Source: an uncultured Thermoanaerobaculia bacterium (GTDB taxonomy: Bacteria; Acidobacteriota; Thermoanaerobaculia; Multivoradales; SZUA-115). Taken from it: 64,000 bases of DNA. A program made the translations under genes and the position numbers. Below are positions 1-64,000 of this stretch, one piece after another. Positions within the stretch are counted from its first letter, which is position 1, and each line of letters begins with the position of its first letter. The notes beneath the pieces are model-generated. The model was not told the origin of the DNA. It did not search any database and saw only the letters and a program-made list of their open reading frames with translations. The stretch is from NCBI GenBank assembly GCA_964420075.1, contig CAYQRE010000001.1:133675-197674 (forward strand). The letters are read 5' to 3'.

Positions 1-172
1 CCACGCGGCGGTAGACGGCGTTCGATCGCGAATGCGACCAGGCTGTTGGAATGAGGAATAGGTTACCAGACTCACTCGCGACCGCCGGGCCCTTTCCCGT
101 GCGACAGAGACGGTACGACGGCACGACACCGCGGGGCCGGCAGCACCCGCCGCGGCACGGCCGCCGGGTTCC

Positions 173-1156
173 ATGACAACATTGCCGCTTCCAGGGCCTG
201 CCGTTTCGCCTCGGGCGCTCGCCGTCGCCTGCGACGCCGGGCCGAGCCCCGCGACCATGACGCCGCTCACCGTCCTCGTCACCACCCGCAACGAAGAGCT
301 CAACCTGGAGCGCACGCTCAGGAGCGTGCACGGCTTCGCGGACCAGATCCTGGTCATCGACTCGGAGAGCGAGGACGCCACGGTCGAGATCGCCCGCCGT
401 TACGCCGACGAGGTGGTCAACCTGCCCTACGAGCACGGCCGGATCATTCCCTGGATCTTCCAATGGGGGCTCGACCACCTGCCGATCCGCAACCCGTGGA
501 TCTTGATCCTCGAGGCCGACCAGGCGGTGACGCCGGCACTGCGCGCCGAGCTCGCCGCCCTGCTGGCGCGGCCGGAGGTGGCCGAGAACGGCTTCTTCAT
601 CCGCCGCCGGCAGATCTTCCGCGGCAAGCCGCTGCGCTTCGGCGGCTACGGCCGCAAGTACCTGATGAAGCTCTTCCGGCGCGGCTGCGGCGAGCTCGAC
701 CCCGTCGAGCAGGACACTCGCGTCTACGTGCGCGGCGCCACCGGCAAGCTCAAGGCGCCCCTCGAAGAGCTGAACCGCAAGGAGGAGGAGATCCTCTTCT
801 ACCTCGGCAAGCACCTGCGCTACGCCGAGGCCTTCGCGCAAGAGGAGCTGCGCCGCCGCCGCGAGAAGCTCGCCTTCAAGGCCCGCGGCCGCTTCTTCGG
901 CACCCCGGACGAACGGGTGCTGTGGCTCAAGGAGCGCTACTACCGCCTCCCTCTCCTCGTGCGCCCGAGCCTCTACTTCCTCTACCGGTACTTCTTCCTG
1001 CTCGGCATCCTCGACGGCAAGAACGGTTTCATCTTCCACTTCCTGCAGGCCTTCTGGTTCCGCCTGATCGTCGACGTGCGGCTCGCGGAGCTGCTGGCGA
1101 CTGCCCCAGGTGAAAAGGTCGTGGCCGCGGCGACCACGGCCGACGACACCCCATGA
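173..1156 (+). CDS. Glycosyltransferase family 2 (alternative, more likely start at ATG 257: MTPLTVLVTTRNEE...)
   Basis: N-terminal GT-A fold signature (VTTRNEE...ILVIDSESED DxD-like, RRYADEV) typical of GT2 LPS/EPS glycosyltransferases; stop overlaps start of next gene (ATGA coupling at 1153-1156). Confidence 0.72.
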   Translation: MTTLPLPGPAVSPRALAVACDAGPSPATMTPLTVLVTTRNEELNLERTLRSVHGFADQILVIDSESEDATVEIARRYADEVVNLPYEHGRIIPWIFQWGLDHLPIRNPWILILEADQAVTPALRAELAALLARPEVAENGFFIRRRQIFRGKPLRFGGYGRKYLMKLFRRGCGELDPVEQDTRVYVRGATGKLKAPLEELNRKEEEILFYLGKHLRYAEAFAQEELRRRREKLAFKARGRFFGTPDERVLWLKERYYRLPLLVRPSLYFLYRYFFLLGILDGKNGFIFHFLQAFWFRLIVDVRLAELLATAPGEKVVAAATTADDTP

Positions 1157-2949
1157 GCCATCCCATCCTCGGTCTCAACGCCTTCCACGCCGACGCCTCG
1201 GCCGCCGGCCTCGCCGACGGCCGGTTCGTCTGCGGGGTCGAAGAAGAACGCTTCCGCCGCGTCAAGCACTGGGCGGGCTTCCCCGAGCTCGCCATCCGCT
1301 TCTGCCTCGGTGAGATCAACGCCGGCCGCTTCGACGGCCTCACCGCGATCGCCGTCTCCCGGCAGCCGCGGGCCTACTTCCTGCAGAAAGTGCTGCTCGC
1401 CCTGCGCCACCCGCGCAGCCTTGGACGCGCCGCCGGCCGGGTGCGCAACCTGGCGGCGATCGCCTCCCTCGACGAGCGCTTCCAGGCCGCCTTCGGGGCC
1501 GAGCTCGGCAATCAGAAGCTGCCCACCATCCACCCCATCGAGCACCACCTGGCGCACATCGCCTCGGCGTTCTTCGCCTCGCCCTTCGAGGAGGCGATGT
1601 GCCTCACCGTCGACGGCTTCGGGGACTTCGTCTCGACCATGCAGGCGGTGGGCCGGGGCAACCGGATCGAGGTGCTCGAGCGCGTGCATTTCCCCCACTC
1701 GCTGGGCCTCTTCTACACCGCCATCACGCAGTTCCTCGGCTTCCACGGCTTCGGCGACGAATACAAAGTGATGGGCCTCGCGGCCTACGGCGAGCCACGC
1801 TTTGCGGCGGCCCTGGAGCAGGTGGTCCCGGCGCGAGCGGACGGCAGCTTCACGCTCGACCTCGCCTACTTCCGCCATCTCTCCGCAGGCGTCGACATGA
1901 GCTGGGATGACGGCGAGCCGCGGCTGGGGATGGTCTTCACCCCCAAGCTCGCCGAGCTCCTGGGGCCGGCCCGGGCGCCGCGAGCCGAGCTCGAGCAGCG
2001 CCACAAAGACCTCGCCGCCTCGCTGCAGGCGGTCTACGAGGCGCGCTTCTTCGCTCTCGTGCGCGCCCTGCAAAAGCGCACTGACCTCAAGCGCCTGGCG
2101 CTCGCCGGCGGCTGCGCCATGAACTCGCTCGCCAACGGCAAGCTCTTCGAGCGCACGGACGTCGAAGAGGTCTACATCCAGGCGGCGGCCGGCGACGCCG
2201 GCACCTCGCTGGGGGCCGCCCTCTACGTACAGCACGCCGTGCTCGGCCTGCCGCGCTCGTTCGTGATGGAGCATTGCTCCTGGGGGCCGGCCTACGGCGA
2301 GGCGGCGGTGCGCTCGGCGCTCGCCGCTGCGCTGCCCGGCTCGGGAGGGCAGGACGGGCGGCACGCCTACGAGGGCGAAGAGCTGCTGCTCGCCACGGCC
2401 CCCGACCTCGCGACCCTCTGCCGAGAGACCGCCCAGGGCCTCGCCGCTGGCGAGGTGGTGGGCTGGTATCAGGGCCGCTCCGAGTGGGGGCCGCGGGCCC
2501 TCGGCAACCGCTCGATCCTCGCCGATCCTCGCCGGTCCGACATGAAAGAGGTCCTCAACCTGAAGATCAAGCGGCGGGAGTCCTTCCGGCCCTTTGCGCC
2601 GTCGATCCTCGAGGAAGAGACCGCCGCCTGGTTCACCGTCGACTACCCCGATCCCTTCATGATCAAGGTCTACCCGATCCGCCCGGAGCGCCGGGCCCAG
2701 GTGCCGGCGGTGACCCACGTCGACGGTACGGGTCGGCTGCAGACCGTCGCCCAGCGCACCAACCCCCGCTACTGGCAGCTGATCGACGCCTTCCGGCGTG
2801 AGACGGGGGTGCCAATGGTGCTCAACACCTCGTTCAACGAGAACGAGCCGATCGTCAACACCCCTACCGAGGCCCTCGACTGCTTCCTGCGTACCAAGAT
2901 GGACCGCCTGGTGATGGGGGACGTGGTGCTGCGGCGGCCGGGCTCCTGA
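1153..2949 (+). CDS. Carbamoyltransferase, NodU/CmcH family
   Basis: 598 aa; N-terminal ILGLNAFHADASAA...EEERF motif and central KVMGLAAYGEP motif characteristic of NodU/CmcH O-carbamoyltransferases; C-terminal YrdC-like half (NLKIKRRESFRPFAPS). Confidence 0.85.
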   Translation: MSHPILGLNAFHADASAAGLADGRFVCGVEEERFRRVKHWAGFPELAIRFCLGEINAGRFDGLTAIAVSRQPRAYFLQKVLLALRHPRSLGRAAGRVRNLAAIASLDERFQAAFGAELGNQKLPTIHPIEHHLAHIASAFFASPFEEAMCLTVDGFGDFVSTMQAVGRGNRIEVLERVHFPHSLGLFYTAITQFLGFHGFGDEYKVMGLAAYGEPRFAAALEQVVPARADGSFTLDLAYFRHLSAGVDMSWDDGEPRLGMVFTPKLAELLGPARAPRAELEQRHKDLAASLQAVYEARFFALVRALQKRTDLKRLALAGGCAMNSLANGKLFERTDVEEVYIQAAAGDAGTSLGAALYVQHAVLGLPRSFVMEHCSWGPAYGEAAVRSALAAALPGSGGQDGRHAYEGEELLLATAPDLATLCRETAQGLAAGEVVGWYQGRSEWGPRALGNRSILADPRRSDMKEVLNLKIKRRESFRPFAPSILEEETAAWFTVDYPDPFMIKVYPIRPERRAQVPAVTHVDGTGRLQTVAQRTNPRYWQLIDAFRRETGVPMVLNTSFNENEPIVNTPTEALDCFLRTKMDRLVMGDVVLRRPGS

Positions 2950-2954
2950 ACCCG

Positions 2955-3827
2955 ATGAAGGCCCTGGTGCGCCGCCTGCTCCCCGCCGGGGCTTACGCGG
3001 CGCTGGCTGCCGGCTTCGACCGCCTGCGCCGGCTCCACCCGGAGCGCCGCCGCCGGGCGCGCCAGCACCGGCAGCTCAACCGTGGCGCGGGGGATGACGC
3101 GATGGTGCTGCGGCCGGGCCTGCGCCTCGCTGTTGACCCGCGCGCCCGCGCTTCCTTCGAGCACTTCTGCTTCCGTTCGCTGGCGATGGCCCGCGAGCTC
3201 GACGCCTTCCTCGCCGCGCGCGAGGGCCGCACTCGGCTGGTCGACGTCGGGGCCCTGCACGGGCTCTTCGCCCTCGCGTTCACCGCCGGCCGGCCGGCCG
3301 CCCGTGCCCTCGCCATCGACCCCTCCCCCGTGGCCCAGGAGACCCTCCGCGCCAACCTCGCGCGCAACCCGGACTGCCAGGTCGAGGCCCTGCAGCTCGC
3401 CCTCGGCGACCGCGACGGCACCCTCGCCATGCGCCAGGAGTGGGAGCACCTCGAGGCCCTGCCGGCGGGCGCGCAGGCCGACGCCGCCGGGGTCCTGACC
3501 GTCGAGCAGATCACCCTCGACAGCCTGCTCGCCGGCCGCGCCTTCGTGCCGGACCTCCTCAAGATCGACGTCGAGGGCTACGAGCTGGCGGTGCTCAGGG
3601 GGGCCCGCGCCACCCTGGAGCAGGCCCGCCCATGGCTCTTCTTGGAGCTCCATCCACAGCGCTTGGCGGAGCTCGGGGCCTCCGCCACCGCCGTCGTCGC
3701 CTGGCTCGCCGCTGCCGGCTATTCTCTGCAAGCCATCGGCGGCGGCAGCCTGCAGCGCCACCTCGCGGCCGGGCGGGTGTTCCGGGCGGTGGCAAGGTCG
3801 CGCGAGGACGGCCCCGCCCGGGGATGA
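2955..3827 (+). CDS. FkbM-family SAM-dependent methyltransferase
   Basis: LVDVGALHGLFALAF (SAM-binding) and LKIDVEGYELAVLRGA motif diagnostic of FkbM methyltransferases. Confidence 0.72.
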   Translation: MKALVRRLLPAGAYAALAAGFDRLRRLHPERRRRARQHRQLNRGAGDDAMVLRPGLRLAVDPRARASFEHFCFRSLAMARELDAFLAAREGRTRLVDVGALHGLFALAFTAGRPAARALAIDPSPVAQETLRANLARNPDCQVEALQLALGDRDGTLAMRQEWEHLEALPAGAQADAAGVLTVEQITLDSLLAGRAFVPDLLKIDVEGYELAVLRGARATLEQARPWLFLELHPQRLAELGASATAVVAWLAAAGYSLQAIGGGSLQRHLAAGRVFRAVARSREDGPARG

Positions 3828-3933
3828 ATCCCCGGGCTACCGACCTCGGCCCCTGGCGGGGCCCCGGGACGGACCCCCCTTCAGGCCGGACTGGGAGGGG
3901 CCGGTTTCAAACCGACCCTGGTCAACCACCCTC

Positions 3934-4836
3934 CTACCGTCGCAGCCGCCGCAGCAGCTCGCCGACGAGGAGCGAAAGCGGGCCGGCCATGCGAGCCGGG
4001 CGGCTGCGCAGGGCGACGGGCCCGGCGTCGGCCGCTGGCGGCAGGGCCAGGGCCTCGGCGAGGCGGTGGCGCAGCGGGCTCACGAAATGGAAGCCGACAG
4101 CGCCAGGATCGAGCGGGGTCGCGGCGCCGGGGATCACCAGCTGCCTGGGGTCGAGGAGATGGCAGCCGGCGCGGCCGCCGAGGAGGGCCCAGGCCGTCTG
4201 CTCGGCCCAGGCCGGCGGCTGCAGGAGCCCGGGCCGGGCGACGAAGCGTTCGAGGAGAGCGAGGTCGAGGTGACGGCGGTCGAAGGCCAGGATGCCGGTG
4301 TTGACGCGGCCGGGCAGCCGCAGCCAGCGACCCCGCAGGCGATGCCAAGAGCGCACGGTGTAGGCGTGCTGCACGTCTGCCATGAAGAGGGCGCCGCAGC
4401 CCTCCGGGCGGCTGAACAGGCCGCGGAACGACCGCCGAAAGAGCACGTCGGTGTCGCAGTAGGCGACGCTGTCGCCGGCCGCGAGCAGGGGGACGTCGAG
4501 GAGCTTCGCGGCAAGGGGGCTTGCGGCCCGAAAGGCCCGCAGCGCCGGGTAGGGCGCCAAGAGCTCGGCGAGGGCCCGGTCGGCCGCGGACCGGGGCAGG
4601 ACGTCAAGGGGGCCGACGGCCGCGGCGAGGCGCTCATGGTCGGCGGCCGTGAGCGTGCCGTCGTCGTGGACGCGCAGGCGAAGCGGCTCGACCGAGAGGC
4701 GGACGAGGCTCGCGAGGCAGGGCAGGGCGGTCGCCAGCTGGCCGGTGCCGAGCAGCGTGGCGACGACGCTCGGCACGCGGTCTGCCGCGGGCCCCGCTGG
4801 GCCACCCCCTACGCCGTCTGTTTGGCCGTCCGGCAT
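3934..4836 (-). CDS. Putative nucleotide-diphospho-sugar transferase (GT8-like glycosyltransferase)
   Basis: 300 aa on minus strand; DxD-like YCDTDVLF and VNTGILAFD motifs reminiscent of GT8/GT-A transferases; overlapping plus-strand ORFs are Arg/Pro-rich artefacts. Family assignment tentative. Confidence 0.42.
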   Translation of the reverse strand: MPDGQTDGVGGGPAGPAADRVPSVVATLLGTGQLATALPCLASLVRLSVEPLRLRVHDDGTLTAADHERLAAAVGPLDVLPRSAADRALAELLAPYPALRAFRAASPLAAKLLDVPLLAAGDSVAYCDTDVLFRRSFRGLFSRPEGCGALFMADVQHAYTVRSWHRLRGRWLRLPGRVNTGILAFDRRHLDLALLERFVARPGLLQPPAWAEQTAWALLGGRAGCHLLDPRQLVIPGAATPLDPGAVGFHFVSPLRHRLAEALALPPAADAGPVALRSRPARMAGPLSLLVGELLRRLRR

Positions 4837-4870
4837 CGAGCGACTATTCTAGCGAGCCACTTCGAACATC

Positions 4871-5953
4871 ATGACCGCGCCCGCCCCTGCTGCTGCGGCC
4901 TTCCGCCGCCTGCGCCGCCTGCTCCTCGGGCTCCTCGCTGTCGCCGTCTGCGGCGAGGTGGCGCTCCGCCTGGCCGACGCCGCCCTGGACCGCCCCACCG
5001 GCTCGCTCTACGACCACATCGTTCCCGCGGGCGACCGCTACAAGCTGACCCCCGGCGGCCGGGTGGTGGCGCCCGAGCGCTACGGAGACATCGAGTACCG
5101 CTTCAACCGCCAGGGCTACCGCGACCGCGACCACGACCCGGCCGCGCCAGGCGAGCGCATCGTCCTCCTCGGGGACTCGGTGACCTTCGGCCTCGGCGCC
5201 GCCTACGCCGACATCTACCCGGTGCAGCTCGCCGGCCTCCTCTCCCAGCGCTATGGCCCGCGCTACGAGGTGGTGAACCTCGCGATCTTCGCCTACGACA
5301 CCCAGCACGAGCTGGAGGCCCTCGCCGAGGACGGTCTCGGCGACCGCCCGACACTGGTGGTGGTGCAGTTCTACCTCAACGATTTCGCCATCCATGCGCC
5401 CCGTGGTGACGGGCCGCCGCCCCGCCTCAGCCTCGGCCAGCGCCTGGTCGGCCTCAAGAACCTGTTGCTCTACCGCTCGAACCTCTACCGCCGCCTGCAC
5501 CAGCTGGCGACCACGGCGACGTACCGCTTCTTCCATGACCGCCGCCGGCTCGCGCACCCCGCGACGCTCAACCGCGCCGAGCCGGTCGACAAGCTGCGCT
5601 ATCTGACCGACCACCCCGACGATGCCGACGTCCCTGCCTTCGTCGCCCTGCGCCGCATCGCCGACCTCGCTCGCGAGCACGGCGCACGCACGCTCGTCCT
5701 GCTTTCGCCCGACGAGGTACAGCTGTTCGACGCCGCCTACGACGGCATCCAGGCCCGCTTCGCCCGCTTCGCGGCGAACGCCGAGATCCCCTTCCTGGAC
5801 CTTCTCCCCGGCCTGCGGGCCGAGCCCAAGCACCACAAGCTCTTCCTCGACGGGGTGCATTTGAGCCCGCGCGGCCACCGGCGGGTGGCCGAGCTGCTGC
5901 TCGCCGAGCTCGTCCGCCGCGGGCTCGTCGGCGAGGCCGCCCCGGCCCCGTGA
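4871..5953 (+). CDS. SGNH/GDSL-family hydrolase (likely partner of the downstream O-acetyltransferase)
   Basis: N-terminal TM/signal, block I GDSx motif (IVLLGDSVTFG), C-terminal DGVHLSPRGH (block V D-x-x-H); stop overlaps next start. Confidence 0.6.
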   Translation: MTAPAPAAAAFRRLRRLLLGLLAVAVCGEVALRLADAALDRPTGSLYDHIVPAGDRYKLTPGGRVVAPERYGDIEYRFNRQGYRDRDHDPAAPGERIVLLGDSVTFGLGAAYADIYPVQLAGLLSQRYGPRYEVVNLAIFAYDTQHELEALAEDGLGDRPTLVVVQFYLNDFAIHAPRGDGPPPRLSLGQRLVGLKNLLLYRSNLYRRLHQLATTATYRFFHDRRRLAHPATLNRAEPVDKLRYLTDHPDDADVPAFVALRRIADLAREHGARTLVLLSPDEVQLFDAAYDGIQARFARFAANAEIPFLDLLPGLRAEPKHHKLFLDGVHLSPRGHRRVAELLLAELVRRGLVGEAAPAP

Positions 5954-7077
5954 GCCGCGGCGCCAGCGGCCCGGCCGCCCCCCACTTTCCCGGGCTCGAC
6001 AGCCTGCGGGCCTACGCCGCGCTCTTCGTGGTGATCGGTCACGTCCCCCTCAATCAGGCGAGCCTCGGCCTGCCCAACCCGCACTACGGGGCTCTCTTCT
6101 TCCGCGGCGCCACGGCGGTCTCCTTCTTCTTCACCCTGAGCGGCTTCCTGATCACCTACCTGCTGCTCGGCGAGCAGGCCCGGCGGGGCCGCATCGACGT
6201 CAAGGCCTTCTACCTGCGGCGGGTGCTGCGGATCTGGCCCCTCTACTACACGGTGGTCCTCTGCGGCCTCCTCTTCTACAACGCCCTGCTGCCGCGGCTG
6301 GGGATCGCCTACGAGGTGCGCTACCCGCTGCCCCTGGCCGCGGCGCTCTACGTGCTCTTCCTGCCCAATTTGATGAACAGCCTCTACGCGGTGGGCGGCA
6401 TTCTCAACCCCACCTGGTCGATCGGCATCGAAGAACAGTTCTACCTCTCCTGGGCGCCGGCCCTGCGGCGCTGGCACCACCGGCTGCCGGCCCTGGCGGC
6501 AGCGGTGCTCGTCGCCTCGCTTGCCACCTTCCTGTTGAGCCCCCTCGCCGTGGGAGAGGTGGGATGGGCGCCCAAGTTCCTCGACCAGCTGAAGTTCCAC
6601 TTCATGGCGGCGGGTGCGCTGGCCGCCTGGGCGCTCTTCCACCACCGCGAGCGGCTGCTGGCGAGCCCCGTCTTTCGCCGGCCGTGGCTCCAGGGGCTCC
6701 TCGGTCTCCTGGTGGTGCAGTTCTACTTCGTCGACGTCTTCCACTTCGGCCGCAACACCGCCGAGCTCTTTCAGCTCGCCCTCTACCCCTGGCTGCTCGT
6801 CGAGATCGGCGCCAACCCGGCGCGCCGCCTGCCGCTCACCAATCGGCCGGCCGAGTACCTGGGGCGGATCTCCTACGGGCTCTACATGTTGCACATGCCG
6901 GTGGTCTACGCCACGTCCTGGCTCTTCGCCCGCAGCGGTTGGTTGCGGGGCCATCTGCTGCTCTATGTGCTCGCCTACTACGGCCTCGCCCTGGGCCTGA
7001 CAGTCGGCGTCGCGGCCCTCTCGTATCGCTACCTCGAAACCCCCATCCTGCGGCTCAAGGAGCGCTTCAGCCGTTGA
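5950..7077 (+). CDS. Acyltransferase family 3 (OafA/YrhL-like membrane O-acetyltransferase)
   Basis: Multi-TM protein with N-terminal LDSLRAYAALFVVIGH and RIWPLYY motifs typical of acyltransferase_3. Confidence 0.78.
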   Translation: MSRGASGPAAPHFPGLDSLRAYAALFVVIGHVPLNQASLGLPNPHYGALFFRGATAVSFFFTLSGFLITYLLLGEQARRGRIDVKAFYLRRVLRIWPLYYTVVLCGLLFYNALLPRLGIAYEVRYPLPLAAALYVLFLPNLMNSLYAVGGILNPTWSIGIEEQFYLSWAPALRRWHHRLPALAAAVLVASLATFLLSPLAVGEVGWAPKFLDQLKFHFMAAGALAAWALFHHRERLLASPVFRRPWLQGLLGLLVVQFYFVDVFHFGRNTAELFQLALYPWLLVEIGANPARRLPLTNRPAEYLGRISYGLYMLHMPVVYATSWLFARSGWLRGHLLLYVLAYYGLALGLTVGVAALSYRYLETPILRLKERFSR

Positions 7078-7097
7078 TCCGCGCGCCGGCGCGGCGC

Positions 7098-7109
7098 GGC
7101 TGGTAGACT
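7098..7109 (+). promoter_or_regulatory. GGCTGGTAGACT element (extended -10-like TGgTAGACT), copy 1 of 2
   Basis: Identical 12-mer occurs again at 10224-10235, 11 nt before the wecA-like GTG. A related GGTTACCAGACT lies at 61-72 and an isolated TAGACT at 29122-29127, 8 nt before pcm ATG. Confidence 0.4.
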
Positions 7110-7189
7110 TCCATGTTGTCCCCGAAGCCGTCTCGAGGCATGCCCGCGAGGCTCTTGCTCGACATTTCTAGCCAAATGAGAATCTCAAG

Positions 7190-8209
7190 ATGACCTGGAA
7201 AGAGAAGCGCGTCCTCGTCACCGGCGGGGCTTCCTTCATCAGCTCCCACCTGATCGACCTCCTGGTCGCCAAGGGCGCCACCCGCATCCGCGTGGTGGAC
7301 GACCTGTCGAGCGGCAGGCTGGCCAACATCCAGCACCACCTCGACGCCGGGGTCGTGGAGATGCGCAAGGCGGACCTCCTCGAGCCGGGGGTGGCCCAGG
7401 AGTCGGTGCGCGACATCGACGTCGTCTTCCACCTCGCCGCCATCCACGGCGGGCGCGGCTTCGTGGACCTCCACCAGGCGGCCTGCGCCCAGAACCTGGC
7501 GATGGACGGCCTCCTGGTCAAGGCAGCCTACGAGTCGGGGGTGGACAAGTTCGTCTTCGCCTCCTCCGGCTGCGTCTACCCCAACTTCCTGCAGCAGGAC
7601 GTTCGCCAGGAGCTCTACCTGACCGAGGACATGGTCGGGCCGCCCTACGACGCCGACAACATGTACGGCTGGGCGAAGCTGATGACGGAGATGACGCTCA
7701 AGGCCTACCACAAGGACTTCGGCTTCAAGTCGGCCTCGTGCCGCTTCTTCACCGTCTACGGCGAGCGGGGGGTGGAAAACCACGCGGTGATCGCGATGAT
7801 CGCCCGCGCCTTCGTCAAGCAGAGCCCCTTCGAGATTTGGGGGGACGGCACCCAGGTGCGCAACTGGACCTACGTGGGTGACATCGTCTCCGGCATGGTG
7901 CTCGCCGCCGAGAGGATCGACGACGGCACCGCCGTCAACCTCGGCACCGAGGAGCGCACGCGGGTGATCGACGCCGTGTATGAGGTGCTGCGCTACACGG
8001 ACCACCAGGCCGAGATCAAGCTCCTCACCCACATGCCCACCGGGCCGCTCAACCGGGTGGCGAAGAACGACCTCGCCCGCGAGCTCCTCGGCTGGGAGCC
8101 CAAGATGAGCTTCATCGACGGCCTGCACCGCACGATCGACTGGTACTTCGCCTCCAAGCGGCGCGAGGAGGTCGGCGGCTACCTCGCCGAGATGCTGACC
8201 GAGCGGTAG
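7190..8209 (+). CDS. NAD-dependent epimerase/dehydratase (nucleotide-sugar epimerase/dehydratase family)
   Basis: Rossmann motif VLVTGGASFISSHL, catalytic YxxxK region (NMYGWAKLMTE), 339 aa; extended SDR family. Confidence 0.85.
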   Translation: MTWKEKRVLVTGGASFISSHLIDLLVAKGATRIRVVDDLSSGRLANIQHHLDAGVVEMRKADLLEPGVAQESVRDIDVVFHLAAIHGGRGFVDLHQAACAQNLAMDGLLVKAAYESGVDKFVFASSGCVYPNFLQQDVRQELYLTEDMVGPPYDADNMYGWAKLMTEMTLKAYHKDFGFKSASCRFFTVYGERGVENHAVIAMIARAFVKQSPFEIWGDGTQVRNWTYVGDIVSGMVLAAERIDDGTAVNLGTEERTRVIDAVYEVLRYTDHQAEIKLLTHMPTGPLNRVAKNDLARELLGWEPKMSFIDGLHRTIDWYFASKRREEVGGYLAEMLTER

Positions 8210-8238
8210 GGGGCGAAGGCCACCTGCCGCGCAGCTCG

Positions 8239-9348
8239 ATGCCCCGCCTCGTCTACCTCTGCGACTGGCTGCCGCCGGATTTCGGGGCCGTGGGCCAGTA
8301 CAGCCAGCTCTTCGCCCGCGAGCGGGCGGCGGCCGGTGAGGAGGTGGTGCTCGCCGGCTTGTCGTCGACGGCCAGCTCCGTCGAGAGCGAGACCGTGGGG
8401 GCGGGCCGGTTGACCACGGTGCGTTTGCACGCCCCGACCTACGACCGCGCCGACTTTGCCAGCCGCGCCCGCTGGACCCTCAGCACCAACGCCCGGCTGC
8501 TCTGGCGGCTGCGCCGCGAGCTGGCGGCGGCCGACGAGGTGCTGTTCACCGGCAGCCCGCCCTTCCTGCTCCATCTGGTGGCGCCGCTCAACAGCTTGCT
8601 GCGCAAACAGCTCACCTACCGCATCACCGACTTCCATCCCGAGGTGCTGATGGCGGAGCTCGGCCGCGTGCCCTGGCCGCTCGCCGCCTTCTATCGGCTG
8701 ACCCTCGCCCTGCGCCGCCAGGTGGATGGCTTCGAGGTGCTGGGCGAGGACCAGCGCCGGCGCCTCCTCGCCATCGACGTCCCGGCCGAGCGCATCCGCC
8801 TGAAACGCGACCCCAGCCCGGTCGACCTGCCACCCGGTACCCAGCCCCTCGCCTTACCCGGCGAGCTCGCTGGCAAGGTGGTGCTGCTCTACTCGGGGAA
8901 CTTCGGGGTGGCCCACGATCACGAGACGTTCGTCGAAGGCTACCGCCGCCACCACCGCGCGGGCTCGGGGCGGGTGGGGCTGTGGCTCAACGCCACGGGA
9001 GCGCGGGCCGACAAGGTGGAGGGCCTGCTGCGCGACGCCGGCCTTCCCCACCACCGCTCGCGCCCCGTTCCCCTCGCCGAGCTGCCGCGGTTGCTGGTCA
9101 CCCCCGCCGCCCACCTCATCACCCTGCGTGACGAGCTGGTGGGCTTCGTGCTGCCCTCGAAGGTCTACGGCTGCCTGCAGTCGGGCCTGCCCCTCCTCTA
9201 CGTGGGGAGCGCCGACTCCGACGTCCACCTGCTGGCCGCCGAGGCCCTACCGCCCGAGCGCTACTTCCGGGCCGCCGTGGGAGACGCCACGGCCGTCGCC
9301 GCCGCCCTCGAAGCGATCGCCGACCTCGCCGGGTCGCCCGCCCGATGA
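8239..9348 (+). CDS. Glycosyltransferase family 4 (WcaI/WbuB-like)
   Basis: C-terminal GT-B motif ...LPSKVYGCLQSGLPLLYVG (E-x7-E region equivalent) and LYSGNFG block. Confidence 0.6.
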   Translation: MPRLVYLCDWLPPDFGAVGQYSQLFARERAAAGEEVVLAGLSSTASSVESETVGAGRLTTVRLHAPTYDRADFASRARWTLSTNARLLWRLRRELAAADEVLFTGSPPFLLHLVAPLNSLLRKQLTYRITDFHPEVLMAELGRVPWPLAAFYRLTLALRRQVDGFEVLGEDQRRRLLAIDVPAERIRLKRDPSPVDLPPGTQPLALPGELAGKVVLLYSGNFGVAHDHETFVEGYRRHHRAGSGRVGLWLNATGARADKVEGLLRDAGLPHHRSRPVPLAELPRLLVTPAAHLITLRDELVGFVLPSKVYGCLQSGLPLLYVGSADSDVHLLAAEALPPERYFRAAVGDATAVAAALEAIADLAGSPAR

Positions 9349-10139
9349 GCGCGGGGCTCAAGGCGGCGCTGCGCAGCCGCCTCCCTCGCCTCTTCCTCGC
9401 CCTGCGCGATCTGCGCTACCGGCTCCGCCCGGAACGCCCGGACCCGTCGCTCACGGAGCTCCTCACCCGCCTGTCTCCCGGAGCGCTCCGGGTGCAGAGC
9501 GGCCCCTTCGCCGCCATGACCTACCTGCCGCAGGCGCTGGGGAGCGGTCTCCTGCCGAAGATCGCCGGCACCTACGAGGCCGAGCTCCATCCGGTCCTCG
9601 AGCGAGCGATCGGCCGCCGGCCACGACGGCTGGTGAACATTGGCGCGGCGGAGGGCTACTATGCCGTCGGCCTCGCCCGCCGGCTGCCGGAGCTCGCTGT
9701 CTATGCCTTTGACCTCGAGCCCTTGGCTTTGCGTCGCCTGCCCGCCCTGGCGGCGGCCAACGGGGTAGCCGGGCGGGTGCAGTTCGAGAACCGCTGCACT
9801 CCCGCTCGCCTCGCCGTGCTGGCCGGCCCAGGCTGCCTCGTGGTCTGCGACTGCGAGGGCTGCGAGGCGGCGCTGCTCGACCCGCGGCAAGCCCCGGCGC
9901 TTGCCGCCGCGGACCTCCTCGTCGAGCTTCACCGGGCCGGCGACCCCGGCCGGCCCGAGGCCGTCCTCGCCCGCTTCGCCACCAGCCACCACTGCGAGCT
10001 CATCGAGGCCCAGCCGCCACCCGGCTCCCTGCCGCCTCAGCTGGCGGCCCGCCTGCGACCCGAGGAGCACGCCCGGGTGACCGACGAGGGACGGATCGAC
10101 GGCTTCCTCTGGGCCTGGCTCACGCCCCGGCAGCGCTGA
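9345..10139 (+). CDS. Putative methyltransferase (FkbM-like / class I SAM-dependent)
   Basis: LVNIGAAEGYYAVGLA SAM-binding-like motif and CDCEGCE resembling FkbM IDxEGxE; start overlaps previous stop. Tentative. Confidence 0.45.
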   Translation: MSAGLKAALRSRLPRLFLALRDLRYRLRPERPDPSLTELLTRLSPGALRVQSGPFAAMTYLPQALGSGLLPKIAGTYEAELHPVLERAIGRRPRRLVNIGAAEGYYAVGLARRLPELAVYAFDLEPLALRRLPALAAANGVAGRVQFENRCTPARLAVLAGPGCLVVCDCEGCEAALLDPRQAPALAAADLLVELHRAGDPGRPEAVLARFATSHHCELIEAQPPPGSLPPQLAARLRPEEHARVTDEGRIDGFLWAWLTPRQR

Positions 10140-10161
10140 TCCCACTCTCGCTCTCGTCGCA

Positions 10162-10182
10162 GGGCGGGTTTGAAACCCGCCC
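10162..10182 (+). terminator. GC-rich hairpin (GGGCGGGT-ttgaa-ACCCGCCC) after the methyltransferase gene
   Basis: Perfect 8-bp GC stem with 5-nt loop 23 nt after stop codon at 10139; no U-tract, as is common in high-GC genomes. Confidence 0.4.
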
Positions 10183-10223
10183 CTACACAACCCGGGCGCC
10201 ATTCGGCCCCCTGTCTCATGGCC

Positions 10224-10235
10224 GGCTGGTAGACT
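10224..10235 (+). promoter_or_regulatory. GGCTGGTAGACT element, copy 2 (putative leaderless promoter of the WecA-like gene)
   Basis: See copy 1; -10-like hexamer ends 11 nt before GTG 10247. Confidence 0.4.
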
Positions 10236-10246
10236 GCGGCCCTGCC

Positions 10247-11356
10247 GTGCGAAGCGTCGTCATCACCGCCTTGTGGGCCGCGGCGACCGCGGGCCTGGTC
10301 ACCAATCTGCTGGTGCCGGTGGCGGTGCGGCTGGCCCTTTTCCTGCGCATCCTCGACCATCCGAGCGAGCGCAAGACGCAGAGCCGTGCCGTGCCGCGGC
10401 TGGGTGGCCTCGCCATCTTCGCGGGCTTTGCCCTCGGTTCCCTCACCGTGCTGTTGATGAAGTGGAACCAGTGGAACCTGGGGATCTCCCGCTCCGAGCT
10501 GGTGGCCCTCTCGGTCGGCACCTTCCTGGTCTTCCTGGTAGGGGTGATCGACGACATCTTCGACGTCTCGGTGGCCAAGAAGCTGCTCATCGAGCTGGCC
10601 GCCGCCTACTTGCTGGTGCACATCGGCTGGTCCTTCCACGTGCTCGCCCTGCCGGGCGTCGGCAACGTCGAGCTCGGGGTCTTCGGCGAGCTGGTGTCGT
10701 TGCTGTGGATCGTCGGCTGCACGAACGCCATCAACCTGATCGACGGCCTCGACGGCCTCGCCGCCGGGGTGGTGGCGATCGTCGCCGTGGGGCTGTGGAT
10801 CTACGCCCTCGACATCGGCAACCTGCTGGCGGTGGTGCTGCTCGCGGCGATCGTCGGCGCCTGCCTGGGCTTTCTGCGCCACAACTGGGCGCCGGCCCGC
10901 ATCTTCATGGGCGATTCGGGCTCCCTCACCCTCGGTTTCCTGCTCGCCGCCACCAGCGTGCAGTCCTCGCTCAAGGCGCCGGCGGCGGTCGCCATCCTGG
11001 TTCCCATCCTCGCCCTCGGCCTGCCGGTCATCGACACCTTGCTGGTGATGTTCGTGCGCTTCCTCGATCGCCCGCACGGCCCCTTTCTCGAACGCTTCCT
11101 GCGCATGTTCCGCGCCGACCGCAACCACCTGCACCACACCCTCGAGCCGATCGTGGCGCACCGCGGCGGCATCGTGACAGCGATCTACGCCACCGCTATC
11201 CTCTTCTGCGGCATGGCGATCGCCGTCGCCCTGACCCACAACGCGACGCTGGGGTTGGGGCTGGTGGTGCTGGAGTTCCTCGCCGTGCTGGCGATGCGCA
11301 ACCTGGGGCGGATGCGCCGGGGCGGCGCCGAGGCAACGGCCGAGCCGCCGCCGTAG
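10247..11356 (+). CDS. Polyprenyl-phosphate N-acetylhexosamine-1-phosphate transferase (WecA/TagO/MraY family)
   Basis: GTG start; 10-11 TM protein with LDHPSERKTQSRAVPRLGG (DxPxxRKxH-like) and NLIDGLDGLAAG motifs characteristic of the MraY/WecA superfamily. TAGACT -10-like element ends 11 nt upstream. Confidence 0.8.
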   Translation: MRSVVITALWAAATAGLVTNLLVPVAVRLALFLRILDHPSERKTQSRAVPRLGGLAIFAGFALGSLTVLLMKWNQWNLGISRSELVALSVGTFLVFLVGVIDDIFDVSVAKKLLIELAAAYLLVHIGWSFHVLALPGVGNVELGVFGELVSLLWIVGCTNAINLIDGLDGLAAGVVAIVAVGLWIYALDIGNLLAVVLLAAIVGACLGFLRHNWAPARIFMGDSGSLTLGFLLAATSVQSSLKAPAAVAILVPILALGLPVIDTLLVMFVRFLDRPHGPFLERFLRMFRADRNHLHHTLEPIVAHRGGIVTAIYATAILFCGMAIAVALTHNATLGLGLVVLEFLAVLAMRNLGRMRRGGAEATAEPPP

Positions 11357-11365
11357 CGCCGCACC

Positions 11366-11530
11366 TCAGAAGATCGTGTAGATGAAGGGGGCGGACACCT
11401 GGCCGGCAGCGATCAGCAGGCCGAGCAGGCCGAGCACCAGGAGCAGCGGCACGATCCAATAGGCCTTGTGCTCACGGGCGAAGGCCAGCAGCTCCGCGAG
11501 CAGCCGGCCGCCGTGTCGTAACTTTCCCAT
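11366..11530 (-). CDS. DUF5989 / SxtK-like small membrane protein (54 aa; below ORF-track cutoff, translated by hand)
   Basis: Reverse strand ATG 11530..11528, TGA 11368..11366: MGKLRHGGRLLAELLAFAREHKAYWIVPLLLVLGLLGLLIAAGQVSAPFIYTIF; basic N-terminus, single TM helix and C-terminal APFIYTIF match DUF5989 proteins found downstream of NodU-type carbamoyltransferases. Confidence 0.6.
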   Translation of the reverse strand: MGKLRHGGRLLAELLAFAREHKAYWIVPLLLVLGLLGLLIAAGQVSAPFIYTIF

Positions 11531-11595
11531 CTCCGGTTCCCTTTCTCACCACGCCGGCGCCCGCGAGAGAGCACCGGCCCAAGCCGTCATGGCCC

Positions 11596-13443
11596 TCAAT
11601 CCAGCGTGAAGGTCTCCCGCCAGTTCTCCTTCTCCTCCCAGCCCGGCTGCTCGCGCTTGGCGAGGAGGAAGTCCTCCAGCACCAAGTAGTCCATCTCGCA
11701 GCGCATGAAGCAGCGGTAGGCGTCCTCCGGCGTGCAGACGATCGGCTCGCCGCGGACGTTGAAGCTGGTGTTGATCAGGATGCCGTAGCCCGTGCGCGCC
11801 TCGAAGGCCGAGATCAGAGCGTGGTAGCGGGGGTTGGTCTCGGCCGACACCGACTGGATGCGCGCCGAGCCGTCGACGTGGGTGATCGCCGGCACGTCCG
11901 AGCGCACCCGGTTGACCCACTCGAGGAGGTCGTCGCTGCGCACCGCGGCCGGCTGCTCGACGCAGCGCTCGCCCTGCACCTGGGCCACCAGCAGCATGTA
12001 GGGCGACGGGCGGTCGAGCGCGAAGAAGTCGCCGATCCTCTCCTCGAGCACCGAGGGGGCGAACGGCCGGAAGCTCTCCCGGTACTTGATCTTGAGGTTC
12101 ATGATCGACTGCATCTTGGGCGAGCGGGCGTCGCCGACGATCGAGCGGTTGCCGAGCGCCCGCGGCCCGAACTCCATGCGGCCCTGGAAGAGGCCGATGA
12201 CGTTCTCTTCGGCGATCAGCCGGGCGATCTCCGCGGCCCACTCGCCCTCACCCAACCGCCGCGCCGCATAGCCCTTGGCGGCGAGGAACTCGCCGATCTG
12301 CTCGTTCGAGAAGGCCGGCCCGAGGTAGGCGCCCTGCATGCCGTCGCCCCCCGGTCGCCGGCGGTTGGCCGGCTGCGGGCGGGGCTTGCCCAGACCGCAG
12401 TGGTAGTAGGCGAGCGCCGCGCCGACGGCGCCGCCGGCATCGCCGGCCGCCGGCTGGATGAAGAGGTCGTCGAAGATCCCCTCACGCAGGAGCACGCCAT
12501 TCGCCACGCAGTTGAGGGCCACGCCCCCGGCCAGGCAGAGCTTGCGCTTGCCGGTGAGCTGGCGGGCATGGCGGGCGGCGCGCAGCACGATCTCCTCGGT
12601 CACCGCCTGGATCGAGCGCGCGAGGTCCATCTCGCGGCGGGTGATCCGACCCTCGGGCTGCCGCGGCGGGCCACCGAAGAGCTTCTCGAAGCGCGGGCCG
12701 GTCATCCGCCAGCCGGCGAGGTAGTCGAAGTAGGAGAGGTCGAGGTGGAAGGAGCCGTCGGCCTTGAGGTCGACCAGCTCGCGCAGGATCAGGTCGCGAT
12801 AGACCGGCTCGCCGTAGGGCGCCAGGCCCATCAGCTTGTACTCGCCGGAGTTGACCTTGAAGCCCGTGAAGTAGGTGAAGGCCGAGTAGAGCAGGCCGAG
12901 CGAGTGGGGGAAGCGCATCTCCTCGACCAGCCGCAGGCTCGCCCCTTCGCCGACCCCGACGGTGGTGGTGGACCACTCGCCGACCCCGTCGAGGGTGAGG
13001 GTCGCGGCCTCCTCGAACGGCGAGGGGAAGAAGGCGCTCGCGGCGTGGGACTCGTGGTGCTCGGCGTAGAGGATGGGCGGCGGCTCGGTGAGGCCCAGGG
13101 TCGCGAGAGCGTCCTCGATCTGCGGGGTGAGCCAAAGCCGGTCGCGCAGCCACAGGGGGATCGCCTCCAGGTATTGGCTGAGGCCGCGCGGTGCCACGGA
13201 GAGATAGGTCTCGAGCAGGCGATGGAGCTTGAGGATCGGCTTGTCGTAGAACACCACCGCGTCGAGGCCGCCGTCGGTGATGCCGCCCTCGGCGAGGCAG
13301 TAGCGGCTCGCCTCGAGGGGGAAGCCGGGATCGTGCTTCTTGCGCGTGAAGCGCTCTTCCTGCGCCGCCGCGACGACCACGCCGTCTTCCACCAGGCAGG
13401 CGGCCGAATCGTGGTAGAAGGCGCTCAAGCCAAGGATTTTCAA
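11596..13443 (-). CDS. Carbamoyltransferase, NodU/CmcH family (second copy)
   Basis: 615 aa; ILGLSAFYHDSAACLVEDG...QEERFTRKKHD and KLMGLAPYGEP motifs; C-terminal NLKIKYRESFRPFAPS. Confidence 0.85.
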   Translation of the reverse strand: MKILGLSAFYHDSAACLVEDGVVVAAAQEERFTRKKHDPGFPLEASRYCLAEGGITDGGLDAVVFYDKPILKLHRLLETYLSVAPRGLSQYLEAIPLWLRDRLWLTPQIEDALATLGLTEPPPILYAEHHESHAASAFFPSPFEEAATLTLDGVGEWSTTTVGVGEGASLRLVEEMRFPHSLGLLYSAFTYFTGFKVNSGEYKLMGLAPYGEPVYRDLILRELVDLKADGSFHLDLSYFDYLAGWRMTGPRFEKLFGGPPRQPEGRITRREMDLARSIQAVTEEIVLRAARHARQLTGKRKLCLAGGVALNCVANGVLLREGIFDDLFIQPAAGDAGGAVGAALAYYHCGLGKPRPQPANRRRPGGDGMQGAYLGPAFSNEQIGEFLAAKGYAARRLGEGEWAAEIARLIAEENVIGLFQGRMEFGPRALGNRSIVGDARSPKMQSIMNLKIKYRESFRPFAPSVLEERIGDFFALDRPSPYMLLVAQVQGERCVEQPAAVRSDDLLEWVNRVRSDVPAITHVDGSARIQSVSAETNPRYHALISAFEARTGYGILINTSFNVRGEPIVCTPEDAYRCFMRCEMDYLVLEDFLLAKREQPGWEEKENWRETFTLD

Positions 13444-13522
13444 GCGCTTACCTCTCGCAACCGGGTCGTCCCACGAGCTCGCTCAGCGGCCTGGGTCCGG
13501 CGGTTCCACCGTTGTCGATGCC

Positions 13523-14026
13523 TCAGAACTGATGACGGTAATAGGCCTCGGTGCGCGCCACCTGCGGCCGCTGGTGCCAGTAGGAAGGCGTCGAGTCGTC
13601 GAACCACCGCTCGAGCTTGTCCCGCCGCCCGCGGCGCATGATCCGGCCGACGAGGGTGAAGAAGAGGAGGAAGACCGGCGTCAGCAGCAGCACGGCGAGA
13701 AAGCGCCCCACCAGCTTGCCGAAGGCCGCGAGGCCCTTGCCGAGGGCGGCGTAGGCACCCCGCGGCGAGGCCAGGGCAGCGAGCGCCACCAGCCCGGAGA
13801 GCACGGCGGCGACGAGGGCCAGGCGGGGATGGTGGAAAAAGGAGAGGCCCCCGGCGACGAGGCCGCCGACGACGGCGCGCAGCAGCCCTTCGCGACGAAG
13901 GGCCGCGGCCGAGGGCCCTGCCGCGGCAGCCGGCTCGCGCCAGCGCCAGATCGCCGCCGCGGCCTCCGGCCGGCCGGCCAAGAGGGAAGCGGAAGACGGT
14001 TCGCGAAGCTCGCCAGCTGGTTCCAT
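13523..14026 (-). CDS. SxtJ-like small membrane protein
   Basis: 167 aa, 3-4 TM helices, C-terminal ...YWHQRPQVARTEAYYRHQF resembling the SxtJ family C-terminus; sits immediately upstream of the carbamoyltransferase, as in sxtI-J-K-like triads. Confidence 0.5.
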   Translation of the reverse strand: MEPAGELREPSSASLLAGRPEAAAAIWRWREPAAAAGPSAAALRREGLLRAVVGGLVAGGLSFFHHPRLALVAAVLSGLVALAALASPRGAYAALGKGLAAFGKLVGRFLAVLLLTPVFLLFFTLVGRIMRRGRRDKLERWFDDSTPSYWHQRPQVARTEAYYRHQF

Positions 14027-14118
14027 CGAGCCCGGGAGCTTATCAGGAGGGTGCTCTCAGGACCACGGAGCCCGGCCCGGCCAGCGGGCCGAGCGGCGTG
14101 TAGGATGCGGCTCCTGCC

Positions 14119-14877
14119 ATGCGCGACGACCACCGACCCGCCCTCCTCGTCACCGGCGCGAGCCGTGGCATCGGGGCGGCCACCGCTCTGCTGGCGGCGG
14201 CGCGGGGCTACCAGGTGGCGGTCAACTACCGCCAGGACGCGGCCGCCGCCCAGCGCGTGGTGGCGGCGATCACGGCCGCCGGCGGCCACGCCGTGGCCCT
14301 CCAGGCCGACGTCTCCTGCGAGGCAGACGTGCTCCGCCTGTTCGCCGACTGCGACCGCCAGCTCGGCCCGCTCTCGGCGCTGGTCAACAACGCCGGCATC
14401 CTGGCGCCGCAGATGCGGCTAGAGGCGATGACCGCGGCACGGCTCGAGCAGATCTTCGCCACCAACGTAGTGGGCGCCTTCCTCTGTGCTCGCGAGGCGG
14501 TGCGCCGGCTGTCTACCCGCCACGGCGGACGCGGCGGCGCCATCGTCAACCTCTCTTCACGCGCCGCCGTGCTCGGCTCGCCGGGCGAGTACGTGGACTA
14601 CGCCGCCTCCAAGGGGGCCCTCGACACCCTGACGGTGGGGCTCGCCAAGGAGGTGGCGGCCGAGGGGATCCGCGTCAACGGCGTGCGCGCCGGGTTCATC
14701 CACACCGAGATCCACGCCAGCGGCGGCGAGCCCGACCGCGTCGAGCGCCTCGCCAGCCAGCTGCCGATGCAGCGCGGCGGCGCGCCCGAGGAGGTGGCGC
14801 GCGCCGTCCTCTGGCTGCTCTCGGCCGAGGCCTCGTACGTTACCGGCGCCCTGCTCGACGCGGCCGGCGGTCGCTGA
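14119..14877 (+). CDS. SDR-family short-chain dehydrogenase/reductase
   Basis: TGASRGIGAA Rossmann motif, NNAG, catalytic Y-x3-K (YAASKGAL). Confidence 0.82.
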   Translation: MRDDHRPALLVTGASRGIGAATALLAAARGYQVAVNYRQDAAAAQRVVAAITAAGGHAVALQADVSCEADVLRLFADCDRQLGPLSALVNNAGILAPQMRLEAMTAARLEQIFATNVVGAFLCAREAVRRLSTRHGGRGGAIVNLSSRAAVLGSPGEYVDYAASKGALDTLTVGLAKEVAAEGIRVNGVRAGFIHTEIHASGGEPDRVERLASQLPMQRGGAPEEVARAVLWLLSAEASYVTGALLDAAGGR

Positions 14878-14906
14878 CCGCACCACCGGCGGGCGCCGTT
14901 CCGGCT

Positions 14907-15206
14907 TCAGCAGTGGCCGGTGTACCAGTCCTTGCAGCGGATCGAGTAGCCGTCCGGGCTGATCTGGCAATCGATGTCCGGGTTCGCCTTGCAGAACGAG
15001 CAGGTACAGCGGATCCAGCCGCCGAGCGGCACGGCGTCGGGAGCCGGCGCGAGGCTCGCGGCGGGGCTCGCCGGGCATTGGCCGGCGTCGAGGAGCGGCG
15101 CCGTTGCGAGCGGCGGGGAGGCGGCGTTGTCGGCACGGTAGGGAGCACCGGAAACGAGCAGCGCGACGAGGGCGAGCACGGCGAGAGCGAGGCGAGGGCG
15201 CAACAT
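14907..15206 (-). CDS. Small secreted cysteine-rich protein (99 aa), function unknown
   Basis: True start inferred at ATG 15206 within longer artefactual ORF: MLRPRLALAVLALVALLVSGAPYRA signal peptide, Pro/Ala-rich linker, C-terminal C-T-C-S-F-C-x7-C-x10-C-x7-C module. Confidence 0.4.
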   Translation of the reverse strand: MLRPRLALAVLALVALLVSGAPYRADNAASPPLATAPLLDAGQCPASPAASLAPAPDAVPLGGWIRCTCSFCKANPDIDCQISPDGYSIRCKDWYTGHC

Positions 15207-15335
15207 GCAGGGCTCCTTTCGGGTCGGCAACCGGGGCGGTCCTGCCCTGGCTCCATCGAGTGAGGTGCTGGCGCGAGCCCCGGAGGAGACCAGCCACGCG
15301 CCCGCGGCCAAGATCTCGCGGGCTAAGATCTGCCG

Positions 15336-15725
15336 ATGCCCATCCAGCGCCTCAACGCCCCCGGTCTCGGCCGCCTCGCCGCCTTCTCCCACGCCGTCGT
15401 GGCGGGGGACCTGATCTTCGTCTCCGGCACCCTCGGCACCGTCGAGGACCGCCTCGAGCTGGTCCCCGGCGGCACCGGGCCGGAGACCACCCAGGTCCTG
15501 CGCAACCTCGAGCGGGTGCTCGCCACGGCCGGCGCCGGCCTCGCCGACCTGGTGAAGGTCACCGTCTACCTGCACGACATGGCGACGTTCGCCGCGATGA
15601 ACACCGCCTACCTCGCCGTCCTCGGCGCCGAGGTCCCGGCGCGGATCACCGTCGGCGGTGTCGAGCTTGCGCTCGGCGCGGCCGTCGAGATCGACGCCGT
15701 GGCCTATCGCCCGTTGCGGCAATAG
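15336..15725 (+). CDS. RidA/YjgF/TdcF family reactive-intermediate deaminase
   Basis: 129 aa; conserved ...AVVAGDLIFVSGT... and C-terminal ARITVGGVELALGAAVEIDAVA chorismate-mutase-like fold signature; TAAGAT -10-like element 6 nt upstream of ATG. Confidence 0.8.
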   Translation: MPIQRLNAPGLGRLAAFSHAVVAGDLIFVSGTLGTVEDRLELVPGGTGPETTQVLRNLERVLATAGAGLADLVKVTVYLHDMATFAAMNTAYLAVLGAEVPARITVGGVELALGAAVEIDAVAYRPLRQ

Positions 15726-15826
15726 ACCGCCGGCAGCTGAACGACGAACTTCCCTCCTGCGGCCGGGCGCGCGAGAATCGTCGCAGCGCTTCCGTCTCTT
15801 CTTCCGACACCTCCACGGAGGGAACC

Positions 15827-18061
15827 ATGCAGATCGTCGTCCTGCTGGTGCTGTTGGCCTTGCTCGGCCTTCTCGTGCGGGCGCAGAGCAAGGCACCGCT
15901 GCTGCAGTACGCCTTCTTCGGCCGTTTCGCCCTGCTGCAGGCCCTCGTCGTCGCGAGCTTCCCGCTGCTCGCTCTGGCGGCCGCCCCCAGCCTGCTCGCC
16001 AACCTGCTGTCGCTCTCCTTGGTGGGCATCACGCTGGTGAGCCTGTTGGCGGTGCTCAACGCCTGGGTGGCGCTGGTCGGCCTCGAGCTGGTGGTGCGCT
16101 ATGGGCCGCTGCGCTTCGGCGCCGATCTCGGCACCCTGCGCCTGCCGGACTGGCTCGCCCGGCACCGCTACGGCCTCTCGGCGGCTCTGCTCGCGGCGCC
16201 GATGGTCCTGGCGGTGGTCGTCGTCTCGCCCTCACCGTTCTACCAGGGCCTGGGCCTCGAGCTCCTGGAGCAAGACACCGTGCTGCGCCAGCCCGGGCCG
16301 CGGCTGGCGCTTGCCGCCCTCCTCACCAAGGGCGGCGCGGCAGCCGTGGGCGTCGCCCTGGCGGTCGGCTTCCTCTACCTGGCGCTCTTCCTGCGCGCCC
16401 GCTGGGGCGCCCTCGACGACCTCCACGACAGCCTGCGCATCGGGCCGCCTTCGGACCTCGCCCGCGAGATCGCCGCCAGCCGCGCGGCGCAGCCGCCGCC
16501 GGCGCCCGCTCGGCCCCTGTGGAGCCGGCTGCCACGCTGGCTGCAGCAGGAGCTGCTGCTCGGCTACGTGGACCCGCAGAGCCGCCATCTGCTGCCCGGC
16601 CAGCGCCTCGCTCTGAGCTTCTTCGCGACGACGCTGGTGATCTACGCACTCTTCTTTTTCGTCGGCTATGCCCGCCTGCGCCACGGTTCGTCGCCGCCGG
16701 CCCTGGTCTACGTGTTGTGGATCACCCTGCTCCTCGGCTGGGGCATGCCGGGCGTCTCCTTCTTCCTCGACCGCTTCCGGGTGCCCGTGCTGCTGCCCCT
16801 GGTGGGCCTGAGCTTTCTCACCAGCTGGCTCGCCGGCACCGACCACACTTTCACCATCTCGCGGCGGGCGGTGGCCCCCAGCAAGCCCGCCGAGGTCTTC
16901 CAGGCCGCCGAAGCGAAGACCGGCGAGACGCAGGGCCCCGTCGTGGTGGTGGCGGCGAGCGGCGGTGGGATCACCGCCTCGCTGTGGACGGCGAAGGTGC
17001 TCACCGCCTTGCAGCAGAACGTGGGCGACGAGTTCCCCCGCTCGGTGCGGCTGATCAGCTCGGCCTCCGGCGGCAGCGTCGGCGCCCTCTTCTACCTCGA
17101 CCGCTTCTCGGCGGAGGGGTTCCCGCCGCCAGAGGCGGCCCCCGAGATCCTCGACGCCGCCGGCCGCTCGAGCCTCGATGCCGTCGCCTGGGGCCTCGCC
17201 TACCCCGACTTCTGGCGGATGTTCTTCGGCGAGCTGGTGCCCCGGCGCCTCGATCGCGCCTGGGCCCTCGAGCAGAGCTGGACGCGCGACCTCCGCCACC
17301 CGGAGGCCACCCTCGGCGACTGGCAGAGGAAGATCGCCGACGGCTGGCTGCCGGCCGCCGTCCTCAACTCCACCCACGTCGAGACCGGCAACCCCTTCCT
17401 GCTCACCGGCCTCGACCTCGCCGGCAGCCTCGGCGACTACACCTTCTTCGGTACCTATCCGGGCTTCGACGTCCCGGCGGTGACCGCGGCCCGCCTCTCC
17501 GCCACCTTCCCCTTCGTCACCCCGATCACCCGCCCCTCGGCCGGCGAGGCCGCGAACGGCCTGCCCGCCGACCTCGCCGCCCGCCTGAGCCGCCACTACG
17601 CCGACGGCGGCTACTTCGACAACTTCGGCATCGTGAGCGCCATTCGCTGGCTGGGCAGCCTCGACGAGGCCTCCCGGCAGGAGGTTCGCGACCGCGGCCT
17701 GCTGCTGGTCCGCATCCGCGCCTTCCCCCGCGACGAGCCGGACGGCAAGGCCGAGACCGGCTGGATCTACTCGACCCTCGGCCCGGTCCAGACCCTGCTC
17801 AACGCCTGGGGCTCGGCGCAGAACGTGCGCGGCGACGTCGAGGTCGAGATGCTGCGCCAGATCCTCGACGCGATGCAGATCCGTAGCACGATGGCCTGCT
17901 TCACCCGCACCGGCCCGGCACCGCTGTCCTGGAAGCTGACCTGGGAGGAGAAACGGGAGATCCTCGCCGCCTGGGGCCAACAGGGCAACCAGGAGGCGGC
18001 GCAGGCGGTTTCCGCCGTCTTCGCCGGCGAGCACCCGCAGACCGCCACCGGCTGCCGCTAG
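15827..18061 (+). CDS. Membrane-anchored patatin-like phospholipase (N-terminal ~380 aa polytopic membrane domain + C-terminal patatin domain)
   Basis: Start refined to ATG 15827 (GGAGGG RBS 6 nt upstream) inside track ORF 15104..18061 whose upstream part is Arg-rich junk. Patatin motifs: VVVAASGGGITAS (oxyanion G-G-G), SSASGGSVGA (GGSVG = GxSxG nucleophile), YADGGYFDN (DGG catalytic Asp). Confidence 0.7.
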   Translation: MQIVVLLVLLALLGLLVRAQSKAPLLQYAFFGRFALLQALVVASFPLLALAAAPSLLANLLSLSLVGITLVSLLAVLNAWVALVGLELVVRYGPLRFGADLGTLRLPDWLARHRYGLSAALLAAPMVLAVVVVSPSPFYQGLGLELLEQDTVLRQPGPRLALAALLTKGGAAAVGVALAVGFLYLALFLRARWGALDDLHDSLRIGPPSDLAREIAASRAAQPPPAPARPLWSRLPRWLQQELLLGYVDPQSRHLLPGQRLALSFFATTLVIYALFFFVGYARLRHGSSPPALVYVLWITLLLGWGMPGVSFFLDRFRVPVLLPLVGLSFLTSWLAGTDHTFTISRRAVAPSKPAEVFQAAEAKTGETQGPVVVVAASGGGITASLWTAKVLTALQQNVGDEFPRSVRLISSASGGSVGALFYLDRFSAEGFPPPEAAPEILDAAGRSSLDAVAWGLAYPDFWRMFFGELVPRRLDRAWALEQSWTRDLRHPEATLGDWQRKIADGWLPAAVLNSTHVETGNPFLLTGLDLAGSLGDYTFFGTYPGFDVPAVTAARLSATFPFVTPITRPSAGEAANGLPADLAARLSRHYADGGYFDNFGIVSAIRWLGSLDEASRQEVRDRGLLLVRIRAFPRDEPDGKAETGWIYSTLGPVQTLLNAWGSAQNVRGDVEVEMLRQILDAMQIRSTMACFTRTGPAPLSWKLTWEEKREILAAWGQQGNQEAAQAVSAVFAGEHPQTATGCR

Positions 18062-18184
18062 CCCGCCCTCGCCACGGCTCGTCGCGCCCGGTCTCCCTGC
18101 CGCCGGGCGTAAGCGCGAGGGCGCGCCGGCGTCTCCTCTGATAGCGCACGGCGCGCGACGACCCTCCTCCTGAAAGGACGAGCC

Positions 18185-18910
18185 ATGCAGCAGCTGAGCG
18201 AGCTCCGGCCGCGGACCGCGGCGCGGATCACGGGTGCCCTCTACCTTCTCACCGTCCTCGCGGGCGTCGTCGCCCAGGCCTTGATCAGCGACCGGCTGGT
18301 GGTCACCGGTGACGCCGTGGCCACCGCCACCAACTTCCTCCGCCACGCGCCGCTCGTCCGCCTGGGCTTTGCCTCCTACATGGTCGAGATGCTGTGCCAG
18401 ATCGCGATGACCGCCACCCTCTACGAGCTCCTGAAGCCGGCCGGCCGTGGCCTCTCGTTGGTCGCCGCCCTGGTGAGCCTCGCCGGCTGCGTGATCAAGG
18501 CGCTCGGTCGCATCTTCTTCCTCGCGCCGCTCGTCCTGCTCTCCGGCAGCCATGCCTTCGCCAGCTTCTCGACCGCGCAGCTGCAGACCCTGGCGCTCTT
18601 CTCGCTCGCCCTCAACGACCTCGCTGCCGGTATGGCCCTCGTCTTCTTCGGGGTCAACGCCCTCGCGAAGGGCGTGCTCCTCCTGCGTTCGAGCTTCCTG
18701 CCGCGGGCCCTGGGAGTGGTCGCCCTGGCCGGCGGCCTGGGCTGGCTGAGCTTCCTCTACCCGCCGCTCGCCGACCGCCTGCTGCCCGTCGTGATGGTCG
18801 TCGGCCTGCTGGGCGCGGCAGTGCAGATCTTCTGGCTCCTTGCCTACGGCGTCGACGAGGCGCGTTGGCGCCAGCAGGCCGCCACTGCGGCAGCCTCGAT
18901 CTGGCGCTGA
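18185..18910 (+). CDS. DUF4386-family membrane protein
   Basis: 241 aa, 5-6 TM helices, N-terminal RTAARITGALYLLTVLAG typical of DUF4386. Confidence 0.5.
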   Translation: MQQLSELRPRTAARITGALYLLTVLAGVVAQALISDRLVVTGDAVATATNFLRHAPLVRLGFASYMVEMLCQIAMTATLYELLKPAGRGLSLVAALVSLAGCVIKALGRIFFLAPLVLLSGSHAFASFSTAQLQTLALFSLALNDLAAGMALVFFGVNALAKGVLLLRSSFLPRALGVVALAGGLGWLSFLYPPLADRLLPVVMVVGLLGAAVQIFWLLAYGVDEARWRQQAATAAASIWR

Positions 18911-18921
18911 GCCCTGACCGC

Positions 18922-21288
18922 TCAGGGCACGGCAGGCGGCGAGGCCTCACCGGCGAGCAGGCGGACGGCGGCGGCCAGCACCTCGTCTTCGCCACGTCGC
19001 AGGCCGGCGAGGGTCGGCGCCACCAGGAGGTCGGGCTGGATCCCCACGCGCTGCAGCTGCCGGCCGTCGGCGTGGCGCACCTGGTGGCCGCTGAAGCTCA
19101 CCACGATGCCCCCCGGCATCACCGCCTGCGTGACGTCACCGTTGGCGCCGTTGGTGGGCGTGCCGACGAAGACGACGTCCGGGCGGGCGGTCTCGAAGAA
19201 CAGGCAGCTGTGCTCGGACTGGCTGATCGCCCGTTCGTCGATCAGCACGGCCAGCTTGCCTGCGTACTGCCAGGGGCCGCCGCCCGGCACCTGCTGGACG
19301 AAATGGAGGTTGGCCTCCACGTCGCCTTCGGCAAGCAGGCCGAGGCTGCGGTCGAAGCGGGGGCCTGGGCGCGGTGCCGCCTGCAGGTAGGGGGTGAGCG
19401 ACCAGGCCGTACCGCGCGGGTAGCCGCGCAGGTCGAGGACGAGGCCCGGGGTCTGGCGCACCTGCTCCATCGCGGACGCGACCTCGGAGACTTCGAGCCG
19501 AGTGAGGTCGATGTAGCCAAGGCCGGAAGGCAGCACGGTGACCTTGGACAGGCGGTGGGCGTCGAGGAGCTCCTGGGCGGCAGGGCCAGGGGGCTGGCGG
19601 ACCGCTTCGAGGGTGTGGAGGCTGCCGTCGGCACGGCGGACCTCGAGCTTCGCCACGCTGCCCTTCTCGCCGGATAGCAGACGCCGCACCAGCACGAAGT
19701 CCCGCGCCTGCGGCGTCGAGTAGGCGAGGTAGGGCGCCAGGCGGGCGCTGCGGTCGGCGATCGTCTCGCCGTCGACGGCGACGATGACGTCCCCTACCGC
19801 CACCTCGCCGCCCGCGACGAGCGCGGGGTCGTAGATGCCGATCACCGCCAGCTCGCCGGCGATGAAGCGCACCTGCAGGCCGGGGCCGAGAAAACCACCG
19901 CTGAAGCGGTTGAAGACCGGGCTCAGAAAGAAGCCATGGGTGTCCTGCAGGCGGGCGACCAGGCCGGCGGCGGCCAGGGTGTAGGCCACGTCGTCGGCCG
20001 CCTCCGCGAAGCCAGGCATGGTCTCGACCAGGGCGTCCGCCCAGGTCCGGTCCATCAGCCCCTTGTCCGGGTAGAAGTGCTCGATGACGTTCCAGAAGCG
20101 GAAGAGGGCCAGCAGGCGCAGGGCCCGCGGCGGGTAGGGCTGGTCCTCGTAGCGGGCGTCGCGCTGGACGCGCGCCGGCGCCAGCGGTGGCGCCTGCCGC
20201 GCCAGGGGATGAGCGAGGAGCTCGAGGGCACGCGCCCGGGCGAGGTCCTCGCCGCCTGCGCCGCTAGCGGGCAGGATCGCCGAGGGCGCCAGGGTCGCGC
20301 TGCCGTCGCCGTTGACGAGCTCGGCGGTGCGCAGCGCCACCTTGACGCCCTCGCCGAGGTCGACGCCGGTCAGGGCGAGATCACTCGACCAGTCTCCTTC
20401 CTTGCCTTCAGAGACCAGGCTGGCGACCCCCGCCGCCTCGAGGCCGGCGAGGACGTCCCAGAACGGCGCCGCCTCCTGGTTGGCGAGCACCACCAGTGGC
20501 AGTGGGGCCGCCGTCGCCGCGGCCCGGCCCGGCAGCACGCGATGGTCCGCCGTCACGAACCCCGAGTAGTAGCCGGAGTAGCCGGCCACCTGGCTGGCGT
20601 AGCCGGAATGGAAGCGATGACGGAGCGCCGGCAAGACCACGTCGTGGGTGAGGAGGGCTGGTAGGTCCGTCTCGAGATTGGTGCGCAGATACGTCCCGGC
20701 CACGTACCAGCCGGCGCCATGAGCCGCCCGCAGGTCGAGCACCAGACCGGCCGCCCCTTGGGCAGCGGCGAAGGCGTCGGCGAAGAGCCCCCCGTCCCAG
20801 CGCCCGGCGGCGACCAGGCCATGGAAGTCCCGGGCGTCGATCCAGGCAACCCGGCCCGGCAGCCACTCGACCTGGGGCACCACTGGCGCGGCGGCCTCGG
20901 CGCCCGGTGGCTCCTCGTTCTCTGCCTCGCTGGGGTCGATCACGCGGCTCGGCGGGTCGCCCAGGAAGCTGAGCAGGTGTCCTACAGCGGCGCGGTACTC
21001 TGCCGTCGACGTCGCCGCCTCGACGCGCGGGATGGTGTCGAGCAGGGCCTGGTCCCAGTCGATCGGCCGCGTGGCGAGGTAGGGGTGGTAGAGCTTGGCC
21101 GTGCCCCACAGCCGAGCGACGGCAGCCAGCCGCTGGATGGCGAGCGGCGCGAGCGGTGCGTTGTCAGGGTCGCTAGGGCCGGAGTTGGGCGCGGCGGAGG
21201 CCGCCAGGGCAGCCACGGCGAGGACGGCCTGGGCGAGGACGCAGACAATGGCGGCGCCGCTCCTGGCACGGCGGTGCGATCCGAGCAT
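18922..21288 (-). CDS. S41-family C-terminal processing peptidase with PDZ domain (large, secreted)
   Basis: Start refined to ATG 21288 (AGGAGG RBS upstream; signal peptide MLGSHRRARSGAAIVCVLAQAVLAVAALAAS); PDZ (GDVIVAVDGE) and S41 catalytic region (AVLIDERAISQSEH...). Track ORF extends to 21594 but upstream part lacks RBS/signal logic. Confidence 0.72.
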   Translation of the reverse strand: MLGSHRRARSGAAIVCVLAQAVLAVAALAASAAPNSGPSDPDNAPLAPLAIQRLAAVARLWGTAKLYHPYLATRPIDWDQALLDTIPRVEAATSTAEYRAAVGHLLSFLGDPPSRVIDPSEAENEEPPGAEAAAPVVPQVEWLPGRVAWIDARDFHGLVAAGRWDGGLFADAFAAAQGAAGLVLDLRAAHGAGWYVAGTYLRTNLETDLPALLTHDVVLPALRHRFHSGYASQVAGYSGYYSGFVTADHRVLPGRAAATAAPLPLVVLANQEAAPFWDVLAGLEAAGVASLVSEGKEGDWSSDLALTGVDLGEGVKVALRTAELVNGDGSATLAPSAILPASGAGGEDLARARALELLAHPLARQAPPLAPARVQRDARYEDQPYPPRALRLLALFRFWNVIEHFYPDKGLMDRTWADALVETMPGFAEAADDVAYTLAAAGLVARLQDTHGFFLSPVFNRFSGGFLGPGLQVRFIAGELAVIGIYDPALVAGGEVAVGDVIVAVDGETIADRSARLAPYLAYSTPQARDFVLVRRLLSGEKGSVAKLEVRRADGSLHTLEAVRQPPGPAAQELLDAHRLSKVTVLPSGLGYIDLTRLEVSEVASAMEQVRQTPGLVLDLRGYPRGTAWSLTPYLQAAPRPGPRFDRSLGLLAEGDVEANLHFVQQVPGGGPWQYAGKLAVLIDERAISQSEHSCLFFETARPDVVFVGTPTNGANGDVTQAVMPGGIVVSFSGHQVRHADGRQLQRVGIQPDLLVAPTLAGLRRGEDEVLAAAVRLLAGEASPPAVP

Positions 21289-21451
21289 CGGGGGCCTCCT
21301 CACCGGGTTCTTGGCCGGCGGTGAAATGGACTGGCGAATCGTAGTCTTCCCGTTGCGCTCTGCCGCAAGCACAGGGCTTGCCCGCCGGCGAGAGAGCCCC
21401 CTGCGCGAGCGAGCTGCTAGAGTCCCTGCCGCATCCTTGAGGAGACCCCCC

Positions 21452-22273
21452 ATGCAGCGAAACTCCCGCCACACCGTGCTCGCCGCGCTCGTGCTGAGCG
21501 CTCTCGCCACCGTTCCGGCCGTCCAGGCCCAGCAATGCGCCGGCCGGGGCAACCGGCCCATGGTGTGCTCGATCGAGGTCCGTGACGTCACCAACTCCGG
21601 TCAGCCGCGGGCGATCGACCTCGAGCGCGGCATCGGCCTGCGCAAGGGCTGGGCCGTCGACCTCGACGTGGTGGCCTACGACCAGTACGGCAAGGTCTTT
21701 CCCACGGAGCGCCTGGCGGTGCGGATCGACGGCGAGGAGGACTGCCGCGGCCGGGTGGACGTCGACCAGAGTCACCGCCTCATCCACTTGAAAGGCCTCG
21801 AGCGCGGCAGCTGCACGCTGACGCTGTGGATCCCCGGCAACCTCAACCTCGAGTGGCCGCTACGGTTGGAGGTCGACCGCGAGCACCACGAGTACGGCCG
21901 TGGTCCCGGTGCCCAAAGTGTCGAGGAGGAGGTCGCGCGGCGTCTCTACCGCGCCATCCTCGACCGCGACGGCGAGCCGGCGAGCCTCGCCCGGGCGGCC
22001 GACGACATCCGGCGCGGCGGCCTCGAGCGGCTCGTCGACCAGATGCTGGCGAGCGACGAGTTCCGCCGCGAGCGCGCGAACCTGAGCCCGTCCGTCTTGC
22101 TGCAGAGCTTCTACCGCGGTCTGCTCGATCGTGACCCCGACCCCCAGGGCGTCAGGACCTACTGGGAAGACGTCCGCCGCCAGCGCTACGCCGAGGTGCT
22201 CCGCACCCTGCTCGCCTCACGCGAGTTCGCCGAGGTCTCCGGCTGGGACACCGGCCGCGGCCACCGGCGGTAG
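21452..22273 (+). CDS. Secreted protein with tandem DUF4214-like modules
   Basis: Start ATG 21452 (GAGGAG RBS), signal peptide MQRNSRHTVLAALVLSALATVPAVQA; two ...LYRAILDRDGEP.. / ..FYRGLLDRDPDPQGVRTYWED.. motifs typical of DUF4214. Confidence 0.5.
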   Translation: MQRNSRHTVLAALVLSALATVPAVQAQQCAGRGNRPMVCSIEVRDVTNSGQPRAIDLERGIGLRKGWAVDLDVVAYDQYGKVFPTERLAVRIDGEEDCRGRVDVDQSHRLIHLKGLERGSCTLTLWIPGNLNLEWPLRLEVDREHHEYGRGPGAQSVEEEVARRLYRAILDRDGEPASLARAADDIRRGGLERLVDQMLASDEFRRERANLSPSVLLQSFYRGLLDRDPDPQGVRTYWEDVRRQRYAEVLRTLLASREFAEVSGWDTGRGHRR

Positions 22274-22295
22274 GACGGTCGGGGGGGCTGGTTCC

Positions 22296-22694
22296 CTAGC
22301 GCCAGCTCTCCTCTCTCAGCAGCGGCACCCGGCGAAACTCGCCCAGGTTGTCGCTGACGAGCACCTGATCGCGAGAAAGGGCCTGGGCAGCGATCATCAG
22401 GTCGTAGGGAGCAATGGGCCTGCCCTCTCGTTGCAGGGCAGCCCGGAGGTCCCCACAGACAGCCGCAGCAGGGATGTCGAAGTCGAGGCAGGGAACCTCA
22501 GCCAGCAGGAGATCGACTCGGCGATGGTTGAACTCCGGCCGGGAGCTCTCGCTGGCACCAAAGCGAAGCTCCGCCACAACGATGCTATTGACGGCCAGGT
22601 CTTCCGGGTTCTGGCTCCGCAGCCTCGCCGCCACACCCGGGAAACGGGCGTTCAGGTAGTCGACGCAGACGTTGGTGTCGAGGAGGTACCTCAA
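22296..22694 (-). CDS. vapC: Type II toxin VapC (PIN-domain ribonuclease)
   Basis: MRYLLDTNVCVDYL N-terminus with conserved acidic residues (D6, E42, D98-like) of PIN domain; 4-bp overlap with upstream antitoxin. Confidence 0.8.
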   Translation of the reverse strand: MRYLLDTNVCVDYLNARFPGVAARLRSQNPEDLAVNSIVVAELRFGASESSRPEFNHRRVDLLLAEVPCLDFDIPAAAVCGDLRAALQREGRPIAPYDLMIAAQALSRDQVLVSDNLGEFRRVPLLREESWR

Positions 22695-22933
22695 TCGAAG
22701 TCCGGCCCGGCCTCGGCGGGGAGCGGCTCGTCGGGATAGGGAAAGTCAGGGGCACTGGCGGCGAGAGCAAGGAACTGGTCGCTCCACTGCCTGCTGACGG
22801 GTTCCAGGATCACCCGCCTCCCTTCGCGGTAGATCCTGACCTCGGTTCCCGGTGGAAAGCGAAACTCTTTGGGCAGGCGGACCGCCTGGCTACCACCGTT
22901 CGAGAACAGGGCTGCGGTCTTGGTTTGGCTCAT
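22691..22933 (-). CDS. vapB: Type II antitoxin VapB (AbrB/SpoVT/MazE-type)
   Basis: 80 aa, ...GGSQAVRLPKEFRF... swapped-hairpin DNA-binding motif; directly precedes and overlaps vapC. Confidence 0.7.
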   Translation of the reverse strand: MSQTKTAALFSNGGSQAVRLPKEFRFPPGTEVRIYREGRRVILEPVSRQWSDQFLALAASAPDFPYPDEPLPAEAGPDFD

Positions 22934-22969
22934 ACCAAGAAGAAATACCGACGGATCGTCATGTTTTGT

Positions 22970-24298
22970 CTATACATTCACCAACTCCTTCGCCTTCGCC
23001 TCAGCCACCAGGGCCGCGATGCGGTCGAGGCCACGGTCGACCTCCTCGGCCGCGGGGCCGAAGGAGAGCCGCAGGTGCTGGTGGAAGCGCGAGAAGCTGC
23101 GCGAGCGCCGGCCGCCAGGGTTGACGTCGAAGAACACGCCGGGCACCGAGATCACCTGCCGGGCGAGGGCGGCACGGAAGAAGTCCATGCCGTCGGCGAG
23201 CGGCTCGGGCAGGCCGGCAAGGCTCACCCAGGCGTAGAAGGTGCCCTGGGGCTCGAGGTCGAAGCGGAAGCCGAGCTCGCGCAGGCGGGTGAGCATGCGC
23301 TGCCGCTTGGTCCCGAAATGGCGCTGGATGGCTGCCGCCTCGGCGAGCACGGCCGCCGGTTCCAGAAGGTCAGCGGCCGCCCGCTGCAAGGGCCGCGTGC
23401 CACCGCCGTCGAGAAAGGAGCCGGCGCTCACCATGGCGTCGATCACCGACTTCGGCCCCAGCGCCCAGGTGACCCGCCAGCCCGGGTAGCGCCAGTTCTT
23501 GGTCAGCCCGTCAAAGAGGACGATGGGGTCGCGATCGACGTCCTCGACGTAGCGGGCGGCGCTCACCGTCGGGCCCGGCTCGTCGGCGGCGTGGCCCCAG
23601 ATGTAGTGCGAGTAGAACTCGTCGATCAGCAAGGCGCAGTCGAGACGACGGGCGATCCCCACCCAGTCCGCCAGCTCGCCGCCGGAGAGCAGCTTGCCCG
23701 TGGGGTTGCAGGGGTTCGAAAGCAGCAGGGCCGAGAGGCCGCGGCCGAGCACTTCGCGCTCGAGCTGGGCGGCGGTGAAGGCGTAGCCGCGCTCCGGGTC
23801 GAGCAGGATGGGGATGGCGGTGAACAGCCGGAAGATGTCGAGCAGCTCCTCATAGGCCGTGTAATCGGGCAGGAAGTGGCCGAGGTTGATGTGGCCGAGC
23901 ACCGCCGCGGCGCGGGTGAGCGAGGCCCGCCCGCCGCCCGCGATGGCGACATTCTCGGCCGAGTACTGCGACTTCATCCCCCGGCGGTAGAGCTGGTTGA
24001 CCAACGAGGCCACCGCCTCGCGCAGCTCCATCACGCCGCCGACCGGGGCGTACTCGTGGTCCGCCGGGTCGATGGTGATCGCCGGCCGGCGCGCCGGCGC
24101 CCCGGCGAGCGGGCCGGTCTCCGGCTGGCCCTGGCCGAGGTTGCTCCAGGCGGGGTGGCCGGAGCGAAAGCCCCGCTCGCGGGCCTCGGTGGTGACGTAG
24201 ATCACCCCGGTGCGGGGTACCTGGCGGAAGGCCGAGACCTGGGAACGCTCCCCGCCCGGCGGCTCGATCAGACCCATGCCGTCCTCCTCACGAACCAC
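22970..24298 (-). CDS. Class I/II PLP-dependent aminotransferase (possible C-S/C-Se lyase role; start probably ATG 24277)
   Basis: LSNPCNPTGK motif and PLP-lysine region LTKNWRYPGWRVTW; last gene of the egtB-like/selA operon. Confidence 0.72.
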   Translation of the reverse strand: MVREEDGMGLIEPPGGERSQVSAFRQVPRTGVIYVTTEARERGFRSGHPAWSNLGQGQPETGPLAGAPARRPAITIDPADHEYAPVGGVMELREAVASLVNQLYRRGMKSQYSAENVAIAGGGRASLTRAAAVLGHINLGHFLPDYTAYEELLDIFRLFTAIPILLDPERGYAFTAAQLEREVLGRGLSALLLSNPCNPTGKLLSGGELADWVGIARRLDCALLIDEFYSHYIWGHAADEPGPTVSAARYVEDVDRDPIVLFDGLTKNWRYPGWRVTWALGPKSVIDAMVSAGSFLDGGGTRPLQRAAADLLEPAAVLAEAAAIQRHFGTKRQRMLTRLRELGFRFDLEPQGTFYAWVSLAGLPEPLADGMDFFRAALARQVISVPGVFFDVNPGGRRSRSFSRFHQHLRLSFGPAAEEVDRGLDRIAALVAEAKAKELVNV

Positions 24299-24379
24299 CC
24301 GTGCGCGCGCCGACGCGGCGAGGGGCTCACTGCTGGGGTGCAGGCGGCGCAGGCCCGGGGGACAAGGCAGACTTGGCGC

Positions 24380-25795
24380 TCAGCCGGCCTGGGCGCCCAG
24401 ACTGGCGGCGAGCGCGCGCAGGCGAGCGGCGAGCGGCCCGACCTCGTCCTCCCCCACGGTGCGGACGTCGAGCAGCAGCCGCTCGTCCTGCACACGGCCG
24501 ACCACCGCCGGCTCGCCCTGGCGCAGGCGAGCGGCGAGCTCGGCCGCCGGCAGGCCGCCGAGCGCCAGCTCGACGCCGAAGCTCGGCAGCGCCTCGGCCG
24601 GCAGCGAGCCACTGCCGGCCTGCGACTGGCAGGCGACCACCCGGCAGGGGAGGCCCGCGACACCCGCCAGGCGGCGCGCCAGGCGGCGGGCGCGGCCTTC
24701 GAGGTCCGCCGGCGACGCGGTCAGGCGGGCGAGGGCCGGCACCGAGCGGCAGGCGGCCGCCTCACCCGCCCGGTAGAGGCGCAGGGTCGCCTCGAGGGCG
24801 GCGTAGACCAGGCGGCCGGGGCGCAGGGCGCGGAACAGCGGCTGGCGCCGGCAGCGCTCGACGAGCTCACGGCGACCGAGGATCACCCCGCATTGGGGGC
24901 CACCGAGCAGCTTGTCGCCCGAGAAGCAAACGAGGTCGGCGCCGGCGGCGAGCGAGGCGCCCACCCAGGGCTCGGCGGGCAGGCCCTGGGCACCGAGGTC
25001 GACGAGGCAGCCGGAGCCCAGGTCGTGCACCACCGGCACGGCGTGCTCACGGCCGAGCGCCACCAGCTCCGCGAGCGCGACCTCGGCGGTGAAGCCCACG
25101 ATGCGGTAGTTCGAGGGGTGGACCTTGAGGATCATCGCCACCTCGCCGGCCGCCGCCTCCAAGGCTCGGCGGTAGTCGGCCGGGTGCGTGCGGTTGGTGG
25201 CGCCGACCTCGGCGAGGACGGCGCCGCTCTCGGCCATCACCTCGGGGATGCGGTAGGAGCCGCCGATCTCGACCAGCTCGCCGCGCGAGATCAGCACTCG
25301 CCGGCCGCGGGCCAGGGTGGCGAGGATCAGCAGCGTGGCAGCGGCGTTGTTGTTGACCACCGTCGCCGCCTCGGCGCCCGTCAGCTCGCAGAGCAGGGCC
25401 GCCACCCCCTCCTCGCGGCCGCCGCGGCCGCCGCTCGCGAGGTCCATCTCCAGGCGCTGGGCACCACCGGCCGTCGCGGCGAGAGCGGCGACCGCAGCCT
25501 CGGCGAGCGGGGCACGGCCGAGGTTGGTGTGGAGGACGACGCCGGTGGCGTTGATCACCCGGCGGTAGAAGGGCCGCGCCCGCTCGCTGAGCTGCGCCGC
25601 CAGCCGCTCGGCGATCGCCTGCGCCGTGAGCTCGTCAACGGCGAGCGCGCCGCCGCGGGCCCTCTGCCGCAAGCTCGCGAGCTCGGCGCGCAGCGCGGCC
25701 GTCACCTCGGCGAGGGAGAAGCGCTCGGCGAGCTCGCGCAAGGGCGCGCTCGCCAGCAGCCTCCCCGCCTGCGGCAGCTGGCGCATCGCCGCCAC
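24380..25795 (-). CDS. selA: L-seryl-tRNA(Sec) selenium transferase (selenocysteine synthase)
   Basis: 471 aa; N-terminal tRNA-binding-domain-like LPQAGRLL..., PLP-lysine motif FSGDKLLGGPQCG; length and motifs match bacterial SelA. Confidence 0.8.
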   Translation of the reverse strand: MAAMRQLPQAGRLLASAPLRELAERFSLAEVTAALRAELASLRQRARGGALAVDELTAQAIAERLAAQLSERARPFYRRVINATGVVLHTNLGRAPLAEAAVAALAATAGGAQRLEMDLASGGRGGREEGVAALLCELTGAEAATVVNNNAAATLLILATLARGRRVLISRGELVEIGGSYRIPEVMAESGAVLAEVGATNRTHPADYRRALEAAAGEVAMILKVHPSNYRIVGFTAEVALAELVALGREHAVPVVHDLGSGCLVDLGAQGLPAEPWVGASLAAGADLVCFSGDKLLGGPQCGVILGRRELVERCRRQPLFRALRPGRLVYAALEATLRLYRAGEAAACRSVPALARLTASPADLEGRARRLARRLAGVAGLPCRVVACQSQAGSGSLPAEALPSFGVELALGGLPAAELAARLRQGEPAVVGRVQDERLLLDVRTVGEDEVGPLAARLRALAASLGAQAG

Positions 25796-25809
25796 GTCCG
25801 TGCCGCGGC

Positions 25810-27156
25810 TCAGAGCGACCTCGCGAGGCGGATGCCGGTCATCTGAAAACGGGTGTCGGCCGGCCAGAAGTTGCGGTAGCTCGGCCGAATGTGGTCAGCC
25901 GGCGTGGCACAGGAGCCACCGCGCAGCACGCGCTGGTTGTCCATGAACTTGCCGTTGTACTCCATCAGGTTGCCGTCGAACGGCCGATAGCCGGGGTAGG
26001 CCTCGTAGTGGTTGCTGGTCCATTCCCAGAGGTCGCCCGCCATCTGGACCAGCCCCTCACCGGCGGGCGCCGGGCGGGGATGGAAGTGCCGGCGGTCGAG
26101 GAAGTTGCCGGCGTCGACGGCGAAGCCATGCTGGCGGGCGGCGTGCTCCCACTCGCGCTCAGTAGGCAGCCGCGCCTCCCGGAAGGGCGTGGCGCTCGCC
26201 GCCTTCCAGCGCGCGAAGGCATCGGCCTCGTAGAAGCTGACGTGGGCCACCGGCTCGGCGGGCGCCACCGGGCGGGCGCCGGCGAGCGTCCACTGCCACC
26301 AGGCGCCGCCCTCCAGCCACCAGTAGAGCGGCGCCTGCCAACCCTCTTCCTTGGCCGTGGCCCAGCCGTTCGACAGCCAGAGGAGGGGCTGCCGGTAGCC
26401 GCCGTCAGCGATGAACTCCAGGTACTCGCCGGCGGTCACCAAGCGGTCGAGGAGAGCGAATGGCTCGAGATGGGCGCGGTGCACGGCGAGCTCGTTGTCC
26501 CAACACCAGCCCCCCTCGCGGTTGCCGATCTCGACCACGCCCCCGGCCACCTCCACCCAGCGCGGCGCGCGCGCCGCGCCGCCGGGTACCGGCTCGGCGA
26601 GGGGGTAGGCGGCACGCAGCGGCGGCGGCACCGTCCAGAAAATGTGCTTGAGCTCGGTGAGCAGCAGCTCCTGATGCTGCTGCTCGTGCTGGAGGCCGGT
26701 AGCCACCAGCTCGGCGATCGCTGGCAGGGACGCCTCCGGCGCGCTCGCCAGCAGTGCCGCCATGCGGCCATCCACCGAGCGGCGGTAGGCCAGGACCTCG
26801 GCGTTCGTCGGCCGCGACACCAGGCCCCGCTGGGCGCGGGGCAGCCGCGGCCCCAGGCTCTCGTAATACGAGTTCAGCACGTACTCGTAGCGGCCGTCGT
26901 CGGCCGCACCGGCGCCGTGGGGCTCGAGCACGTTCTTGGCAAAGAACCAGGTGGTGTGCCCGAGGTTCCACCAGGGCGGCGAGACGTCCGGCATCGACTG
27001 GATGCGGTACTCCTCGGGCTGGAGCGGCGCCGTGAGCTCCATCGAGAGCCCGCGCACCCGCCGGTAGCCCTCGGCGAGGGCCTGGCGATCGACCGCCGTG
27101 CCGGCCTGCCCGCCCGTCAAGCTCTCGGCTGAGATCTCGGTCAAGGTCTCGCTCAT
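25810..27156 (-). CDS. egtB: EgtB-family sulfoxide synthase-like protein (DinB_2 + FGE-sulfatase domains)
   Basis: Start refined to ATG 27156 (GGGAGGGA RBS; MSETLTEIS...); N-terminal His motifs (WNLGHTTWFF, LQHEQQHQELL = 3-His iron site pattern) and C-terminal FGE-like RVLRGGSCATP...; 14 nt upstream of selA on same strand. Confidence 0.72.
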   Translation of the reverse strand: MSETLTEISAESLTGGQAGTAVDRQALAEGYRRVRGLSMELTAPLQPEEYRIQSMPDVSPPWWNLGHTTWFFAKNVLEPHGAGAADDGRYEYVLNSYYESLGPRLPRAQRGLVSRPTNAEVLAYRRSVDGRMAALLASAPEASLPAIAELVATGLQHEQQHQELLLTELKHIFWTVPPPLRAAYPLAEPVPGGAARAPRWVEVAGGVVEIGNREGGWCWDNELAVHRAHLEPFALLDRLVTAGEYLEFIADGGYRQPLLWLSNGWATAKEEGWQAPLYWWLEGGAWWQWTLAGARPVAPAEPVAHVSFYEADAFARWKAASATPFREARLPTEREWEHAARQHGFAVDAGNFLDRRHFHPRPAPAGEGLVQMAGDLWEWTSNHYEAYPGYRPFDGNLMEYNGKFMDNQRVLRGGSCATPADHIRPSYRNFWPADTRFQMTGIRLARSL

Positions 27157-27335
27157 CGTCCCTCCCGCGCCGAGGCCGCTCCCCCGTGGAGGGCTCGACC
27201 GCTCTGCTGGGCCTCCTGTGCTGCTCGCTCCGCGGCGACGCCTGTCCAATCTAGCAGAGCCGTCAACGCCCTCAGGAGGCGAGGTGGCGGCGGCTGGCGG
27301 TTCCGCGCGGGCAACTGCGTTCCCCTCGTCGAGAG

Positions 27336-29111
27336 ATGCCCGCGCCGATCGCGGGCCAGGAGGAGTTGATGTCGACGCCCGTCCATCGTGCCGCTGCGCT
27401 CGCCGGCCCCGCCCGCTGCCGCCGCTGGGCGGCCGCGCTCATGCTCGTCGCCCTCGCCCCGGTGCCGCTCAGCGGCGCCACGTACAGCGTGGGGAGCGGC
27501 GCCGGTTGCACCCATGCCAACCTCGCCGCGGCGCTCGCCGCCGCGGATGCCAACCCGGGCGACGACACCATCCGCCTGCTCAGCAACAGCAGCCACCAGG
27601 GCCCCTTCCAGATCAGCACCCCGTTGGTCCTCGAGGGTGGCTACGCGACCTGCACGGCCACCACGCCCACCGGCAGCAGCACCCTCCTCGGTGCCACCGG
27701 CCAACGGGTGCTGACGATCTTCAACACCTCGACCAACCTCGTCGAGCTGCGGCGGCTGCTGCTCGTCGGCGGCAGCGTGACGGCCGACGGCGGCGGCGTC
27801 TACGTCCTCGGCACCGGCAGCGTGGTGCTGCGTGCCAGCACGGTGACGGGCAACCAATCGCAGGCCCGCGGCGGCGGCCTCTTCGTCCTCGGCACCGAGG
27901 GCACGTTCCTGCAACTGCTCGAGGGGACGACGGTGGCGAGCAACTCGGCGCAGAGCGGCGGCGGCCTCGGCTGCCTCGGCGCCGCCGAGATCACCATCGA
28001 TGCCACCTCGGCCGTCGCCAACAACAGCGTGACCGGCGACGGCGGCGGCGCCTATCTCACCAGCGCCTGCCGGTTGATCTCGTCCTCCGGCGGCTTCCTG
28101 GCCGGCATCGCCGGCAACCTGGCGAACGGCCGGGGTGGTGGCATCTACGCGGACAGCGGCTCGTCGGTCACCCTGCGGGCGAGCGACCGCGGCCTCGCCG
28201 ACCTCGGTGGCAACCAGGCAGGGGACGGCGGCGGCGTCTACGTCAGCGGCCTCGGTACCGCCTTCCGATCCTACGGCGGCTCACTCTCGAACAACACGGC
28301 CGGCGGGGCCGGCGGGGCCCTGTACGCGGCCGACAGTGCCACTGCCTACGTGACCACCGGCAACCCCGCCCTGGGCAACTGCCTGCAAGGGAACCTCTGC
28401 TCCCTCGTCGCCGGCAACCACGCGACCAACGCCGCCGCGATCCACGTCCGGGCCGCCGACGCCCTCGTCTTCGGCACCTACGTCCGCAACAACGTCGCCG
28501 GGCAGTCGGCCAGTGTGGGCATCCTGGCGCAAGGGGGAAGCCTCGCCTTCGACTCCTCGCTGCTCATCGCCAACCAGGGCCTCGAGGTGCTCGCCGTCGA
28601 CGGCGCCGGGAGCCAGCTGACGCTCGCCAATGTCACCCTGGCAGACAACCCCGGCAACGGCCAGGGCGTGATCGGCGCCGGCAGCGGCAACATGGTGGTG
28701 CGGGTCCTGTCGAGCGTCGTCTCGCAGGGCGGCGCCCTCTTCGCCCGCTACCCCTCCGGCTTCGCACCGCAGGTCGACTGCCTGCTCGCCGCCCAGGCCG
28801 CTCTGGTCGCCAGCCTGCCGCCGGCGGCCGTCGAGCGCGCCGTCCAGGTTGGCGACCCGCGCTTCGTCCACCCGGCGTCGGGCAACTACCACCTCGGCCT
28901 GGGCTCGCCGGCGATCGATGCCTGCGACGAGAGCCAGTACTCGAACCTCGGCCTGGATTTCGAGCTCGAAGCGCGGACCTACGACGACCCCGACGCACCC
29001 GAGCAGATGCCGAACGGCTGGCGCGACCTCGGGGCCGACGAGGTACAGCCGCTGTTTGCCGACGGCTTCGAGTCCGGCACGACGAGCGCCTGGACGCTCA
29101 CCGTGCCGTAG
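27336..29111 (+). CDS. Secreted right-handed beta-helix repeat protein with choice-of-anchor-Q-like N-terminal region (alt. start ATG 27369)
   Basis: Signal peptide, ATYSVGSGAGCTHANLAAALAAADANPGDDTIRL N-terminal signature, many G-G-G/NxxG beta-helix rungs, C-terminal tail ...LFADGFESGTTSAWTLTVP shared with the 45067..47346 protein. Confidence 0.6.
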   Translation: MPAPIAGQEELMSTPVHRAAALAGPARCRRWAAALMLVALAPVPLSGATYSVGSGAGCTHANLAAALAAADANPGDDTIRLLSNSSHQGPFQISTPLVLEGGYATCTATTPTGSSTLLGATGQRVLTIFNTSTNLVELRRLLLVGGSVTADGGGVYVLGTGSVVLRASTVTGNQSQARGGGLFVLGTEGTFLQLLEGTTVASNSAQSGGGLGCLGAAEITIDATSAVANNSVTGDGGGAYLTSACRLISSSGGFLAGIAGNLANGRGGGIYADSGSSVTLRASDRGLADLGGNQAGDGGGVYVSGLGTAFRSYGGSLSNNTAGGAGGALYAADSATAYVTTGNPALGNCLQGNLCSLVAGNHATNAAAIHVRAADALVFGTYVRNNVAGQSASVGILAQGGSLAFDSSLLIANQGLEVLAVDGAGSQLTLANVTLADNPGNGQGVIGAGSGNMVVRVLSSVVSQGGALFARYPSGFAPQVDCLLAAQAALVASLPPAAVERAVQVGDPRFVHPASGNYHLGLGSPAIDACDESQYSNLGLDFELEARTYDDPDAPEQMPNGWRDLGADEVQPLFADGFESGTTSAWTLTVP

Positions 29112-29135
29112 CAGCGCCGGATAGACTGGCGGCCC

Positions 29136-29876
29136 ATGAGACCTTCGTGCCGCCGGTCCGCCCTCGCTGCGCTCGCCCTCGCTGCCGCCTTGCAGGCCGG
29201 TGCCGGCCCCGATCCCTACGCCGGCTCCCGGGCCTCGATGGTCGAGGCGGTGAAGGTGGACACCGCCTTCCACGGCGGCTTCGTGGGCCGCGACGAGCTG
29301 TCGCCGCGGCTGCTCGCGGCCCTCGGCAGCGTGCCGCGCCACGAGTTCGTGCCGGCGGCCGAGGTCGAGACCGCCTACGAGAACCGGGCGATCCAGCTCG
29401 GCGGTGGCCGCAGCCTGCCGGCGCCCTACGTGACGGCGATCCTCGCCGACCTGCTCGACATCGGCGGCAATGCCCGGGTGCTGGAGGTCGGCACGGGCTG
29501 CGGCTACGAGGCGGCGCTGCTCTCCTCGCTCGCCGCGCGCGTGCTCACCCTCGACCCTGACCCAAACGTCGTCGCCGCCGCCCGCAAGCGCCTCGCCCGC
29601 CTGGGCTACAGCAACGTGACGGTGCGCCAGGGCGACCTCGAGACCGGCTGGCAGGAGGAGGGCATCCTCTTCGACGCCATCCTGGTCAGCAACGCCGTCG
29701 ACGCCATCCCCCAGCTGCTGCTCACCCAGCTACGGCCGGGGGGCAACCTCGTGGTACCCGTCCACGGCGAGGGTGGCAAGCCCTACCTCACCGTGGTGCA
29801 CAAGAACGACAAGGGAAGGCTCAAGCCCAAGCCGCGGCCCTTGCTGCAGATCGCCGTCGACCCCCTGCCCCGCTGA
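29136..29876 (+). CDS. pcm: Protein-L-isoaspartate O-methyltransferase (secreted/periplasmic form with signal peptide)
   Basis: VLEVGTGCGYEAALLS SAM motif and overall PIMT architecture; TAGACT -10-like element 8 nt upstream of ATG. Confidence 0.8.
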   Translation: MRPSCRRSALAALALAAALQAGAGPDPYAGSRASMVEAVKVDTAFHGGFVGRDELSPRLLAALGSVPRHEFVPAAEVETAYENRAIQLGGGRSLPAPYVTAILADLLDIGGNARVLEVGTGCGYEAALLSSLAARVLTLDPDPNVVAAARKRLARLGYSNVTVRQGDLETGWQEEGILFDAILVSNAVDAIPQLLLTQLRPGGNLVVPVHGEGGKPYLTVVHKNDKGRLKPKPRPLLQIAVDPLPR

Positions 29877-29978
29877 GCGCCGGCACGCCGCCGGGCCGCG
29901 GGCTGCTAGGCTAGCGTCCGCACTCGTGCAAGACCCAAAGAACGGCGCCGGCTTGGCGGGCGAGGAGGACGCCGGAGG

Positions 29979-30575
29979 GTGGAGCTCACGGTGGTCGATA
30001 GGCTGCGGCACGTGATCGCCGGCGATCGCGAGGCGGCCGCCTGGCTCTACGACTGTTTTGCGACGAGCCTCTTCCAGCGCCTCGGCCGCCGCTACGGCTA
30101 CCTGACGCTCGAGGAGCGCGAGGACGTCCTGCAGGACACCTTCGTCCACGCCCTCCGCCACGACGGCCGCCTGCTCGCCTCGTTTCTCGAGCGCGCGGCC
30201 GGGACCGCGCCCGAGCCCGGCGACCTCGAGCGCTTCCTCTGGGATCAGGCCTGCGGTCTGGTCGCCAACCGACGCCGCTCCCGCCTGGCCCGCCGCTGGG
30301 TGCCGCTCGGCGACGAGGACGAGGCCGAACCCGACCCGGTGTCGGCCGAGCAGCGGCTGATCGACCGCGATTCCCTGCGCAAGCTGGATCACTGTCTACG
30401 CGACCGGGGCCAGCGCGTCTATCTCTACTTTCAGTTGCGCTATGCCGACGGCCTCGCGCCGGAGGAGATCGTCGCCGCCACGGGCTGGTCCCGCAAGGCG
30501 ACCTACAAGCTGAGGCAGGCCCTCAACCGCGCCGTCGACGCCTGCCTGGCGCTGCTGCGACGGCTCCCCGGCTGA
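29979..30575 (+). CDS. RNA polymerase sigma-70 factor, ECF subfamily
   Basis: GTG start with GGAGG RBS; region 2 (DVLQDTFVHALRH) and region 4 HTH (RVYLYFQLRYADGLAPEEIVAATGWSRKATYKLRQAL). Confidence 0.7.
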   Translation: MELTVVDRLRHVIAGDREAAAWLYDCFATSLFQRLGRRYGYLTLEEREDVLQDTFVHALRHDGRLLASFLERAAGTAPEPGDLERFLWDQACGLVANRRRSRLARRWVPLGDEDEAEPDPVSAEQRLIDRDSLRKLDHCLRDRGQRVYLYFQLRYADGLAPEEIVAATGWSRKATYKLRQALNRAVDACLALLRRLPG

Positions 30576-30579
30576 CGGC

Positions 30580-33477
30580 ATGGGGAGCGCGGGGGCAGGG
30601 CCGGCCCGGGCCGGCCGTCGCGGGCTCGGCGGGGCGCCGGGGGTGGTCGCGCTGGTGGCCGCTGCCCTCGCCGCGGTGGTCGCAGGCGGCCGGGCGAGCG
30701 AGCGGGCACCGGCCGGGCTCGCGGTGACGGTGCGCGGCCACGGTGAGGTGGCCCTCGACGGCGTCGACCTTCCGCCGGTCCCTCGCTTCCTCGGCCGTTC
30801 GCCACGGCCGGGCCTCTGCGTGGCAGCGCCTCCCCGCCTCGACACCAGCCTCTGGCAGGCCGAGCTCTGGCTGAGCGGGCCCGGGCGGGCCGACTCGTAC
30901 CGCCAGCGGGTGAGCCAGCCCGAGCGCCTCGCCTCGACGCTCTGTTTCGACGCCAGCTTCGCGGACCAGACGACGCCGGGCCGGGCCTTGCTCTGCGGCG
31001 AGGTCACCGACGCCTACGACGGCGGCCGCTTTTCCCTCGGCTGCCAGCCGGTCGAGCTCGGCGGCCCGACGGCGTCGCTCACCCGCCTGCAGGCCACGAC
31101 GGCGGACCTCCTCAACGGCTTCACGGACGAGGCCTATGCCGCCTGGTCTCGGCGCCTCACGGCCCTCGCCCAGCGCGCGGCTGCCGAGGGCCTGCCGCTG
31201 TTTTCAGCCCAGCTCCGGCTGATCGCCGTCCACCAAGGCCTGCTTACCGGCAAGCCGGCCGACCTCGCCGAGGGCGCCCGGCAGCTCGCCGCGATCCCTT
31301 CCTGGGTGAAGCAGCCGGCCGCCAGCGCGGTCGCCGCCCAGGTCGCCTACCACCGGGCGCTCCTCGCCCAGGCCCAGGACAGCGACCTCGAAGGAGCCTG
31401 GTTCGAGCTCGAGGGGGCCTACGACCTCTACCGGCGGACGGCCGACCCCTTCTGGATCACCGTGCCGATGAAGCAGGCCGAGATCCTCGCCGCAGTGGGT
31501 GACGGCCTCGAGGCCGCCGAGAGGCTCGCAGCCGCCCTCGGCGAGTGCGCCCAGGCCGGCTGCGATCCCCAGCTGCAATCCGCTGCCGAGCAGGAGCTGG
31601 GCTGGATCGAGCTCTTGGAGCCCGACGCCGGGCCGCCGGAGCTCGCCGCCAGTCGCCGCCACCTGGAACAGGCCCTCGGCCTGAGCAGCGTCGCGGCCGA
31701 TCGCCTCGAGGCGCTCAACGTGCGGCTGAGCCTCGCCTATCTGACCCTGCGCCAGGGGGGCGACCCGCAGGCCGAGCTGGGGACCATCGAGAGCGGCCTC
31801 GCCGCGCTCCCGGCGAGTGGCCGCGGCAGGCTGCTGCGGGCCTGGGCCGAGCTTCTCGGTGGCATCGCAGCCTCCGCCCAGGGCCGACCGCGAGCGGCCC
31901 TCGCCACCTGCGCGCCGCTCGCCGACAACCCGGTCCCACGCCTCGCCGCCTGGGCGGCGAGCTGCGCCGCCGAGGCCGAACGGCGGCGCGGCGACCTCGA
32001 CCGTGCCGCCGGCTGGTTCGACCGTGCCCTCGACCTGCACGCGCGCCAGGGGCTCGACAACCTCGGCCAGCGCCTGCCCCTGGGGCAAGGGCAGGTGACG
32101 GACGACTTCCTCGCCGCGGCCCGCCTCGCCGTCGAGCGCGGCGAGCCGGCGAAGGCCTGGGCCCTGCTCGACCGCCTCGACGCCTTCGCCTCGCGACGGC
32201 CGGCAGCGCGCCCCTGCGGCCCCCGACCCGCCGCCGAGCGCCAGCTCGACGCCAGCCTGGAAGCCGATCTCGAGGCCCTCGACAGGCCGGCCGCGGGCGT
32301 TCGGCGAGGCCAGATCGAGCCCCTGCGGCGGGCCCTGCGCGAGCGCCTGCAAGACCGCCTGCGCCGGCGTCAGCCCTGCGGCGAAGGCGGCGCGGCGGCA
32401 CCGGCCGGCCTCGCCGCTCCGTCGCGAGCCGACCTGCGGGCCTTCGCCCTCGCCGACGAAGTGATCGTGCTGTGGCGCCATGCCGACGCAACGGTGGAGC
32501 TGGTGCGCCGCACGGCGCTCTCGCGGCGGACGCTGCGCCAGGCCCTCGCCGAACTCGAGACGGCCGCCGAGAAGGGCGAGGCCACCAGCTGGCGCCGGCT
32601 GGCGGCGCCGCTCGGCGCCGCCCTGGCCCCCCCGGCGGAGGCTGCTGGCGAACCTCGTCATGGCTGGCTCTATGCCCTCCACGGCCTGCTGCAGCGCGTG
32701 CCGTTGTTCGCCCTGCCGATGCCGGACGAGCCAGGCGCCACGCCGCAGCCGCGCTGGCTCATCGCGCGGGCTGCCCTCGCTCTCGAGCCCACGGCACCGG
32801 CCCTGGGACCGACGGCGCGCGAGCGCGCGAGCCAGCCCCTCTTCGTGGTCGATCCGCGTCGCGACCTGCCCGCCGGCCGGGCCCTCCTCGCCGACTACCG
32901 GCGGCTGTTTCCCCAGGCCGATGTCCTGGCCGGCGGCGAGGCCCGCCGCGCCGCCGTGCTCGCTCGCCTCGCCGCCGCGAGCCTCTTCCACCTCGACGCC
33001 CACGGCAGCTATCTCGGCGCCTTCCCCGACCTCTCGCGCCTCGAGCTCGCGGACGGCGGCCTCTCCCTCGGCCAGTTGCGCGAGCTGGCCCCAGCCCCCT
33101 GGCTGGTCAACCTCTCGTCGTGCCGCTCCGGGGCTTGGCCGGCCACGGCGGACCGCGGCCACTACGGCATCGCGGGCCTCTTCGCCGCCAACGGCAGCTC
33201 CTGGGTGGTGGCGAGCCGCGGCGACCTCGACGACCGGATGGCCGGCGAGTTCAACCGCGAGCTCTACACCGCCCTGACCGCGGGCAGCCCCCCAGCCGTG
33301 GCGTTCCAGAAGGCCCTGCTCCAAGTCGCCCAGCGCTATCCACCGGCGGACTGGGGCGGCATGCTGCTGCTCCATCGGCCGGCCTCCCCGCCAGAGGGGG
33401 AGGTCGAGCCCGCTCGCGACTCCCAGGCAGACAGAGAAGACGGTCTCGGCCCCGGCCGCGACCGCCAAGGAGAGTGA
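30580..33477 (+). CDS. CHAT-domain (caspase-like) protease with long N-terminal TPR-like helical region
   Basis: 965 aa; C-terminal CHAT signature with His (SLFHLDAHGSY) and Cys (WLVNLSSCRSG) dyad; starts 4 nt after ECF sigma stop. Confidence 0.7.
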   Translation: MGSAGAGPARAGRRGLGGAPGVVALVAAALAAVVAGGRASERAPAGLAVTVRGHGEVALDGVDLPPVPRFLGRSPRPGLCVAAPPRLDTSLWQAELWLSGPGRADSYRQRVSQPERLASTLCFDASFADQTTPGRALLCGEVTDAYDGGRFSLGCQPVELGGPTASLTRLQATTADLLNGFTDEAYAAWSRRLTALAQRAAAEGLPLFSAQLRLIAVHQGLLTGKPADLAEGARQLAAIPSWVKQPAASAVAAQVAYHRALLAQAQDSDLEGAWFELEGAYDLYRRTADPFWITVPMKQAEILAAVGDGLEAAERLAAALGECAQAGCDPQLQSAAEQELGWIELLEPDAGPPELAASRRHLEQALGLSSVAADRLEALNVRLSLAYLTLRQGGDPQAELGTIESGLAALPASGRGRLLRAWAELLGGIAASAQGRPRAALATCAPLADNPVPRLAAWAASCAAEAERRRGDLDRAAGWFDRALDLHARQGLDNLGQRLPLGQGQVTDDFLAAARLAVERGEPAKAWALLDRLDAFASRRPAARPCGPRPAAERQLDASLEADLEALDRPAAGVRRGQIEPLRRALRERLQDRLRRRQPCGEGGAAAPAGLAAPSRADLRAFALADEVIVLWRHADATVELVRRTALSRRTLRQALAELETAAEKGEATSWRRLAAPLGAALAPPAEAAGEPRHGWLYALHGLLQRVPLFALPMPDEPGATPQPRWLIARAALALEPTAPALGPTARERASQPLFVVDPRRDLPAGRALLADYRRLFPQADVLAGGEARRAAVLARLAAASLFHLDAHGSYLGAFPDLSRLELADGGLSLGQLRELAPAPWLVNLSSCRSGAWPATADRGHYGIAGLFAANGSSWVVASRGDLDDRMAGEFNRELYTALTAGSPPAVAFQKALLQVAQRYPPADWGGMLLLHRPASPPEGEVEPARDSQADREDGLGPGRDRQGE

Positions 33478-33482
33478 GGACC

Positions 33483-34406
33483 GTGGACCGACCCGGCAAC
33501 GACGCTGCGCCGATCTCCCGCGAGACGTGGCTGCGAGCCCTTGCCCTGGCGGCGTACGGCGCGCACGACCACGGTGTCGACGCGGCCGGGCCCGACCTCG
33601 GTGACGGCCCGCGCCGCGAGGAGCTCGCCGCCTACCGCCGTGGTGAGCTCGGGGCGGCCGCGCGCAACCGCATCGAGGCACAGCTGGTCGCCAGCCGGTC
33701 AGCGCGCCAGCTGCTCGTCGCGCTGGCCACCAGCGAGGCAGCCGCTCCCTCGCCGCGGGTCCGGCGGGCGGTCCTCGCCGCGGCGGCCGGCCAGTCGCCG
33801 GCAGCCCCGCGGCGGGTTGGCCTCCGGGCCCTCCGCGGCCTGGCGCTCGCCGCCTCGCTGGTCTTGGCGGTGGCGAGCGGCTGGTGGTGGCTGAGCCACC
33901 TGCAGGGCCACGGCCCCCTGCCGGACTTCACCGTCGAGGCGCACGGCATCGCCACCCACCGCGGTGGCAGCGAGGGCGCGGTGGACGGCGCCGGGGAGCC
34001 GGCCCTGGTGCGGCCCGAGACCGAGCTGGAGATCTTCGCCAGCGCCGAGCGTGCCGTCCGTGGGGTCGAGGGTGGGCTCTACGTGCTGCGTGGCGGCGGC
34101 CTCGAACGCCTGCCTCCGGGGCCGCGCCTCCGGGTCGAAGAAGAGCGCGGGGCCCTGCAGCTCACCGCCCGCGCGGCCGACCTCCTGGGCGCCGAGCTGC
34201 AGCCCGGCGAGCATCACGTCTGGCTCGCGCTTGGCTGGCAAGGCACCCTGCCGGCGAGGGTCGAGCTCGCTCCCGGGGAGGACCCGGCCACGGCCCTCCG
34301 GGCCCCGGACCGTCGCGTCGTACCCGTCCGGCTGCGGCTGCTGGCCGCGCCGCCGATGGGCGAGAACCCGGGGCCAGCAGGCCCCGCTGCCGAGGAGGAA
34401 CCGTGA
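33483..34406 (+). CDS. Putative anti-sigma factor (single-pass membrane protein)
   Basis: GTG start 5 nt after CHAT stop; N-terminal ...RREELAAYRRGELGAAARNRIEAQL... anti-sigma-domain-like motif, one TM helix (LRGLALAASLVLAVASGWWWL), periplasmic C-terminus. Upstream part of track ORF 31545.. is artefact. Confidence 0.5.
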   Translation: MDRPGNDAAPISRETWLRALALAAYGAHDHGVDAAGPDLGDGPRREELAAYRRGELGAAARNRIEAQLVASRSARQLLVALATSEAAAPSPRVRRAVLAAAAGQSPAAPRRVGLRALRGLALAASLVLAVASGWWWLSHLQGHGPLPDFTVEAHGIATHRGGSEGAVDGAGEPALVRPETELEIFASAERAVRGVEGGLYVLRGGGLERLPPGPRLRVEEERGALQLTARAADLLGAELQPGEHHVWLALGWQGTLPARVELAPGEDPATALRAPDRRVVPVRLRLLAAPPMGENPGPAGPAAEEEP

Positions 34407-36163
34407 GCTTCGAGCCTCTGCAACGCTGCCGCCGCCACACCCGCTCCCTTGGGCTGGCGATCACCGTTCTTACCGCCTGGCTCGCCGCCTCCTCGGCCGC
34501 CGCCAAGGAGGTCCGCTGGTACCTCGACACCACGGGCCGCGACCCACAATGGCCGGGCAGCTTTGCCGCCGCCTGCGGCCGCCTCGGCACCTACCACTTC
34601 GCCATCGACACCGGCGGCCCGGCGCCCTGGCCGGGCGCCGCCGAGGGCAAGCTCAACGGCCAGGAGGAGCCACCGGGGTACGCTCGCCCCACCGCCACCG
34701 GCGAGCTGCCGGAGCCGGCCGCCGCCTTCGCCTGGCTGCCCGCTGCCGAGCGGCCGATCTGCCTCGGCGACGGCGGCCGCTGCGACGGCAGCCGGCCCTG
34801 GCTCGCCGTCCTCGACTGGGGCAATGAGCACGGCCGCAGCGTCGGTCGGCTGGCCTGGGAGATCGCTAACCCCCCGGAGGCGGCGGCCGCGGTCGACGTG
34901 CTGCTCTTTCCCCTCGACCGTACCCGCCGCGAGCTCGCCATCTACTCGCAGCGCGGTGCCACCGACTTCCACGTCCTCAACCGCCTCTGTCAGCTGGCGG
35001 CGGCGGTGGACGCCAAGCGCCTGCCACCGCCCCTCGCCCTCAACCTGAGCTTCGGCCGCGCCGCCCTGCCGGGCGATCCAGCTGAGAGCGGCGGCTGTCC
35101 GGGCCAGAGCCTCGGCTGCCAGATCCACCAGGTGCTGGCCCACCTCGCCGCCCGGCCGGCCGACGGCGGCGCCGGTGTGATGGTGGTGGCGGCGGCCGGC
35201 AACCACCGCCGGCTGCTCTTCCCGGCGAGCCTGCCGCAGGTGGTGGCGACGGGGATGCTCGACAGCACCGCTCTCGGCGCCAGCGCCGGCGTGGTCCCGG
35301 CCTGGGAAACACCGAGCAGCCGCAGCAAGGCCGCCTGGTCCCTGATGCCAGGGGCTGGTCTCTGCCTGCCGCAGGGCGTCGATGGTCAGGGCAGCGAGCC
35401 CGAGCCCCTGCCAGCCGGCTCGTCCTACGCCGCCAGCCTGTTGACCGGCTGGCTCGCCGGCCCCCTGCTGGCCCGCGAGCCGCTCGAGCCCGGCTCCTAC
35501 TTCTGGCCCGAGCTGCGCTGGCAGGGCAGCCGGCCGACGGCCGTGCTGGTCGCTGGCTCGGCCCGCCTGGAGAGCATGAACAGCCGGGTCAACGACCAGC
35601 TGGCGGCCGTCTTCGCGGGATGCGGCTGGCAGCCAGCCGGGGCCCTCGAAAGCAACGAGGGGCGGCTCGCCACGGGTCTGTTGGGTGCCATCCTCGACCC
35701 CACGAGCCGGCTGCCGAGCCCCGTCGACCTCGCCGCGGCACCGAGCGAAGGCCCCACCCAGCCGACCCCGGACTCGAACCCGTGCGTGCCCTGTGTGAGC
35801 GTGCTCAAGCCGCCGCCGAACGGCCTCCTCGCCCGCCTCGGCACCGGCACTGGGACGAGCGACGGCCAGCCGCCGGCCGCCGGCACCACCCTGGAGGTCG
35901 CGGCCTGGGCCTCCCGCCCCTTCGGCGCGGGAGTTCGCGTGCTCGGCCTTTATCTGCGCAGCGGCAACCGCTTCCAACCACTCGCCCTGACGGCGAGTGA
36001 GCTCGACGCCCTCACCGAGGGCAACGTCAAGCGACTGGAGATCCAGCTCGACGCCCTCGCCGCAGCACCGAGCGGCCAGCTGTCCCTGGTCTACCTGCTG
36101 CGCTCGAGCGATCGCCGGGCCGAGAAGTTCTGGACCTCGGTGCCGATCCTGCCCCTGCCGTAG
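34403..36163 (+). CDS. S8-family subtilisin-like serine peptidase
   Basis: GTG start with GAGGAGG RBS, overlapping anti-sigma stop; catalytic triad blocks HFAIDTGG (Asp), WGNEHGRSVG (His), GSSYAASLLTG (Ser), plus VVAAAGNH. Confidence 0.65.
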   Translation: MSFEPLQRCRRHTRSLGLAITVLTAWLAASSAAAKEVRWYLDTTGRDPQWPGSFAAACGRLGTYHFAIDTGGPAPWPGAAEGKLNGQEEPPGYARPTATGELPEPAAAFAWLPAAERPICLGDGGRCDGSRPWLAVLDWGNEHGRSVGRLAWEIANPPEAAAAVDVLLFPLDRTRRELAIYSQRGATDFHVLNRLCQLAAAVDAKRLPPPLALNLSFGRAALPGDPAESGGCPGQSLGCQIHQVLAHLAARPADGGAGVMVVAAAGNHRRLLFPASLPQVVATGMLDSTALGASAGVVPAWETPSSRSKAAWSLMPGAGLCLPQGVDGQGSEPEPLPAGSSYAASLLTGWLAGPLLAREPLEPGSYFWPELRWQGSRPTAVLVAGSARLESMNSRVNDQLAAVFAGCGWQPAGALESNEGRLATGLLGAILDPTSRLPSPVDLAAAPSEGPTQPTPDSNPCVPCVSVLKPPPNGLLARLGTGTGTSDGQPPAAGTTLEVAAWASRPFGAGVRVLGLYLRSGNRFQPLALTASELDALTEGNVKRLEIQLDALAAAPSGQLSLVYLLRSSDRRAEKFWTSVPILPLP

Positions 36164-36170
36164 GCTCGCT

Positions 36171-36207
36171 GCCCGCCCGGTTCGCCTGCCCGGTTCGCCT
36201 GCCCGCC
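36171..36207. repeat. Tandem direct repeat (GCCCGGTTCGCCT x2 plus partial flanks) in the intergenic region upstream of the macA-like gene
   Basis: Perfect 13-bp copies at 36175-36187 and 36188-36200 flanked by partial gcccgcc copies. Confidence 0.5.
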
Positions 36208-36337
36208 GCACCCGCCCCGGCCGTCCGCAAGGCGCGCCGGGGCTTTTGATAACCTTCCGGGGCTTCGCCCGTATCTTCCCCGCGAACGGCCCTCCAGGAT
36301 CATCCGACCCTAGGCGACTTCTCAGAGGCACACTGCG

Positions 36338-37570
36338 ATGGCATCCCTCGACGAACTGCGCATCGACCCCAACGACCGCCTGGCGGCACCCAGCCGGCGG
36401 CGCTGGCCGCTGCTGCTCGGGCTCCTGCTCCTTGCCGGCGCCCTCGGCGCCTTCTTCCTCTTCAAGCCGGCAGCGGCGGTCGAGGTGCGCACCGCCGTGG
36501 TGCAAGCAGCACCGGCCGCCACGGCCACCGCCAGCACGCTGCTCAACGCCTCCGGCTACGTGACCGCTCGCCGCATGGCCACCGTCTCCTCCAAGGTCAC
36601 CGGCAAGGTGACCGAGGTCCGCATCGAAGAGGGCATGAAGGTCGAGGCGGGGCAGGTCCTCGCCCTCCTCGACGACTCGCTGCTGCGCCGCCAGCTGGAG
36701 CTCGACCGCGCCCGCCAGCGCACCGCCGAGACGGCGCTGCGCGAGGTCGAGGTAAGGCTCGAGCTCGCCCGCACCACGCTACGGCGGACGCGCGAGCTGG
36801 TCGACTCGCAGATCGCCGCGCAGTCGCAGCTCGACGCCGACGCGGCGGCGGTCGACGCCCTCGAGGCGGAGCTCGCCACCGCCCGCGACAACGTCGCGGT
36901 GGCGCAGCGCCAGCTCTCCCTCACCCAGCAGCAGATCGACGACTCGGTGATCCGGGCTCCCTTCGCCGGCGTGGCGATCTCGAAAGACGCGCAGCCCGGC
37001 GAGATGATCTCGCCGGTCTCGGCCGGCGGTGGTTTCACCCGCACCGGCATCGGCACCATCGTCGACATGGCGTCGCTCGAGATCGAGGTCGACGTCAACG
37101 AGGCCTACATCAACCGCGTCTTCACCGGCCAGAAGGTCGAGGCGGTGCTCAACTCCTACCCCGATTGGAAGGTCCCGGCGCACGTCATCACCACCATCCC
37201 CACCGCCGATCGCCAGAAGGCGACGGTGAAGGTGCGGATCGGCTTCGACGAGATGGACGCGCGGGTGCTCCCCGACATGGGCGTCAAGGTCTCCTTCCTC
37301 GCTGAAGAGCCTGCCGGTGGCGCTGCGGTGGCGCCGGCCGCCCGCCTGCGGGTACCGCGGGCGGCGCTGCGCGAGAAGGACGGCCGGCAGGTGGTCTTCG
37401 TGGTGCAGGGCGACACGGTCGAGGAGCGCGCGGTGACCATCGGCGTCGGGGTGAACGATCCGGCCGATGTCCTCGCCGGCCTGTCGCGGGACGAAGAGGT
37501 CGTGCTCGAGCCGCCGCCGACCCTGGTGGACGGCCAGCGCATCAAGGTCAAGCAAGGAGAGCAGGGATGA
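36338..37570 (+). CDS. Efflux transporter periplasmic adaptor subunit (HlyD/MacA family)
   Basis: N-terminal TM anchor, coiled-coil hairpin (RRQLELDRARQR...), beta-barrel/lipoyl motifs (VIRAPFAGVAISKD). Confidence 0.8.
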   Translation: MASLDELRIDPNDRLAAPSRRRWPLLLGLLLLAGALGAFFLFKPAAAVEVRTAVVQAAPAATATASTLLNASGYVTARRMATVSSKVTGKVTEVRIEEGMKVEAGQVLALLDDSLLRRQLELDRARQRTAETALREVEVRLELARTTLRRTRELVDSQIAAQSQLDADAAAVDALEAELATARDNVAVAQRQLSLTQQQIDDSVIRAPFAGVAISKDAQPGEMISPVSAGGGFTRTGIGTIVDMASLEIEVDVNEAYINRVFTGQKVEAVLNSYPDWKVPAHVITTIPTADRQKATVKVRIGFDEMDARVLPDMGVKVSFLAEEPAGGAAVAPAARLRVPRAALREKDGRQVVFVVQGDTVEERAVTIGVGVNDPADVLAGLSRDEEVVLEPPPTLVDGQRIKVKQGEQG

Positions 37571-38256
37571 GCGAACCTCTGGTCCGCATCCGCAACGTAC
37601 ACAAGGCCTACCGCCGCGGCAGCGAGCGGATCGACGTGCTGCAGGGCCTCGACGTCGAGATCCCTCGCGGCGAGTTCCTCGCCCTGATGGGGCCCTCGGG
37701 CTCCGGCAAGACCACGCTGCTCAACTTGATCGGCGGTCTCGACCGGCCCTCGGGCGGCACTCTCGAGGTCGACGGCGAGCGCATCGACCAGCTCTCCGAT
37801 CGCGAGCTGACGGCTTTCCGGGCCCGCAAGATCGGCTTCGTCTTCCAGCTCTACAACCTGCTGCCGGTGCTCACCGCCGAGCGCAACGTCGAGCTGCCGC
37901 TGCTGCTCACCCGCCTGAGCGCCGCCGAGCGCAAGAAGCGGGTGGCGACGGCGCTCAGCCTGGTCGGCCTCGGCGACCGCATGAAGCACTACCCCCGGCA
38001 GCTCTCCGGCGGCCAGGAGCAGCGGGTAGGCATCGCACGAGCGATCGTCACCGATCCCACCCTCCTGCTCTGCGACGAACCCACGGGCGACCTCGACCGC
38101 AAGTCGGGCGACGAGATCCTCGAGCTGTTGACGGCGCTCAACCGCCAGCACGGCAAGACGATCGTGATGGTCACCCACGACCCGCACGCCGCCGCCTGCG
38201 CCTCGCGGACACTTCATCTCGACAAGGGGGCGCTGGTCCAGGAGGCGGTGCGATGA
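37567..38256 (+). CDS. ABC transporter ATP-binding protein (MacB/LolD type)
   Basis: Walker [13 protein letters not shown], signature [14 protein letters not shown], Walker [13 protein letters not shown]. Confidence 0.9.
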
Positions 38257-39413
38257 AGTACCTGCCACTGCTGTGGGCGAGCCTCAAGCGCAAGAAGGTG
38301 CGCACCGGCTTCACCCTGCTGTCGATCGCCGTCGCCTTCGTGCTGTTCGCCTATCTGGGGGCGATCCGCTCGGCGTTCGCCGCCGGCATCGACGTCGCCG
38401 GGGTCGATCGCCTGGTGGTGCTCAACAGCGTCTCGATCATCCTTCCCCTCCCCCTCGCCTACCGGGACCGCATCGCCCAGGTCCCCGGCGTCAAGGAGGT
38501 CACCTACGCCACCTGGTTCGGCGCCATCTACCAGGACGCCTCCAAGGGCTTCCAGGGCATCGGGCAGTTCCCGGTGGTCCCGGAGGAGTACCTGCGGATG
38601 TACCCGGAGTTCCAGCTGCCGGCCGACCAGCTGCGGGCCTGGGAAGAGGACCGGCAGGGCGCCGTGGTCGGTGAAGCGACCGCCAAGCGCTACGGCTGGA
38701 AGATCGGCGACCGCATCCCGCTGCTCGCCCCGTGGCCCCAGAAGAGTGGCTCGCGCACCTGGGAGTTCAACCTGCGGGGCATCTACACCACGGCGACCAA
38801 GGGCCAGGACAACACCCAGTTCCTCTTCCACTATGACTACTTCAACGAGTCGCGCCTGGGTGGGCGAGACATCGTCGGCTGGTACATCGTGCGGGTGACC
38901 GATCCGGAGCGCTCGGCGGCGATCGCCAAGCAGATTGACCAGATGTTTGAGAACTCGCCGGGCGAGACCGAGACCTCGACCGAGAAGGCCTTCATGCAGA
39001 GCTTCGCGAAGCAGATCGGCAACATCGGGGCGATCATCACCGGCATCCTCGCCGCCGTCTTCTTCACCATGCTGCTGGTGGCCGCCAATACCATGGCGCA
39101 GGCCGTGCGCGAGCGCACCGCCGAGCTGGCGGTGCTCAAGACCCTGGGCTTCTCGGGCCCGGGGGTGATGGCGTTGGTGCTCGGCGAGTCCTGCCTGATC
39201 GCGCTCCTGGGCGGCGGCATCGGGCTCGCCCTTGGCGCCTGGGGGGTCTCCCTGGGCGATCCTACGGGCGGCGCACTGCCGATCTTTTACCTGCCCAACC
39301 AGCAGATCGTCTTCGGCATCGCCCTGGTGCTGTTCCTCGGGCTCGCCACCGGCGCGCTGCCGGCGGTACAGGCCCTGCGCCTCAAGATCGTCGACGCGCT
39401 GCGGAGGGGATGA
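38253..39413 (+). CDS. ABC transporter permease, FtsX/MacB-like (1 of 2)
   Basis: ATG 38253 overlapping ATPase stop; N-terminal TM, large periplasmic domain, C-terminal 3-TM FtsX domain. Confidence 0.78.
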   Translation: MKYLPLLWASLKRKKVRTGFTLLSIAVAFVLFAYLGAIRSAFAAGIDVAGVDRLVVLNSVSIILPLPLAYRDRIAQVPGVKEVTYATWFGAIYQDASKGFQGIGQFPVVPEEYLRMYPEFQLPADQLRAWEEDRQGAVVGEATAKRYGWKIGDRIPLLAPWPQKSGSRTWEFNLRGIYTTATKGQDNTQFLFHYDYFNESRLGGRDIVGWYIVRVTDPERSAAIAKQIDQMFENSPGETETSTEKAFMQSFAKQIGNIGAIITGILAAVFFTMLLVAANTMAQAVRERTAELAVLKTLGFSGPGVMALVLGESCLIALLGGGIGLALGAWGVSLGDPTGGALPIFYLPNQQIVFGIALVLFLGLATGALPAVQALRLKIVDALRRG

Positions 39414-40609
39414 GCATGTTGCGCAGCCTGAGCCAGGTCCTCGCCGTCACCAGCCTCAACCTGCGGACGATCCGCAACCGCCTGGCCGCCTCGCTCGCCA
39501 CCGTCTTCGGGGTGGCGGGAGTGGTCGCCGTCTTCGTCGGCATCCTGTCGATCGGCGAAGGGTTCCGCGCCGCCCTACGCTCGACGGGCGGCGACGAGAT
39601 CGCCATGGTGATGCGCGGCGGCAACGACTCCGAGATGCTCTCCGGCCTGTCGCGCGAGACGACCGAGATCATCAAGCAGGCCCCGGGCGTCGCCCGTGAC
39701 GAGCAGGGCCCGATCGCCTCGGCCGAGCTCTACGTGCTCGTCGACCTGCCCCGGCGGTCGACCGGCACGGAGGCCAACGTGCCCCTGCGCGGCATCCAGC
39801 CGCAGGCGCTCGCCGTGCGGGGCGGTGCCGTCCGGGTCGTCGAGGGCCGGATGCTCACCCCGGGCACCAACGAGGTGGTCGTCGGCCGCGGCGCCGCCCG
39901 CGAGTTTGCCGGCCTCGACCTCGGCCGCACCAACCGCTGGGGCCAGAACAGCTGGACCGTGGTGGGGATCTTCGAGTCCGGCGGCACGGTGGTCGAGTCC
40001 GAGATCTGGGCCGACGTCGCCGTGCTCGCCCCGGCCTACAACCGCGGCTCCTTTCTGCAGTCGGTGCGCGCTCGCCTCGAGTCGCCGGCGAGCTTCCGGG
40101 CGTTCAAGGACGCGCTGACCGCCGACCCCCGCCTCGAGGTGGAGGTGAAGACCGAGCGCGACTACTTCGCCGGCCAGTCCGTGCTGATGACCCAGATCAT
40201 CCAGGGCCTCGGCACTCTGATCGCCGTGCTAATGAGCATCGGCGCCGTCTTCGGCGCGGTCAACACGATGTACTCGGCCGTCGCCGCACGCAGCCGCGAG
40301 ATCGCCACGCTGCGCGCGCTGGGCTTCTCCGCCGCGCCGGTGGTGATCTCGGTGCTCGCCGAAGGGCTGGTGCTGGCGCTGGTCGGCGGCCTGATCGGCG
40401 GTACCCTCGCCTACTTCGGCTTCAACGGCATCCAGACCTCGACGATCAACTGGCAGAGCTTCAGCCAGGTGGCCTTCGCCTTCGCCGTGACGCCGCGCCT
40501 TTTGGTGCAGGGCGCCCTTTTCGCGTTGTTCATCGGGCTGGTCGGCGGCCTCTTCCCGGCCATCCGGGCCGCCCGCCTGCCGGTCGCCCAGGCGCTGCGC
40601 GAGCTCTGA
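39410..40609 (+). CDS. ABC transporter permease, FtsX/MacB-like (2 of 2)
   Basis: Same architecture as preceding gene; ATGA overlap. Confidence 0.78.
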   Translation: MSMLRSLSQVLAVTSLNLRTIRNRLAASLATVFGVAGVVAVFVGILSIGEGFRAALRSTGGDEIAMVMRGGNDSEMLSGLSRETTEIIKQAPGVARDEQGPIASAELYVLVDLPRRSTGTEANVPLRGIQPQALAVRGGAVRVVEGRMLTPGTNEVVVGRGAAREFAGLDLGRTNRWGQNSWTVVGIFESGGTVVESEIWADVAVLAPAYNRGSFLQSVRARLESPASFRAFKDALTADPRLEVEVKTERDYFAGQSVLMTQIIQGLGTLIAVLMSIGAVFGAVNTMYSAVAARSREIATLRALGFSAAPVVISVLAEGLVLALVGGLIGGTLAYFGFNGIQTSTINWQSFSQVAFAFAVTPRLLVQGALFALFIGLVGGLFPAIRAARLPVAQALREL

Positions 40610-40646
40610 CGGCTGTCTCGGGCCGGGCCCACTGGGGTCCGGCCCC

Positions 40647-41402
40647 TTGGCCATGGTGAACCACCCGCTCTCCTCCTACCTGCTCCTCGCCGGCGCAGGA
40701 CTCGTCGCCGGTGTGCTCAACGTCGTCGCCGGCGGTGGCTCGTTCCTCACCCTGCCGGCCCTGCTCTATTGCGGGCTGCCGGCCAGCTTCGCCAACGCCA
40801 CCAACCGCGTCGGCGTGGTGATGCAGAACCTCGGTGCGGTGTGGAGCTTCCGCCGCCACGGCGTGCTGGCCGCCCGCTGGGCCCTCGCCGCCGCCGTGCC
40901 CGCCTGCGCCGGGGCCCTCGTCGGCGTCTGGCTCGCCCTGCGGATCTCGGACGACGCCCTGCGCCGCGTCCTCGCCGTCCTCATGGTGGTGATCAGCCTG
41001 TGGAGCCTGTTCGCTCCCCAGCCGCGGACCGCCGCCGCGAACCAGCCGACCGCCCACCCTTGGCTCGTGGCGGCCGGCTTCCTCGTCGCCGGTCTCTACA
41101 CCGGCTTCATCCAGGCCGGCGTCGGCTTCCTCGTCCTCGCCGTGACCTCGTTCGCCGGCTTCGACCTGGTGCGTGGCAACGCCATCAAGGTCGCCGTGAT
41201 CCTCATCGCCACGGCCCTCTCGTTGGCCCTCTTCGCCGCCGAGGGCAAGGTGGACTGGCTCGCCGGCCTCGCCCTCGGCACCGGCAACCTGCTGGGCGGC
41301 CTCGCCGGCGCCCGCCTCACGGTGCTCAAGGGCCACCGCTGGATCCGCAGCGTGGTCACCGTCGCAGTGATCGCCGTCGCCGTCCGTCTCTGGCTTCCCT
41401 AG
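40647..41402 (+). CDS. TauE/SafE-family sulfite/anion exporter (DUF81)
   Basis: 251 aa, 7-8 TM, GGGSFLTLPALL motif typical of TauE/SafE. Confidence 0.8.
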   Translation: MAMVNHPLSSYLLLAGAGLVAGVLNVVAGGGSFLTLPALLYCGLPASFANATNRVGVVMQNLGAVWSFRRHGVLAARWALAAAVPACAGALVGVWLALRISDDALRRVLAVLMVVISLWSLFAPQPRTAAANQPTAHPWLVAAGFLVAGLYTGFIQAGVGFLVLAVTSFAGFDLVRGNAIKVAVILIATALSLALFAAEGKVDWLAGLALGTGNLLGGLAGARLTVLKGHRWIRSVVTVAVIAVAVRLWLP

Positions 41403-41917
41403 CCGGGCTCGGCGGGTGCGAGCGCGCTCTCGAGCGCTCGGCCAGTGAGGCGCAACGCCGTCGGACCGGCCGCCGTCAAGAGCAGGGCGAGGGCGTGCGG
41501 GCTGCGCACCAGGGCAACGGCCAGGTTGAGGGCGGCGACCAGCGCTTCATCGAAGTGCTGCAGGTGGCCACAGGTCGCGTCCTGCTCGTAGACAGCGAAG
41601 CCCGCGGGGCCGCGCTCGGCGGCGAGATCGAACAGCCCGCCGTAGCCGATCCCGGGCAGGAGGGCGGCGCTCAGCTGGGCGAGAGCGCGGTCACGGAACA
41701 CCGCCCGCGGCAGGTCGCCGGCCGCCGGCGTCTCCCATTGGCGGAAGACGCCAAAACCGCCCGCGAGCGGCCGCACCGCCCAGGGCCCGGCCAGCTCGGC
41801 AGCCAGCGCCTCCCGCGGCTCGTCGTGGCCGTCAAGGCGGGTCAAGAACTCGGCGGCGAAGGCGTTGGCTGGCTCGGCCGGCGGCGCCGGCTGCAGGTCG
41901 TCGGGATCAGGGCTCAC
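41399..41917 (-). CDS. Hypothetical protein (acidic N-terminus; paralog of 63021..63528)
   Basis: Start refined to GTG 41917 (AAGGAG RBS); shares AGPW-VR---GGF-V-R, LA-L-AALLP and PEALAHLLLAAG blocks with the 63021 protein. Confidence 0.45.
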   Translation of the reverse strand: MSPDPDDLQPAPPAEPANAFAAEFLTRLDGHDEPREALAAELAGPWAVRPLAGGFGVFRQWETPAAGDLPRAVFRDRALAQLSAALLPGIGYGGLFDLAAERGPAGFAVYEQDATCGHLQHFDEALVAALNLAVALVRSPHALALLLTAAGPTALRLTGRALESALAPAEPG

Positions 41918-42215
41918 GGAAGGCTCCTTTCTGCTCGGTTGGCTGCTCGCTCGCGTTGCCGTTCTGGTGGCTACCCGCGCCGCCAAGACGGACGACTACC
42001 AGTCCTTGCTGTTTTCCTTGTCGAAAATGTCTGGCTCTTGACTTGCCTTCTCGAGATCATGGGATTCTTCCCATCATGCCATTGGACTTACGCCTCTTTT
42101 GCGTAATCCTAGCCCATCCCTGGCCACGTCGCAAGGCTCGGTCGTGGAGGGCTCTGCCATACTCGCGGCCGCGGCCGGCCCGCCCCGCCGCACCACGACC
42201 CCGAGGAGCGACCGC

Positions 42216-42812
42216 ATGCTGTTGGTGGAACCCGAAATCGACGACCCCATCGCGCGCTTCCAGACGGTGTTCGCGGCCGCCACCGCCACCGGCATGCGGG
42301 ATCCCAACGCCATGGTGGTCTCGACGGTCTCGGCGGCGGGGCAGCCCTCGTCGCGGGTGGTCCTGCTCAAAGGGGTCGACGAGCGCGGCTTCGTCTTCTA
42401 CACCAACCTGGAGAGCCGCAAGGGGCGTGAGCTCCAGGCCAACCCGCGAGTCAGCCTGAGCTTCTTTTGGCGCGAGCTCGACCAGCAGGTGACGGTGCTC
42501 GGTGAAGCCACCGCGGTGAGCGAAGCCGAGGCCGACGAGTACTTCGCCAGCCGGCCCCGCGGCAGCCAGCTGGGGGCCTGGGCCTCGCAGCAGAGCCGGC
42601 CGCTCGACAGCCGCGCCCTGCTGGTGGCGGAGGTCGCCAAGCTCGGCGCCCGCTACGCCGGCCGGTCCGTGCCGCGGCCACCACATTGGAGCGGTTTCCG
42701 GGTGGTGCCCAGCCTCTTCGAGTTCTGGATCGCCGGCGAGTTCCGGCTGCACGACCGCACCCGCTATGAGCGGGACGGTGCCGGCTGGCGGCTCACCAAG
42801 CTCTATCCCTGA
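42216..42812 (+). CDS. pdxH: Pyridoxamine 5'-phosphate oxidase
   Basis: Start ATG 42216 (GAGGAG RBS); conserved RVVLLKGVDERGFVFYTN, SRKGRELQANP and C-terminal EFWIAGEFRLHDR motifs of PdxH. Confidence 0.82.
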   Translation: MLLVEPEIDDPIARFQTVFAAATATGMRDPNAMVVSTVSAAGQPSSRVVLLKGVDERGFVFYTNLESRKGRELQANPRVSLSFFWRELDQQVTVLGEATAVSEAEADEYFASRPRGSQLGAWASQQSRPLDSRALLVAEVAKLGARYAGRSVPRPPHWSGFRVVPSLFEFWIAGEFRLHDRTRYERDGAGWRLTKLYP

Positions 42813-43384
42813 GCCGCCAGCTGCGCCACCTCGGGGTACCGGAAGCAGCCCACGAGGTGATCGTTGACCATCCCCACCGCCTGCATGAAGGCGTAGCAGA
42901 TGGTTGGCCCCACGAAGCGGAAGCCCCGCCGCGCCAAGTCCTTGGAGAGCGCCACCGATTCGGGGGTCGAGGCCGGCACGGCGGCGAGCGAGGCCCAGGC
43001 CCCCTGCCGCGCTCGGCCGTCGACGAAGCCCCAGAGGTAGCGGTCGAAGGAGCCCAGCTCGTCGACCAGCTGCAGGAAGGCCATGGCGTTGCTGATGCTG
43101 GCGGCGACCTTGGCGCGGTTGCGGACGATCCCCGGATCGGCCAGCAGGCTGGCGACCTTGGCGTCGTCGTAGCGCGCGATGCGCGCCGGGTCGAAGCCGT
43201 CGTAGACCTCGCGGTAACGCTGGCGCTTCTTGAGAATGGTCGACCAGGACAGGCCGGCCTGCGCTCCCTCGAGGACCAGCATCTCGAAGAGCGCCCGGTC
43301 GTCGTGCAGGGGCACGCCCCACTCCCGGTCGTGGTAGTCGACGTACAGGGGGTCCGTGCCACACCACGGGCATCGCGCCATCAT
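42803..43384 (-). CDS. tag: DNA-3-methyladenine glycosylase I
   Basis: Start ATG 43384 (MMARCPWCG...); zinc-binding C4W C5... and YHDREWGVP motif diagnostic of Tag. Confidence 0.85.
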   Translation of the reverse strand: MMARCPWCGTDPLYVDYHDREWGVPLHDDRALFEMLVLEGAQAGLSWSTILKKRQRYREVYDGFDPARIARYDDAKVASLLADPGIVRNRAKVAASISNAMAFLQLVDELGSFDRYLWGFVDGRARQGAWASLAAVPASTPESVALSKDLARRGFRFVGPTICYAFMQAVGMVNDHLVGCFRYPEVAQLAAQG

Positions 43385-43594
43385 CGCAGCCCTCCCGCGC
43401 CGCCCCTGCGGCCCCGCCACCAGCGTCGCGACGGGCCAGGCGGCAGGCCTCGCGCAAGCTACCGCGGCGGCCCTCCCGCCGCAAGCCCTACGCGTTTCCC
43501 GGTTGGCAGGCCGTCCGGCACTGGATAGACAGGGCCAAGGCCTGCACTCGCGATCCGCAGCCGGACGGACGGCCGCGCCCGGGCGGCAAGATAG

Positions 43595-43626
43595 TTGACA
43601 GCGTAGACAATGAGAAATGATAAAAT
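43595..43626 (+). promoter_or_regulatory. Sigma-70-like promoter (TTGACA ... TAAAAT / ATGATA) driving the HTH regulator gene
   Basis: TTGACA at 43595-43600; ATGATA at 16 nt spacing or TAAAAT at 43621-43626; in AT-richer divergent intergenic region between tag and the HTH gene. Confidence 0.45.
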
Positions 43627-43688
43627 CTTACACTCAGCAAGCAGGCTCGGTTCCGACAACAGGAGAGGATTACTCTCGGAGGGAAGAC

Positions 43689-44132
43689 ATGGAGGATGAC
43701 GCTCGCCTCGGAAAGCTCCTCAAGCTTCTGCAGGGCTCGATCCGCGCCGCCGGACTCACCCAAACGGAGGTCGATGAACGCATCGGCCGCCGCCGCGGCT
43801 ACCTGAGCCACGTCTTTCAGCGCCGCGTGGACCTCAAGGTGATCGACCTGTTGCGGGCGCTGGAAGTCCTCGAGATCGACCCCGCACGGTTCTTCGCCGT
43901 GGCGCTGGGCAGCCGCCCTGAGCCGCGTGCGAGCCTCGACGAGCCGTTGCTGCTGATGGGCTCCTCCCGCCTGAACGGGCCGCTGCAGCGCCTCGACGAG
44001 CGCGGCGCGCGGTCCGCCGAGGCCGATGGCCTGGTCGAGCTGGTGCAAGCCACCGTCCGCCGGGTGCTGGCGGAGGTCGAAGACAGCCAGGCCACGCCCT
44101 TGCGGCGGGGCCGCGCCGCGTTCGGCAGCTAG
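43689..44132 (+). CDS. XRE-type helix-turn-helix transcriptional regulator
   Basis: Start ATG 43689 (GGAGGG RBS); HTH: LTQTEVDERIGRRRGYLSHVFQRR; belongs to a small paralogous family with 60062..60733 and 62462..62956. Confidence 0.55.
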   Translation: MEDDARLGKLLKLLQGSIRAAGLTQTEVDERIGRRRGYLSHVFQRRVDLKVIDLLRALEVLEIDPARFFAVALGSRPEPRASLDEPLLLMGSSRLNGPLQRLDERGARSAEADGLVELVQATVRRVLAEVEDSQATPLRRGRAAFGS

Positions 44133-44136
44133 GTCT

Positions 44137-44922
44137 TCAAGGCAGCGACCGCACGTACCCGCCGTCGACCGTCACCGCCTGGCCGGTGACGTAGGACGCC
44201 TCGGGCGAGGCGAGAAACCCCACCACCGCGCCGATCTCCTCGGCGCGGGCCAGGCGGCCGGCGGGGATCTGTGCCGCCCAGCCGGCCACCACCTCAGCAG
44301 GGCTCTCTCCCGAACGCGCTGAACGTGCCGCAGCCAGCTCCTCTTGGCGCTCGGTCAAGGTGTAGCCCGGCAACACCGCGTTGACCGTAATGCCTTCCGC
44401 CGCTACCTCTTGGGAGAGGGTCTTCAAGTAGCCGAGCACGGCCGGGCGCAGAGCGTTCGAGAGCGCCAGGCCGGGGATCGGCTGCCGCGCCGAGACGGAG
44501 TTGATGGCGAGGATGCGGCCCCAGCGGCGGGCCCGCATGCCGGGGAGCACCAGGGCACAGAGACGGGGCACGAAGAGGAACGCCAGGGGGATCGCCGCCT
44601 GCCAGTCCGCCTCGGTGAGCTCGAGGGCCGGCTTGGCGGGCGGGCCGCCGCCGTTGGCGACCAGGATGTCGATCGGCCCCAGCCGCTCCTCGACGGCCTC
44701 GACCAGCGTTTGGATGGCGGCCAGCTCCCGCACGTCCGAGGCCAGCGTCACCACCTCGGCACCCCGCGTCGCCAGGGCCTGGCGGGCCTGCGCCAGCTTC
44801 TCCTCGCTGCGGCTCGCGAGCGCGATCCGCGCCCCCCGCTCGGCGAGCGCCGCCGCCGCCGCGAAGCCGAGGCCGGAGCTGCCTCCCGTGATCAAGGCCA
44901 CCTTTCCCGTCAGGCTCGCCAT
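44137..44922 (-). CDS. SDR-family oxidoreductase
   Basis: VALITGGSSGLGFA Rossmann motif, NGGG, Y-x3-K. Confidence 0.8.
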   Translation of the reverse strand: MASLTGKVALITGGSSGLGFAAAAALAERGARIALASRSEEKLAQARQALATRGAEVVTLASDVRELAAIQTLVEAVEERLGPIDILVANGGGPPAKPALELTEADWQAAIPLAFLFVPRLCALVLPGMRARRWGRILAINSVSARQPIPGLALSNALRPAVLGYLKTLSQEVAAEGITVNAVLPGYTLTERQEELAAARSARSGESPAEVVAGWAAQIPAGRLARAEEIGAVVGFLASPEASYVTGQAVTVDGGYVRSLP

Positions 44923-45009
44923 CGCTGTCTCCCTTCGAGCTCGTCTGCCGGCGAGGATAGCAAGGGCCCGGGGGTCGGAGCGTGGCGTTGCCGGGCTGGC
45001 ATTGGCGAT

Positions 45010-45038
45010 TTGCCACGCATCTATGACCCGCCTAGAAT
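45010..45038 (+). promoter_or_regulatory. Sigma-70-like promoter TTGCCA-17-TAGAAT upstream of the large secreted protein gene
   Basis: TTGCCA 45010-45015, 17-nt spacer, TAGAAT 45033-45038; about 28 nt upstream of ATG 45067. Confidence 0.45.
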
Positions 45039-45066
45039 GCTCGCTTCAGCTCTGGGAGAGACCCCG

Positions 45067-47346
45067 ATGACCACCACCGCCCGCCGGCTCTTTGCCTCGG
45101 CCGTCGCCTGCTGCCTCGCCGCCCTGCCACCGCTGTCGCTCACCGCCGGCGAGGCCTTGGCCGTCCGCAGCGGAGGGGCGCTGCCGAACCCGATCCTCTT
45201 CGTCACCCAGATGCCGATCCCGGTGGACTTCGCGACCATCGGCTCGACCTTTGCCAACCACCTTGGCGGGCTGCAGGAGGTCGGCCGCGGCGGCGACCTC
45301 TACATCCGCTACCCGGACGGCAGCCTGCGCAACCTCACCCAGGAGGCGGGCTACGGCGTGAGCGGCTTCCAGGGTGCGACCGCGATCGCCGTGCGCAACC
45401 CAGCGGTGCACTGGAGCGGCACCAAGGCGGTGTTCAGCATGGTGATCGGCGCTCCCACGCAGCAGTTCCAGCTCGGCACCTACTTCTGGCAGCTCTACGA
45501 GGTGAGCGGCCTCGGCCAGGGGCAGACGGCGGTGATCACCAAGGTGCCCAACCAGCCGGCGCAGTACAACAACGTGATGCCGATCTACGGCTCGGACGGC
45601 CGCATCCTCTTCGTCTCGGACCGCCCGCGCTCCGGCGCGGCCCACCTCTACCCGCAGCTCGACGAGTACGAGGAGACGGCCACCAACACCGGCCTATGGA
45701 GCCTCGACCCGGCGACGGGCAACCTCAACCTCCTCGACCACTCGCCCTCCGGCGTCTTCACGCCCATCCTCGATCGCTACGGCCGGGTGCTGTTCACCCG
45801 CTGGGACCACCTCCAGCGCGACCAGCAGGCCGACACCGACGTCTTGAGCGGCGATACCTACGGCACCTTCAACTACGCCGACGAGAGTGCCGGGGCCACC
45901 CGCTTGCCGAACCGCGACGAGGTCTTCCCCGAGCCCCGGCCGGTGCGCCAGGACCTCCTCGGCGGCACCAACCTGGAGGGTCACACGATCAACCACTTCT
46001 TCCCCTGGCAGGTCTTCCAGAACGGTACCGGGGAAGAGGTGGTCAACCACCTGGGGCGCCACGAGCTGCATGCGTACTTCAACCGCAGCATCAACGACGA
46101 CCCCAACCTCGAAGAGCTGATCGCAGAGACCTCCGGGCGGGTGAACCCCAACTCGATCAACAACTTCCTCCACCTGCGCGAGGACGTGCTGGCGGCCGGT
46201 ACCTACCTCGGCGTGGACGCGCCGGAGTTCCAGACCCACAGCTCCGGCCAGCTGATCGCGATGTTCGCCCCGCCCGGCCGACCCGCCGATCAGATCGCCA
46301 TCACCTACCTCACCCACCCGGACACCCGCCAGGTCGTGCCGGACGGTCAGATGCCGCCGCCCAACCACTCGGGCCACTACCGCAGCCCGCTGCCGCTGGC
46401 GGACGGTGAGGTGGCGGTCGTCCACGCCCCCGAGACGCACCGGGTGGCGAACCTCGGCACCCGCGCCAACCCGGTCCCCAACTACCGTTTCCGCTTGAGG
46501 CTGCTCACCCCGCGCGTGGATGGCTACTTCGAGGCCGGCACGCCGCTCACCGCCGGGATCAGCAAGACGATCTCCTACTGGGACCCGGACGTGCTGGTGC
46601 AGTACAACGGCGAGCTCTGGGAGCTCGACCCGGTGGAGGTCCGGCCGCAGAGCGTGCCGCCCTACCTCACCGCCCCCCTGCCGGCGCCGGAAGCGCAGGT
46701 CTTCCGCGAGGAAGGGGTGAACCCGCGCAGCCTGTCGCGCGACCTCGCGACGCGCGGCCTGGCCCTTCTCGCCGCCCGCAACGTGACCTACCGCGACCAG
46801 CTCGACCACCAACAGCCCTTCAACCTCCTGGTGCCAGGCGGTGAGCAGACGCTGGGTGCTGGCGGGCGGATCTACCAGGTGGCACACATGCAGCTCTTCC
46901 AGGGCGACCAGATCCGCGGCCTCGGCGGCACTGCCAACCCGCGCCCGGGCCGCCGTGTCCTCGCCCAGCTGCTGCATGACCCGGTCGCCGTGGCTGCCAA
47001 CCCACCCAACCCGGGCGGTCCGCTGGCCAGCACCCGGGTGGCCCTCGACGGCTCGGTGGCGGCGTTCGTCCCCGCCCACCGCGCCCTTTCCTGGCAGACC
47101 ACCGATGGCACCGGGACGCCGGTGGTGCGTGAGCGCTACTGGCTGACCTTCCAGCCGGGTGAGCTGCGCGCCTGCGACGGCTGCCACGGGGTCAACAGCC
47201 TCAACCAGGCCGGCGAGCCGGCTGCCAGCAACGCCCCCGAGGCCCTGCGCCAGCTGCTCCAGCACTGGAAGGCCGAGACCGGCCTGATCTTCTCGGACGG
47301 CTTCGAGAGCGGCGACACCAGCGCCTGGGCGTCCACCGTGCCGTAG
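45067..47346 (+). CDS. Large secreted hypothetical protein with single CxxCH motif and C-terminal DGFESGDTSAW tail
   Basis: Start ATG 45067 with signal peptide (MTTTARRLFASAVACCLAALPPLSLTAGEA); 759 aa; CDGCHG near C-terminus; ends ...LIFSDGFESGDTSAWASTVP. Confidence 0.55.
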   Translation: MTTTARRLFASAVACCLAALPPLSLTAGEALAVRSGGALPNPILFVTQMPIPVDFATIGSTFANHLGGLQEVGRGGDLYIRYPDGSLRNLTQEAGYGVSGFQGATAIAVRNPAVHWSGTKAVFSMVIGAPTQQFQLGTYFWQLYEVSGLGQGQTAVITKVPNQPAQYNNVMPIYGSDGRILFVSDRPRSGAAHLYPQLDEYEETATNTGLWSLDPATGNLNLLDHSPSGVFTPILDRYGRVLFTRWDHLQRDQQADTDVLSGDTYGTFNYADESAGATRLPNRDEVFPEPRPVRQDLLGGTNLEGHTINHFFPWQVFQNGTGEEVVNHLGRHELHAYFNRSINDDPNLEELIAETSGRVNPNSINNFLHLREDVLAAGTYLGVDAPEFQTHSSGQLIAMFAPPGRPADQIAITYLTHPDTRQVVPDGQMPPPNHSGHYRSPLPLADGEVAVVHAPETHRVANLGTRANPVPNYRFRLRLLTPRVDGYFEAGTPLTAGISKTISYWDPDVLVQYNGELWELDPVEVRPQSVPPYLTAPLPAPEAQVFREEGVNPRSLSRDLATRGLALLAARNVTYRDQLDHQQPFNLLVPGGEQTLGAGGRIYQVAHMQLFQGDQIRGLGGTANPRPGRRVLAQLLHDPVAVAANPPNPGGPLASTRVALDGSVAAFVPAHRALSWQTTDGTGTPVVRERYWLTFQPGELRACDGCHGVNSLNQAGEPAASNAPEALRQLLQHWKAETGLIFSDGFESGDTSAWASTVP

Positions 47347-47459
47347 CGTGGTGCGAGGTCTGCGGCAGGGCGCCGCCCACCGAGCGGCGACCTGCCGTAC
47401 AATGCCGCCGCACCCTGCGCCTTGCCGACCCGGCGGTCGGCTTCTCTGGTGGGACCTCG

Positions 47460-47828
47460 ATGGACGAGCCCGTTACGCTTTCCTTTGCCGCCTTCTGGAC
47501 CTGGCTCTACGGCCATGCCGGCTGCATCCTGCGCGCTGGCACCGAGGATGCCGTGGTCTATGACGACGAGGACTTCCACTGGGCCTTCCTGAGCGAAGAG
47601 CCCGGCACCGTGGTCGTCCAGGTGCTCAAGGGCAAGCACTTCGTGAGCGAGATCTTCCTGCGGCCCGAAGGTGTCGCCTACGTCCAGGGCACCCCGGGCG
47701 ACACCGAGGGTGAGTTCCTCTTCGAGCTGATCACCGAGACCGAGAAGGAGCGCAAGGCGCCCTACTTCTTCGTGCTCACCCACGGCTACAGCGAGAGCCC
47801 GTCCCCGGCGCACAGCAAGGTGCACTGA
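47460..47828 (+). CDS. Hypothetical cytoplasmic protein (122 aa)
   Basis: Intact ORF with normal composition, TACAAT -10-like element and hairpin upstream; no recognisable domain. Confidence 0.4.
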   Translation: MDEPVTLSFAAFWTWLYGHAGCILRAGTEDAVVYDDEDFHWAFLSEEPGTVVVQVLKGKHFVSEIFLRPEGVAYVQGTPGDTEGEFLFELITETEKERKAPYFFVLTHGYSESPSPAHSKVH

Positions 47829-47989
47829 GCCTCTGGCGGCTCGCCCCACCGCCGCCTGCCGTCCACACCGGCCCGCCTGGCAGGACGGGAAGGGGCCACT
47901 CCCTATCCCCCGGGGTATTGCCGGCCCATCGGTAGCGGCCTACAAGCTTGTGGACGAGGAGTGCGAACGACGAGAGGAAGGAGGCCACC

Positions 47990-48913
47990 ATGCGCACGAT
48001 TCGCCGAATCCTCTATGCCTCGGACTTCACCCCTGGCGCCGAACAGGCCCTCCCCGAAGCCCATTGGCTGGCGCGGGAGATGGGCGCCGAGCTGCACCTC
48101 TTCCATGCCCTGATCCCACCCTGGGAGTACCTCGATCCGCTGGCGCCGTATCCGGTGCCACAGGAGGAGAGCCTGCCCCGCCTCGAAGCGAGTGCCGAGG
48201 CCGAGCAGGAACGCCTGGTCCGCTCCCTGGGTGCCACCACGGTCCCGGTACGCAGTGTCGTGCGGCGCAGCTCGACGCCCGCCACCGCCATCCTCGCCTA
48301 CGTCGCCGAGGCCGACATCGACCTGATCGTTGCCGGCACCCACGGCCGGCGGGGCCTCGGCCGCTGGGTGCTGGGCAGCGTCGCCGAGGAGCTCGTCCGC
48401 CTTGCCCCCTGCCCGGTGCTCACCGTCCGCGAGCAGGAGAAGCCCCGGCCGGCCGAGGTCCCCAAGCGGATCCTGCTGCCGATCGACTTCTCCGAGCCCT
48501 CTCGCGCCGTGCTGCCGTGGGCTCGCGAGCTGGCGGCCCGCTGGGGTAGCGAGCTCGAGCTGCTGCACATCGTCGAGCAGCTGGTGCTGCCGACCTTCTA
48601 CTTCCCGGGTGCGCCGAGCGCACAGCCCCTCGACCTCGAGAAGATCCGCAAGACGGCGGTCGAGGAGCTCGGCAAGCTGATCGCGGCGGAAGGGCCGGCG
48701 GTCCGCTCGAAGATCGAGGTGGTGCAGGCACCACCGGCGCTCGGCATCCTGGAGATCGCCAAGGACCACCAGATCGACCTGATCGTGATGGCCACCCGTG
48801 GCTTGACCGGGCTCGAGCACCTGCTGCTCGGCAGCACCGCCGAGAAGGTGGTGCGCCAGGCACCTTGCCCGGTGCTCACCGTGGGCAGCAAGGCGCTCGA
48901 AGCGAAGGGCTGA
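47990..48913 (+). CDS. Universal stress protein, tandem UspA domains
   Basis: Start ATG 47990 (GAGGAAGGAGG RBS); two Usp domains each ending ...GSVAEELVRLAPCPVLTV / GSTAEKVVRQAPCPVLTV. Confidence 0.75.
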   Translation: MRTIRRILYASDFTPGAEQALPEAHWLAREMGAELHLFHALIPPWEYLDPLAPYPVPQEESLPRLEASAEAEQERLVRSLGATTVPVRSVVRRSSTPATAILAYVAEADIDLIVAGTHGRRGLGRWVLGSVAEELVRLAPCPVLTVREQEKPRPAEVPKRILLPIDFSEPSRAVLPWARELAARWGSELELLHIVEQLVLPTFYFPGAPSAQPLDLEKIRKTAVEELGKLIAAEGPAVRSKIEVVQAPPALGILEIAKDHQIDLIVMATRGLTGLEHLLLGSTAEKVVRQAPCPVLTVGSKALEAKG

Positions 48914-48937
48914 GCCGACGCGCGGCCCGCGACGAGC

Positions 48938-49291
48938 TCAGAACGGCTTGTAGACCCCGAGGTAGGCGGCGAGAACGCCCAGCGCCGGCAGCAGCCACCA
49001 CCACAGCGCCGCCTTCTCGGGGAGCTTGCGCAGCAACACCACCACGCCGCCCAGAGCGAGCCAGATCACCAGCTTGACGAGCGCCCAGGCCGGCAGGCCG
49101 AGGCCGAGCTTGCCAAGCATCGCGAAGCCGCTGACGAAGAGCAGCAGCAAGGCGAAGCCATGAGTGATCCCGGCTCGCCGGCGGGCGCTGTCGCTGCCCG
49201 TCTCGCCCGCCCGCACGACCAACGAGCCGAGGGCGAGGAAGGTGAGGATCACGCCTGCGAGGTGCAGGACTTTGTAGAAGACCGCGCTCAT
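48938..49291 (-). CDS. Small 4-TM membrane protein, unknown function
   Basis: 117 aa hydrophobic; ATGA overlap with upstream hbd (translational coupling). Confidence 0.45.
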   Translation of the reverse strand: MSAVFYKVLHLAGVILTFLALGSLVVRAGETGSDSARRRAGITHGFALLLLFVSGFAMLGKLGLGLPAWALVKLVIWLALGGVVVLLRKLPEKAALWWWLLPALGVLAAYLGVYKPF

Positions 49292-50178
49292 CTGCCGCTC
49301 TCCCGCTTGCGGTTGCCCTCGTCGTCGTACTCGTAGACGCCGCGACCCACCTTGCGACCGAGGCGCCCGGCCTTGACGTGTTGCACGAGGAGGTTGCTGG
49401 GCCGGTAGGCCTCACCGAGCGTCTTGTGGAGGAACTCGAGGATCGCCAGCCGCACGTCGAGGCCCACGAGGTCCACCATCTCGAAAGGCCCCATCGGATG
49501 GTTGAGGCCGAGCTTCAAGGCGGTGTCGATGTCCTCGGCGCTCGCCACCCCCTCCTGCAGCATGCGGAAGGCCTCGTTGCCGATCAAGACGTTGATCCGG
49601 CTGGTGACGAAGCCGGGCGACTCGTTGACCAGCACCGTCGTCTTGCCCATGCGGTGCGAGACCTCTTCGATCGCCGCGATGGTCTCCGGCGAGGTCTCGA
49701 GGCCGCGCACGATCTCGACCAGCTTCATCACGTGCACGGGGTTGAAGAAGTGCATGCCAGCGAAGCGCTCGGGGCGGCCGCTCGCTGCCGCCATCTCGGT
49801 GATCGACAGCGCCGAGGTGTTGGAAGCGAAGAGGGCGTGCGCGGGCGCCGCCCGGGCCACGGCCGCAAAGGTCTCGATCTTGAGCGGCATCGACTCCGGG
49901 ATCGCCTCGATCACCAGGTCGGAGCCGTCGACGGCCGCCGCGAGGTCGGTGTGCAGGCTGAGGTTGGCCTTGGCGGCGCCGGCTGCCGCGGCCGCCAGCT
50001 TGCCCAGCTCCACGCCCTTGTCGAGGTTCTTGTGGATACGGCCGCGGGCGGCCTCGAGCACGCTCTCGGCGACGTCGAAGAGCCGGGTGGAGTAGCCGGC
50101 GACGGCGGCCACGTGGGCGATCCCTCGCCCCATGGTGCCGGCGCCGAGGACGGCGATGGTGTGAATGGGCTGGCTCAT
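49288..50178 (-). CDS. 3-hydroxyacyl-CoA / 3-hydroxybutyryl-CoA dehydrogenase
   Basis: Start ATG 50178 (GGAGG RBS); NAD motif IAVLGAGTMGRGIA, catalytic region ...SNTSALSITE...FFNPVHVMKLVE. Confidence 0.85.
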   Translation of the reverse strand: MSQPIHTIAVLGAGTMGRGIAHVAAVAGYSTRLFDVAESVLEAARGRIHKNLDKGVELGKLAAAAAGAAKANLSLHTDLAAAVDGSDLVIEAIPESMPLKIETFAAVARAAPAHALFASNTSALSITEMAAASGRPERFAGMHFFNPVHVMKLVEIVRGLETSPETIAAIEEVSHRMGKTTVLVNESPGFVTSRINVLIGNEAFRMLQEGVASAEDIDTALKLGLNHPMGPFEMVDLVGLDVRLAILEFLHKTLGEAYRPSNLLVQHVKAGRLGRKVGRGVYEYDDEGNRKRESGR

Positions 50179-50221
50179 GGTCCTCCGCGGTGTCGATGGG
50201 GTGTGACGTCGGAGACGGTGC

Positions 50222-50890
50222 TCAGGAGACGGGCAGGGCCGCCGAGAGCCCACTGCCGGTGGTCTTCTCCGCCAGCGTCTTCAGCTCGTCGGCGATCGCC
50301 AGCGTGCTGCGGGTGGCGGCAGCCACCGCCTCCTGGAGGGCTGGCGTGGTGGCGTAGCGTTCGAGGATCTCGCGGCCCAGCTGGTGATGGTGCGCCTCCT
50401 CCGGCTGGATCACCTCGCGGTAGAGGCGGGCCGTGGCGTCGTCCCCCACTGACTCGCAGAAGGCGATGAACTGCTGGTTGCGCACCTGGGCAATCGCCTC
50501 GCTGGAGAACGGGCCGGCAGCGATGCGCTCCACGGTGGTGCGCAGGCCGTGCATGTAGTGGTAGAGGGGGCTGCGGCCGTCCGCCAAGGGATCGAAGCCG
50601 GCGAGGTCGTCGCCCAGCTCGGCCAGGCGCTCGGAGATCAACCGGTAGTGGCGCATCTCGTCGCCGCATTGGGCCGCGAAGACGTGCTTGGCGTCGAGCT
50701 CCGGCGTCGATGGCATCCAGTAGGCGGCGAGCTCGCTCGCCTCGAGCTCGCTGGCAAGCGCCAGGCGCAGGAGAGTCACGACCTCGACCTTGCCCTCGGA
50801 CTCGGCCTCGAGGGTCTCTTGCTCGCCCAGCCGGGCGAACAGTCCCTCCATCTCGGCCACCAGCCCGGCGACGAACTCTCGGCTGTCCAA
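50222..50890 (-). CDS. Ferritin-like diiron-carboxylate protein (putative; TTG start)
   Basis: Two E-x-x-H motifs (DEMRH, EEAHHH) in helical bundle context; start tentatively TTG 50890 with GAGGAG RBS. Confidence 0.45.
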   Translation of the reverse strand: MDSREFVAGLVAEMEGLFARLGEQETLEAESEGKVEVVTLLRLALASELEASELAAYWMPSTPELDAKHVFAAQCGDEMRHYRLISERLAELGDDLAGFDPLADGRSPLYHYMHGLRTTVERIAAGPFSSEAIAQVRNQQFIAFCESVGDDATARLYREVIQPEEAHHHQLGREILERYATTPALQEAVAAATRSTLAIADELKTLAEKTTGSGLSAALPVS

Positions 50891-51053
50891 CCTGTGGCTC
50901 CTCTCGTGACGGCGGTCTGCCGACGGGCAGCGCCCGCCCGACCACCGAGGACAGATCCAACGTTCGCTCGTACTATATGAAAGCCGTCTCGGCGATTCGA
51001 CCCAAGCGCTGGTGACGTCACTCCAGGGAGCCCTCTCAAGCCCCGCCGCGACC

Positions 51054-52457
51054 ATGATCCAGATCCACCAGCACCCCGCTGTGCGGGCCCTCCTCCGCGA
51101 TCAGCTTCCCGGCGATCGGTTTCCTGGCGACCGGCCTCCTGGCGCCGCAGGCGTGCCCCTCGTCGTCGAGCCGGCGGACGACATGCTGCGTTACACCTAC
51201 GACCTCACCCTCGGTGCCTGGGACCAGGCCTTCGTCCACTACGTGCGCTCGGGCCTGCTGGCCGCGCAGACCGTCTCGCGCGCCCTGGCGGGCCGGCTGC
51301 CGGCCGCGGGCTCGGCCCTCCTCGACTTCGCCTGTGGCTACGGCCGGGTCACGCGCTTCTTGCCCTCCTTCCTGCCGGGTGCGCGGCTCTTCGCTGCCGA
51401 CATCCTCGCCGGCGCCGTCGACTTCCAACGCCGCCAGCTCGGCGTCGAGGCGCTGCAGTCGACGGCCGAGCCCGCGGACTTCGCCTGCCCGCACCGCTTC
51501 GACGCCATCATCGTCCTCTCCCTCTTCACCCACCTGCCCCACCGCACTTTCCGGGCCTGGCTGCAGCGCCTCCTCGGCCTGCTCAAACCGGGCGGCGTGC
51601 TGCTGTTCTCGACCCACGACCTCTCCCTCGCCCCGCAGGCCGCCGCAGAGACCGAGCCCGGCTTGCGTTTCGAGGCGCAGAGCGAGGCGAGCACCCTGGC
51701 TGCCGACGTCTACGGCAGCACCTGGGTCAGCGAGGACTACGTCCGCGCCACCGTCGCGACCCTCGGCGAGGGGGCACTCGCGGTCTGGCGCCAGCCACGC
51801 GGGCTCTGGCACCTCCACGACCTCTACTTGGTGGAGACGGCGGCGAGCGCACCGGCGGCGGCCCCCGATCTGCGGCGTGGTCCGCTGGGCCACCTCGACC
51901 GCTGCGTGCTGGCCTCCCCCGAGCTCCTGCAGCTGCACGGCTGGGCCTGCGACCTGGACGCGCTCGGCAGCCCCACCACCATCGAGGTGAAACTCGGCGA
52001 CGAGGTGCTGACCACCACCTCGACCGCCGACTACCGCCTCGACGTGGCCCAGGCCCACAACGACGAGCGCTTCCTCCACAGCGGTTGGCAGCGCTCCTGC
52101 CGGCTCCGCGACATCGCCGTCAGGATGCAGGATGTGCTTCTCGTCAAAGCGGTGGGGCACGACGGCCTGGAGCTGGTGCTCTACGCCGGGCAGCTGGAGT
52201 CCGCCCTGCACTACCTGCCGCTGTTCGACACCAAGGCGGCGCTCGCCACCGCCAACCTGGAGCTGGCGCAGAAGGAGCACGCTCTCTCCCAGGCGAGGGC
52301 CGAGGTCGCCGCCCTCAGAGCGGCCTTGGCGCACCACGAGGCCACCGCGACGGCCCTGCGAGACCGGGTCCGCTCGCTCGAGGCAAGCTGGCCCGCACGA
52401 CTGCGCAGAGCCTGGCGGCGGCTCCGCGGCAAGCGCTCGGCCTCAGAGATCCCGTAG
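51054..52457 (+). CDS. Class I SAM-dependent methyltransferase with C-terminal coiled-coil extension (alt. start 51012)
   Basis: LLDFACGYGRVTRFL SAM motif, LLKPGGVLLFSTHD motif. Confidence 0.55.
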   Translation: MIQIHQHPAVRALLRDQLPGDRFPGDRPPGAAGVPLVVEPADDMLRYTYDLTLGAWDQAFVHYVRSGLLAAQTVSRALAGRLPAAGSALLDFACGYGRVTRFLPSFLPGARLFAADILAGAVDFQRRQLGVEALQSTAEPADFACPHRFDAIIVLSLFTHLPHRTFRAWLQRLLGLLKPGGVLLFSTHDLSLAPQAAAETEPGLRFEAQSEASTLAADVYGSTWVSEDYVRATVATLGEGALAVWRQPRGLWHLHDLYLVETAASAPAAAPDLRRGPLGHLDRCVLASPELLQLHGWACDLDALGSPTTIEVKLGDEVLTTTSTADYRLDVAQAHNDERFLHSGWQRSCRLRDIAVRMQDVLLVKAVGHDGLELVLYAGQLESALHYLPLFDTKAALATANLELAQKEHALSQARAEVAALRAALAHHEATATALRDRVRSLEASWPARLRRAWRRLRGKRSASEIP

Positions 52458-53072
52458 CACGGCCCGCACGGGAGAGGCGTCGAGGCCGGTGAGCCTCAAG
52501 GGTAGGGCGATCAGCTCGTAGAGGCCGGGCGGCACCTCGGCGAGCAGCAGCCCTTCGAGGATCACCACCCCAGCCCCGGCGAGAGCATGGTGGGCGGGCA
52601 GCTCGGGGCTTCCCGGCGGATCGACCGAGGGGGTATCGAGGCCGAGGAGGAGCAGCCTGCGCGCCGCGAGCAGGCGGGCCGCCTCCGGGGCCAGGGCTGT
52701 GAAGTGGTTCGGGAAGCTGGTGCCGTCCGCCACGCTCCCCGTCTTCAGCAAGAGCCGCGCTGGGTCGCCGGGGAGGGCGGGCGGCAGATGCTCGGGGCCG
52801 AGGAGGGGAACGGCCGGAACTTCCACCACCCTGCAAGGCCCGAGGAAGGACGCGAGAGGCAGCTCACCGATACCGGCTCCCTCCGCTTCCGTGTGGCAGG
52901 GAGCGTCCGCATGCGAGCCCAGGTGCGTGGTCGTGCGGATGGCCGCAACGGCGGCGCCGTCACCGCCGGCGAGGGTGGCCGTCCACTCGACGCTGAGCGG
53001 CACGTCGCCGGGATAGACCGGCGTTGCCGGCGACAGGCGAGGCGAAAGGTCGAAGATCCGGCGCGAGCCCAT
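52443..53072 (-). CDS. Cyclase-family protein (kynurenine formamidase-like)
   Basis: Start ATG 53072; ...THLGSHADAPCH... and ELPAHHALAGAGVVILEGL motifs typical of the putative cyclase family. Confidence 0.6.
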   Translation of the reverse strand: MGSRRIFDLSPRLSPATPVYPGDVPLSVEWTATLAGGDGAAVAAIRTTTHLGSHADAPCHTEAEGAGIGELPLASFLGPCRVVEVPAVPLLGPEHLPPALPGDPARLLLKTGSVADGTSFPNHFTALAPEAARLLAARRLLLLGLDTPSVDPPGSPELPAHHALAGAGVVILEGLLLAEVPPGLYELIALPLRLTGLDASPVRAVLRDL

Positions 53073-53109
53073 GCCTGGATGTTGCCACAGGCGCGGCCGC
53101 AGGGACCGC

Positions 53110-53742
53110 TCAGCGCCGAGGGCCGGCCGCCTCCGGCGCCGCCGGCCGCGGCTCCTCCTCCTGCCGCGGCCGGCTCGCCCCCTCGCCCACGAGCTGGCGA
53201 GGAACTTCGGGGCCGGCCAGGGCGATGGCGTCGGCGATCGCTCGGTCGAGCCGGCCGCGCAGGCGCACCAGAGTGAGGCTGTCGTCCTCCAGCGCCACGA
53301 TGTAGATGCCACGGATGCCGCCGCCGTCTTGTTGGAAGAAGACGGCGCCGCTCGACTCGGCGTCCTGAAAGCGGGCCGCCGCCAGCCAGCCGCGGCGAGC
53401 CGCCAGCTGCGACAGCCGGCCGATCGCCCGCGCGGCGTCGCCGTCGTCCCGCGACGCGAGGTCGTAGACCGCGAGCTCCACACCGTTGACGTGCTGCAGC
53501 AGGCTGGCGACCTGCTCCTCTTCGTCATCCTCCGCCGCGGCCCGCACGATCGAGCGTGCGAGCCCCAGCGACAACCTGCCGAGCTTGAGCTCCATGTCGG
53601 GGTAGGCGCGGAGGCCGGGCAACGCCCGCTGCGCCTCGGCCTCCAAGGGCACGAGGCCGGGGGCGGAGAAGAAGCAAGCGCCCAGGGGCAGCGCCAGGAG
53701 GGCGATCACGAGGGGGGTAGAACGTCTGGCGAGCCTACGCAT
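53110..53742 (-). CDS. DUF4252-family lipoprotein
   Basis: Lipoprotein signal (LLALPLGACF); pattern typical of DUF4252 proteins encoded beside ECF sigma/anti-sigma pairs. Confidence 0.5.
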   Translation of the reverse strand: MRRLARRSTPLVIALLALPLGACFFSAPGLVPLEAEAQRALPGLRAYPDMELKLGRLSLGLARSIVRAAAEDDEEEQVASLLQHVNGVELAVYDLASRDDGDAARAIGRLSQLAARRGWLAAARFQDAESSGAVFFQQDGGGIRGIYIVALEDDSLTLVRLRGRLDRAIADAIALAGPEVPRQLVGEGASRPRQEEEPRPAAPEAAGPRR

Positions 53743-53771
53743 GGAGATCTCCTTGCCGTCTTGCGGTCGAC

Positions 53772-54425
53772 TTACTCACCGGGCGGCTTCACCGGCGGTG
53801 CGGGCGCAGCCTCGCCGCCCGCCCCCAGCTCGCTCGAGACGTCCCCGAGGTCGCCGATGTCGAAGCGCTGGGCGATGCGGCCGATCTGCGCCGGGTCCAC
53901 CTCACCCGCGATGTTGATGAAGCCGAGCTGCTGGTCGGCGTCGAGGAAGAGGGCGACCAGACCCGAGATCCGCGTGCCGTCCGTCTGCAGCAGGAGATAG
54001 GTCTGCGTGGCCTCCTTGCGCACCCACACCGCTCGCTGCCAGCCCAGGGCCTCGAGCCGGGCGGCGGTCCGCCCGAGGGCGCCGGCGAGGGCCGGGCGCT
54101 CCGCGGGCTCGGTGCGATACAGCCGGAAGAGGACCGAGCGGATCTTCGCCAGCGCCCGCGCCAGCTCCGGGTCCGCGGCCTTGGCAGCCTCGGCCACGAA
54201 CTGGATCAATGGCCCCTGCAGGTTGACCTCGACACTCAAGGCCTCGTCATCGAGCTTGAGGCCGAGCTTCTGCGGATCAGCGAAGCCCGGTCCGAAGGAA
54301 GCCGCGGGCGGCTGCGCCACGAGCACAGCGGGAAGGACGAGCGCGCCGGCGCCGGCGAGGGCAGCGCGTCGCCACCACCGCGAGGTCCCGGCTGACCGCC
54401 AGGGAGTGAGCTCTGCTTGTTGCAT
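53772..54425 (-). CDS. DUF4252-family secreted protein (second copy)
   Basis: Signal peptide; similar architecture to the adjacent gene (..LGLKLDDEALSVEVNLQGPLIQFVAE..). Confidence 0.5.
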   Translation of the reverse strand: MQQAELTPWRSAGTSRWWRRAALAGAGALVLPAVLVAQPPAASFGPGFADPQKLGLKLDDEALSVEVNLQGPLIQFVAEAAKAADPELARALAKIRSVLFRLYRTEPAERPALAGALGRTAARLEALGWQRAVWVRKEATQTYLLLQTDGTRISGLVALFLDADQQLGFINIAGEVDPAQIGRIAQRFDIGDLGDVSSELGAGGEAAPAPPVKPPGE

Positions 54426-54470
54426 GACCTTGGACCTCCGTTTCGCACTCCGACCCGCGGCGGACCTTCG

Positions 54471-55073
54471 CTACCGCAGGGTGGCGTGGCCCAGCAGCTC
54501 TTGCGCTGGCGCCACGACGTTCTCGACCACTTCCTCGCGGACCACCGCGCCCGCTTCGCGCCCAACCCGGCCCAGATAGGCCAGGGTGAGCTCCAACTCG
54601 CGCTCGGCCCGCGCCACCTCGGCCGCCGAGGGTCGCCCGCTCGTCCGTGGGGCCGCCAGCTGGTAGGTGAGACCACCGGCCACCACGGCGAGCAAGGCGG
54701 CGGCCGCAGCCGGCGCCGCACGACGCCACAAAGTCGCCACCGGCGCTTCCGACCGGCGCCCACTCTCAACCACCCTCTCCGTCGCCGGTGGCCGCCAGGC
54801 CAGGACGCGCGCCCCTGCCGCCTCGCCCTCGGCCACGGCAAGCACGGCGCGGCTCAGGGCCGGCGGGCAGCTCGGACGCGGCAGCGCTGCGAAGGTCGCC
54901 GCCAGCTCGTCGGCCAGCGCCGCTTCACTGGCGCAGGCTGCACAGGCGCTCAGGTGAGCGGCGAGGAAGGCCTCCTCCGCGGCGCTGAGATCACCGTCCC
55001 CACGACGGTCGAGCAAGGCCTGGGCGCGGTGGCACAACGCCGCCCCGGCAACGAGGTCAGGCGGTCGCGGCAT
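54471..55073 (-). CDS. Anti-sigma factor, zf-HC2 type
   Basis: AHLSACAACASE (HxxxCxxC) motif, single TM; overlaps sigma gene stop. Confidence 0.65.
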   Translation of the reverse strand: MPRPPDLVAGAALCHRAQALLDRRGDGDLSAAEEAFLAAHLSACAACASEAALADELAATFAALPRPSCPPALSRAVLAVAEGEAAGARVLAWRPPATERVVESGRRSEAPVATLWRRAAPAAAAALLAVVAGGLTYQLAAPRTSGRPSAAEVARAERELELTLAYLGRVGREAGAVVREEVVENVVAPAQELLGHATLR

Positions 55074-55593
55074 GGTGGCCCTCCTCCTTCAAGTGCTCGG
55101 CGAGAGCGCCGCGCAGCCGGCGGCGCACCCGGTGCAGATAGGTCTTGACGGTGTTGAGCGGCAACGCGGTCACCTCGGCGATCTCCTGGTAGCTCATCTC
55201 TTGGACCTCGCGCAGCAAGGCGATGGTGCGATAGGGCTCCGCTTCGTTGGCGAGCGCCCGCAGCAGGGCCTGCTCGAGGTCGCGACGGCGCAGCGCCTGC
55301 TCAGGGTCGTCCTCGCGGGAGGTTGCCACCACGGCTGGTCCGTCGAGGCCGTCAACGAACAGCTTGCCACGGCTGCGACGACTGCGCAGGCTGTCGAGGC
55401 AGGCGTTGCGCGTCACCCGCATCAGCCACGCTCCGGCGGTCGCCGGGTCCACCTGCTCGAGGCTCCGCCACAACCGCAGGAGGACCTCCTGGGTGACGTC
55501 TTCCGCTTCGCTCGGGTTGCCCAGGTAGTAGGTGGCGAAGCCGTAGACGCGGTGTTGGTGCTCGGCGACGAGCTCGCGGAAACGGTCCAGCAT
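55057..55593 (-). CDS. RNA polymerase sigma-70 factor, ECF subfamily
   Basis: Start ATG 55593 (MLDRFRELVAEHQHRVYGFA...); region 2 and region 4 motifs. Confidence 0.8.
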   Translation of the reverse strand: MLDRFRELVAEHQHRVYGFATYYLGNPSEAEDVTQEVLLRLWRSLEQVDPATAGAWLMRVTRNACLDSLRSRRSRGKLFVDGLDGPAVVATSREDDPEQALRRRDLEQALLRALANEAEPYRTIALLREVQEMSYQEIAEVTALPLNTVKTYLHRVRRRLRGALAEHLKEEGHHAATA

Positions 55594-55769
55594 TCTCCAG
55601 CTCTCCAACGGATGCCGCCGGCCAAAGGTTACAGCCGCGGGCCAGCACGGCCCAGGGCCGCCAGGGCCTACGAGCGTGGTAGCATTACGGGCCATTGTCG
55701 TAGCGCTGGCGATCACCTCGATCGGCCGGCGGGGAGCGCCGCACCAGGGCGCTCTGGAAGGAGGTCCAC

Positions 55770-56177
55770 GTGATCCGCAAGGCCAAAGGCGGCATCCGCC
55801 TGACTCGGTTCGAGCTCGAAGTGATGGAGGAGCTCTGGAAGCTGGGCCGCGCCTCGGTCCGCGAGCTCCTCGAAGCCCTCCCCAAGAAGAAACAACCCGC
55901 CTACACCACCGTACAAACCATCGTCCGCCGGTTGGAGGAGAAGGCCGCGTTGCGCCAGGTCCGCAAGATCGGCAACGCGCACATCTACGAGCCGTTGATC
56001 TCCCGGCAGGCTGCCTACAGCCGGCTGATCCACGAGTTCCTCGACCTCTTCGGCGGCTCGCCGCGGCCGGTGATGGCCCACCTCGCCGAGGTCGGCCAGA
56101 TCAGCCTCGAAGACGTGCGCGAGCTGGAGCAGCTGGTCGTTCGCGGCGAAGAGGCCGCAGAGACCGCCACCGAGTAG
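55770..56177 (+). CDS. BlaI/MecI/CopY-family transcriptional repressor
   Basis: GTG start with GGAAGGAGG RBS; winged-helix LTRFELEVMEELWKLGRASVRELLEAL... typical of penicillinase repressor family. Confidence 0.8.
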   Translation: MIRKAKGGIRLTRFELEVMEELWKLGRASVRELLEALPKKKQPAYTTVQTIVRRLEEKAALRQVRKIGNAHIYEPLISRQAAYSRLIHEFLDLFGGSPRPVMAHLAEVGQISLEDVRELEQLVVRGEEAAETATE

Positions 56178-56261
56178 GGCAACACGGCGCCTGCAGGGCT
56201 CGCCCCGCAGGCGGGAGGTGGCCGGGGTGTCTGCCCCGGAAGACCGCTGGGAGATCAGACG

Positions 56262-57617
56262 ATGGGTACCCTTCATGAGTGGTTGGCCGGCTGGTCCTCG
56301 CAGGTGTGGCCCTTCGCCCTGACCCACCTCTGGCAATCGACCCTCTTCGTCGCCCTGCTCCTCCCCGTCCTCCTCCTGCTCAACCGCGCTCCCGCGCGCC
56401 TGCGCTACGGCCTGTCGCTGGTGGCGTCGATGAAGTTCCTGCTGCCGGCCGCGCTCCTCTTCTCCTGGCTCGCCGGCAGCGGTCTCGCCCGCCTGCTCTC
56501 CGCACCGGCCGGCTTCGCGATCGATCTCGGCCCCTGGCTCGACCGCCTGGTGAGCCCGCTGGCCCACGCCGCGGGCACCACCCTGCACAGCGAGATCTAC
56601 TGCCTGCTGAGCCTGGTTTGGCTGCTTGGCGCCAGCTCGATCGCAGCGCTGTGGTTCTGGCGCCAGCGCAGCCTCGTCCAGCTGCTCGCCGAGGCCAAGC
56701 GGGTGACCCACGGCCGGGAGGCCGAGATCCTCGCTGCCGTCCGCGCCCGCCTGGGCATCCGCCGGCAGATCGAGCTCGCGCTCCTCGCCGGCGACGCCGA
56801 GCCCGGCGTCTTCCGCGTGCGGCGCCCCGTGCTGCTCCTCCCCGAGGAGATGCCGGCCAGCCTCTCCGCCGCCGAGCTCGAGGCCATCTTCCTCCACGAG
56901 CTGGTGCACGTGAAGCGGCACGACAACTTAGTGGCGAGCCTCCATCGTGGCCTCTGCTGCCTGTTCTGGTTCCACCCCCTGGTCTGGATGCTCGACCGCC
57001 GCCTGCTCGCCGAGCGCGAGGAGGCCTGCGACGAGGGCGTGCTCGCCCTCGGCGGCCGCGCCGAGGTCTACGCCCGCGGCTTGCTCAAGACGGTGCAGTT
57101 CGGGCTCGGTTGGCGGCTCGCCTCGGTCTCCTCGGCCGGGGCCTCCAACCTCAAGCGCCGCATCGAGCGCATCCTCGCCGGCCCCAGCCCGCGGCCCTCG
57201 CTTGCCAATCACCTCGGGCTGGCCGTCGCCGTGATGCTGTTCGCCGCCTTCTCGCTGGCCGTCGGCTCGCACGTCCAGCAGCCGGACCAGCCGCTCGCGA
57301 CCCTCGGCGTCGTGCCCGCCGAGGTCGCCTTCCTGAAGCTCGACCTCGCTGCCGGGCCGCTCCTCCACGCTCCCCAGGAGGCCGTGATCCGTTCCACCTC
57401 ACCGCTGCCGGTGAGCGAGGTGCAGACGGCGCGCTGCTTGAAGGAGAAGCACCCGGCGACCACCTCGCCCTGCCGCAACCCCGAGGACGAGGAACGCGTC
57501 GCCTGGATGCCCGACGGTGGCCCGCGGCCGAGGCGCCAGCCGATGCCGCTCCCCACCACCGAGGTGCCGAGCCTCGATGCCGTCCGCACCGCCCCCGTCC
57601 CCACCTGGCTGCCCTGA
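56262..57617 (+). CDS. BlaR1-like M56-family membrane metallopeptidase (signal transducer)
   Basis: 4 TM + HELVHVKRHD zinc motif (HExxH); paired with BlaI upstream. Confidence 0.8.
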   Translation: MGTLHEWLAGWSSQVWPFALTHLWQSTLFVALLLPVLLLLNRAPARLRYGLSLVASMKFLLPAALLFSWLAGSGLARLLSAPAGFAIDLGPWLDRLVSPLAHAAGTTLHSEIYCLLSLVWLLGASSIAALWFWRQRSLVQLLAEAKRVTHGREAEILAAVRARLGIRRQIELALLAGDAEPGVFRVRRPVLLLPEEMPASLSAAELEAIFLHELVHVKRHDNLVASLHRGLCCLFWFHPLVWMLDRRLLAEREEACDEGVLALGGRAEVYARGLLKTVQFGLGWRLASVSSAGASNLKRRIERILAGPSPRPSLANHLGLAVAVMLFAAFSLAVGSHVQQPDQPLATLGVVPAEVAFLKLDLAAGPLLHAPQEAVIRSTSPLPVSEVQTARCLKEKHPATTSPCRNPEDEERVAWMPDGGPRPRRQPMPLPTTEVPSLDAVRTAPVPTWLP

Positions 57618-57647
57618 GGCAGCAGGCAGGCTCGCCGCGGGCAGCCC

Positions 57648-58340
57648 TCAGCCGGCCGGCTCGGCAGCCGGCCCCGCCACCGGCTCGATGCAGCGCGGGC
57701 CGTCGTTCGCCGGGCTGTTGACGAAACGCGAGACGGGCCAGGCCTCCATCTCCTCGGCCGGGTAGGCGGTGAGCAGGGGCTCCAGCTGCTCACGGCTCGC
57801 CTTGGGGTCCAGCCAGAGGGCCTGGGCCGCCGCCGGCAGGATCACCGGCATGCGGTCGTGGATCGCCGCCGAGAGCTCGTTGGGGGCGGTAGTCAGCAGG
57901 GTGCAGGTCTCGAGCGGCTCCCCCTCCTTAGCCCAGCGCTCCCATAAACCGGCGAAGGCGAACGGCCGCCCCCCCTTGAGACGGATGTAGTAGGGCTGCT
58001 TGCTGCCGTCCGGCAGCTTCTTCCACTCGTAGTAGCCGTCGCTCAGCACCAGGCAGCGCTGGCGGCGAAACGCCGAGCGGAAGGCCGGCTTCTCCGCTAC
58101 CGTCTCCGCCCGCGCGTTGATCATCCGATTGCCCATCGAGGGATCGGAGGCCCAGGAGGGCACCAGGCCCCAGCGCAGGTTCACCAGCTCGCGCTCGCCA
58201 CCGCCGCGGGGCAGGCGCACCGCCGCCACCTCCTGGGTGGGCGCGATGTTGTAGCGCGCCGGCAGCTGCGGCGTGGCGGCCAGCTCGAAGGCGTCGACGA
58301 TCGCGTCGCCGGGGGCGGTCAAGGTGTAGCGACCACACAT
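57648..58340 (-). CDS. SOS-response-associated peptidase (SRAP/YedK; abasic-site processing protein)
   Basis: Start ATG 58340 (GAGGAGGG RBS); N-terminal MCGRY (catalytic Cys2), conserved ...MINARAET... and DGYYEW motifs. Confidence 0.8.
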   Translation of the reverse strand: MCGRYTLTAPGDAIVDAFELAATPQLPARYNIAPTQEVAAVRLPRGGGERELVNLRWGLVPSWASDPSMGNRMINARAETVAEKPAFRSAFRRQRCLVLSDGYYEWKKLPDGSKQPYYIRLKGGRPFAFAGLWERWAKEGEPLETCTLLTTAPNELSAAIHDRMPVILPAAAQALWLDPKASREQLEPLLTAYPAEEMEAWPVSRFVNSPANDGPRCIEPVAGPAAEPAG

Positions 58341-58497
58341 GGCACGGCCCTCCTCTCGATGGGCCGATCTTAGCGTCGGGGATCGCTGTGGGCGGCGCCA
58401 ATTCCCCGTCCTGACGCACAATACCGACAGCGCCGCCCGCTCCCGCGGACGGCCGTGGTGGTCGCCTCCGTGTCTCGTGGCGGCGCGGGGAGGCGGA

Positions 58498-58839
58498 ATG
58501 CGTTGCGTTTCTCGGAAACTGGTCGTGGCGGCGGTGGTCCTCGTGGGGCTCACCGCCTTCGCCCCGGTGGCGCAGGCAGCGCCACGCGCGGGCGCGGCGG
58601 CGGGCCTGTGGGCGCAGGTCTGGAGCTGGCTCGCCGGGGTGTGGGAGAAGGAGGGGCCGATCCTCGACCCCCTCGGCGTGCCGTCAGCGGCGCCGGCTTC
58701 ATCCCCGGCCTACTCTGGGAACCTGCATGGGGTCTGGGAGAAGGAAGGGCCGACCTGCGACGAGTTCGGACGGCCGGGAGGGTGCGCAGCCAGCGTTTGG
58801 GAAAGTGCGCCTGCGTCGAGAGGGCCGGCGGAAGGCTGA
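58498..58839 (+). CDS. Small secreted protein with tandem GVWEKEGP repeats
   Basis: Start ATG 58498 (GGGAGGCGG RBS); signal peptide; repeats LAGVWEKEGPILDPLGVP / LHGVWEKEGPTCDEFGRP. Confidence 0.4.
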   Translation: MRCVSRKLVVAAVVLVGLTAFAPVAQAAPRAGAAAGLWAQVWSWLAGVWEKEGPILDPLGVPSAAPASSPAYSGNLHGVWEKEGPTCDEFGRPGGCAASVWESAPASRGPAEG

Positions 58840-58928
58840 CGCGACCTAGCTGCTCAAGGTGGTCAATCGCGGGCAAATGTTAGAAATGCGCTCTTCGCGC
58901 GCCCGCGCATCTCTGCTAGGGTTTCCCC

Positions 58929-60065
58929 ATGCAAACGCTGGAAGACGGCGGGGCGAGCCCGGCAAATGAGCCACCCCTAGGGACCCTGGCCTGGCAGGAG
59001 CTCGCCACATCCTTGGTCGCCGCGCAAGCCGCCAACCACGCCCAGCTACTTCGCGGCAGGCCTCTTGCCAACCCAGCCCCTCTTGTTCAGGAGCTCTGTC
59101 GCTTGAGTTTGGCTGCCGCCCGGGAGGAACCGGGCCGCGCGTTGCCAATCGCATCAGCAGCACTGGCGGCCGCGCGGTCTGCCCGGACTTCCGCGCTGCC
59201 AGCCAGTGTGCGCGCCGACTTGCGAGCCGAGGCCTGGGCTCACCTGGCGAACGCTCTGCGCGTTCAAGAGCGCTACCGCGAGGCGACACGTGCCTGGAAA
59301 CGAGCGCACCACCTTCGCCTCCTGGGGAGCCGAGATCCCCTCCTCGCCGCGCTGTTGGCGGAAATGGAGGCCTTGCTCCGGCGAGCACAACGCCAGCTGC
59401 CGACGGCAGCGAAACTCCTGGCGCGGGCCATTCGCACCTACCGCAACGCCGCCACTCCAAACACGCCGCTCGGCCGCGCCCTGCACGCGGCCTCGACCGT
59501 GGCCTACGCCCACGGCGACGCGACGAGTGCCTACCGGTTGGCCTTCGAGGCTCTGCAAGCGACCCCAGCTCACGACCAGCCGACCCGCTACTTCCGCATC
59601 CTGAGAGATTCCGTCCTCTACCTGGCCGAGCTGGGCGAGCTGGGCCTTGCCCTGCGCATGGTGCGCGAGCTGGCCCCTTGGCGCGAGACCATCGAGGGGG
59701 AGACGGCGCGGCTGCGCTGGGATTGGATCTGCGGCCGGGTGTTCAGCCGCTGCGGCGCCTGGGAGCAGGCGCAGGAGCTCTTCGAGCGCGTCTGCCGCGG
59801 CTTCGCCGCCCAGGGCCTGCATTACGACGCCGCCCTGGTCGCCTTCGACATCTGCTGGTCCTACGCTGAGAAGGGGCGCTGGGCCAAGGTCTGCGAGCTG
59901 GCGGTGGCGATGAACGACACCTTCTGCTCCCTCGCCATCCCGCGCGAGGCCGCGGCGGCCTTCAGCCTCTTCCTCCAGGCGGCGAGCAACTTCCGGGTGG
60001 GCTGGCCGGTGCTCCACGAGGTGCAGTCCGTGCTCGCCCCCCTGCGCCGGGAGCGGGGTTTCTAG
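58929..60065 (+). CDS. Hypothetical helical (TPR-like) protein
   Basis: 378 aa, all-alpha, Ala/Leu/Arg-rich repeats; TAGGGT -10-like element 6 nt upstream of ATG; no catalytic motif recognised. Confidence 0.4.
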   Translation: MQTLEDGGASPANEPPLGTLAWQELATSLVAAQAANHAQLLRGRPLANPAPLVQELCRLSLAAAREEPGRALPIASAALAAARSARTSALPASVRADLRAEAWAHLANALRVQERYREATRAWKRAHHLRLLGSRDPLLAALLAEMEALLRRAQRQLPTAAKLLARAIRTYRNAATPNTPLGRALHAASTVAYAHGDATSAYRLAFEALQATPAHDQPTRYFRILRDSVLYLAELGELGLALRMVRELAPWRETIEGETARLRWDWICGRVFSRCGAWEQAQELFERVCRGFAAQGLHYDAALVAFDICWSYAEKGRWAKVCELAVAMNDTFCSLAIPREAAAAFSLFLQAASNFRVGWPVLHEVQSVLAPLRRERGF

Positions 60066-60733
60066 CCGCCACCGCCCGGGGCGAGGGGGCCGAGACGCGC
60101 CGCCGCTGCTCGCCAGCCCGCGTCCACCTCGTCGAGATACTCCGCCCACAGCACGCTGGCGAGCGCGCTGCCGCCCGGCCGGAACATCTCCAGGAAGAAG
60201 CGCCCGGGGCTGGCGTCGAGAAGCGCCAGGAGGGCGAAGACGTGCTCCAGGTTGAGGCCGGCGAACCCGCGCAGGAGCTGGCCCAGGGCACCTGGCCCCA
60301 GGGACAGGCGGCGGCTCGCCTCCTTCTGGCTCATCCCCCGCCGGCGCAGCAGCTGGCGCAGCACCTCGCCACAGCGCAGCACCCAGGCCCGCACGTCACG
60401 CGGCCGGCCGATCAACGCCTCGCGCTGGGCCAAGAGCAGCTCGCGCGCCACGGCCTCACCCCGGCGCCCGAGCTCCGAGGGCGTGAAGGTGCCGACCCGC
60501 ACGCCGCCGAGGGGGTAGAGCGCGCAGAAGAACTCCTCCGGGTCCACCTCCAGGATCTCGAGGAGCTGCAAGGCCACCGCGACCTTGAAGGGGGTCTGGC
60601 GGCGCAGGACCCGGCCCAGGTAGGTGGGATGGCGCCCCAGCTTCTCGCTGGCCGCGGCGAGCCCGAGCCCGCTGCGCTCCAGGAGCCCGGCAAAGGCCGA
60701 CGCCAGGCGGTCCACCTCCTGCGGGGGAGTCAT
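60062..60733 (-). CDS. Tandem-HTH XRE-type transcriptional regulator
   Basis: Two HTH modules (...LGRHPTYLGRVLRRQ... and ...MSQKEASRRLSLGPGALGQLLRG...); each followed by ALLALLD/ALQLLEILEVDPEEFF helix as in the other HTH paralogs. Confidence 0.5.
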   Translation of the reverse strand: MTPPQEVDRLASAFAGLLERSGLGLAAASEKLGRHPTYLGRVLRRQTPFKVAVALQLLEILEVDPEEFFCALYPLGGVRVGTFTPSELGRRGEAVARELLLAQREALIGRPRDVRAWVLRCGEVLRQLLRRRGMSQKEASRRLSLGPGALGQLLRGFAGLNLEHVFALLALLDASPGRFFLEMFRPGGSALASVLWAEYLDEVDAGWRAAAARLGPLAPGGGG

Positions 60734-60902
60734 ACCGGCACTCTACTGTCTACTCTCCGAAGAAGCATTGAGATGCTAATTAGTGCTCTCACGACCAGAT
60801 TGTGGCTCTCTTACACTTCTCCTCGCCGCAAGACTCTTCACCAGCGGTAGCGGCCGGCGGGGGGCCACGACCCCTGCCGGCCGCCTTCGAGGAGGACGAT
60901 CG

Positions 60903-61238
60903 ATGGCCGAGCGCAGCGCAGCCCCCGCCACCCCACCACGCCCCCGCGCCACCCGCCTGAAATCCGAACGGGTGCAGGAACCAGCCCTCCCCACCCTCTG
61001 GGACTTCGAGCAGGACACTGGCGCCCTCACCCGCCGCTATCTCTTCGCCAGCCGGCTCGGCGCCGAGCAGTTCATCCGCCTGGCCGAGTCGCTTGCCCGC
61101 GGTGAGGGCCTGCCCGTGCACTTCGACCACGGCGAGGAGCACAACGTGCGGGTGAAGCTGCCGGCGCAGCCGCGGGCCACGGCGGCCCGCCTGCGCCTGG
61201 CGCAGGGCCTCGACCGCCTCCTGGGAGGAGAAGGCTAG
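60903..61238 (+). CDS. Hypothetical protein (111 aa)
   Basis: ATG 60903 inside track ORF 60783..61238; divergent from the tandem-HTH gene; no domain recognised. Confidence 0.35.
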   Translation: MAERSAAPATPPRPRATRLKSERVQEPALPTLWDFEQDTGALTRRYLFASRLGAEQFIRLAESLARGEGLPVHFDHGEEHNVRVKLPAQPRATAARLRLAQGLDRLLGGEG

Positions 61239-61276
61239 GCAGGTGGGCAGGGCCGGGGCCCCATCTCTCTCCGGCC

Positions 61277-62434
61277 TTGCCCACCCTTTTTCTGCCAGCC
61301 CAGAGAGCCATGACGAGCCCCACCTGCGCCCTCCCGCCCCTGCCCTCCATCGAGCAGCTGGTCGCCTGGCTGCCAGCCTGGCAGCTGGAGGGCGCTACCG
61401 GCGGCCGGCGCCTGCGCCGGCAGGCGGCCTGCGAGAGCCGCGCAGCGGCCGAGCAGTTGCTCGCCGAAACCGCCGGCTTCCTGCTCAGGTCGCCCTACGC
61501 CTGCCTGAGCTTCAAGCTCGACGGCAGCAGCCTGCTGGTCGACGGCCACGAGCCGGCTGGTGGTTGGACGATCGCCGAGATCGCGGCGATGATCGGGCTC
61601 GAGGCCGCCCTCGCCGAGCGCGGGGTGGCAGGGCCACCCGTCGACCACGAGGCCTTCGGCGCCTGGACGCGGCGCTACGTGAGCGCGTTGATGGCCCGCC
61701 AGAGCGAGCCGGCGGCCGGGGCCGCGACCGAGAGAGAGGCCGCGACCAAGGGCGACCCCGGCCGCCTGGCGACGTACCTCTTGGGCTTGCCAGCGGGCGA
61801 GCGCTGGGCCCTGGTCGGTGGGCGGCCGAGCCTCCACACCGTGGAGTTCGCTCAGGCCTTGCTGACCGCCGCCCGGCTCCTGCCGGGTACGACCGGCCCG
61901 GATGCGAAGGCCTTGACGGCGGCGGGCGCGCAGGCGGAGAGCCTCCTCCACCTGGCGGCGGCGGTGGCGGCTCGCGTCAAGGTCGGCCCCCGCGTGCCGG
62001 CGATCTGGGTGGCCGACCTCCTGGCCGAGGTGTGGGCCCTGCGCGGTGAGTACGCGGCGCAGGCCGGGCGGGGCGAGGAAGGGGCACTGGCCTGCGACCT
62101 CGCACGCGCGATCGCCGAGGCCGGCAGCGGCGACCCACGGGTGGCTTTCCAGATCGCCAACGGCGAGGCCTGGGTGCGCTGGATGCGCGGCGACTGGCAG
62201 GGCTGCCTCACCGTGCTCGACGCCGGCATCGCCGAGGCGGTGGCGGCCGGCCAGCTGGACGACGAGGCCGTGGGCCGCTGGCGGCGCGCCTGCGTGCTCC
62301 AGGCCCTGGGCCGCGATGCCGAGGCGCACCACGAGGCGGCGACGGTGCTCGCCCTGGAGATCGACCTCGGCGCCCTGCGCAGCGCCGTCGAAACGCTCTA
62401 CAGCGAGACCCGGGGAGGCGGTGCCCTGCACTGA
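61277..62434 (+). CDS. Hypothetical helical protein (start possibly ATG 61310)
   Basis: 385 aa alpha-helical, no recognisable catalytic motif. Confidence 0.4.
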   Translation: MPTLFLPAQRAMTSPTCALPPLPSIEQLVAWLPAWQLEGATGGRRLRRQAACESRAAAEQLLAETAGFLLRSPYACLSFKLDGSSLLVDGHEPAGGWTIAEIAAMIGLEAALAERGVAGPPVDHEAFGAWTRRYVSALMARQSEPAAGAATEREAATKGDPGRLATYLLGLPAGERWALVGGRPSLHTVEFAQALLTAARLLPGTTGPDAKALTAAGAQAESLLHLAAAVAARVKVGPRVPAIWVADLLAEVWALRGEYAAQAGRGEEGALACDLARAIAEAGSGDPRVAFQIANGEAWVRWMRGDWQGCLTVLDAGIAEAVAAGQLDDEAVGRWRRACVLQALGRDAEAHHEAATVLALEIDLGALRSAVETLYSETRGGGALH

Positions 62435-62461
62435 GGGGGCACCAAGAAGGGGCGACGGAAG

Positions 62462-62956
62462 ATGAGCAAGCAGAGAACGCTGGTGCCGGGAAGTACCGCA
62501 AGCGCCACCAGGGCGGCAGCCGAGGCGCGGGTCGAGGTCGTCAAGAGCCTGCTGGCCCGCGAGATCGAGGCCCGCCGGCTCCCCCAGCGTAGAGTGAGCC
62601 GGCAGCTGGGCTATGGCGATAGCTATCTCGCGAACCTCTTCATGAAGATCAGAGGCCGCGGGCCGGCCCACCTCCGCATGGACTCCTACTTGGCGCTCTG
62701 CACAGTCCTCCAAGTCGACCCCGCAGCACTGCTGGCGGCGAGCGCCCCACCTGCCACCGGCGCCGAGCCGCCGGCGCCACCCCTGGCTCTGCCCGGCCGC
62801 CGCGAGCTCGCGTCCCTGGTGGCGAGGCTCGCGGGCGAGGAGCTGCGCGCACTCGCCCTGCGCGGCCTGGTCTTCGCGGCAACGGTCAACGAGCTCTGCG
62901 CCAAGACGGGCAGGCCGGAGGCTCCCAAGGCCGAGGAGGCCGCCGGCGAACCCTAG
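62462..62956 (+). CDS. XRE-type HTH transcriptional regulator (paralog of 43689 and 60062 genes)
   Basis: ...VSRQLGYGDSYLANLFMKIRG... HTH followed by LALCTVLQVDPAALL helix shared with paralogs. Confidence 0.45.
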   Translation: MSKQRTLVPGSTASATRAAAEARVEVVKSLLAREIEARRLPQRRVSRQLGYGDSYLANLFMKIRGRGPAHLRMDSYLALCTVLQVDPAALLAASAPPATGAEPPAPPLALPGRRELASLVARLAGEELRALALRGLVFAATVNELCAKTGRPEAPKAEEAAGEP

Positions 62957-63020
62957 AAGAGAGACGGCCGGGCAGGGTGCACGAACACCCCACCCGGCCT
63001 TTGCCACCCATGGAGAGAGC

Positions 63021-63528
63021 CATGAGCGACGAGGAAGAGGATAGCCGACCCGGTGGGCGAGTGGTTGACGCCATCGAGAAGTTCATCGGCCGGCTCGACG
63101 AGCAGGAGGCTCCCGCCACGGCCTACGCGGCCGAGACCGCCGGGCCGTGGCGGGTACGCGAGGTCGAGGGAGGGTTCGCCGTGCTGCGCGCCAGCGCCAC
63201 CTGGCCGGAGCAGATCGTCGCCACTTTCGTGGACCGCGAGCTCGCCCACCTGGCGGCCGCCCTGCTGCCGGCGACCGGCACGCCCGAGCGCTTCAGCGTG
63301 GCCGCCGAGGCGGGTGAGGATGGCTACGCCTTTCTCGACGGCCGTGAGGTGCGTGGTGTGCTGCTCTACTCCGACAGCGGCCTGGCGGAGGCGATGAGCG
63401 ACGCCCACGCTGTGCTGTGCCGGCCGGAGGCCCTCGCCCACCTCCTGCTCGCCGCCGGCGAACGCGCCCTCGAGCTGGCCCTGGAGGCCGTGAGGCAGCT
63501 GGCCCTAGTGCTCCACGACCAGCCCTGA
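63021..63528 (+). CDS. Hypothetical protein with acidic N-terminus (paralog of 41399..41917)
   Basis: 169 aa; MSDEEEDSRPGG...; shared blocks with the 41.4 kb paralog (see findings). Confidence 0.45.
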
Positions 63529-63557
63529 GGCCAGGCGACGTTCCCCTGCCAGCCGGG

Positions 63558-64000
63558 CTACTCGGAGACGCCGTCGCCGCTGTCGTAGAGGCCGGCGAAG
63601 CCGCGCTTCTGGAGCTCCTTGGCGAATTTGCCCACCCAGCGCACGAACTTGCTGTCGCTGGTCGACCAGTTGGTGCCGCTGACCACCCGCTGGTGGAGGG
63701 CGGCCACCACCTCACCGCTCTTCTTGTCGATGAACTTGAGGTCGATGGTCACGTTACCCGAGCCGGCGCCCCAACCCACCAAGGCCTTGGCGGCCACGCT
63801 GCCCGTGCTGCAGTCGACGATGCGGCCCTCGACGCGGATGTCGCCGCTGTCGAGCGAGGTGGCGAGCGGTCCCCGCAGCTCGGGGCCGAGGGTCTCCTTG
63901 AACAGGCGCGCCATCTCGCCGTTCATCTCGCGGGCCAGCCGCAGGTCGTTGGCGTCGCGGTCCTCGGCGTCCTTGCCGATCAGCTTCGGTTCCGGCCAGT
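63558..64000 (-). CDS. Hypothetical protein, 5'-partial at window edge
   Basis: Reading frame continues without stop upstream of the annotated Met to position 64000; Gly/Ser-rich C-terminal half; no domain recognised. Confidence 0.35.
   Translation of the reverse strand, partial: WPEPKLIGKDAEDRDANDLRLAREMNGEMARLFKETLGPELRGPLATSLDSGDIRVEGRIVDCSTGSVAAKALVGWGAGSGNVTIDLKFIDKKSGEVVAALHQRVVSGTNWSTSDSKFVRWVGKFAKELQKRGFAGLYDSGDGVSE

Follow-up and report, generated by a model that had tools for sequence, protein, structure and literature searches.

What does a glycan locus with two carbamoyltransferase genes make, and do both enzymes act on its product? The locus lies in the genome of an uncultured soil acidobacterium (Thermoanaerobaculia, Acidobacteriota), within a stretch of 64 kb that was analysed as a whole (the window). 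Because the window has a GC content of 72%, genes were called with a GC3 frame plot and then checked against Pfam and NCBIfam. The comparison set comprised 81 loci, namely 80 related loci and one fragment of the source genome. Domain content, catalytic motifs, conservation pattern and gene neighbourhoods were observed directly.

Positions 257-14026 encode a WecA-like transferase, a GT2, a weakly WcaI-like GT-B and a GT8-like orphan glycosyltransferase, an epimerase, an FkbM methyltransferase, a generic SAM methyltransferase, an SGNH and acyltransferase-3 (AT3) pair, and two full-length NodU/CmcH carbamoyltransferases, CT-A and CT-B. These genes support the view of a typical locus for lipid-linked glycan assembly and decoration. 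We propose, with a probability of about 0.65 for the explanation as a whole, that it is a compact assembly and decoration set for an undecaprenyl-phosphate-linked envelope glycan. The polymer could be O-antigen-like or exopolysaccharide-like. A flippase, polymerase, exporter or ligase gene (Wzx, Wzy, ABC transporter, ligase, Wza/Wzc) was not found in the 64-kb window. To our knowledge, sequence does not reveal which acceptor a NodU/CmcH enzyme uses, which counts against our explanation. The cluster is of an ordinary surface-sugar type; its significance is that carbamoyl decoration is predicted class-wide, while methyl and acetyl decoration differs among relatives.

Conserved ends, variable middle and a predicted pathway

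In the 80 related loci, the GT2 and CT-A genes at one end and the epimerase, GT-B and WecA genes at the other are kept at roughly 60-86% identity. These ends bracket a variable middle containing the genes for methyl and acetyl decoration. Conservation is highest in g7 (7190-8209, plus strand; PF01370, E 7e-46), which encodes an extended-SDR (NAD epimerase/dehydratase) sugar-nucleotide epimerase. Its orthologs are mostly 81-86% identical, the few weaker matches being probably paralogues. Among solved structures it is closest to GDP-mannose 3,5-epimerases (E 7e-38), and the NCBIfam equivalog matches are all under their cut-offs. Between the epimerase and the initiating transferase lies a probable GT-B glycosyltransferase (g8, 8239-9348, plus strand; orthologs mostly 65-77% identical and in the same position). 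It had been taken as GT4-like, for which we found a weak WcaI-family NCBIfam match under the cut-off (E 3.5e-9), confined to residues 211-362 in the C-terminal half; it had no Pfam match and no PDB sequence match. The right end is formed by a polyprenyl-phosphate HexNAc-1-phosphate transferase of the WecA/MraY family, the initiating enzyme (g10, 10247-11356, plus strand; PF00953, E 5e-38), which has about 11 hydrophobic segments; in related loci its orthologs (55-74% identity) likewise occupy the right end. It scores 99 bits against WecA (TIGR02380) and 79 bits against mraY, both under the cut-offs.

The FkbM, SGNH, AT3, GT8-like and class I methyltransferase genes are sporadic among the 80 related loci or swapped for other sugar genes. 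The original prediction counted two FkbM-type methyltransferases. The first stands (g3, 2955-3827, plus strand; PF05050, E 3e-20; 96 bits against TIGR01444, over the cut-off); it is present in 23 of the 81 loci at varying positions. The second (g9, 9345-10139, plus strand) is better described as a generic class I SAM-dependent methyltransferase, not clearly FkbM. Its own matches are weak (TIGR01444, E 1.4e-4; PF13649, E 0.012), its homologues, annotated as SAM-dependent methyltransferase, have PF13649, PF05175 or PF13847 domains, and its resemblance to the g3 family is limited to 54 residues of the SAM-binding motif (hhalign probability 72%). The assignment of a GT8-like enzyme (g4, 3934-4836, minus strand) likewise needed qualification: Pfam and NCBIfam scans gave no match, and the fold itself agrees. 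The AlphaFold2 model (pLDDT 90.4) has a retaining GT-A fold whose top Foldseek PDB matches belong to GT8/GT24 (XXYLT1, UGGT, LgtC, LARGE1 and glycogenin; probability 1.0, TM about 0.5). D128-x-D130 is invariant in this orphan family, whose members are all annotated as hypothetical and, where the source is named, all come from Thermoanaerobaculia. The true start is probably a few codons 3' of the longest-ORF start.

The acetylation pair consists of an SGNH/GDSL hydrolase-fold protein (g5, 4871-5953, plus strand; PF13472, E 1e-14) and its AT3 partner, an integral membrane O-acyltransferase with several predicted transmembrane segments (g6, 5950-7077, plus strand; PF01757, E 1e-25). The former has a single N-terminal hydrophobic segment (residues 14-32) as membrane anchor, and its translation shows GDS and DxxH motifs. 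By our own count from the locus table, 11 of the 15 loci having the SGNH gene also have the AT3 gene. The two genes overlap by 4 nt, as do g1/g2 and g8/g9.

These assignments suggest the following pathway, for which we infer all substrates and the order of steps. The WecA-like enzyme would start the chain by moving HexNAc-1-phosphate onto the lipid carrier. Further sugars would be added by the GT-B, the GT2 and, in this strain, the GT8-like enzyme, with the epimerase supplying at least one of them. In the cytoplasm, CT-A would convert ATP and carbamoyl phosphate to carbamoyl-AMP and pass the carbamoyl group to a sugar hydroxyl, the likeliest acceptor being the residue placed by the GT2 coupled to it. 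O-methyl groups would come from the strain-variable g3 and g9 enzymes. O-acetylation would follow export, with the AT3 protein moving acetyl through the membrane and the anchored SGNH protein receiving it.

Pfam domain assignments bore out the original prediction for the initiating WecA-like transferase, GT2, epimerase/dehydratase, SGNH and AT3 pair and both carbamoyltransferases, all at the coordinates given here. A carbamoylated, methylated and acetylated glycan is a fair prediction from sequence because both carbamoyltransferases are full length and keep their four metal ligands and YrdC-like motifs. The earlier observation is confirmed, and its interpretation is partly supported.

A separate operon for the second carbamoyltransferase

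CT-B (g11, 11596-13443, minus strand, TTG start) is a canonical NodU/CmcH enzyme of a widespread SxtI-like group. Both Pfam domains are present (Carbam_trans_N, E 4e-94; Carbam_trans_C, E 2e-72), and its PDB matches are NovN, GdmN and TobZ (E 1e-75 to 1e-90). The canonical residues are in place (H11-D12, H129, H133, D152, D335). Carbamoyltransferases from planctomycete, Gemmatirosa and Sinorhizobium replicons share 58-62% identity with it, and CT-A and CT-B are 41% identical to each other.

The two carbamoyltransferases, earlier placed in one glycan locus, do not form one unit: CT-B belongs to its own convergent operon, a separate SxtJ/SxtI/SxtK-type module. The first gene of this operon (g12, 13523-14026, minus strand), previously given no function, encodes a two-pass membrane protein with 2 hydrophobic segments and no Pfam or NCBIfam match. 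Its family profile matches a PGAP-named SxtJ protein of Aquisphaera (hhalign probability 94.5%, E 7e-8), and each of its 18 homologues that was checked lies directly upstream of a carbamoyltransferase and a DUF5989 gene. The last gene was missing from the earlier gene list. It encodes a 54-aa single-pass DUF5989 (SxtK-like) membrane protein (11366-11530, minus strand; ORF ending APFIYTIF), is identical to a gene annotated as PF19451 in sequence L082, and is 44% identical at the protein level to an Aquisphaera DUF5989 family protein.

It is a serious possibility, at slightly less than even odds, that CT-B and the two small membrane proteins encoded with it are unrelated to the adjoining glycan and form a self-contained set modifying a polymer encoded elsewhere, their adjacency being accidental. 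They have an operon of their own, which lies on the minus strand and is convergent. No homologue of CT-B, g12 or the DUF5989 gene was found within 10 kb of CT-A across the 80 related loci, including, by our reading of the gene maps, roughly eight with sequence beyond the WecA gene, and in L089, L090 and L092 the trio sits amid housekeeping genes, alongside SGNH, AT3 and methyltransferase genes of its own. However, the arrangement recurs in a second species (L088), where the trio closes the equivalent glycan locus, convergent with its WecA end, and the g12 protein is only 64% identical to that found here; these two are the only cases in which the trio stands beside the CT-A locus. Moreover, in other phyla the trio lies in or beside EPS loci, and linkage to polysaccharide genes is therefore recurrent. 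On three planctomycete plasmids it adjoins exosortase/EpsI/tyrosine-kinase EPS genes and a sugar O-acetyltransferase, and in Leisingera it stands beside SGNH and yjbFH genes. Near it on metagenomic contigs are SGNH/AlgX, AT3 and methyltransferase genes. We think that the trio is a membrane-associated polysaccharide carbamoyltransferase. Its acceptor may be a second position on this glycan, or another exported polysaccharide.

CT-A and its glycosyltransferase partner

CT-A (g2, 1153-2949, plus strand) is a class III NodU/CmcH carbamoyltransferase of a distinct subfamily, with both Pfam domains (Carbam_trans_N, E 4e-52; Carbam_trans_C, E 4e-72) and PDB matches to 7xb6, NovN, GdmN and TobZ (E 1e-70 to 1e-81). 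It is translationally coupled to a GT2 gene (g1, 257-1156, plus strand; PF00535, E 1e-9), whose stop overlaps the CT-A start by 4 nt. The GT2 reading frame opens at 173, previously taken as its start; a gene call in sequence L097 indicates that the start is probably 257. The GT2 gene adjoins CT-A in 66 of the 81 loci (identity 66-81%), and the pair shows 70-80% identity over about 66 related genomes. Nearly all of the 254 CT-A relatives found come from Thermoanaerobaculia MAGs. The pairing was also observed in Tepidisphaerales MAGs (L054, L071) and on a Bradyrhizobium plasmid, where the GT2 preceding the CT-A homologue is 31% identical to that studied here. CT-A is no occasional decoration gene: it ranks with the best-conserved members of the locus, whereas those for methyl and acetyl decoration fall in the variable part.

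The same conservation invites the suggestion that the product of the locus is not a free exopolysaccharide but part of an LPS (outer core and O-unit), with CT-A as a functional analogue of Pseudomonas WapO that decorates a conserved core sugar. CT-A and its GT2 are class-wide like core genes, and the downstream region is variable like an O-antigen region. In most relatives, several GT4 genes in a row and the gene of a 10-12-TM Wzy/WaaL-like protein precede the pair, and some add a GT9 (heptosyltransferase-family) gene. WapO itself lies within the Pseudomonas core cluster (PMC8005017). However, in this genome the GT4/WaaL-like block is absent and a divergent secreted repeat protein stands upstream instead. 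Lipid A or Kdo genes are not nearby, and the closest non-acidobacterial CT-A homologue has Wza-like and Wzc-like neighbours, typical of EPS or capsule. We consider the LPS assignment less likely than not.

With catalytic roles transferred from GdmN and TobZ (PMC9633730), the metal ligands of CT-A (H131, H135, D154, D348) and its YrdC-like motifs are all present. Conversely, the catalytic histidine is displaced by one residue (H12-A13-D14) and the canonical general-base position has no histidine, compared with TobZ H14-D15 and GdmN H27-D28. In GdmN, the H27N replacement abolishes activity (PMC9633730). Because the general-base histidine is displaced, CT-A could be inactive, or could use another nucleophile, such as an amino group, or another acceptor geometry. 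H-(A/G/P)-D occurs in all 68 CT-A orthologs and in the Bradyrhizobium homologue, as opposed to H-D in TobZ, GdmN, NovN, 7xb6 and CT-B, and in our reading of the alignment the equivalent of GdmN Y82 is Ser. Nevertheless, all the carbamoyl-AMP-forming motifs are intact, the histidine is retained one residue off in a loop of family-variable length, and about 75% identity across the class would argue for strong purifying selection on an active enzyme. A CT-A that is no usual O-carbamoyltransferase is quite improbable.

Most remote is the reading that these genes form a secondary-metabolite cluster and make a carbamoylated small molecule of the aminoglycoside, saxitoxin or moenomycin kind. In its favour, the solved relatives of CT-A and CT-B all tailor antibiotics and the saxitoxin cluster includes SxtI, SxtJ and SxtK (PMC2679770). 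However, neither the locus nor the window has genes for enzymes that form a scaffold (PKS, NRPS, cyclitol or amidinotransferase). The locus does have a polyprenyl-phosphate transferase, several glycosyltransferases and an AT3/SGNH pair, and it is class-wide with an O-antigen-like variable middle.

Comparison with known systems

Among OafA/OafB-type O-antigen acetyltransferases, an AT3 domain is fused to an SGNH domain. The envelope-glycan locus proposed here has the same combination of an AT3 membrane part and a periplasm-facing SGNH part with GDS and DxxH motifs, but as separate proteins from overlapping genes, the SGNH gene first. We know of no function for SxtJ or SxtK. The CT-B operon resembles the SxtI/SxtJ/SxtK set of the cyanobacterial saxitoxin cluster, and a trio of carbamoyltransferase, SxtJ-family and DUF5989-family genes that is widespread in bacteria, in combining CT-B (615 aa), a two-TM SxtJ-like protein and the 54-aa DUF5989 protein, with gene sizes that match sxtI (1839 bp), sxtJ (405 bp) and sxtK (165 bp) (PMC2679770). 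It differs in gene order, J-I-K instead of I-J-K in the saxitoxin cluster, in its divergent SxtJ relative, which NCBIfam and Pfam scans leave unmatched, and in its context of polysaccharide rather than toxin genes. With the structurally characterised class III enzymes TobZ, GdmN and NovN, both carbamoyltransferases share the Kae1-like and YrdC-like domains, the H-H-D-D metal site and the carbamoyl-AMP-forming motifs (PMC9633730). Those enzymes act on antibiotic acceptors, the C-terminal dimerisation domain of GdmN is absent from both CT-A and CT-B, and the general-base histidine is displaced in CT-A.

An EPS-type locus on the Bradyrhizobium sp. ISRA443 plasmid (NZ_CP094524.1, 210-237 kb) likewise has a glycosyltransferase run, a GT2 and then a CT-A-subfamily carbamoyltransferase, 49.6% identical to CT-A and also H-A-D. 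It differs in having gmd/fcl, an O-antigen-ligase-family gene and Wza-like and Wzc-like export genes; the 25 kb inspected, annotated by pipeline only, contain no AT3/SGNH, FkbM or WecA genes. WapO (PA5005) of Pseudomonas, a putative LPS core heptose 7-O-carbamoyltransferase, is, by description rather than sequence, a comparable NodU/CmcH enzyme, located among envelope-glycan glycosyltransferase genes, taxon-wide and with variable neighbours (PMC8005017). The present locus differs in lacking heptose kinase and Kdo genes and in the H-A-D motif and dedicated GT2 of CT-A.

Nod factors are secreted lipochitooligosaccharides from NodABC and not polyprenol-linked polymers, and their NodU is distant: the NCBIfam NodU model gives 140-150 bits for CT-A and CT-B against a cut-off of 1000, and the nodU match covers 42% of CT-A at 33% identity. 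Of the Nod-factor enzymes, NoeI is FkbM-type and NolL is acyltransferase-3-type. In Sinorhizobium fredii NGR234, NodU (6-O-carbamoyl), NolO (3-O-carbamoyl), NoeI (2-O-methyl) and NolL (O-acetyl) bring two carbamoyltransferases, an O-methyltransferase and an O-acetyltransferase to one glycan (PMC4881576), the same decoration chemistry as is predicted here. Two carbamoyltransferases on one glycan or in one locus, originally taken to suggest an unusual glycan, have precedents in this NodU and NolO pair and in the two carbamoyltransferase genes of a Leisingera plasmid EPS region.

Gene content and limits of the locus

At the window's GC content of 72%, long spurious open reading frames are common, and genes were therefore called from the GC3 frame plot and then tested against Pfam and NCBIfam. 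The gene set of the original prediction was confirmed with minor corrections. The locus begins on the plus strand with a GT2 glycosyltransferase (g1, 173/257-1156), the carbamoyltransferase CT-A (g2, 1153-2949), in which both carbamoyltransferase domains are full length, and an FkbM methyltransferase (g3, 2955-3827). It continues with g4 (3934-4836, minus strand), a gene without a sequence-profile match, and a plus-strand series of an SGNH hydrolase (g5, 4871-5953), an acyltransferase-3 (g6, 5950-7077), an NAD epimerase (g7, 7190-8209), a weak WcaI-like GT-B protein (g8, 8239-9348), a methyltransferase-like protein (g9, 9345-10139) and a member of the WecA/MraY family (g10, 10247-11356). The latter is a WecA-like initiating polyprenyl-phosphate sugar-phosphate transferase (PF00953, E 5e-38). 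The minus strand then carries a 54-aa DUF5989 gene (11366-11530), the second carbamoyltransferase, CT-B (g11, 11596-13443), and a two-TM protein (g12, 13523-14026). Overlaps of 4 nt occur at g1/g2, g5/g6 and g8/g9. The original prediction treated these genes as one locus; strand arrangement alone divides them into at least four transcription units, with CT-B within its own. A scan of 1-14500 for sigma-70 promoters and terminators returned no more of them than in shuffled sequence and is uninformative on operons.

The genes to the right of the locus encode an SDR, RidA, a patatin-like protein, DUF4386 and an S41 peptidase, none of them glycan-related. No Wzx flippase, Wzy polymerase, ABC transporter or polysaccharide exporter was found in the locus or the rest of the 64-kb window. 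In most related loci, several consecutive GT4 genes and a 10-12-TM Wzy/WaaL-like protein (no Pfam match) lie upstream of the GT2 gene; both are absent in the source genome and in two relatives, L004 and L008. Truncation of the locus at the left edge of the window was considered, since five GT4 genes and the Wzy/WaaL-like gene lie upstream in most relatives, and was rejected. The contig L097, of metagenomic origin and 99.75% identical to the window, extends to the left and carries there an unrelated, divergent gene for a 947-aa secreted protein (L097:1-645, minus strand), which is transcribed away from the glycan locus and whose interval ends 12 bp before window position 1. The locus in the source genome therefore consists of g1 to g10 and the convergent CT-B operon. 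The secreted protein is built of repeated T-x-x-F-T-x-x-N...F-T-D-x-L-P-x-G units and may be a surface protein.

Exact matches to the CT-A and CT-B proteins were found on short contigs only. The contig with exact CT-A is only 2.6 kb long, and among the Logan contigs from six sequencing runs that carry the exact g12 protein (L082-L087), several independent assemblies stop inside or just past CT-B. Assemblies seem to break within the glycan locus, perhaps because co-occurring strains differ there.

Elsewhere in the window, a SelA (L-seryl-tRNA selenium transferase) gene adjoins a class I/II aminotransferase gene (24380-25894, minus strand). Across the whole window, Rfam and tRNA scans gave no matches, and hence no tRNA-Sec was found. 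A 987-aa CHAT-domain protein (30514-33477, plus strand) has an FGE-sulfatase/DinB-domain protein and a beta-helix protein nearby (25810-29111). The sole Pfam match of a 1007-aa protein (44323-47346, plus strand) is the hydrazine synthase alpha subunit middle domain (E 1e-9). Mapping the annotation of the identical contig L083 onto the window places a MazE-like antitoxin and PIN-domain toxin pair at 22296-22933 (minus strand).

Several of the sugar and decoration genes could be assigned more closely. Two FkbM-type methyltransferases had been predicted, and one of them stands. The g3 protein scores well above the cut-offs of both FkbM profiles (PF05050, 73.6 bits against 22.7; TIGR01444, 96.5 bits against 37.7), whereas g9 reaches 22.3 bits with TIGR01444, below the cut-off of 37.7, and has no PF05050 match. 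The domains found in g9 homologues are those of generic class I methyltransferases, these proteins are annotated as SAM-dependent methyltransferases, and the likeness of g9 to FkbM is confined to the SAM motif; the pair is therefore one FkbM enzyme and one generic methyltransferase. The acyltransferase-3 and SGNH pair g6/g5 (PF01757, PF13472) is consistent with O-acetylation: g5 has an N-terminal anchor, and its translation reads LLGDSVTFG (GDS, with the catalytic Ser) and DGVHLS (DxxH, with Asp and His). The solved structures nearest to g7 are GDP-mannose 3,5-epimerases (E 7e-38), and all its scores against NCBIfam equivalogs fall below the respective cut-offs.

The "GT8-like" label given to g4 is supported at the level of fold and not of sequence profile. 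Its family consists of proteins annotated as hypothetical, and all members with a named source are from Thermoanaerobaculia; neither g4 nor its homologues match any Pfam family. An AlphaFold2 model built from 39 sequences (pLDDT 90.4) finds its best PDB matches among the retaining GT-A enzymes of GT8/GT24, namely XXYLT1, UGGT, LgtC, LARGE1 and glycogenin, with probability 1.0, TM ~0.5 and 12-16% identity, without a PF01501 sequence match. The pair D128-x-D130 is invariant in the family. The longest open reading frame of g4 leaves just 34 bp to the divergent g5 start (4776-4871), and its first ~20 residues are missing from the family consensus; the true start is probably an internal GTG.

CT-A and the conserved frame of the locus

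CT-A has 254 relatives in species-representative genomes, nearly all in MAGs of Thermoanaerobaculia or other Acidobacteriota, at 67-76% identity. We compared the window proteins with 80 of these loci, each with 10-kb flanks; together with L001, a fragment of the source genome, 81 loci were scanned. In 66 of these 81, the GT2 gene lies alongside CT-A, at 66-81% identity. In loci with flanks long enough to include them, most orthologs of the epimerase g7 are 81-86% identical and most of those of g8 65-77%, with g10 orthologs at 55-74%, and these three occupy the far end of the related loci. Between the conserved blocks of the 80 loci, the FkbM, SGNH, acyltransferase-3, g4 and g9 genes occur in differing combinations and orders; other loci have in place of the variable genes aminotransferases, GFO-type oxidoreductases, radical-SAM enzymes, more glycosyltransferases and multi-TM proteins. 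CT-A is thus one of the conserved genes of the locus, and the methyl and acetyl genes are among the variable ones. Such an arrangement, conserved flanks enclosing a serotype-like variable middle, is the architecture of an O-antigen or EPS locus. GT9 genes in related loci, found in some relatives upstream of GT2 in addition to the GT4 run, also raised the possibility of an LPS-core locus; we keep it as a rival only, beside the O-antigen or EPS assignment that the conserved flanks and variable middle point to.

A radical-SAM/SPASM gene, unusual in a glycan locus, lies between GT2 and CT-A in at least six related loci (L026:8908-9999 and, directly upstream of CT-A, L021, L023, L048, L049 and L073).

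Both predicted NodU/CmcH carbamoyltransferases proved to have their two Pfam domains at full length. CT-A consists of a Kae1-like N-terminal domain (Carbam_trans_N, PF02543, positions 2-346 of 346) and a YrdC-like C-terminal domain (Carbam_trans_C, PF16861, 1-170 of 170), both far above their gathering scores. CT-A and CT-B are 41% identical, and each matches NovN, GdmN, TobZ and 7xb6 over the full length. Using the residue roles established for GdmN (PMC9633730), alignment and a motif scan equate the CT-A residues H131, H135, D154 and D348 with the GdmN metal ligands H133, H137, D156 and D333. All four YrdC-like carbamoyl-AMP motifs (GRxExGPRALGxRS, KxRExFRPFAP, THVDGxxRxQ and NTSFN) are found in both enzymes. 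CT-B also has its metal ligands (H129, H133, D152 and D335) and the canonical general base (H11-D12).

The caveat concerns the general base of CT-A. The canonical histidine, placed directly before a conserved Asp, is absent: CT-A reads F-H12-A13-D14, so that in an ungapped register the canonical site is Ala and the histidine stands one residue earlier. In GdmN the corresponding pair is H27-D28, and H27N abolishes activity (PMC9633730); in TobZ it is H14-D15, and the H14N mutant entry 3vex has Asn exactly at this site. The motif H-(A/G/P)-D, with Ala, Gly or Pro at the canonical position, occurs in 68/68 extracted CT-A orthologs, as well as in the homologue on a Bradyrhizobium plasmid (49.6% identity), taken as the closest outside the phylum. 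We read the displaced histidine as a probable subfamily trait of an active enzyme, since its metal site and its adenylation site are both preserved and the protein is strongly constrained.

The GT2-carbamoyltransferase pair also occurs outside the Acidobacteriota. Three MAGs of Tepidisphaerales (Planctomycetota; L054, L055 and L071) carry CT-A orthologs at 67-68% identity, which almost matches the closeness seen within the Acidobacteriota, and a related GT2 adjoins CT-A in two of the three (L054 and L071). On the conjugative plasmid of Bradyrhizobium sp. ISRA443 (L094), the CT-A homologue lies directly behind a GT2 with 31% identity to g1, in a locus with many glycosyltransferases, gmd/fcl, a Wza-like exporter, a Wzc-like tyrosine kinase and an O-antigen-ligase-family gene. 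The distribution suggests that the pair has moved across phyla, and its presence in both lineages supports a functional coupling of GT2 with the carbamoyltransferase and a polysaccharide as the substrate.

The CT-B operon

The 54-aa gene downstream of CT-B ends in APFIYTIF; an identical gene in the contig L082 is annotated as PF19451 (DUF5989), and the protein is 44% identical to a PGAP-named DUF5989 protein. Upstream of CT-B lies g12, of which all inspected homologues adjoin a carbamoyltransferase and DUF5989. The g12 family profile aligns with an Aquisphaera "SxtJ family membrane protein" collinearly to the C-terminus (hhalign probability 94.5%, E 7e-8), although the two proteins are only 26% identical by pairwise BLASTP and searches with g12 against NCBIfam and Pfam returned no match to SxtJ. 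With DUF5989 and SxtJ-like neighbours, the CT-B operon corresponds to an SxtJ/SxtI/SxtK trio. The saxitoxin cluster is where such a trio was originally described, and no function is known for its two small members (PMC2679770).

CT-B orthologs at 58-62% identity lie on replicons of Planctomycetota, Gemmatimonadota and Sinorhizobium, with the same small genes as neighbours. On three planctomycete plasmids, they are found near exosortase, EpsI and tyrosine-kinase EPS genes and a sugar O-acetyltransferase. A plasmid of Leisingera sp. S132 (L101, 1-7833) carries an SGNH hydrolase gene with a carbamoyltransferase gene on either side, immediately upstream of the yjbH/yjbF exopolysaccharide genes. 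These neighbourhoods link the trio repeatedly to exported polysaccharides and their O-acylation. With its pair of carbamoyltransferases, the Leisingera polysaccharide region is also a second example of such a doubling.

The trio does not regularly accompany the CT-A locus. The 10-kb surroundings of CT-A in the 80 related loci contain no homologues of CT-B, g12 or DUF5989, and the trio stands beside a CT-A locus in the source genome and again in L088 only. In L088, a radical-SAM/SPASM gene follows WecA (L088:13496-14587), beside an FkbM gene and between WecA and the CT-B trio.

Proposed pathway and comparison with known systems

We propose that g10 would transfer HexNAc-1-phosphate to undecaprenyl phosphate, and that the chain could be extended by g8, g1 and, in the source strain, g4, with g7 providing an epimerised nucleotide sugar. 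CT-A would form carbamoyl-AMP from ATP and carbamoyl phosphate and, on the cytoplasmic side of the membrane, carbamoylate a hydroxyl, the likeliest acceptor being the sugar that its partner GT2 attaches. O-methylation by g3 and g9 may take place as well, and the product would be flipped by genes located elsewhere and then O-acetylated by g6 and g5. The g12 and DUF5989 proteins might hold CT-B at the membrane, where its target could be a second position on the same glycan or another exported polymer.

Taken together, carbamoylation may be the conserved, defining feature of a class-wide envelope glycan of Thermoanaerobaculia, introduced by a previously undescribed GT2-coupled subfamily with a displaced histidine that has moved also into Tepidisphaerales and a Bradyrhizobium plasmid, while the CT-B/SxtJ-like/DUF5989 trio would be a general membrane-tethered exopolysaccharide carbamoylation machine in many phyla. 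As a joint claim this is tentative, and we give it a probability of only about 0.2. If it is true, it would supply a first function for SxtJ and SxtK. The decorated glycan envisaged in the original prediction is partly supported overall; if that prediction is right, carbamoyl would be the constant part of the glycan, with methyl and acetyl groups as the strain-specific part. Thermoanaerobaculia are an abundant, mostly uncultured soil lineage; to our knowledge, almost nothing has been described of their envelope, and we know of only rare reports of carbamoyl groups on bacterial surface glycans. Apart from Pseudomonas WapO and Nod factors, literature searches for carbamoylated O-antigens or EPS with assigned carbamoyltransferases, and for Thermoanaerobaculia carbamoyltransferases, yielded no reports. 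The current understanding of how such loci work is unchanged by these results, which offer two leads on gene function: the GT2-coupled H-x-D carbamoyltransferase subfamily and the widespread carbamoyltransferase/SxtJ/DUF5989 trio.

AT3-SGNH O-antigen acetyltransferases are a precedent for pairs of the g5/g6 type, and g5/g6 carry the domains and catalytic motifs required in an OafA/OafB-like O-acetylation system. With Wzy-dependent O-antigen/EPS clusters, the locus shares the initiating transferase and conserved flanks around a variable middle but lacks Wzx and Wzy. WapO sits in the Pseudomonas LPS core cluster (PMC8005017), and in NGR234 the Nod factors are decorated by NodU, NolO, NoeI and NolL, a case of two carbamoyltransferases acting on one glycan (PMC4881576). 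The CT-B operon has the same gene association as SxtIJK in the saxitoxin cluster. Each element of the locus has a precedent in WapO, the Nod-factor enzymes, AT3-SGNH or SxtIJK; new are the lineage, the conservation of the carbamoyltransferase throughout the class, the H-x-D subfamily coupled to GT2, and an orphan GT8-like family.

Follow-up and report, generated by a model that had tools for sequence, protein, structure and literature searches.

A short terminal tag resembling the first strand of ConA-like jelly-roll domains on unrelated exported proteins of Thermoanaerobaculia

Many unrelated Sec-exported proteins of Thermoanaerobaculia end in the same autonomous terminal module, a peptide with the consensus [ILV]-F-x-D-G-F-E-[ST]-G-x-x-x-x-W-S-x-x-V-P, followed by the stop codon. 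Profile alignments show the peptide to be derived from, or homologous to, the first β-strand and turn of ConA-like jelly-roll domains. On balance, the chances are about even that it functions as a modular localization or anchoring tag recognized in trans, possibly by β-strand complementation; the localization role is one that we infer, and the complementation mechanism is speculative. The motif is absent from the literature covered by motif-string and topic searches, and no Pfam model, NCBIfam model or paper found describes the tag.

Results and discussion

Two copies of the tag on unrelated exported proteins

The first two copies lie in a 64-kb window, i.e., the whole stretch of DNA that was analyzed, which in all likelihood derives from a member of Thermoanaerobaculia. 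Its relevant features are:

27336..29111, + strand: cargo gene 1, exported right-handed β-helix protein with PMP-like repeats
27369..27479, + strand: predicted Sec signal peptide of cargo 1, MSTPVHRAAALAGPARCRRWAAALMLVALAPVPLSGA (sequence reading, heuristic)
29052..29108, + strand: terminal tag copy 1, LFADGFESGTTSAWTLTVP (stop codon 29109-29111)
45067..47346, + strand: cargo gene 2, exported 759-aa β-propeller protein with one CxxCH haem site
45067..45162, + strand: predicted Sec signal peptide of cargo 2, MTTTARRLFASAVACCLAALPPLSLTAGEALA (sequence reading, heuristic)
47173..47187, + strand: CDGCH haem c binding motif of cargo 2
47287..47343, + strand: terminal tag copy 2, IFSDGFESGDTSAWASTVP (stop codon 47344-47346)

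The translation of 27336-29111 ends in ...PLFADGFESGTTSAWTLTVP-stop and that of 45067-47346 in ...LIFSDGFESGDTSAWASTVP-stop, which share the pattern [LI]F-x-DGFESG-x-TSAW-xx-TVP-stop. An earlier note on this DNA had called the two tails identical; a tail common to both proteins is indeed present, but strict identity is confined to 14 of its 19 residues. The tail is acidic or polar, 19-20 residues long, with a net charge of about -3. In a BLASTP comparison of the two proteins it forms the sole significant alignment (E = 4e-06), the remainder scoring E >= 0.1, in agreement with the description of the carriers as otherwise unrelated. Exactly two copies are recovered from the window, both by searching all six frames for the motif and by a degenerate DNA pattern, and 0 matches are expected on the basis of 100 dinucleotide-preserving shuffles. 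An alignment of the two copies at the DNA level shows 12 differences in 60 nucleotides; some of these are synonymous, one example being a TCC/AGC switch between serine codons, and the remainder fall in the variable residues of the tag.

Cargo 1 measures 591 aa from the first ATG and 580 aa in public gene calls, which start at Met12 (27369; P0001). Its AF2 model confirms the β-helix that had been read from the sequence, with a body at pLDDT >90 preceded by a low-confidence N-terminal helix; among solved structures, a PL6 lyase and Rhombotarget A come closest in fold. Cargo 2 resembles hydrazine synthase alpha, the best PDB fold match to its AF2 model being 5c2v hydrazine synthase (E = 1e-17), and here too the body is predicted at pLDDT >90, behind an N-terminal helix and a low-confidence linker. 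The CxxCH site reported for this protein is the CDGCH at residues 703-707; its C703, C706 and H707 show no variation among 70 homologues. Both proteins begin with the signal-peptide-like segments previously ascribed to them, as judged by a hydropathy heuristic and by direct reading.

In both AF2 models, computed from input alignments that contained the tag, the tail is unpacked against the body, at pLDDT ~48 in cargo 1 and ~57 in cargo 2; a tail that forms part of the carrier fold finds no support in them. These models suggest a free tag, although low AF2 confidence is not in itself proof of disorder.

In homologues of the two cargo proteins, diverse modules fill the same slot. Past the end of the conserved body, 24 homologues of cargo 1 carry the long tag, 6 carry PEP-CTERM-like hydrophobic and basic tails, 12 have YLPLxxR ends, and about 30 of the 31 scored for it have a short [ILV]F-x-[DN]GFE end; the misfit to the regular expression among these 31 is P0061, with a hydrophobic and basic tail. 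The short end also occurs in some Gammaproteobacteria. In cargo 2 the tag comes after the conserved core end ...PEALRxLLxxWK, where homologues display the tag, dockerin repeats, Calx-beta domains or, in one case (P0463), a FlgD_ig (T9SS-type) domain. Dockerin-like repeats replace the tag in P0379, P0411, P0443 and P0449; for P0379 the call is backed by a precomputed PF00404 hit, for the remaining three it was made by eye. In P0459, a further homologue, ~190 additional residues come after the motif.

Distribution and conservation of the tag across genomes

The search for the motif in other genomes that the earlier note had proposed was run as a DNA-pattern scan of reference genomes and returned at least 120 loci; as the counts cover the matches listed and the pattern demanded Thr at one position, the numbers and the taxonomy derived from it are biased lower bounds. 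Of 69 assemblies among the matches listed, 57 are labelled as Thermoanaerobaculia or other Acidobacteriota. The distance from the Asp to the stop codon is exactly 16 codons in 78 of 130 matches and no more than 19 in ~115 of them. An exhaustive profile search reached 6461 protein clusters (50% identity) at E <= 0.001, and in its single-hit proteins the motif is nearly always 16 residues from the end. Up to five tag loci per MAG are among the matches listed, a figure that is a lower bound, and further tagged ORFs lie within the same 8-kb loci. A rough extrapolation from two copies in 64 kb gives perhaps a hundred or more tagged exoproteins per genome.

The nearly invariant residues of the tag are F(-2), D, G, F, E, G and W, and tags found via homology of the carrier bodies conserve the same positions; [DN]-G is invariant in both the long and the short versions. 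A stretch of 13 contiguous residues hardly varies among more than 40 unrelated families. The recurrence at gene 3' ends, and nothing more, would be accounted for by a DNA-level element such as a repeat, terminator or recombination site that is translated by chance. However, 78 copies between them make use of all synonymous codons, serine TCN and AGY alike, while the amino acids are invariant. Since synonymous codons vary while residues stay fixed, selection acts on the peptide and not on the DNA; the codon analysis refutes a DNA repeat and leaves the probability of such an element negligible.

Carriers and placement of the tag

The 82 complete tagged ORFs obtained from the matches listed fall into 43 unrelated clusters. 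A crude hydropathy rule for signal peptides is passed by 64 of the 82, and several others are positive by eye. The domains recognized in the carriers include S8, M28 and trypsin peptidases, FG-GAP, BNR, LVIVD and PMP/β-helix repeats and MtrC-like multihaem cytochromes. Such domains are typical of extracellular proteins.

Placement is predominantly, though not strictly, C-terminal. In rare cases a complete tag stands directly after the signal peptide (P0279, P0316, L036, L084) or tags occur in tandem (P0254, P0257, P0264, P0275, P0349, P0263), and both arrangements fit a binding tag. In L071 the tag is followed by a hydrophobic and basic tail of the IPTL-CTERM type; because this protein has both, the tag is not a simple substitute for signals of that type. 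In a subset of carriers a MAM or CBM-like jelly roll precedes the tag, which comes after its last strand.

Relationship to the first strand of jelly-roll domains

In ConA-like jelly-roll domains (PF14099 Polysacc_lyase, CBM_4_9) the tag motif forms the first β-strand. In multi-domain proteins the PF14099 alignments begin on the motif at profile position 1 and those of CBM_4_9 at profile positions 2-4. PF14099, PF02018 CBM_4_9 and LamG-like domains have in common with the tag the motif F-x-D-G-F-E-S-G-x-x-x-x-W, at profile positions 1-20. When the whole proteins, and the tails in isolation at E <= 10, were compared with Pfam and NCBIfam, the tag gave only weak matches, confined to the start (~20 positions) of CBM_4_9 and NTTRR-F1, the alignment to CBM_4_9 spanning positions 3-20; likewise, tags match only positions 1-16 of an HMM of the jelly-roll unit. 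A PDB sequence search with one intact jelly-roll unit gave no match, and the two tails concatenated as a query gave short fragments only.

In jelly-roll proteins the motif is internal and recurs every ~190-300 residues. With a stop 16 residues past the Asp, the tag lacks the complete β-sandwich of ~140-210 residues; as the remaining ~120-190 domain residues are missing, it is not a member of these domain families. It had been anticipated that the sorting reading would fall if the motif were merely the start of a known folded domain or were internal in homologues. The outcome is divided: the motif is the first jelly-roll strand and is internal in jelly-roll proteins, but the tag stands alone at C-termini.

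This relationship raises the question of whether the tag has no role in sorting, being either left over from C-terminal jelly-roll domains that were lost or a generic strand that caps the preceding domain. The identity of the motif with the first strand of a known fold is in line with this, as are the extra ~190 residues behind the motif in P0459 and the carriers that have the tag right behind the final strand of a MAM or CBM-like jelly roll. However, a remnant would be expected to decay, whereas here 13 residues are nearly invariant in more than 40 families, at a fixed distance from the stop and with free synonymous change. The tail is also unpacked on both AF2 bodies, and the N-terminal and tandem occurrences would be difficult to reconcile with a cap or remnant. 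We regard this explanation as quite improbable.

Comparison with known sorting and anchoring signals

Membership criteria have been published for the small tripartite C-terminal sorting domains (10.1101/2023.06.07.544157). In terms of these, the tag shows the C-terminal location, the number of copies per genome, the signature motif and the signal peptides of the carriers, and it exceeds the minimum of three nearly invariant residues. It resembles such domains also in sitting on unrelated carriers of extracellular type and in occupying the same slot in homologues. In like manner, the LPXTG/sortase, PEP-CTERM/exosortase, GlyGly-CTERM/rhombosortase, MYXO-CTERM and IPTL-CTERM signals are found at the extreme C-terminus, many per genome, and are, like the tag, lineage-restricted. 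In contrast to the tripartite domains, the tag has neither a transmembrane helix nor a basic cluster and can be placed N-terminally or in tandem, and no cognate enzyme was found for it among the local neighbourhoods inspected. No segment of transmembrane length and hydrophobicity is present in it, and its terminus, ...S-x-T-V-P, has no Arg or Lys and hence no basic cluster. As there is no transmembrane segment, the tag would not be cut by a membrane-embedded enzyme of the sortase type. The earlier observation that the tail, having neither a hydrophobic helix nor a basic end, fits none of the known signals was upheld, in that no Pfam or NCBIfam sorting model hits the tails at E <= 10.

With the T9SS C-terminal domains (Por secretion tail) the tag shares the C-terminal position, the occurrence on Sec-exported proteins of diderms, the lack of a transmembrane segment and a relationship to β structure, and a T9SS-type domain fills its slot in P0463. 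However, T9SS C-terminal domains are folded β-sandwiches of 70-100 residues with Pfam and NCBIfam models, while the tag, at ~20 residues, cannot fold alone; models of the Por_Secre_tail type gave no hit on either tail in Pfam and NCBIfam at E <= 10.

Several other assignments were rejected. A type I secretion C-terminal signal is at odds with the signal-peptide-like N-termini and with the lack of RTX hits in either window protein. A dockerin is a duplicated Ca-binding loop-helix of ~60-70 residues, and no PF00404 hit was obtained on the tails. The β-signal of outer-membrane proteins, a terminal aromatic residue with alternating hydrophobic residues in the last strand of a β-barrel, is disfavoured because most tags end in Pro, with Ser or Thr two positions before the Trp, and because the bodies of the window proteins are a soluble β-helix and a β-propeller, not barrels.

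In donor-strand complementation by chaperone-usher pilins, and in split-domain tags such as SpyTag/SpyCatcher, a single strand completes the β-sandwich of another protein, as might be the case for the tag. The dockerin-cohesin system also employs a short, position-tolerant module that attaches diverse secreted enzymes to a partner, and dockerins occur in the very slot of the tag. In contrast to these systems, no acceptor of the cohesin or catcher kind was found for the tag in the loci and ORFs searched. Taken together, the proposal that such a tail is the hallmark of a sorting signal is partly borne out: the four shared features and the spread over more than 40 families speak for it, while the failure to find machinery in the neighbourhoods inspected, the jelly-roll origin of the strand and the N-terminal and tandem copies qualify it.

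Search for a partner or processing machinery

A dedicated receptor, transporter or protease, the latter two of which the earlier note had suggested looking for beside the tag, was not found in the gene neighbourhoods inspected, which comprised those of both window genes, two orthologues and the 120 loci listed; apart from regulators, these contain unrelated genes. All-against-all clustering of the neighbours in these 120 loci recovered recurring pairs of an ECF sigma factor and a Ser-Thr kinase and one ABC exporter, which we read as abundant regulators and not as sorting enzymes.

The window does encode an S41 peptidase ~6 kb upstream of cargo 1, and only 25 bp downstream of cargo 1 lies the gene for a PCMT homologue whose N-terminus resembles a signal peptide. 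These neighbours, together with the invariance of [DN]-G in long and short tags, lend some plausibility to a periplasmic processing or modification site that governs maturation or turnover and not location, acted on either by a PDZ-bearing S41 C-terminal processing protease that reads the free C-terminus or, through isoaspartate or succinimide formation at the Asp-Gly, by an exported PCMT-type methyltransferase. However, neither gene is conserved beside the orthologues, on which ground both were rejected as dedicated partners, and neither recurs in the 120 listed cargo loci; tags at a mature N-terminus, moreover, cannot offer a free C-terminus. Further, S-adenosylmethionine is not expected outside the cytoplasm, which counts against the exported methyltransferase. 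A processing site thus appears improbable.

A candidate acceptor, i.e., a jelly-roll domain minus its first strand, was sought with the full-unit HMM in ~800 ORFs from about 1 Mb of Thermoanaerobaculia sequence, and none was found; intact jelly-roll domains of the matching family are essentially absent from the same sample. The latter result bears on the notion that tags pair with each other, or swap into intact jelly-roll domains, and thereby cross-link exoproteins into a surface-associated matrix or multi-enzyme assembly, dockerin-like in effect. Such cross-linking would agree with the existence of tandem tags, with dockerins filling the same slot in homologues, with the retention in the tag of residues conserved at the start of intact domains and with the failure to find a single receptor in the loci and ORFs searched. 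However, the near absence of matching intact domains from the sample counts against it, and an acidic 20-residue peptide with a net charge of about -3 is not obviously self-associating; cross-linking is in our estimate rather unlikely.

Proposed role of the tag

The localization tag recognized in trans may be pictured as follows. The carrier would first be exported by the Sec route, with the orphan first strand of the jelly roll standing alone on it as a flexible peptide. Thereafter the tag would, most likely, take the carrier across the outer membrane or cell surface or keep it there, and would be read in trans by a partner protein. The most economical form of binding would be β-sheet augmentation or strand complementation, with the tag giving the strand that an intact jelly roll gives in cis. 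As the neighbourhoods and ORFs searched revealed no protease, transporter or receptor dedicated to the tag, a sorting role is something that we can only infer.

A more specific version would be a sortase-independent system of surface display with no transmembrane signal, in which a split jelly-roll acceptor at the cell surface captures the orphan strand, in Thermoanaerobaculia and in the Gammaproteobacteria with the short end. We advance this version tentatively, as a conceivable but unlikely one.

Implications

In practical terms, an HMM of the tag would flag thousands of 'hypothetical' proteins for annotators, and phylogenetic profiling with it could reveal the partner machinery. A natural docking peptide of 20 residues may also find uses in protein engineering. 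Should the split-acceptor display prove true, it would be a natural analogue of the engineered strand-complementation tags and a new route of surface anchoring in diderms. More generally, the tag, if it is such a signal, would represent a class of sorting or anchoring signals with no transmembrane part, unable to act in the manner of LPXTG, PEP-CTERM or GlyGly-CTERM. If it directs localization, it marks the surface and secreted proteome of an abundant and almost uncultured class of acidobacteria, a proteome that would include proteases, adhesin-like β-helices and MtrC-like multihaem cytochromes.

A C-terminal tail common to two unrelated exported proteins

The tail (henceforth the tag) is a peptide of about 20 residues that terminates the following proteins of the window:

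27336-29111, + strand: protein 1, 591 aa, ending ...PLFADGFESGTTSAWTLTVP and stop
45067-47346, + strand: protein 2, 759 aa, ending ...LIFSDGFESGDTSAWASTVP and stop

Protein 1, whose start in public assemblies is Met12, is a right-handed β-helix with PMP-like repeats (the Pfam matches to Beta_helix and Chlam_PMP are weak), and the closest solved folds to its modelled body (AF2 pLDDT >90) are PL6 lyase and Rhombotarget A. Protein 2 combines the hydrazine-synthase-alpha middle domain with a single CxxCH site, in keeping with the CxxCH annotation in the earlier note; its model is a β-propeller protein with hydrazine synthase 5c2v as the top PDB match. Both have signal-peptide-like N-termini, by reading and by a heuristic, as had been proposed. 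The tail is the sole significant BLASTP alignment between the two (E = 4e-06), the rest not falling below E = 0.1, which bears out the claim that unrelated proteins carry a common C-terminal tail. The two tails are not strictly identical as described there, 14 of 19 residues being common. In the window, DGFESG-x-TSAW occurs at exactly two sites, by six-frame motif search and by degenerate DNA pattern alike, with zero expected from 100 dinucleotide-preserving shuffles. No Pfam or NCBIfam match covers the tail of either protein. The window has a G+C content of 72%, and the nearest relatives of its proteins are from Thermoanaerobaculia MAGs, which points to that class as its source. The family of the single-haem protein 2 is very large and highly conserved (4220 matches), with about 60% identity across labels as far apart as Planctomycetota and Chloroflexi.

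Distribution, conservation and carriers of the tag

The tag is a real feature and a very widespread one. Protein 1 orthologues of 40-45% identity retain it at the C-terminus, and a word-based protein search with the two tails concatenated as query recovered short fragments of which about 116 of 120 end in [ILVM]F-x-DGFESGDTSAWS-x-TVP, the upstream sequence being unrelated in each. The earlier note had proposed a pattern search in relatives; a DNA-pattern scan of one genome per species returned at least 120 loci with at least 130 matches, mostly C-terminal and under Acidobacteriota labels. In 78 of the 130 matches listed, the distance from the Asp of the motif to the stop codon is exactly 16 codons, in about 115 it is at most 19, and in nine the stop directly follows the Trp. 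Of their 69 assemblies, 57 bear the label of Thermoanaerobaculia or its orders, of Acidobacteriota/Acidobacteria, or of "Holophagae". The motif is internal in three listed matches, from Thermomicrobiaceae, Actinomycetales and Acidimicrobiia, and in the first two it starts a jelly-roll (LamG-like) domain. Exhaustively searching 1.84 billion cluster representatives with a profile yielded 6461 proteins at E <= 0.001.

Selection is on the tag peptide and not on the DNA. Across 78 canonical copies all synonymous codons are in use, and serine is coded by TCN in some copies and by AGY in others, with the amino acids unchanged. Counting from the Asp, conserved positions outside the constraint of the search pattern include F(-2) (70/78), S(+11) (63/78) and P(+15) (69/78). 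Further, tags gathered through homology of the protein body, a route with no bias for tag sequence, have a matching profile, [IL](-3) F(-2) x D G F E S G xxxx W S xx V [PG], their span from Asp to end being 16-17 residues.

The 82 tagged ORFs that are complete group into 43 clusters, between which no similarity could be detected outside the tag; 64 meet a crude signal-peptide rule, and several others have an evident signal peptide deeper in the ORF. Their Pfam domains (InhA-like MAM, FG-GAP, Peptidase_S8, BNR, Chlam_PMP, Cytochrome_C7, MtrC/MtrF-like, LVIVD, Trypsin_2, Beta_helix, GSDH and Peptidase_M28) are typical of surface or extracellular proteins. Among 103 tagged ORFs (from L004-L123, loci of the DNA-pattern scan), no conserved linker was found upstream of the tag; in 31 (30%) a Cys lies within an 11-residue stretch 4-14 residues upstream, as against 12.6% expected, which suggests that the flexible tag is often immediately preceded by a disulfide holding the end of the folded body in place.

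Relationship to jelly-roll domains

The top matches of the exhaustive search contain 2-5 motif copies at intervals of about 190-300 residues; the signal peptide immediately precedes the first, and about 190 residues separate the last from the end, a placement which indicates that the motif there opens a repeated domain. In Pfam these domains match the ConA-like jelly roll PF14099 (Polysacc_lyase), from profile position 1 onwards, and CBM_4_9, beginning at positions 2-4. An HMM built from 51 of these units aligns with the Thermoanaerobaculia tags over positions 1-16 only, and it found no intact unit in the roughly 800 ORFs of the loci, the Actinomycetales locus excepted. Taken alone, the tag consensus has no more than weak matches, at positions 3-20 of CBM_4_9 and positions 5-22 of NCBIfam NTTRR-F1, and neither Pfam nor NCBIfam has a dedicated model. 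The observation in the earlier note is confirmed and its interpretation borne out in part. The possibility raised there, that the motif is merely the start of a known folded domain truncated here, is right in that the motif begins a known fold elsewhere (PF14099, CBM_4_9), but what the tag represents is a deliberate module standing by itself, not a domain cut short by accident.

Autonomy of the tag and alternative endings

In AF2 models, built from alignments in which most sequences bear the tag, both bodies have pLDDT >90, and the tails, at about 48 (protein 1) and 57 (protein 2), form no strands or contacts; the tag is accordingly modelled as autonomous and outside its carrier's fold. The full 20-mer also occurs directly after the signal peptide with other domains following (P0279, P0316, L036, L084; P-numbers are proteins from the homology and profile searches), in tandem at the C-terminus (P0254, P0257, P0264, P0275, P0349, P0263), and, in L071 (5381-6379, - strand), directly ahead of an IPTL-CTERM-type hydrophobic and basic tail (...AWSTVIPALFGDGPLVNGMLLVLMVAGAAVMRLKER). 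Such IPTL-CTERM-like tails (IPxL, hydrophobic helix, basic end) are found in the same MAGs in L071 and at ORF ends in L082 and L067.

In the β-helix family four alternative endings occur after the conserved D-x-G-A-x-E with which the body closes, and in the hydrazine-synthase-like family the next module begins 3-8 residues after a conserved ...PEALRxLLxxWK helix.

Endings found in the position of the tag
β-helix family: long tag (full 20-mer), 24 homologues
β-helix family: short tag, [ILV]F-x-[DN]GF[ED], about 30 of 31 regex-scored homologues (the misfit, P0061, has a hydrophobic and basic tail)
β-helix family: PEP-CTERM-like motif, hydrophobic helix and basic tail, 6 homologues
β-helix family: short ...YLPLxxR, 12 homologues
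Hydrazine-synthase-like family: long tag, most sequences
Hydrazine-synthase-like family: short tag, P0392, P0416, P0434, P0436, P0455
Hydrazine-synthase-like family: YLPxxTR-type
Hydrazine-synthase-like family: dockerin-like repeats, P0379 (precomputed PF00404) and, by eye, P0411, P0443, P0449
Hydrazine-synthase-like family: Calx-beta arrays
Hydrazine-synthase-like family: FlgD_ig (T9SS-type) domain, P0463
Hydrazine-synthase-like family: short basic tails
Hydrazine-synthase-like family: motif plus about 190 residues, P0459 (a jelly-roll domain by eye; no Pfam domain reported)

Different modules thus take the tag's place in other lineages, and this apparent choice of anchor gives the reading of the tag as a localisation or docking module its strongest indirect support.

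Named sources of the short-tag protein 1 homologues are Xanthomonadales, Wenzhouxiangella, Dokdonella and Alcanivoracaceae. The short tag (a subset of P0025-P0073 and five protein 2 homologues) is followed by 0-3 residues and the stop, and in some cases comes after a complete CBM-like jelly roll. A second short ending, ...[IVL][YF]LP[LI]xx[RK] (e.g., IYLPLLRR, HLPLVTR), which has no full transmembrane helix, takes the tag's place on homologues of both window proteins (a subset of P0062-P0120; P0396, P0418, P0423, P0427, P0442, P0465), one carrier being labelled Chloroflexi. The Calx-beta-extended protein 2 homologues (P0383, P0384, P0389, P0398, P0406, P0407 and others) all end in a conserved ...GFSFDTP[LM]xx[KR]PR, possibly one more terminal motif; the label of a related partial sequence is Vicinamibacteria.

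Genomic neighbourhoods

Among the neighbours of the window genes are an EgtB-like DinB_2/FGE-sulfatase protein, MacAB-type exporter genes, an SDR and a Usp protein, along with the first two of the following:

29136-29876, + strand: PCMT (protein-L-isoaspartate O-methyltransferase) homologue with a signal-peptide-like N-terminus, 25 bp downstream of protein 1
29979-36163, + strand: ECF-sigma/CHAT cluster, encoding a 198-aa ECF-sigma-like protein, a 965-aa CHAT-domain protein, and 307- and 586-aa proteins with no Pfam match
173-13443: polysaccharide-modification cluster (GT2, two carbamoyltransferases, FkbM methyltransferase, GDSL esterase, acyltransferase_3, NAD-dependent epimerase and a WecA-like GT4 enzyme)

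The tag of protein 1, the upstream neighbour of the PCMT homologue, contains the invariant Asp-Gly. The PCMT homologue and an S41 peptidase were considered as dedicated partners and rejected, as neither is kept beside the orthologues at two orthologous loci. The orthologue P0003 likewise has a sigma factor and a CHAT protein nearby.

The co-occurring protease or transporter that the earlier note had envisaged did not emerge, and no other partner of the tag was found, in the neighbourhoods of the window genes, their orthologues and the 120 listed loci. Untagged neighbours that recur at the latter are limited to ECF sigma factors accompanied by Ser/Thr kinase-TPR proteins (15 and 9 loci) and an ABC exporter (6 loci). 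Pairs of an ECF sigma factor and a Ser/Thr kinase-TPR protein of about 1000 aa adjoin tagged genes at 15 of the 120 listed loci, with L011, L015, L028, L033, L054, L092, L101, L102, L120 and others, as well as L127, as examples; they may be there because individual exoproteins have dedicated regulation, or simply because these paralogues are abundant.

Comparison with known sorting systems

Among the attributes listed for small C-terminal sorting domains (Haft, preprint 10.1101/2023.06.07.544157), the tag has the C-terminal location, multiplicity, invariant motif and signal peptides of its carriers, in line with the sorting or secretion signal postulated in the earlier note, but neither the transmembrane helix nor the basic cluster, and hence lies outside this class. 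The absence of these two features, and of any dedicated model, agrees with the earlier view that it fits no known signal. Its length falls short of a T9SS CTD or a dockerin; the signal peptides of its carriers exclude a T1SS signal, and the presence of the first strand alone excludes a jelly-roll domain. Searches of the open-access literature for the motif and the topic, like those of Pfam and NCBIfam, gave no description of the tag.

In its site and its carriers, the tag functionally resembles the known systems above. We presume its nearest mechanistic analogies to be dockerin-type docking and donor-strand or split-domain complementation, and by such analogy it might act through strand complementation. 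The case for the tag as a sorting or anchoring module of these exported proteins is well motivated but circumstantial.

Follow-up and report, generated by a model that had tools for sequence, protein, structure and literature searches.

Four adjacent genes in the window, the 64,000-nucleotide stretch of Thermoanaerobaculia DNA that was analysed, code for a divergent ECF-type sigma factor, a TPR-CHAT protein, a single-pass anti-sigma factor and an S8-like serine protease. The four-gene unit is real, and it is widely conserved among uncultured bacteria of soils and sediments with high-GC genomes. We give about an even chance to the reading that it is a self-contained ECF signalling cassette, in which the sigma factor is switched on by cleavage of the anti-sigma factor outside the cell membrane.

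A sequence-only reading of this DNA had proposed four co-directional, closely linked genes for an ECF sigma factor, a CHAT protein with an intact His/Cys dyad, a membrane anti-sigma factor and an S8 peptidase. All four ORFs are present (Table 1), and their tight linkage is borne out. The TGA of the sigma gene is separated by 4 nt from the ATG of the CHAT gene, whose own TGA precedes the GTG of the anti-sigma gene by 5 nt. A Shine-Dalgarno sequence (AAGGAG) lies 10 nt upstream of this GTG, and the stop codon of the anti-sigma gene overlaps the start codon of the S8-like gene in GTGA. No terminator-like site was seen inside the four-gene block; its junctions are operon-like. GC3 is 0.89–0.91 in all four ORFs, and the codon-position GC pattern is that of real genes in a genome of ~72% GC. 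The four assignments hold as well. Only the CHAT protein passed a curated threshold; the sigma factor, the anti-sigma factor and the S8-like protein were all missed in the Pfam search of the window proteins and were identified by family profiles, conserved motifs or models, with support at the level of the family.

Table 1. Features of the four-gene cassette, in positions of the window.
Feature	Position	Strand	Basis or remark
Divergent ECF-type sigma factor, 198 aa	29979..30575	+	sigma2 and sigma4 regions; profile and family matches
Membrane-anchored periplasmic TPR-CHAT caspase-like protease (predicted), 965 aa	30580..33477	+	Pfam CHAT, AF2 model, fold match
N-terminal hydrophobic anchor/signal segment of CHAT protein, aa 20-36	30637..30687	+	homologue comparison
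CHAT catalytic dyad	33001..33123	+	His808 codon 33001-33003 (DAHG); Cys848 codon 33121-33123 (NLSSC)
Single-pass anti-sigma factor, 307 aa	33483..34406	+	cytoplasmic helical domain, TM helix, periplasmic Ig-like beta-sandwich
Anti-sigma TM helix, aa 114-140	33822..33902	+	model pLDDT 87-92; Arg-rich N-terminal (cytoplasmic) flank
Arg160 codon	33960..33962	+	sole invariant residue of anti-sigma family; candidate site of cleavage or recognition
Secreted serine protease of a highly derived S8 (subtilisin-like) type, 586 aa	34403..36163	+	profile and conserved residues
S8 catalytic residues	34814..35425	+	homologue alignment
S8 Asp138	34814-34816	+	motif VLDW
S8 His143	34829-34831	+	motif HGxS
S8 NLSFGR, aa 214-219		+	equivalent to subtilisin INMSLGG; homologue strand NMSFGR
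S8 oxyanion Asn267	35201-35203	+	motif AAAGN
S8 Ser341	35423-35425	+	motif GSSYA

The sigma protein of the window gave no Pfam sigma match. In NCBIfam it matches 13 sigma-factor families, mostly ECF and every one below its cut-off (best TIGR02989, E = 1.9e-5; TIGR02937, E = 4.6e-4 and 19.9 bits at a cut-off of 42.9). Searched against the PDB, a profile of 30 family members found sigma factors only (6dxo, E = 3.4e-4; E. coli sigmaE 1or7, E = 1.4e-3), two of the matches being colinear over the full length, and hhalign yielded a colinear alignment of 161 columns with RpoE. Sub-threshold matches to Sigma70_r4_2, Sigma70_ECF and Sigma70_r2 occur in 10/30, 6/30 and 4/30 of the family members, respectively. 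On these comparisons, homology of the protein to ECF sigma factors is very likely, though it is divergent. Three of its cysteines are invariant (Cys92, Cys139 and Cys189), and Cys139 and Cys189 are located in sigma4. A cytoplasmic location is strongly supported, and a member of an anti-sigma family is encoded in the same operon as the putative cognate partner. A shared ECF-type autoregulated promoter was not found upstream.

For the anti-sigma factor, which has 182 representative relatives, both homology and a fitting predicted topology were found. NCBIfam NF052375 ('antisigma') is matched by 100 of 140 family members (best E = 1.7e-13) and PRK13920 ('anti-sigmaE') by 56 of them. The best PDB match of the family profile is to the sigma-binding helix of the anti-sigma factor RslA (3hug_B, E = 0.0038); the window protein on its own reached an E-value of 0.0067 only. 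By these family-level matches, the N-terminal helical domain is homologous to known ASDs, as applies to class I anti-sigma factors. In the AF2 model (pLDDT 83.5), helices at residues 45–101 are followed by the TM helix and a beta-sandwich at 149–286. A fold search with this model recovered Ig-like folds and no ASD structures, because the Ig-like matches dominate. Positive charges precede the single TM helix, which is predicted with high confidence, and an N-in topology is predicted. There is strong support for an intracellular position of the helical, putatively sigma-binding domain and a periplasmic one of the Ig-like domain. The zinc motif H-x3-C-x2-C is absent: E-x3-V-x2-R-type residues without any Cys or His are found instead, and zf-HC2 is matched by only 4/140 family members, which points to a non-zinc ASD. 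Position 160 is an Arg in 140/140 members (motif G-L-A-[ED]-x-R-[SG]). An Ala/Pro/Gly loop of variable length and low pLDDT comes next, ~20 residues past the TM helix.

In the TPR-CHAT protein, PF12770 (CHAT) covers residues 673–929 (E = 1.9e-22; 80.5 bits at a Pfam cut-off of 24). The AF2 model (pLDDT 72) comprises the anchor helix, a beta-sandwich (residues 49–161), ~22 paired helices (165–595) and the CHAT domain (619–932). Pfam detected no TPR in the window protein; the predicted structure contains an N-terminal TPR-like alpha-solenoid. The best match of a PDB fold search is DdvA (8rot_A, E = 7.1e-11, 801 columns). Csx29 and separase rank second and third, all three matches being full-length; TPR proteins, LGN and MalT among them, were matched partially. 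In an alignment of 15 homologues (34–42% identity) both dyad residues are invariant, and so are the flanking CHAT motifs across the family. The protein further contains six invariant Cys. A lipobox L-[AS]-[AG]-C is present in nearly all homologues; the window copy reads VVAGG and has no Cys at this site. The evidence strongly supports that the protein is membrane-anchored and faces the periplasm, in most homologues via lipid and in the window via a signal segment that is either uncleaved or of the SPase-I type.

The S8-like protein begins with a signal peptide and is extended at its C-terminus by a region with a conserved PC[VIL]PC motif; its export via the Sec signal peptide is strongly supported. 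PF00082 does not match the window protein in Pfam, gives weak or faint matches in the cassette homologues of loci L051 and L053, and matches weakly in homologue P0009, which NCBI names an S8/S53 peptidase. The family profile, however, retrieved 23 PDB sequences, all of them subtilases (best E = 2.5e-4), with matches extending from the Asn through the Ser. The residues and motifs listed in Table 1 are conserved in 10/11 homologues (~30% identity); L002 has a Thr at the position of the nucleophile. Asp and His are 5 residues apart, compared to ~32 in subtilisin. By its sequence, the protein belongs to a derived S8-like family that lacks the canonical Asp-His spacing of ~30 residues. In both proteases, the alignments strongly support that the catalytic residues have been kept.

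The sequence-only reading had made conservation in related genomes a touchstone of its proposal, and the arrangement was indeed found there. With this, the proposal has withstood each of the three checks that it had set for its own refutation. The sigma gene is followed by the CHAT gene in 36/36 related contigs, the CHAT gene by the anti-sigma gene in 14/19, with exceptions that nest within the cassette clade, and the anti-sigma gene by the S8-like gene in 13/13. This arrangement is far beyond chance. The same gene order recurs in dozens of metagenomic contigs whose proteins are 30–55% identical and whose flanks are unrelated, and when three distant anti-sigma family members were picked blind, each of them proved to lie within the same cassette. 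Named relatives are Thermoanaerobaculia and Polarisedimenticolaceae MAGs (Acidobacteriota); the lipoproteins and the presence of TonB as a neighbour suggest that the hosts are diderm. Five loci, namely those of type B (L001, L008, L024, L027) and L016, have sigma and CHAT genes and lack those for the anti-sigma factor and the S8-like protein, which implies that the link between CHAT and sigma needs neither strictly in cis. In five divergent contigs of one subclade (L014, L015, L021, L023, L031/32), sigma factor and TPR-CHAT form a single ORF (sigma-TM-TPR-CHAT), with a separate anti-sigma gene retained downstream; in the window, the two are not fused. The hydrophobic segment at residues 20–36 of the window CHAT protein corresponds to an internal TM helix in the fusions, and a lipobox-like motif precedes their TPR-CHAT part. 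This helix would place the sigma factor inside and CHAT outside. Flanking genes showed no conservation across the related loci; in the window, the neighbours of the cassette are housekeeping genes. An RseP gene was not found near the cassette.

In the mechanism we propose, an envelope or extracellular cue would be sensed by the beta-sandwich/TPR region and would render the CHAT protease active. Together with the S8-like protease or downstream of it, CHAT would then make a site-1 cut in the periplasmic part of the anti-sigma factor. The prime candidate site is the loop beginning at Arg160, because this residue is invariant and the juxtamembrane loop is flexible, and because separase-type CHAT enzymes are reported to cleave after Arg. 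A housekeeping site-2 protease of the RseP type, encoded elsewhere, might subsequently cut the TM helix, and cytoplasmic proteases would clear the leftover fragment and thereby release the sigma factor. Least certain is the step of the S8-like protease, which could activate CHAT, make a second site-1 cut or trim the products. The scheme is the one proposed for DdvA, with protease and substrate on separate polypeptides. The extracytoplasmic location of the proteases is suggested by the lipobox or signal anchor, the signal peptide and the invariant cysteines. That they belong to the regulatory pathway of the sigma factor gains support from the invariant sigma-CHAT adjacency, the natural gene fusions and the fold match to DdvA. 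Evidence against the mechanism comes from the five loci that lack the anti-sigma and S8-like genes, from the absence of a nearby RseP gene and of a shared autoregulated promoter, from the Thr at the nucleophile position in L002, and from a sigma factor and an S8-like protein that are recognised below curated thresholds only; the site-1 role of DdvA is itself a proposal.

Alternatively, sigma and anti-sigma factor could be an ordinary pair that senses something else, and the CHAT and S8-like proteins a co-transcribed, non-regulatory cargo of the regulon, e.g. proteases secreted to serve nutrition, antagonism or the remodelling of the envelope. Genes of ECF operons are often targets of their own sigma factor, and subtilases occur in the conserved context of ECF26 and ECF33, which have normal zinc anti-sigma factors; according to the authors of the ECF reclassification, context alone cannot separate regulators from targets. 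Still, we regard this as rather unlikely: mere cargo hardly explains the fusion of sigma factor and CHAT in a single ORF, a sigma-CHAT adjacency that outlasts the loss of the two other genes, or the position of the CHAT gene between those of sigma and anti-sigma factor. Moreover, the CHAT protein is membrane- or lipid-anchored and not freely secreted, and its nearest structural relative, DdvA, is an anti-sigma factor. Another alternative would be a TPR-CHAT protein that acts as a non-proteolytic sensor or scaffold, binding a ligand or the Ig-like domain, and leaves the site-1 cut to the S8-like protease alone. Periplasmic site-1 enzymes are usually serine proteases (S8, S1, S41), as for DegS and Prc/CtpA. 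TPR solenoids are binding modules, and the CHAT site of DdvA adopts an 'incomplete' resting state, its cleavage activity being a proposal. The family-wide invariance of His808, Cys848 and the flanking motifs argues for retained catalysis, however, and type B loci keep CHAT while losing the S8-like gene; we hold a pure scaffold to be distinctly improbable.

The interpretation already given to the ECF54 context might likewise be extended to the cassette. With a bona fide anti-sigma family member present, and with both proteases predicted to be extracytoplasmic and the sigma factor cytoplasmic, this is hardly credible. A further possibility concerns the output and is thus compatible with the proteolytic cascade favoured here: the cassette could be a DdvS/DdvA-like master switch of an anti-phage defence regulon elsewhere in the genome. 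DdvS/DdvA controls a CBASS-CRISPR island (PMC11506125), and CHAT proteases are common in defence systems. On the other hand, no PADLOC model matches any of the four proteins, the neighbours in the window have housekeeping functions and differ at every locus, and defence genes were not seen in any flank. We consider such a role very doubtful.

Among known systems, the cassette comes closest to DdvS/DdvA of Myxococcus xanthus, an ECF sigma factor with a transmembrane anti-sigma factor that bears a periplasmic TPR-CHAT (PDB 8ROT; Bernal-Bernal et al. 2024, PMC11506125). The DdvA CHAT was proposed to act as the system's own site-1 protease in trans, ahead of RseP; mutating its dyad is expected to leave unperturbed cells unaffected, and DdvA-like fusions were reported from Myxococcota and one Comamonas species only (PMC11506125). 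Common to both systems are an ECF sigma factor paired with a periplasmic TPR-CHAT module with a His-Cys dyad, a single-pass anti-sigma factor with a small cytoplasmic helical sigma-binding domain, and the proposed order of a CHAT cut in trans followed by RseP. DdvA, however, is one chain (zinc ASD-TM-TPR-CHAT), whereas the TPR-CHAT of the cassette is a separate lipoprotein or anchored protein without ASD, and the anti-sigma factor, encoded by its own gene, lacks zinc ligands and is Ig-like in its periplasmic domain. Additional in the cassette are the S8-like protease and the N-terminal beta-sandwich, and CBASS or CRISPR genes are not adjacent. No CHAT protein came up when PDB sequences were searched with a profile, and sequence similarity to DdvA is thus not detectable. 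DdvA-like membership, which requires ZASD and TPR-CHAT on one polypeptide, was rejected: the ASD lies on the next gene, and the CHAT ORF, with only ~20 residues before the hydrophobic segment, cannot extend upstream. The cassette probably works like DdvA without being a DdvA-like member.

Canonical RIP of anti-sigma factors is represented by RseA/DegS/RseP, RsiW/PrsW/RasP and FecR-type/Prc-CtpA/RseP. There, too, a single-pass anti-sigma factor has its sigma-binding domain inside and its sensory domain outside, and cleavage at site 1 in the periplasm presumably opens the way to the intramembrane site-2 cut. The site-1 enzymes of these systems are unlinked housekeeping proteases of the S1, S41 or PrsW type; in the cassette, the sigma operon itself encodes the candidates, namely a cysteine protease of the caspase fold and a derived subtilase. 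Craspase (Csx29 TPR-CHAT with Cas7-11) and separase share the TPR-CHAT architecture and the dyad. They are, however, cytoplasmic or nuclear and activated by RNA-guided complexes or securin/cyclin, whereas the cassette CHAT is predicted to sit on a membrane anchor in the periplasm, and CRISPR genes are absent. The analogies to Craspase and gasdermin-activating proteases drawn in the sequence-only reading are remote, and no defence model was matched by any of the four proteins. ECF52, ECF53 and IutY-type sigma/anti-sigma hybrids have C-terminal TM extensions thought to need proteolytic release. They resemble the fused subclade with its sigma factor, TM segment and large extracytoplasmic domain; here, in contrast, the extension is a TPR-CHAT protease and a separate anti-sigma factor follows downstream.

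For ECF54, a gene context with subtilase and TPR-CHAT has been described (Huang et al. 2015; Casas-Pastor et al. 2021 supplement). This group is reported to be 100% actinobacterial and to have no recognised anti-sigma factor, and proteolytic control was proposed. Its gene order is described as ECF, CarboxypepD_reg (+1), subtilase (+2/-1) and CHAT (+3/-2); that of the cassette is sigma, CHAT, anti-sigma and S8. In both, the sigma gene lies beside subtilase and TPR-CHAT genes, a beta-sandwich-type (in ECF54 carboxypeptidase-regulatory-like) protein adjoins, and the two Cys in sigma4 of some ECF54 subgroups have counterparts in the invariant Cys139 and Cys189. The beta-sandwich protein of the cassette differs in being a recognisable anti-sigma factor with an Ig-like fold instead of CarboxypepD_reg, and relatives stem from Acidobacteriota MAGs. 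The ECF54 promoter consensus GTATCAG-N-CTCC has 0 matches in the window and was not seen upstream of related sigma genes. Given the ECF54 context (2015, 2021) and DdvA (2024), the suggestion that no such module had been described was overstated and in part wrong, although the split architecture is new. The cassette represents a new variation on two published systems, DdvS/DdvA and the ECF54 gene context; besides the split architecture, it adds a recognisable anti-sigma factor whose periplasmic domain is Ig-like and whose Arg160 is invariant, an S8 protease compacted to a close spacing of Asp and His, and sigma-CHAT fusions.

The borders that the sequence-only reading had proposed for the four genes (Table) were found to be correct by an ORF and frame-plot check. 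All four ORFs have a GC3 of 0.89-0.91 and a low GC2, and the frame plot changes exactly at the ORF borders. This is the signature of real genes in a genome of about 72% GC, which is the GC content of the window. The sigma gene is followed by TGA, 4 nt and the ATG of the CHAT gene; the CHAT gene is followed by TGA, 5 nt and the GTG of the anti-sigma gene, with an AAGGAG upstream at 10-nt spacing. The anti-sigma and S8-like genes overlap in a GTGA. No terminator-like hairpin was found inside the block in a terminator scan. Judged by these features, the junctions appear to be those of a translationally coupled operon, here called the cassette.

Table. Location of features in the window and in related metagenomic contigs (prefix L)
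Feature	Location	Strand	Remark
S41-family peptidase	18922-21594	-	890 aa
SelA, selenocysteine synthase	24380-25795	-	E 2e-133
Beta-helix/PMP-repeat-like protein	27336-29111	+	591 aa
Protein-L-isoaspartate O-methyltransferase	29136-29876	+	
Upstream element of window subclade	29905-29936		
Sigma ORF	29979-30575	+	198 aa
TPR-CHAT ORF	30580-33477	+	965 aa
Hydrophobic segment of CHAT protein, aa 20-36	30637-30687		VVAGG at lipobox position
Anti-sigma ORF	33483-34406	+	307 aa
S8-like ORF	34403-36163	+	586 aa
Protein with hydrazine-synthase-alpha-like middle domain	44344-47346	+	1000 aa; PF18582, E 1.4e-9
S8-like homologue	L002:9430-11118		PAGSTYAA
Second, conventional ECF sigma	L002:11115-11411		Pfam Sigma70_ECF, E 1.8e-27
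Segment divergent from window	L011:977-1645		
Split CHAT gene	L016:623-3247		
M23 peptidase	L022:4050-5351	-	
Fused sigma-TPR-CHAT ORF	L023:2075-5476		
Fused sigma-TPR-CHAT ORF	L032:458-3838		
Fused sigma-TPR-CHAT ORF	L014:4331-end		to contig end
Fused sigma-TPR-CHAT ORF	L015:1491-end		to contig end
Fused sigma-TPR-CHAT ORF	L021:7189-end		to contig end
Fused sigma-TPR-CHAT ORF	L031:2253-end		to contig end

Among the four window proteins, only CHAT is recognised by a curated model (PF12770, E 1.9e-22, aa 673-929). Family profiles were needed because single-sequence searches of Pfam, NCBIfam and PDB gave no adequate support for the other three identities. The window sigma matches 13 NCBIfam sigma-factor families, mostly ECF and all far under the cut-offs, and SigW in the PDB (E 0.0018). 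A profile of 30 members matches nine PDB sequences at E <= 0.1, all of them sigma factors and including E. coli sigmaE; two of the alignments are colinear and of full length. The Pfam models Sigma70_r4_2, Sigma70_ECF and Sigma70_r2 match 10, 6 and 4 of the 30 members, respectively. On the basis of these matches, the product is accepted as a strongly divergent ECF-type sigma factor.

An exhaustive HMMER search for relatives of the anti-sigma protein yielded 182 representatives of 260-330 aa each, which align over residues 40-290. NF052375 'antisigma' matches 100 of 140 family members (best E 1.7e-13), and 'putative anti-sigmaE' matches 56 of 140. The top PDB match of the profile is the M. tuberculosis anti-sigma factor RslA, on the sigma-binding helix. 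In an AlphaFold model (85 sequences, mean pLDDT 83.5), residues 45-101 are helical, residues 114-140 form a TM helix, and residues 149-286 fold into a beta-sandwich of very high confidence. The protein is devoid of the zinc ligands of zinc anti-sigma (ZAS) domains. Fold searches with the model gave generic Ig-like matches only; the anti-sigma domain (ASD) fold was not recovered, and no link of the periplasmic domain to CarboxypepD_reg was seen.

The S8-like window protein has no Pfam match. A relative at 32% identity bears the NCBI name S8/S53 peptidase and matches PF00082 weakly. The family profile matches 23 PDB sequences, all subtilases, which are aligned over the stretch between oxyanion Asn and GTSMA-type Ser, both included. 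The motifs V[LVI]D[WF]...HGxS, NMSFGR (corresponding to subtilisin INMSLGG), AAAGN and G[ST]S[YF]A are kept in 11 homologues of about 30% identity. The five-residue distance between the predicted catalytic Asp and His is unusual. An N-terminal signal peptide is present, and a C-terminal extension carries a conserved PC[VIL]PC motif. One homologue, on contig L002, contains a Thr instead of a Ser at the predicted nucleophile position; this copy might be inactive, or the Thr might be a sequencing variant. A tblastn comparison of the S8-like protein with plasmids gave no match. The stand-alone S8-like homologue P0009 is preceded by a gene for a 287-aa protein, which was tested as a possible sigma-independent counterpart of the third cassette gene; it is unrelated to the anti-sigma protein (E 1.0), and there is thus no evidence of an anti-sigma/S8-like pair outside the cassette. 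The four gene identities assigned by the sequence-only reading were therefore largely right, CHAT by Pfam and the other three by family-level evidence. Two families that curated models miss were defined: anti-sigma proteins of ASD-TM-Ig layout, and S8-like proteases compacted to Asp-x4-His.

The CHAT dyad His808/Cys848, which had been read as intact, is invariant across 15 aligned sequences at 34-42% identity; in the same sequences, six cysteines of the N-terminal and middle regions are invariant. The AF2 model of the protein (pLDDT 72, pTM 0.62) consists of an anchor helix, a beta-sandwich (49-161), about 22 solenoid helices (165-595) and the CHAT alpha/beta domain (619-932). Its top match across all PDB chains is DdvA, a Myxococcus xanthus anti-sigma factor with a periplasmic TPR-CHAT (8rot_A, E 7.1e-11, 801 columns, 17% identity), followed by Csx29 of Craspase and separase. 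A sequence-profile search with CHAT detected none of these three. Nearly all homologues start with a lipoprotein signal peptide and a lipobox (e.g. LAAGC). The window protein is the only member seen that lacks the lipobox Cys; its anchor, unlike that of its homologues, is probably a signal segment of the uncleaved or SPase-I type.

Only four CHAT relatives came from a word-indexed search, and the CHAT alignment matched a single MAG, from Thermoanaerobaculia, when species-representative genomes were scanned with it. In a metagenome scan, 40 loci were found by means of the sigma alignment, which was chosen for this purpose; the anti-sigma alignments are too diverse for back-translated patterns. 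The loci were annotated with HMMs built for the four cassette families. CHAT directly follows sigma in 36/36 related contigs with enough downstream DNA, some of which are near-duplicates. The anti-sigma gene follows CHAT in 14 of the 19 contigs that continue, and the S8-like gene follows in all 13 contigs that continue beyond anti-sigma. The proposed linkage of the four genes is thus borne out by a recurring order. CHAT is followed by anti-sigma also in L055, a locus without the sigma end. Three distant anti-sigma relatives (E 1e-13, 3e-9 and 3e-7 to the window protein) were picked blind; all of them lie in the cassette, on contigs of 66-71% GC. Therefore, the anti-sigma family appears roughly co-extensive with the cassette, which is apparently common among uncultured bacteria of high GC content in soil and sediment.

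The five exceptions to the CHAT/anti-sigma adjacency are nested in the cassette clade of the CHAT tree and are for this reason regarded as secondary losses. Four of them (L001, L008, L024, L027) are of type B, which keeps sigma and CHAT without the other two genes; the truncated loci L003 and L026 were also grouped here. Type B loci contain an N-terminally extended sigma and a downstream AMP-binding enzyme gene that overlaps the CHAT stop codon. Upstream lie a divergent 1126-aa Ser/Thr kinase with TPRs and two proteins of about 780 aa; the latter two were considered as a hidden anti-sigma and are instead polytopic GT-C/YfhO-like membrane proteins. Type B may represent a switch to kinase-based control of sigma. 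The fifth exception, L016, resembles a cassette in decay: a frameshift or stop breaks its CHAT gene in two, and neither anti-sigma nor S8-like comes after it. L011 was considered as a counter-example to the sigma-CHAT adjacency and rejected: it is 99% identical to window positions 29706-30682, departs after 976 nt and is wholly divergent from there on, and probably stems from chimeric assembly or from a breakpoint in the genome of a related strain. In L022, an M23 peptidase gene is inserted between the CHAT and anti-sigma genes, so the cassette tolerates an interruption at this junction. In L002, a second ECF sigma gene follows the S8-like gene with a 4-nt overlap.

Genes outside the four are not common to the loci, near-identical contigs excepted. 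The downstream HlyD/ABC/MacB-FtsX genes were rejected as part of the module, as they are not conserved at other loci. The beta-helix/PMP-repeat-like and O-methyltransferase genes, which lie directly upstream of the window cassette and are co-directional with it, are not conserved beside it elsewhere. The same holds for the S41-family peptidase about 8 kb upstream; S41 proteases (Prc/CtpA) are site-1 proteases for some anti-sigma factors. The SelA gene indicates that the host uses selenoproteins.

An alignment of upstream regions revealed no shared motif. The promoter motif of ECF54, an actinobacterial ECF group, is absent from the window. Inspection revealed no shared ECF-type -35/-10 upstream of the sigma genes, and neither sigma-70 consensus promoters nor meaningful terminators were found. 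In many loci (L040, L038, L041, L049, L039, L042, L033, L032, L023, L021, L015, L031, L045, L047, L030), a TANNNT hexamer (TAGATT, TACGCT, TACAAT) precedes the sigma start codon by 6-10 nt, which resembles a housekeeping -10 with leaderless mRNA more than it does an autoregulated promoter of ECF type. The subclade of the window, L002, L019 and L020 contains instead GCTA(G/T)(G/C)CTAG...GTG(T)CGCAAGACCC about 50-70 nt upstream.

Sigma and CHAT share one reading frame, uninterrupted by a stop codon, in five independent, codon-divergent contigs (L014, L015, L021, L023, L031/L032). At the joint, the sigma4 C-terminus (...NEAVERCLDRLGLRAG) runs into a hydrophobic/lipobox segment, WLxxLxxxALLLxSSAC, followed by the beta-sandwich-TPR-CHAT region; complete ORFs comprise 1126-1133 aa. 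In the two fused loci whose contig continues (L023 and L032) the anti-sigma gene follows, in L023 with the S8-like gene after it. As a Rosetta-stone fusion, this arrangement indicates that sigma and the CHAT protein act together, and that sigma lies inside and CHAT outside a membrane spanned by the hydrophobic segment. The lipobox Cys is kept in the fusions although it is internal, which raises the question of processing by Lgt/LspA.

The identities, topologies, catalytic-residue retention, co-inheritance and fusions are shown or strongly supported, and it is highly probable that the four proteins are all components of a single sigma-regulatory pathway. For this pathway, we propose that TPR-CHAT, helped or activated by the S8-like protease, would cut the anti-sigma protein at site 1, in its periplasmic part; an RseP-type protease encoded elsewhere would then cut within the membrane, and sigma would be released. 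We give this mechanism, as stated, an even chance. A concrete candidate for the cleavage site is Arg160, in the motif G-L-A-[ED]-x-R-[SG]. It is the only residue that is invariant in all 140 aligned anti-sigma sequences. A variable loop of low model confidence begins with it, on the outer side of the membrane and about 20 residues away from it. CHAT enzymes of the separase type cleave after Arg. A bolder combination of these elements is possible, if rather doubtful. The subtilase and the caspase-fold CHAT protease would act in series, one activating the other, and the anti-sigma protein would be cut by them after Arg160. In the fused subclade, sigma would be made as the N-terminal cytoplasmic part of a CHAT lipoprotein precursor and, tethered by the signal peptide, be freed by maturation at the internal lipobox or by CHAT/S8 cleavage followed by RseP. 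If true, sigma release would be tied directly to the export and processing of its own protease, an undescribed mode of sigma control.

Other roles of the proteases are conceivable. They might be cargo of the regulon, which we regard as unlikely, and it is a little less likely still that CHAT is a non-catalytic sensor and S8 the only site-1 enzyme. Degradation of sigma itself by the proteases is topologically implausible and highly improbable. A defence regulon as output of the cassette is possible but gained no support: the four proteins have no PADLOC match and the neighbours are housekeeping genes.

ECF sigma factors make up a major signalling system of bacteria. To our knowledge, it is known for only a few groups how the signal passes the membrane. 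The preferred reading, site-1 cleavage by TPR-CHAT, corresponds to the release model proposed for DdvA, except that in the cassette the protease would act in trans. In DdvA, TPR-CHAT is the periplasmic domain of the anti-sigma factor itself (Bernal-Bernal et al. 2024, PMC11506125), and such fusions are confined, according to these authors, to Myxococcota and one Comamonas species. As protease and substrate are one chain, the proposal that its CHAT is a site-1 protease is hard to test. The cassette is a natural split of the CHAT protease from its putative anti-sigma substrate and makes the site-1 hypothesis directly testable in vitro, aided by Arg160 as candidate site and by the fusions, which fix the topology; its main value is that of a natural 'split' system in which site-1 proteolysis of anti-sigma factors by CHAT can be put to the test.

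The claim that the module is novel was overstated, because DdvA and the context of ECF54 were already in the literature; a description of the split cassette was not found in the literature searched. ECF54, an actinobacterial group, goes back to the definition of Huang et al. 2015 and was retained by Casas-Pastor et al. 2021. It is described with no recognisable anti-sigma and a GTATCAG-Xn-CTCC promoter; the neighbours given for positions +1, +2/-1 and +3/-2 are a carboxypeptidase-regulatory-like, a subtilase and a TPR-CHAT protein, respectively, and a review calls it 'regulated by proteolysis' from gene context alone. The cassette differs from both ECF54 and DdvA in its gene order, its separate, membrane- or lipid-anchored TPR-CHAT, its recognisable non-zinc anti-sigma with an Ig-like domain, its compacted S8, the sigma-CHAT fusions and a likely acidobacteriotal host range. 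It offers a plausible explanation of the long-standing puzzle of ECF54, a subtilase and CHAT context with 'no anti-sigma': the small beta-sandwich protein beside the ECF54 sigma may be an unrecognised anti-sigma factor.
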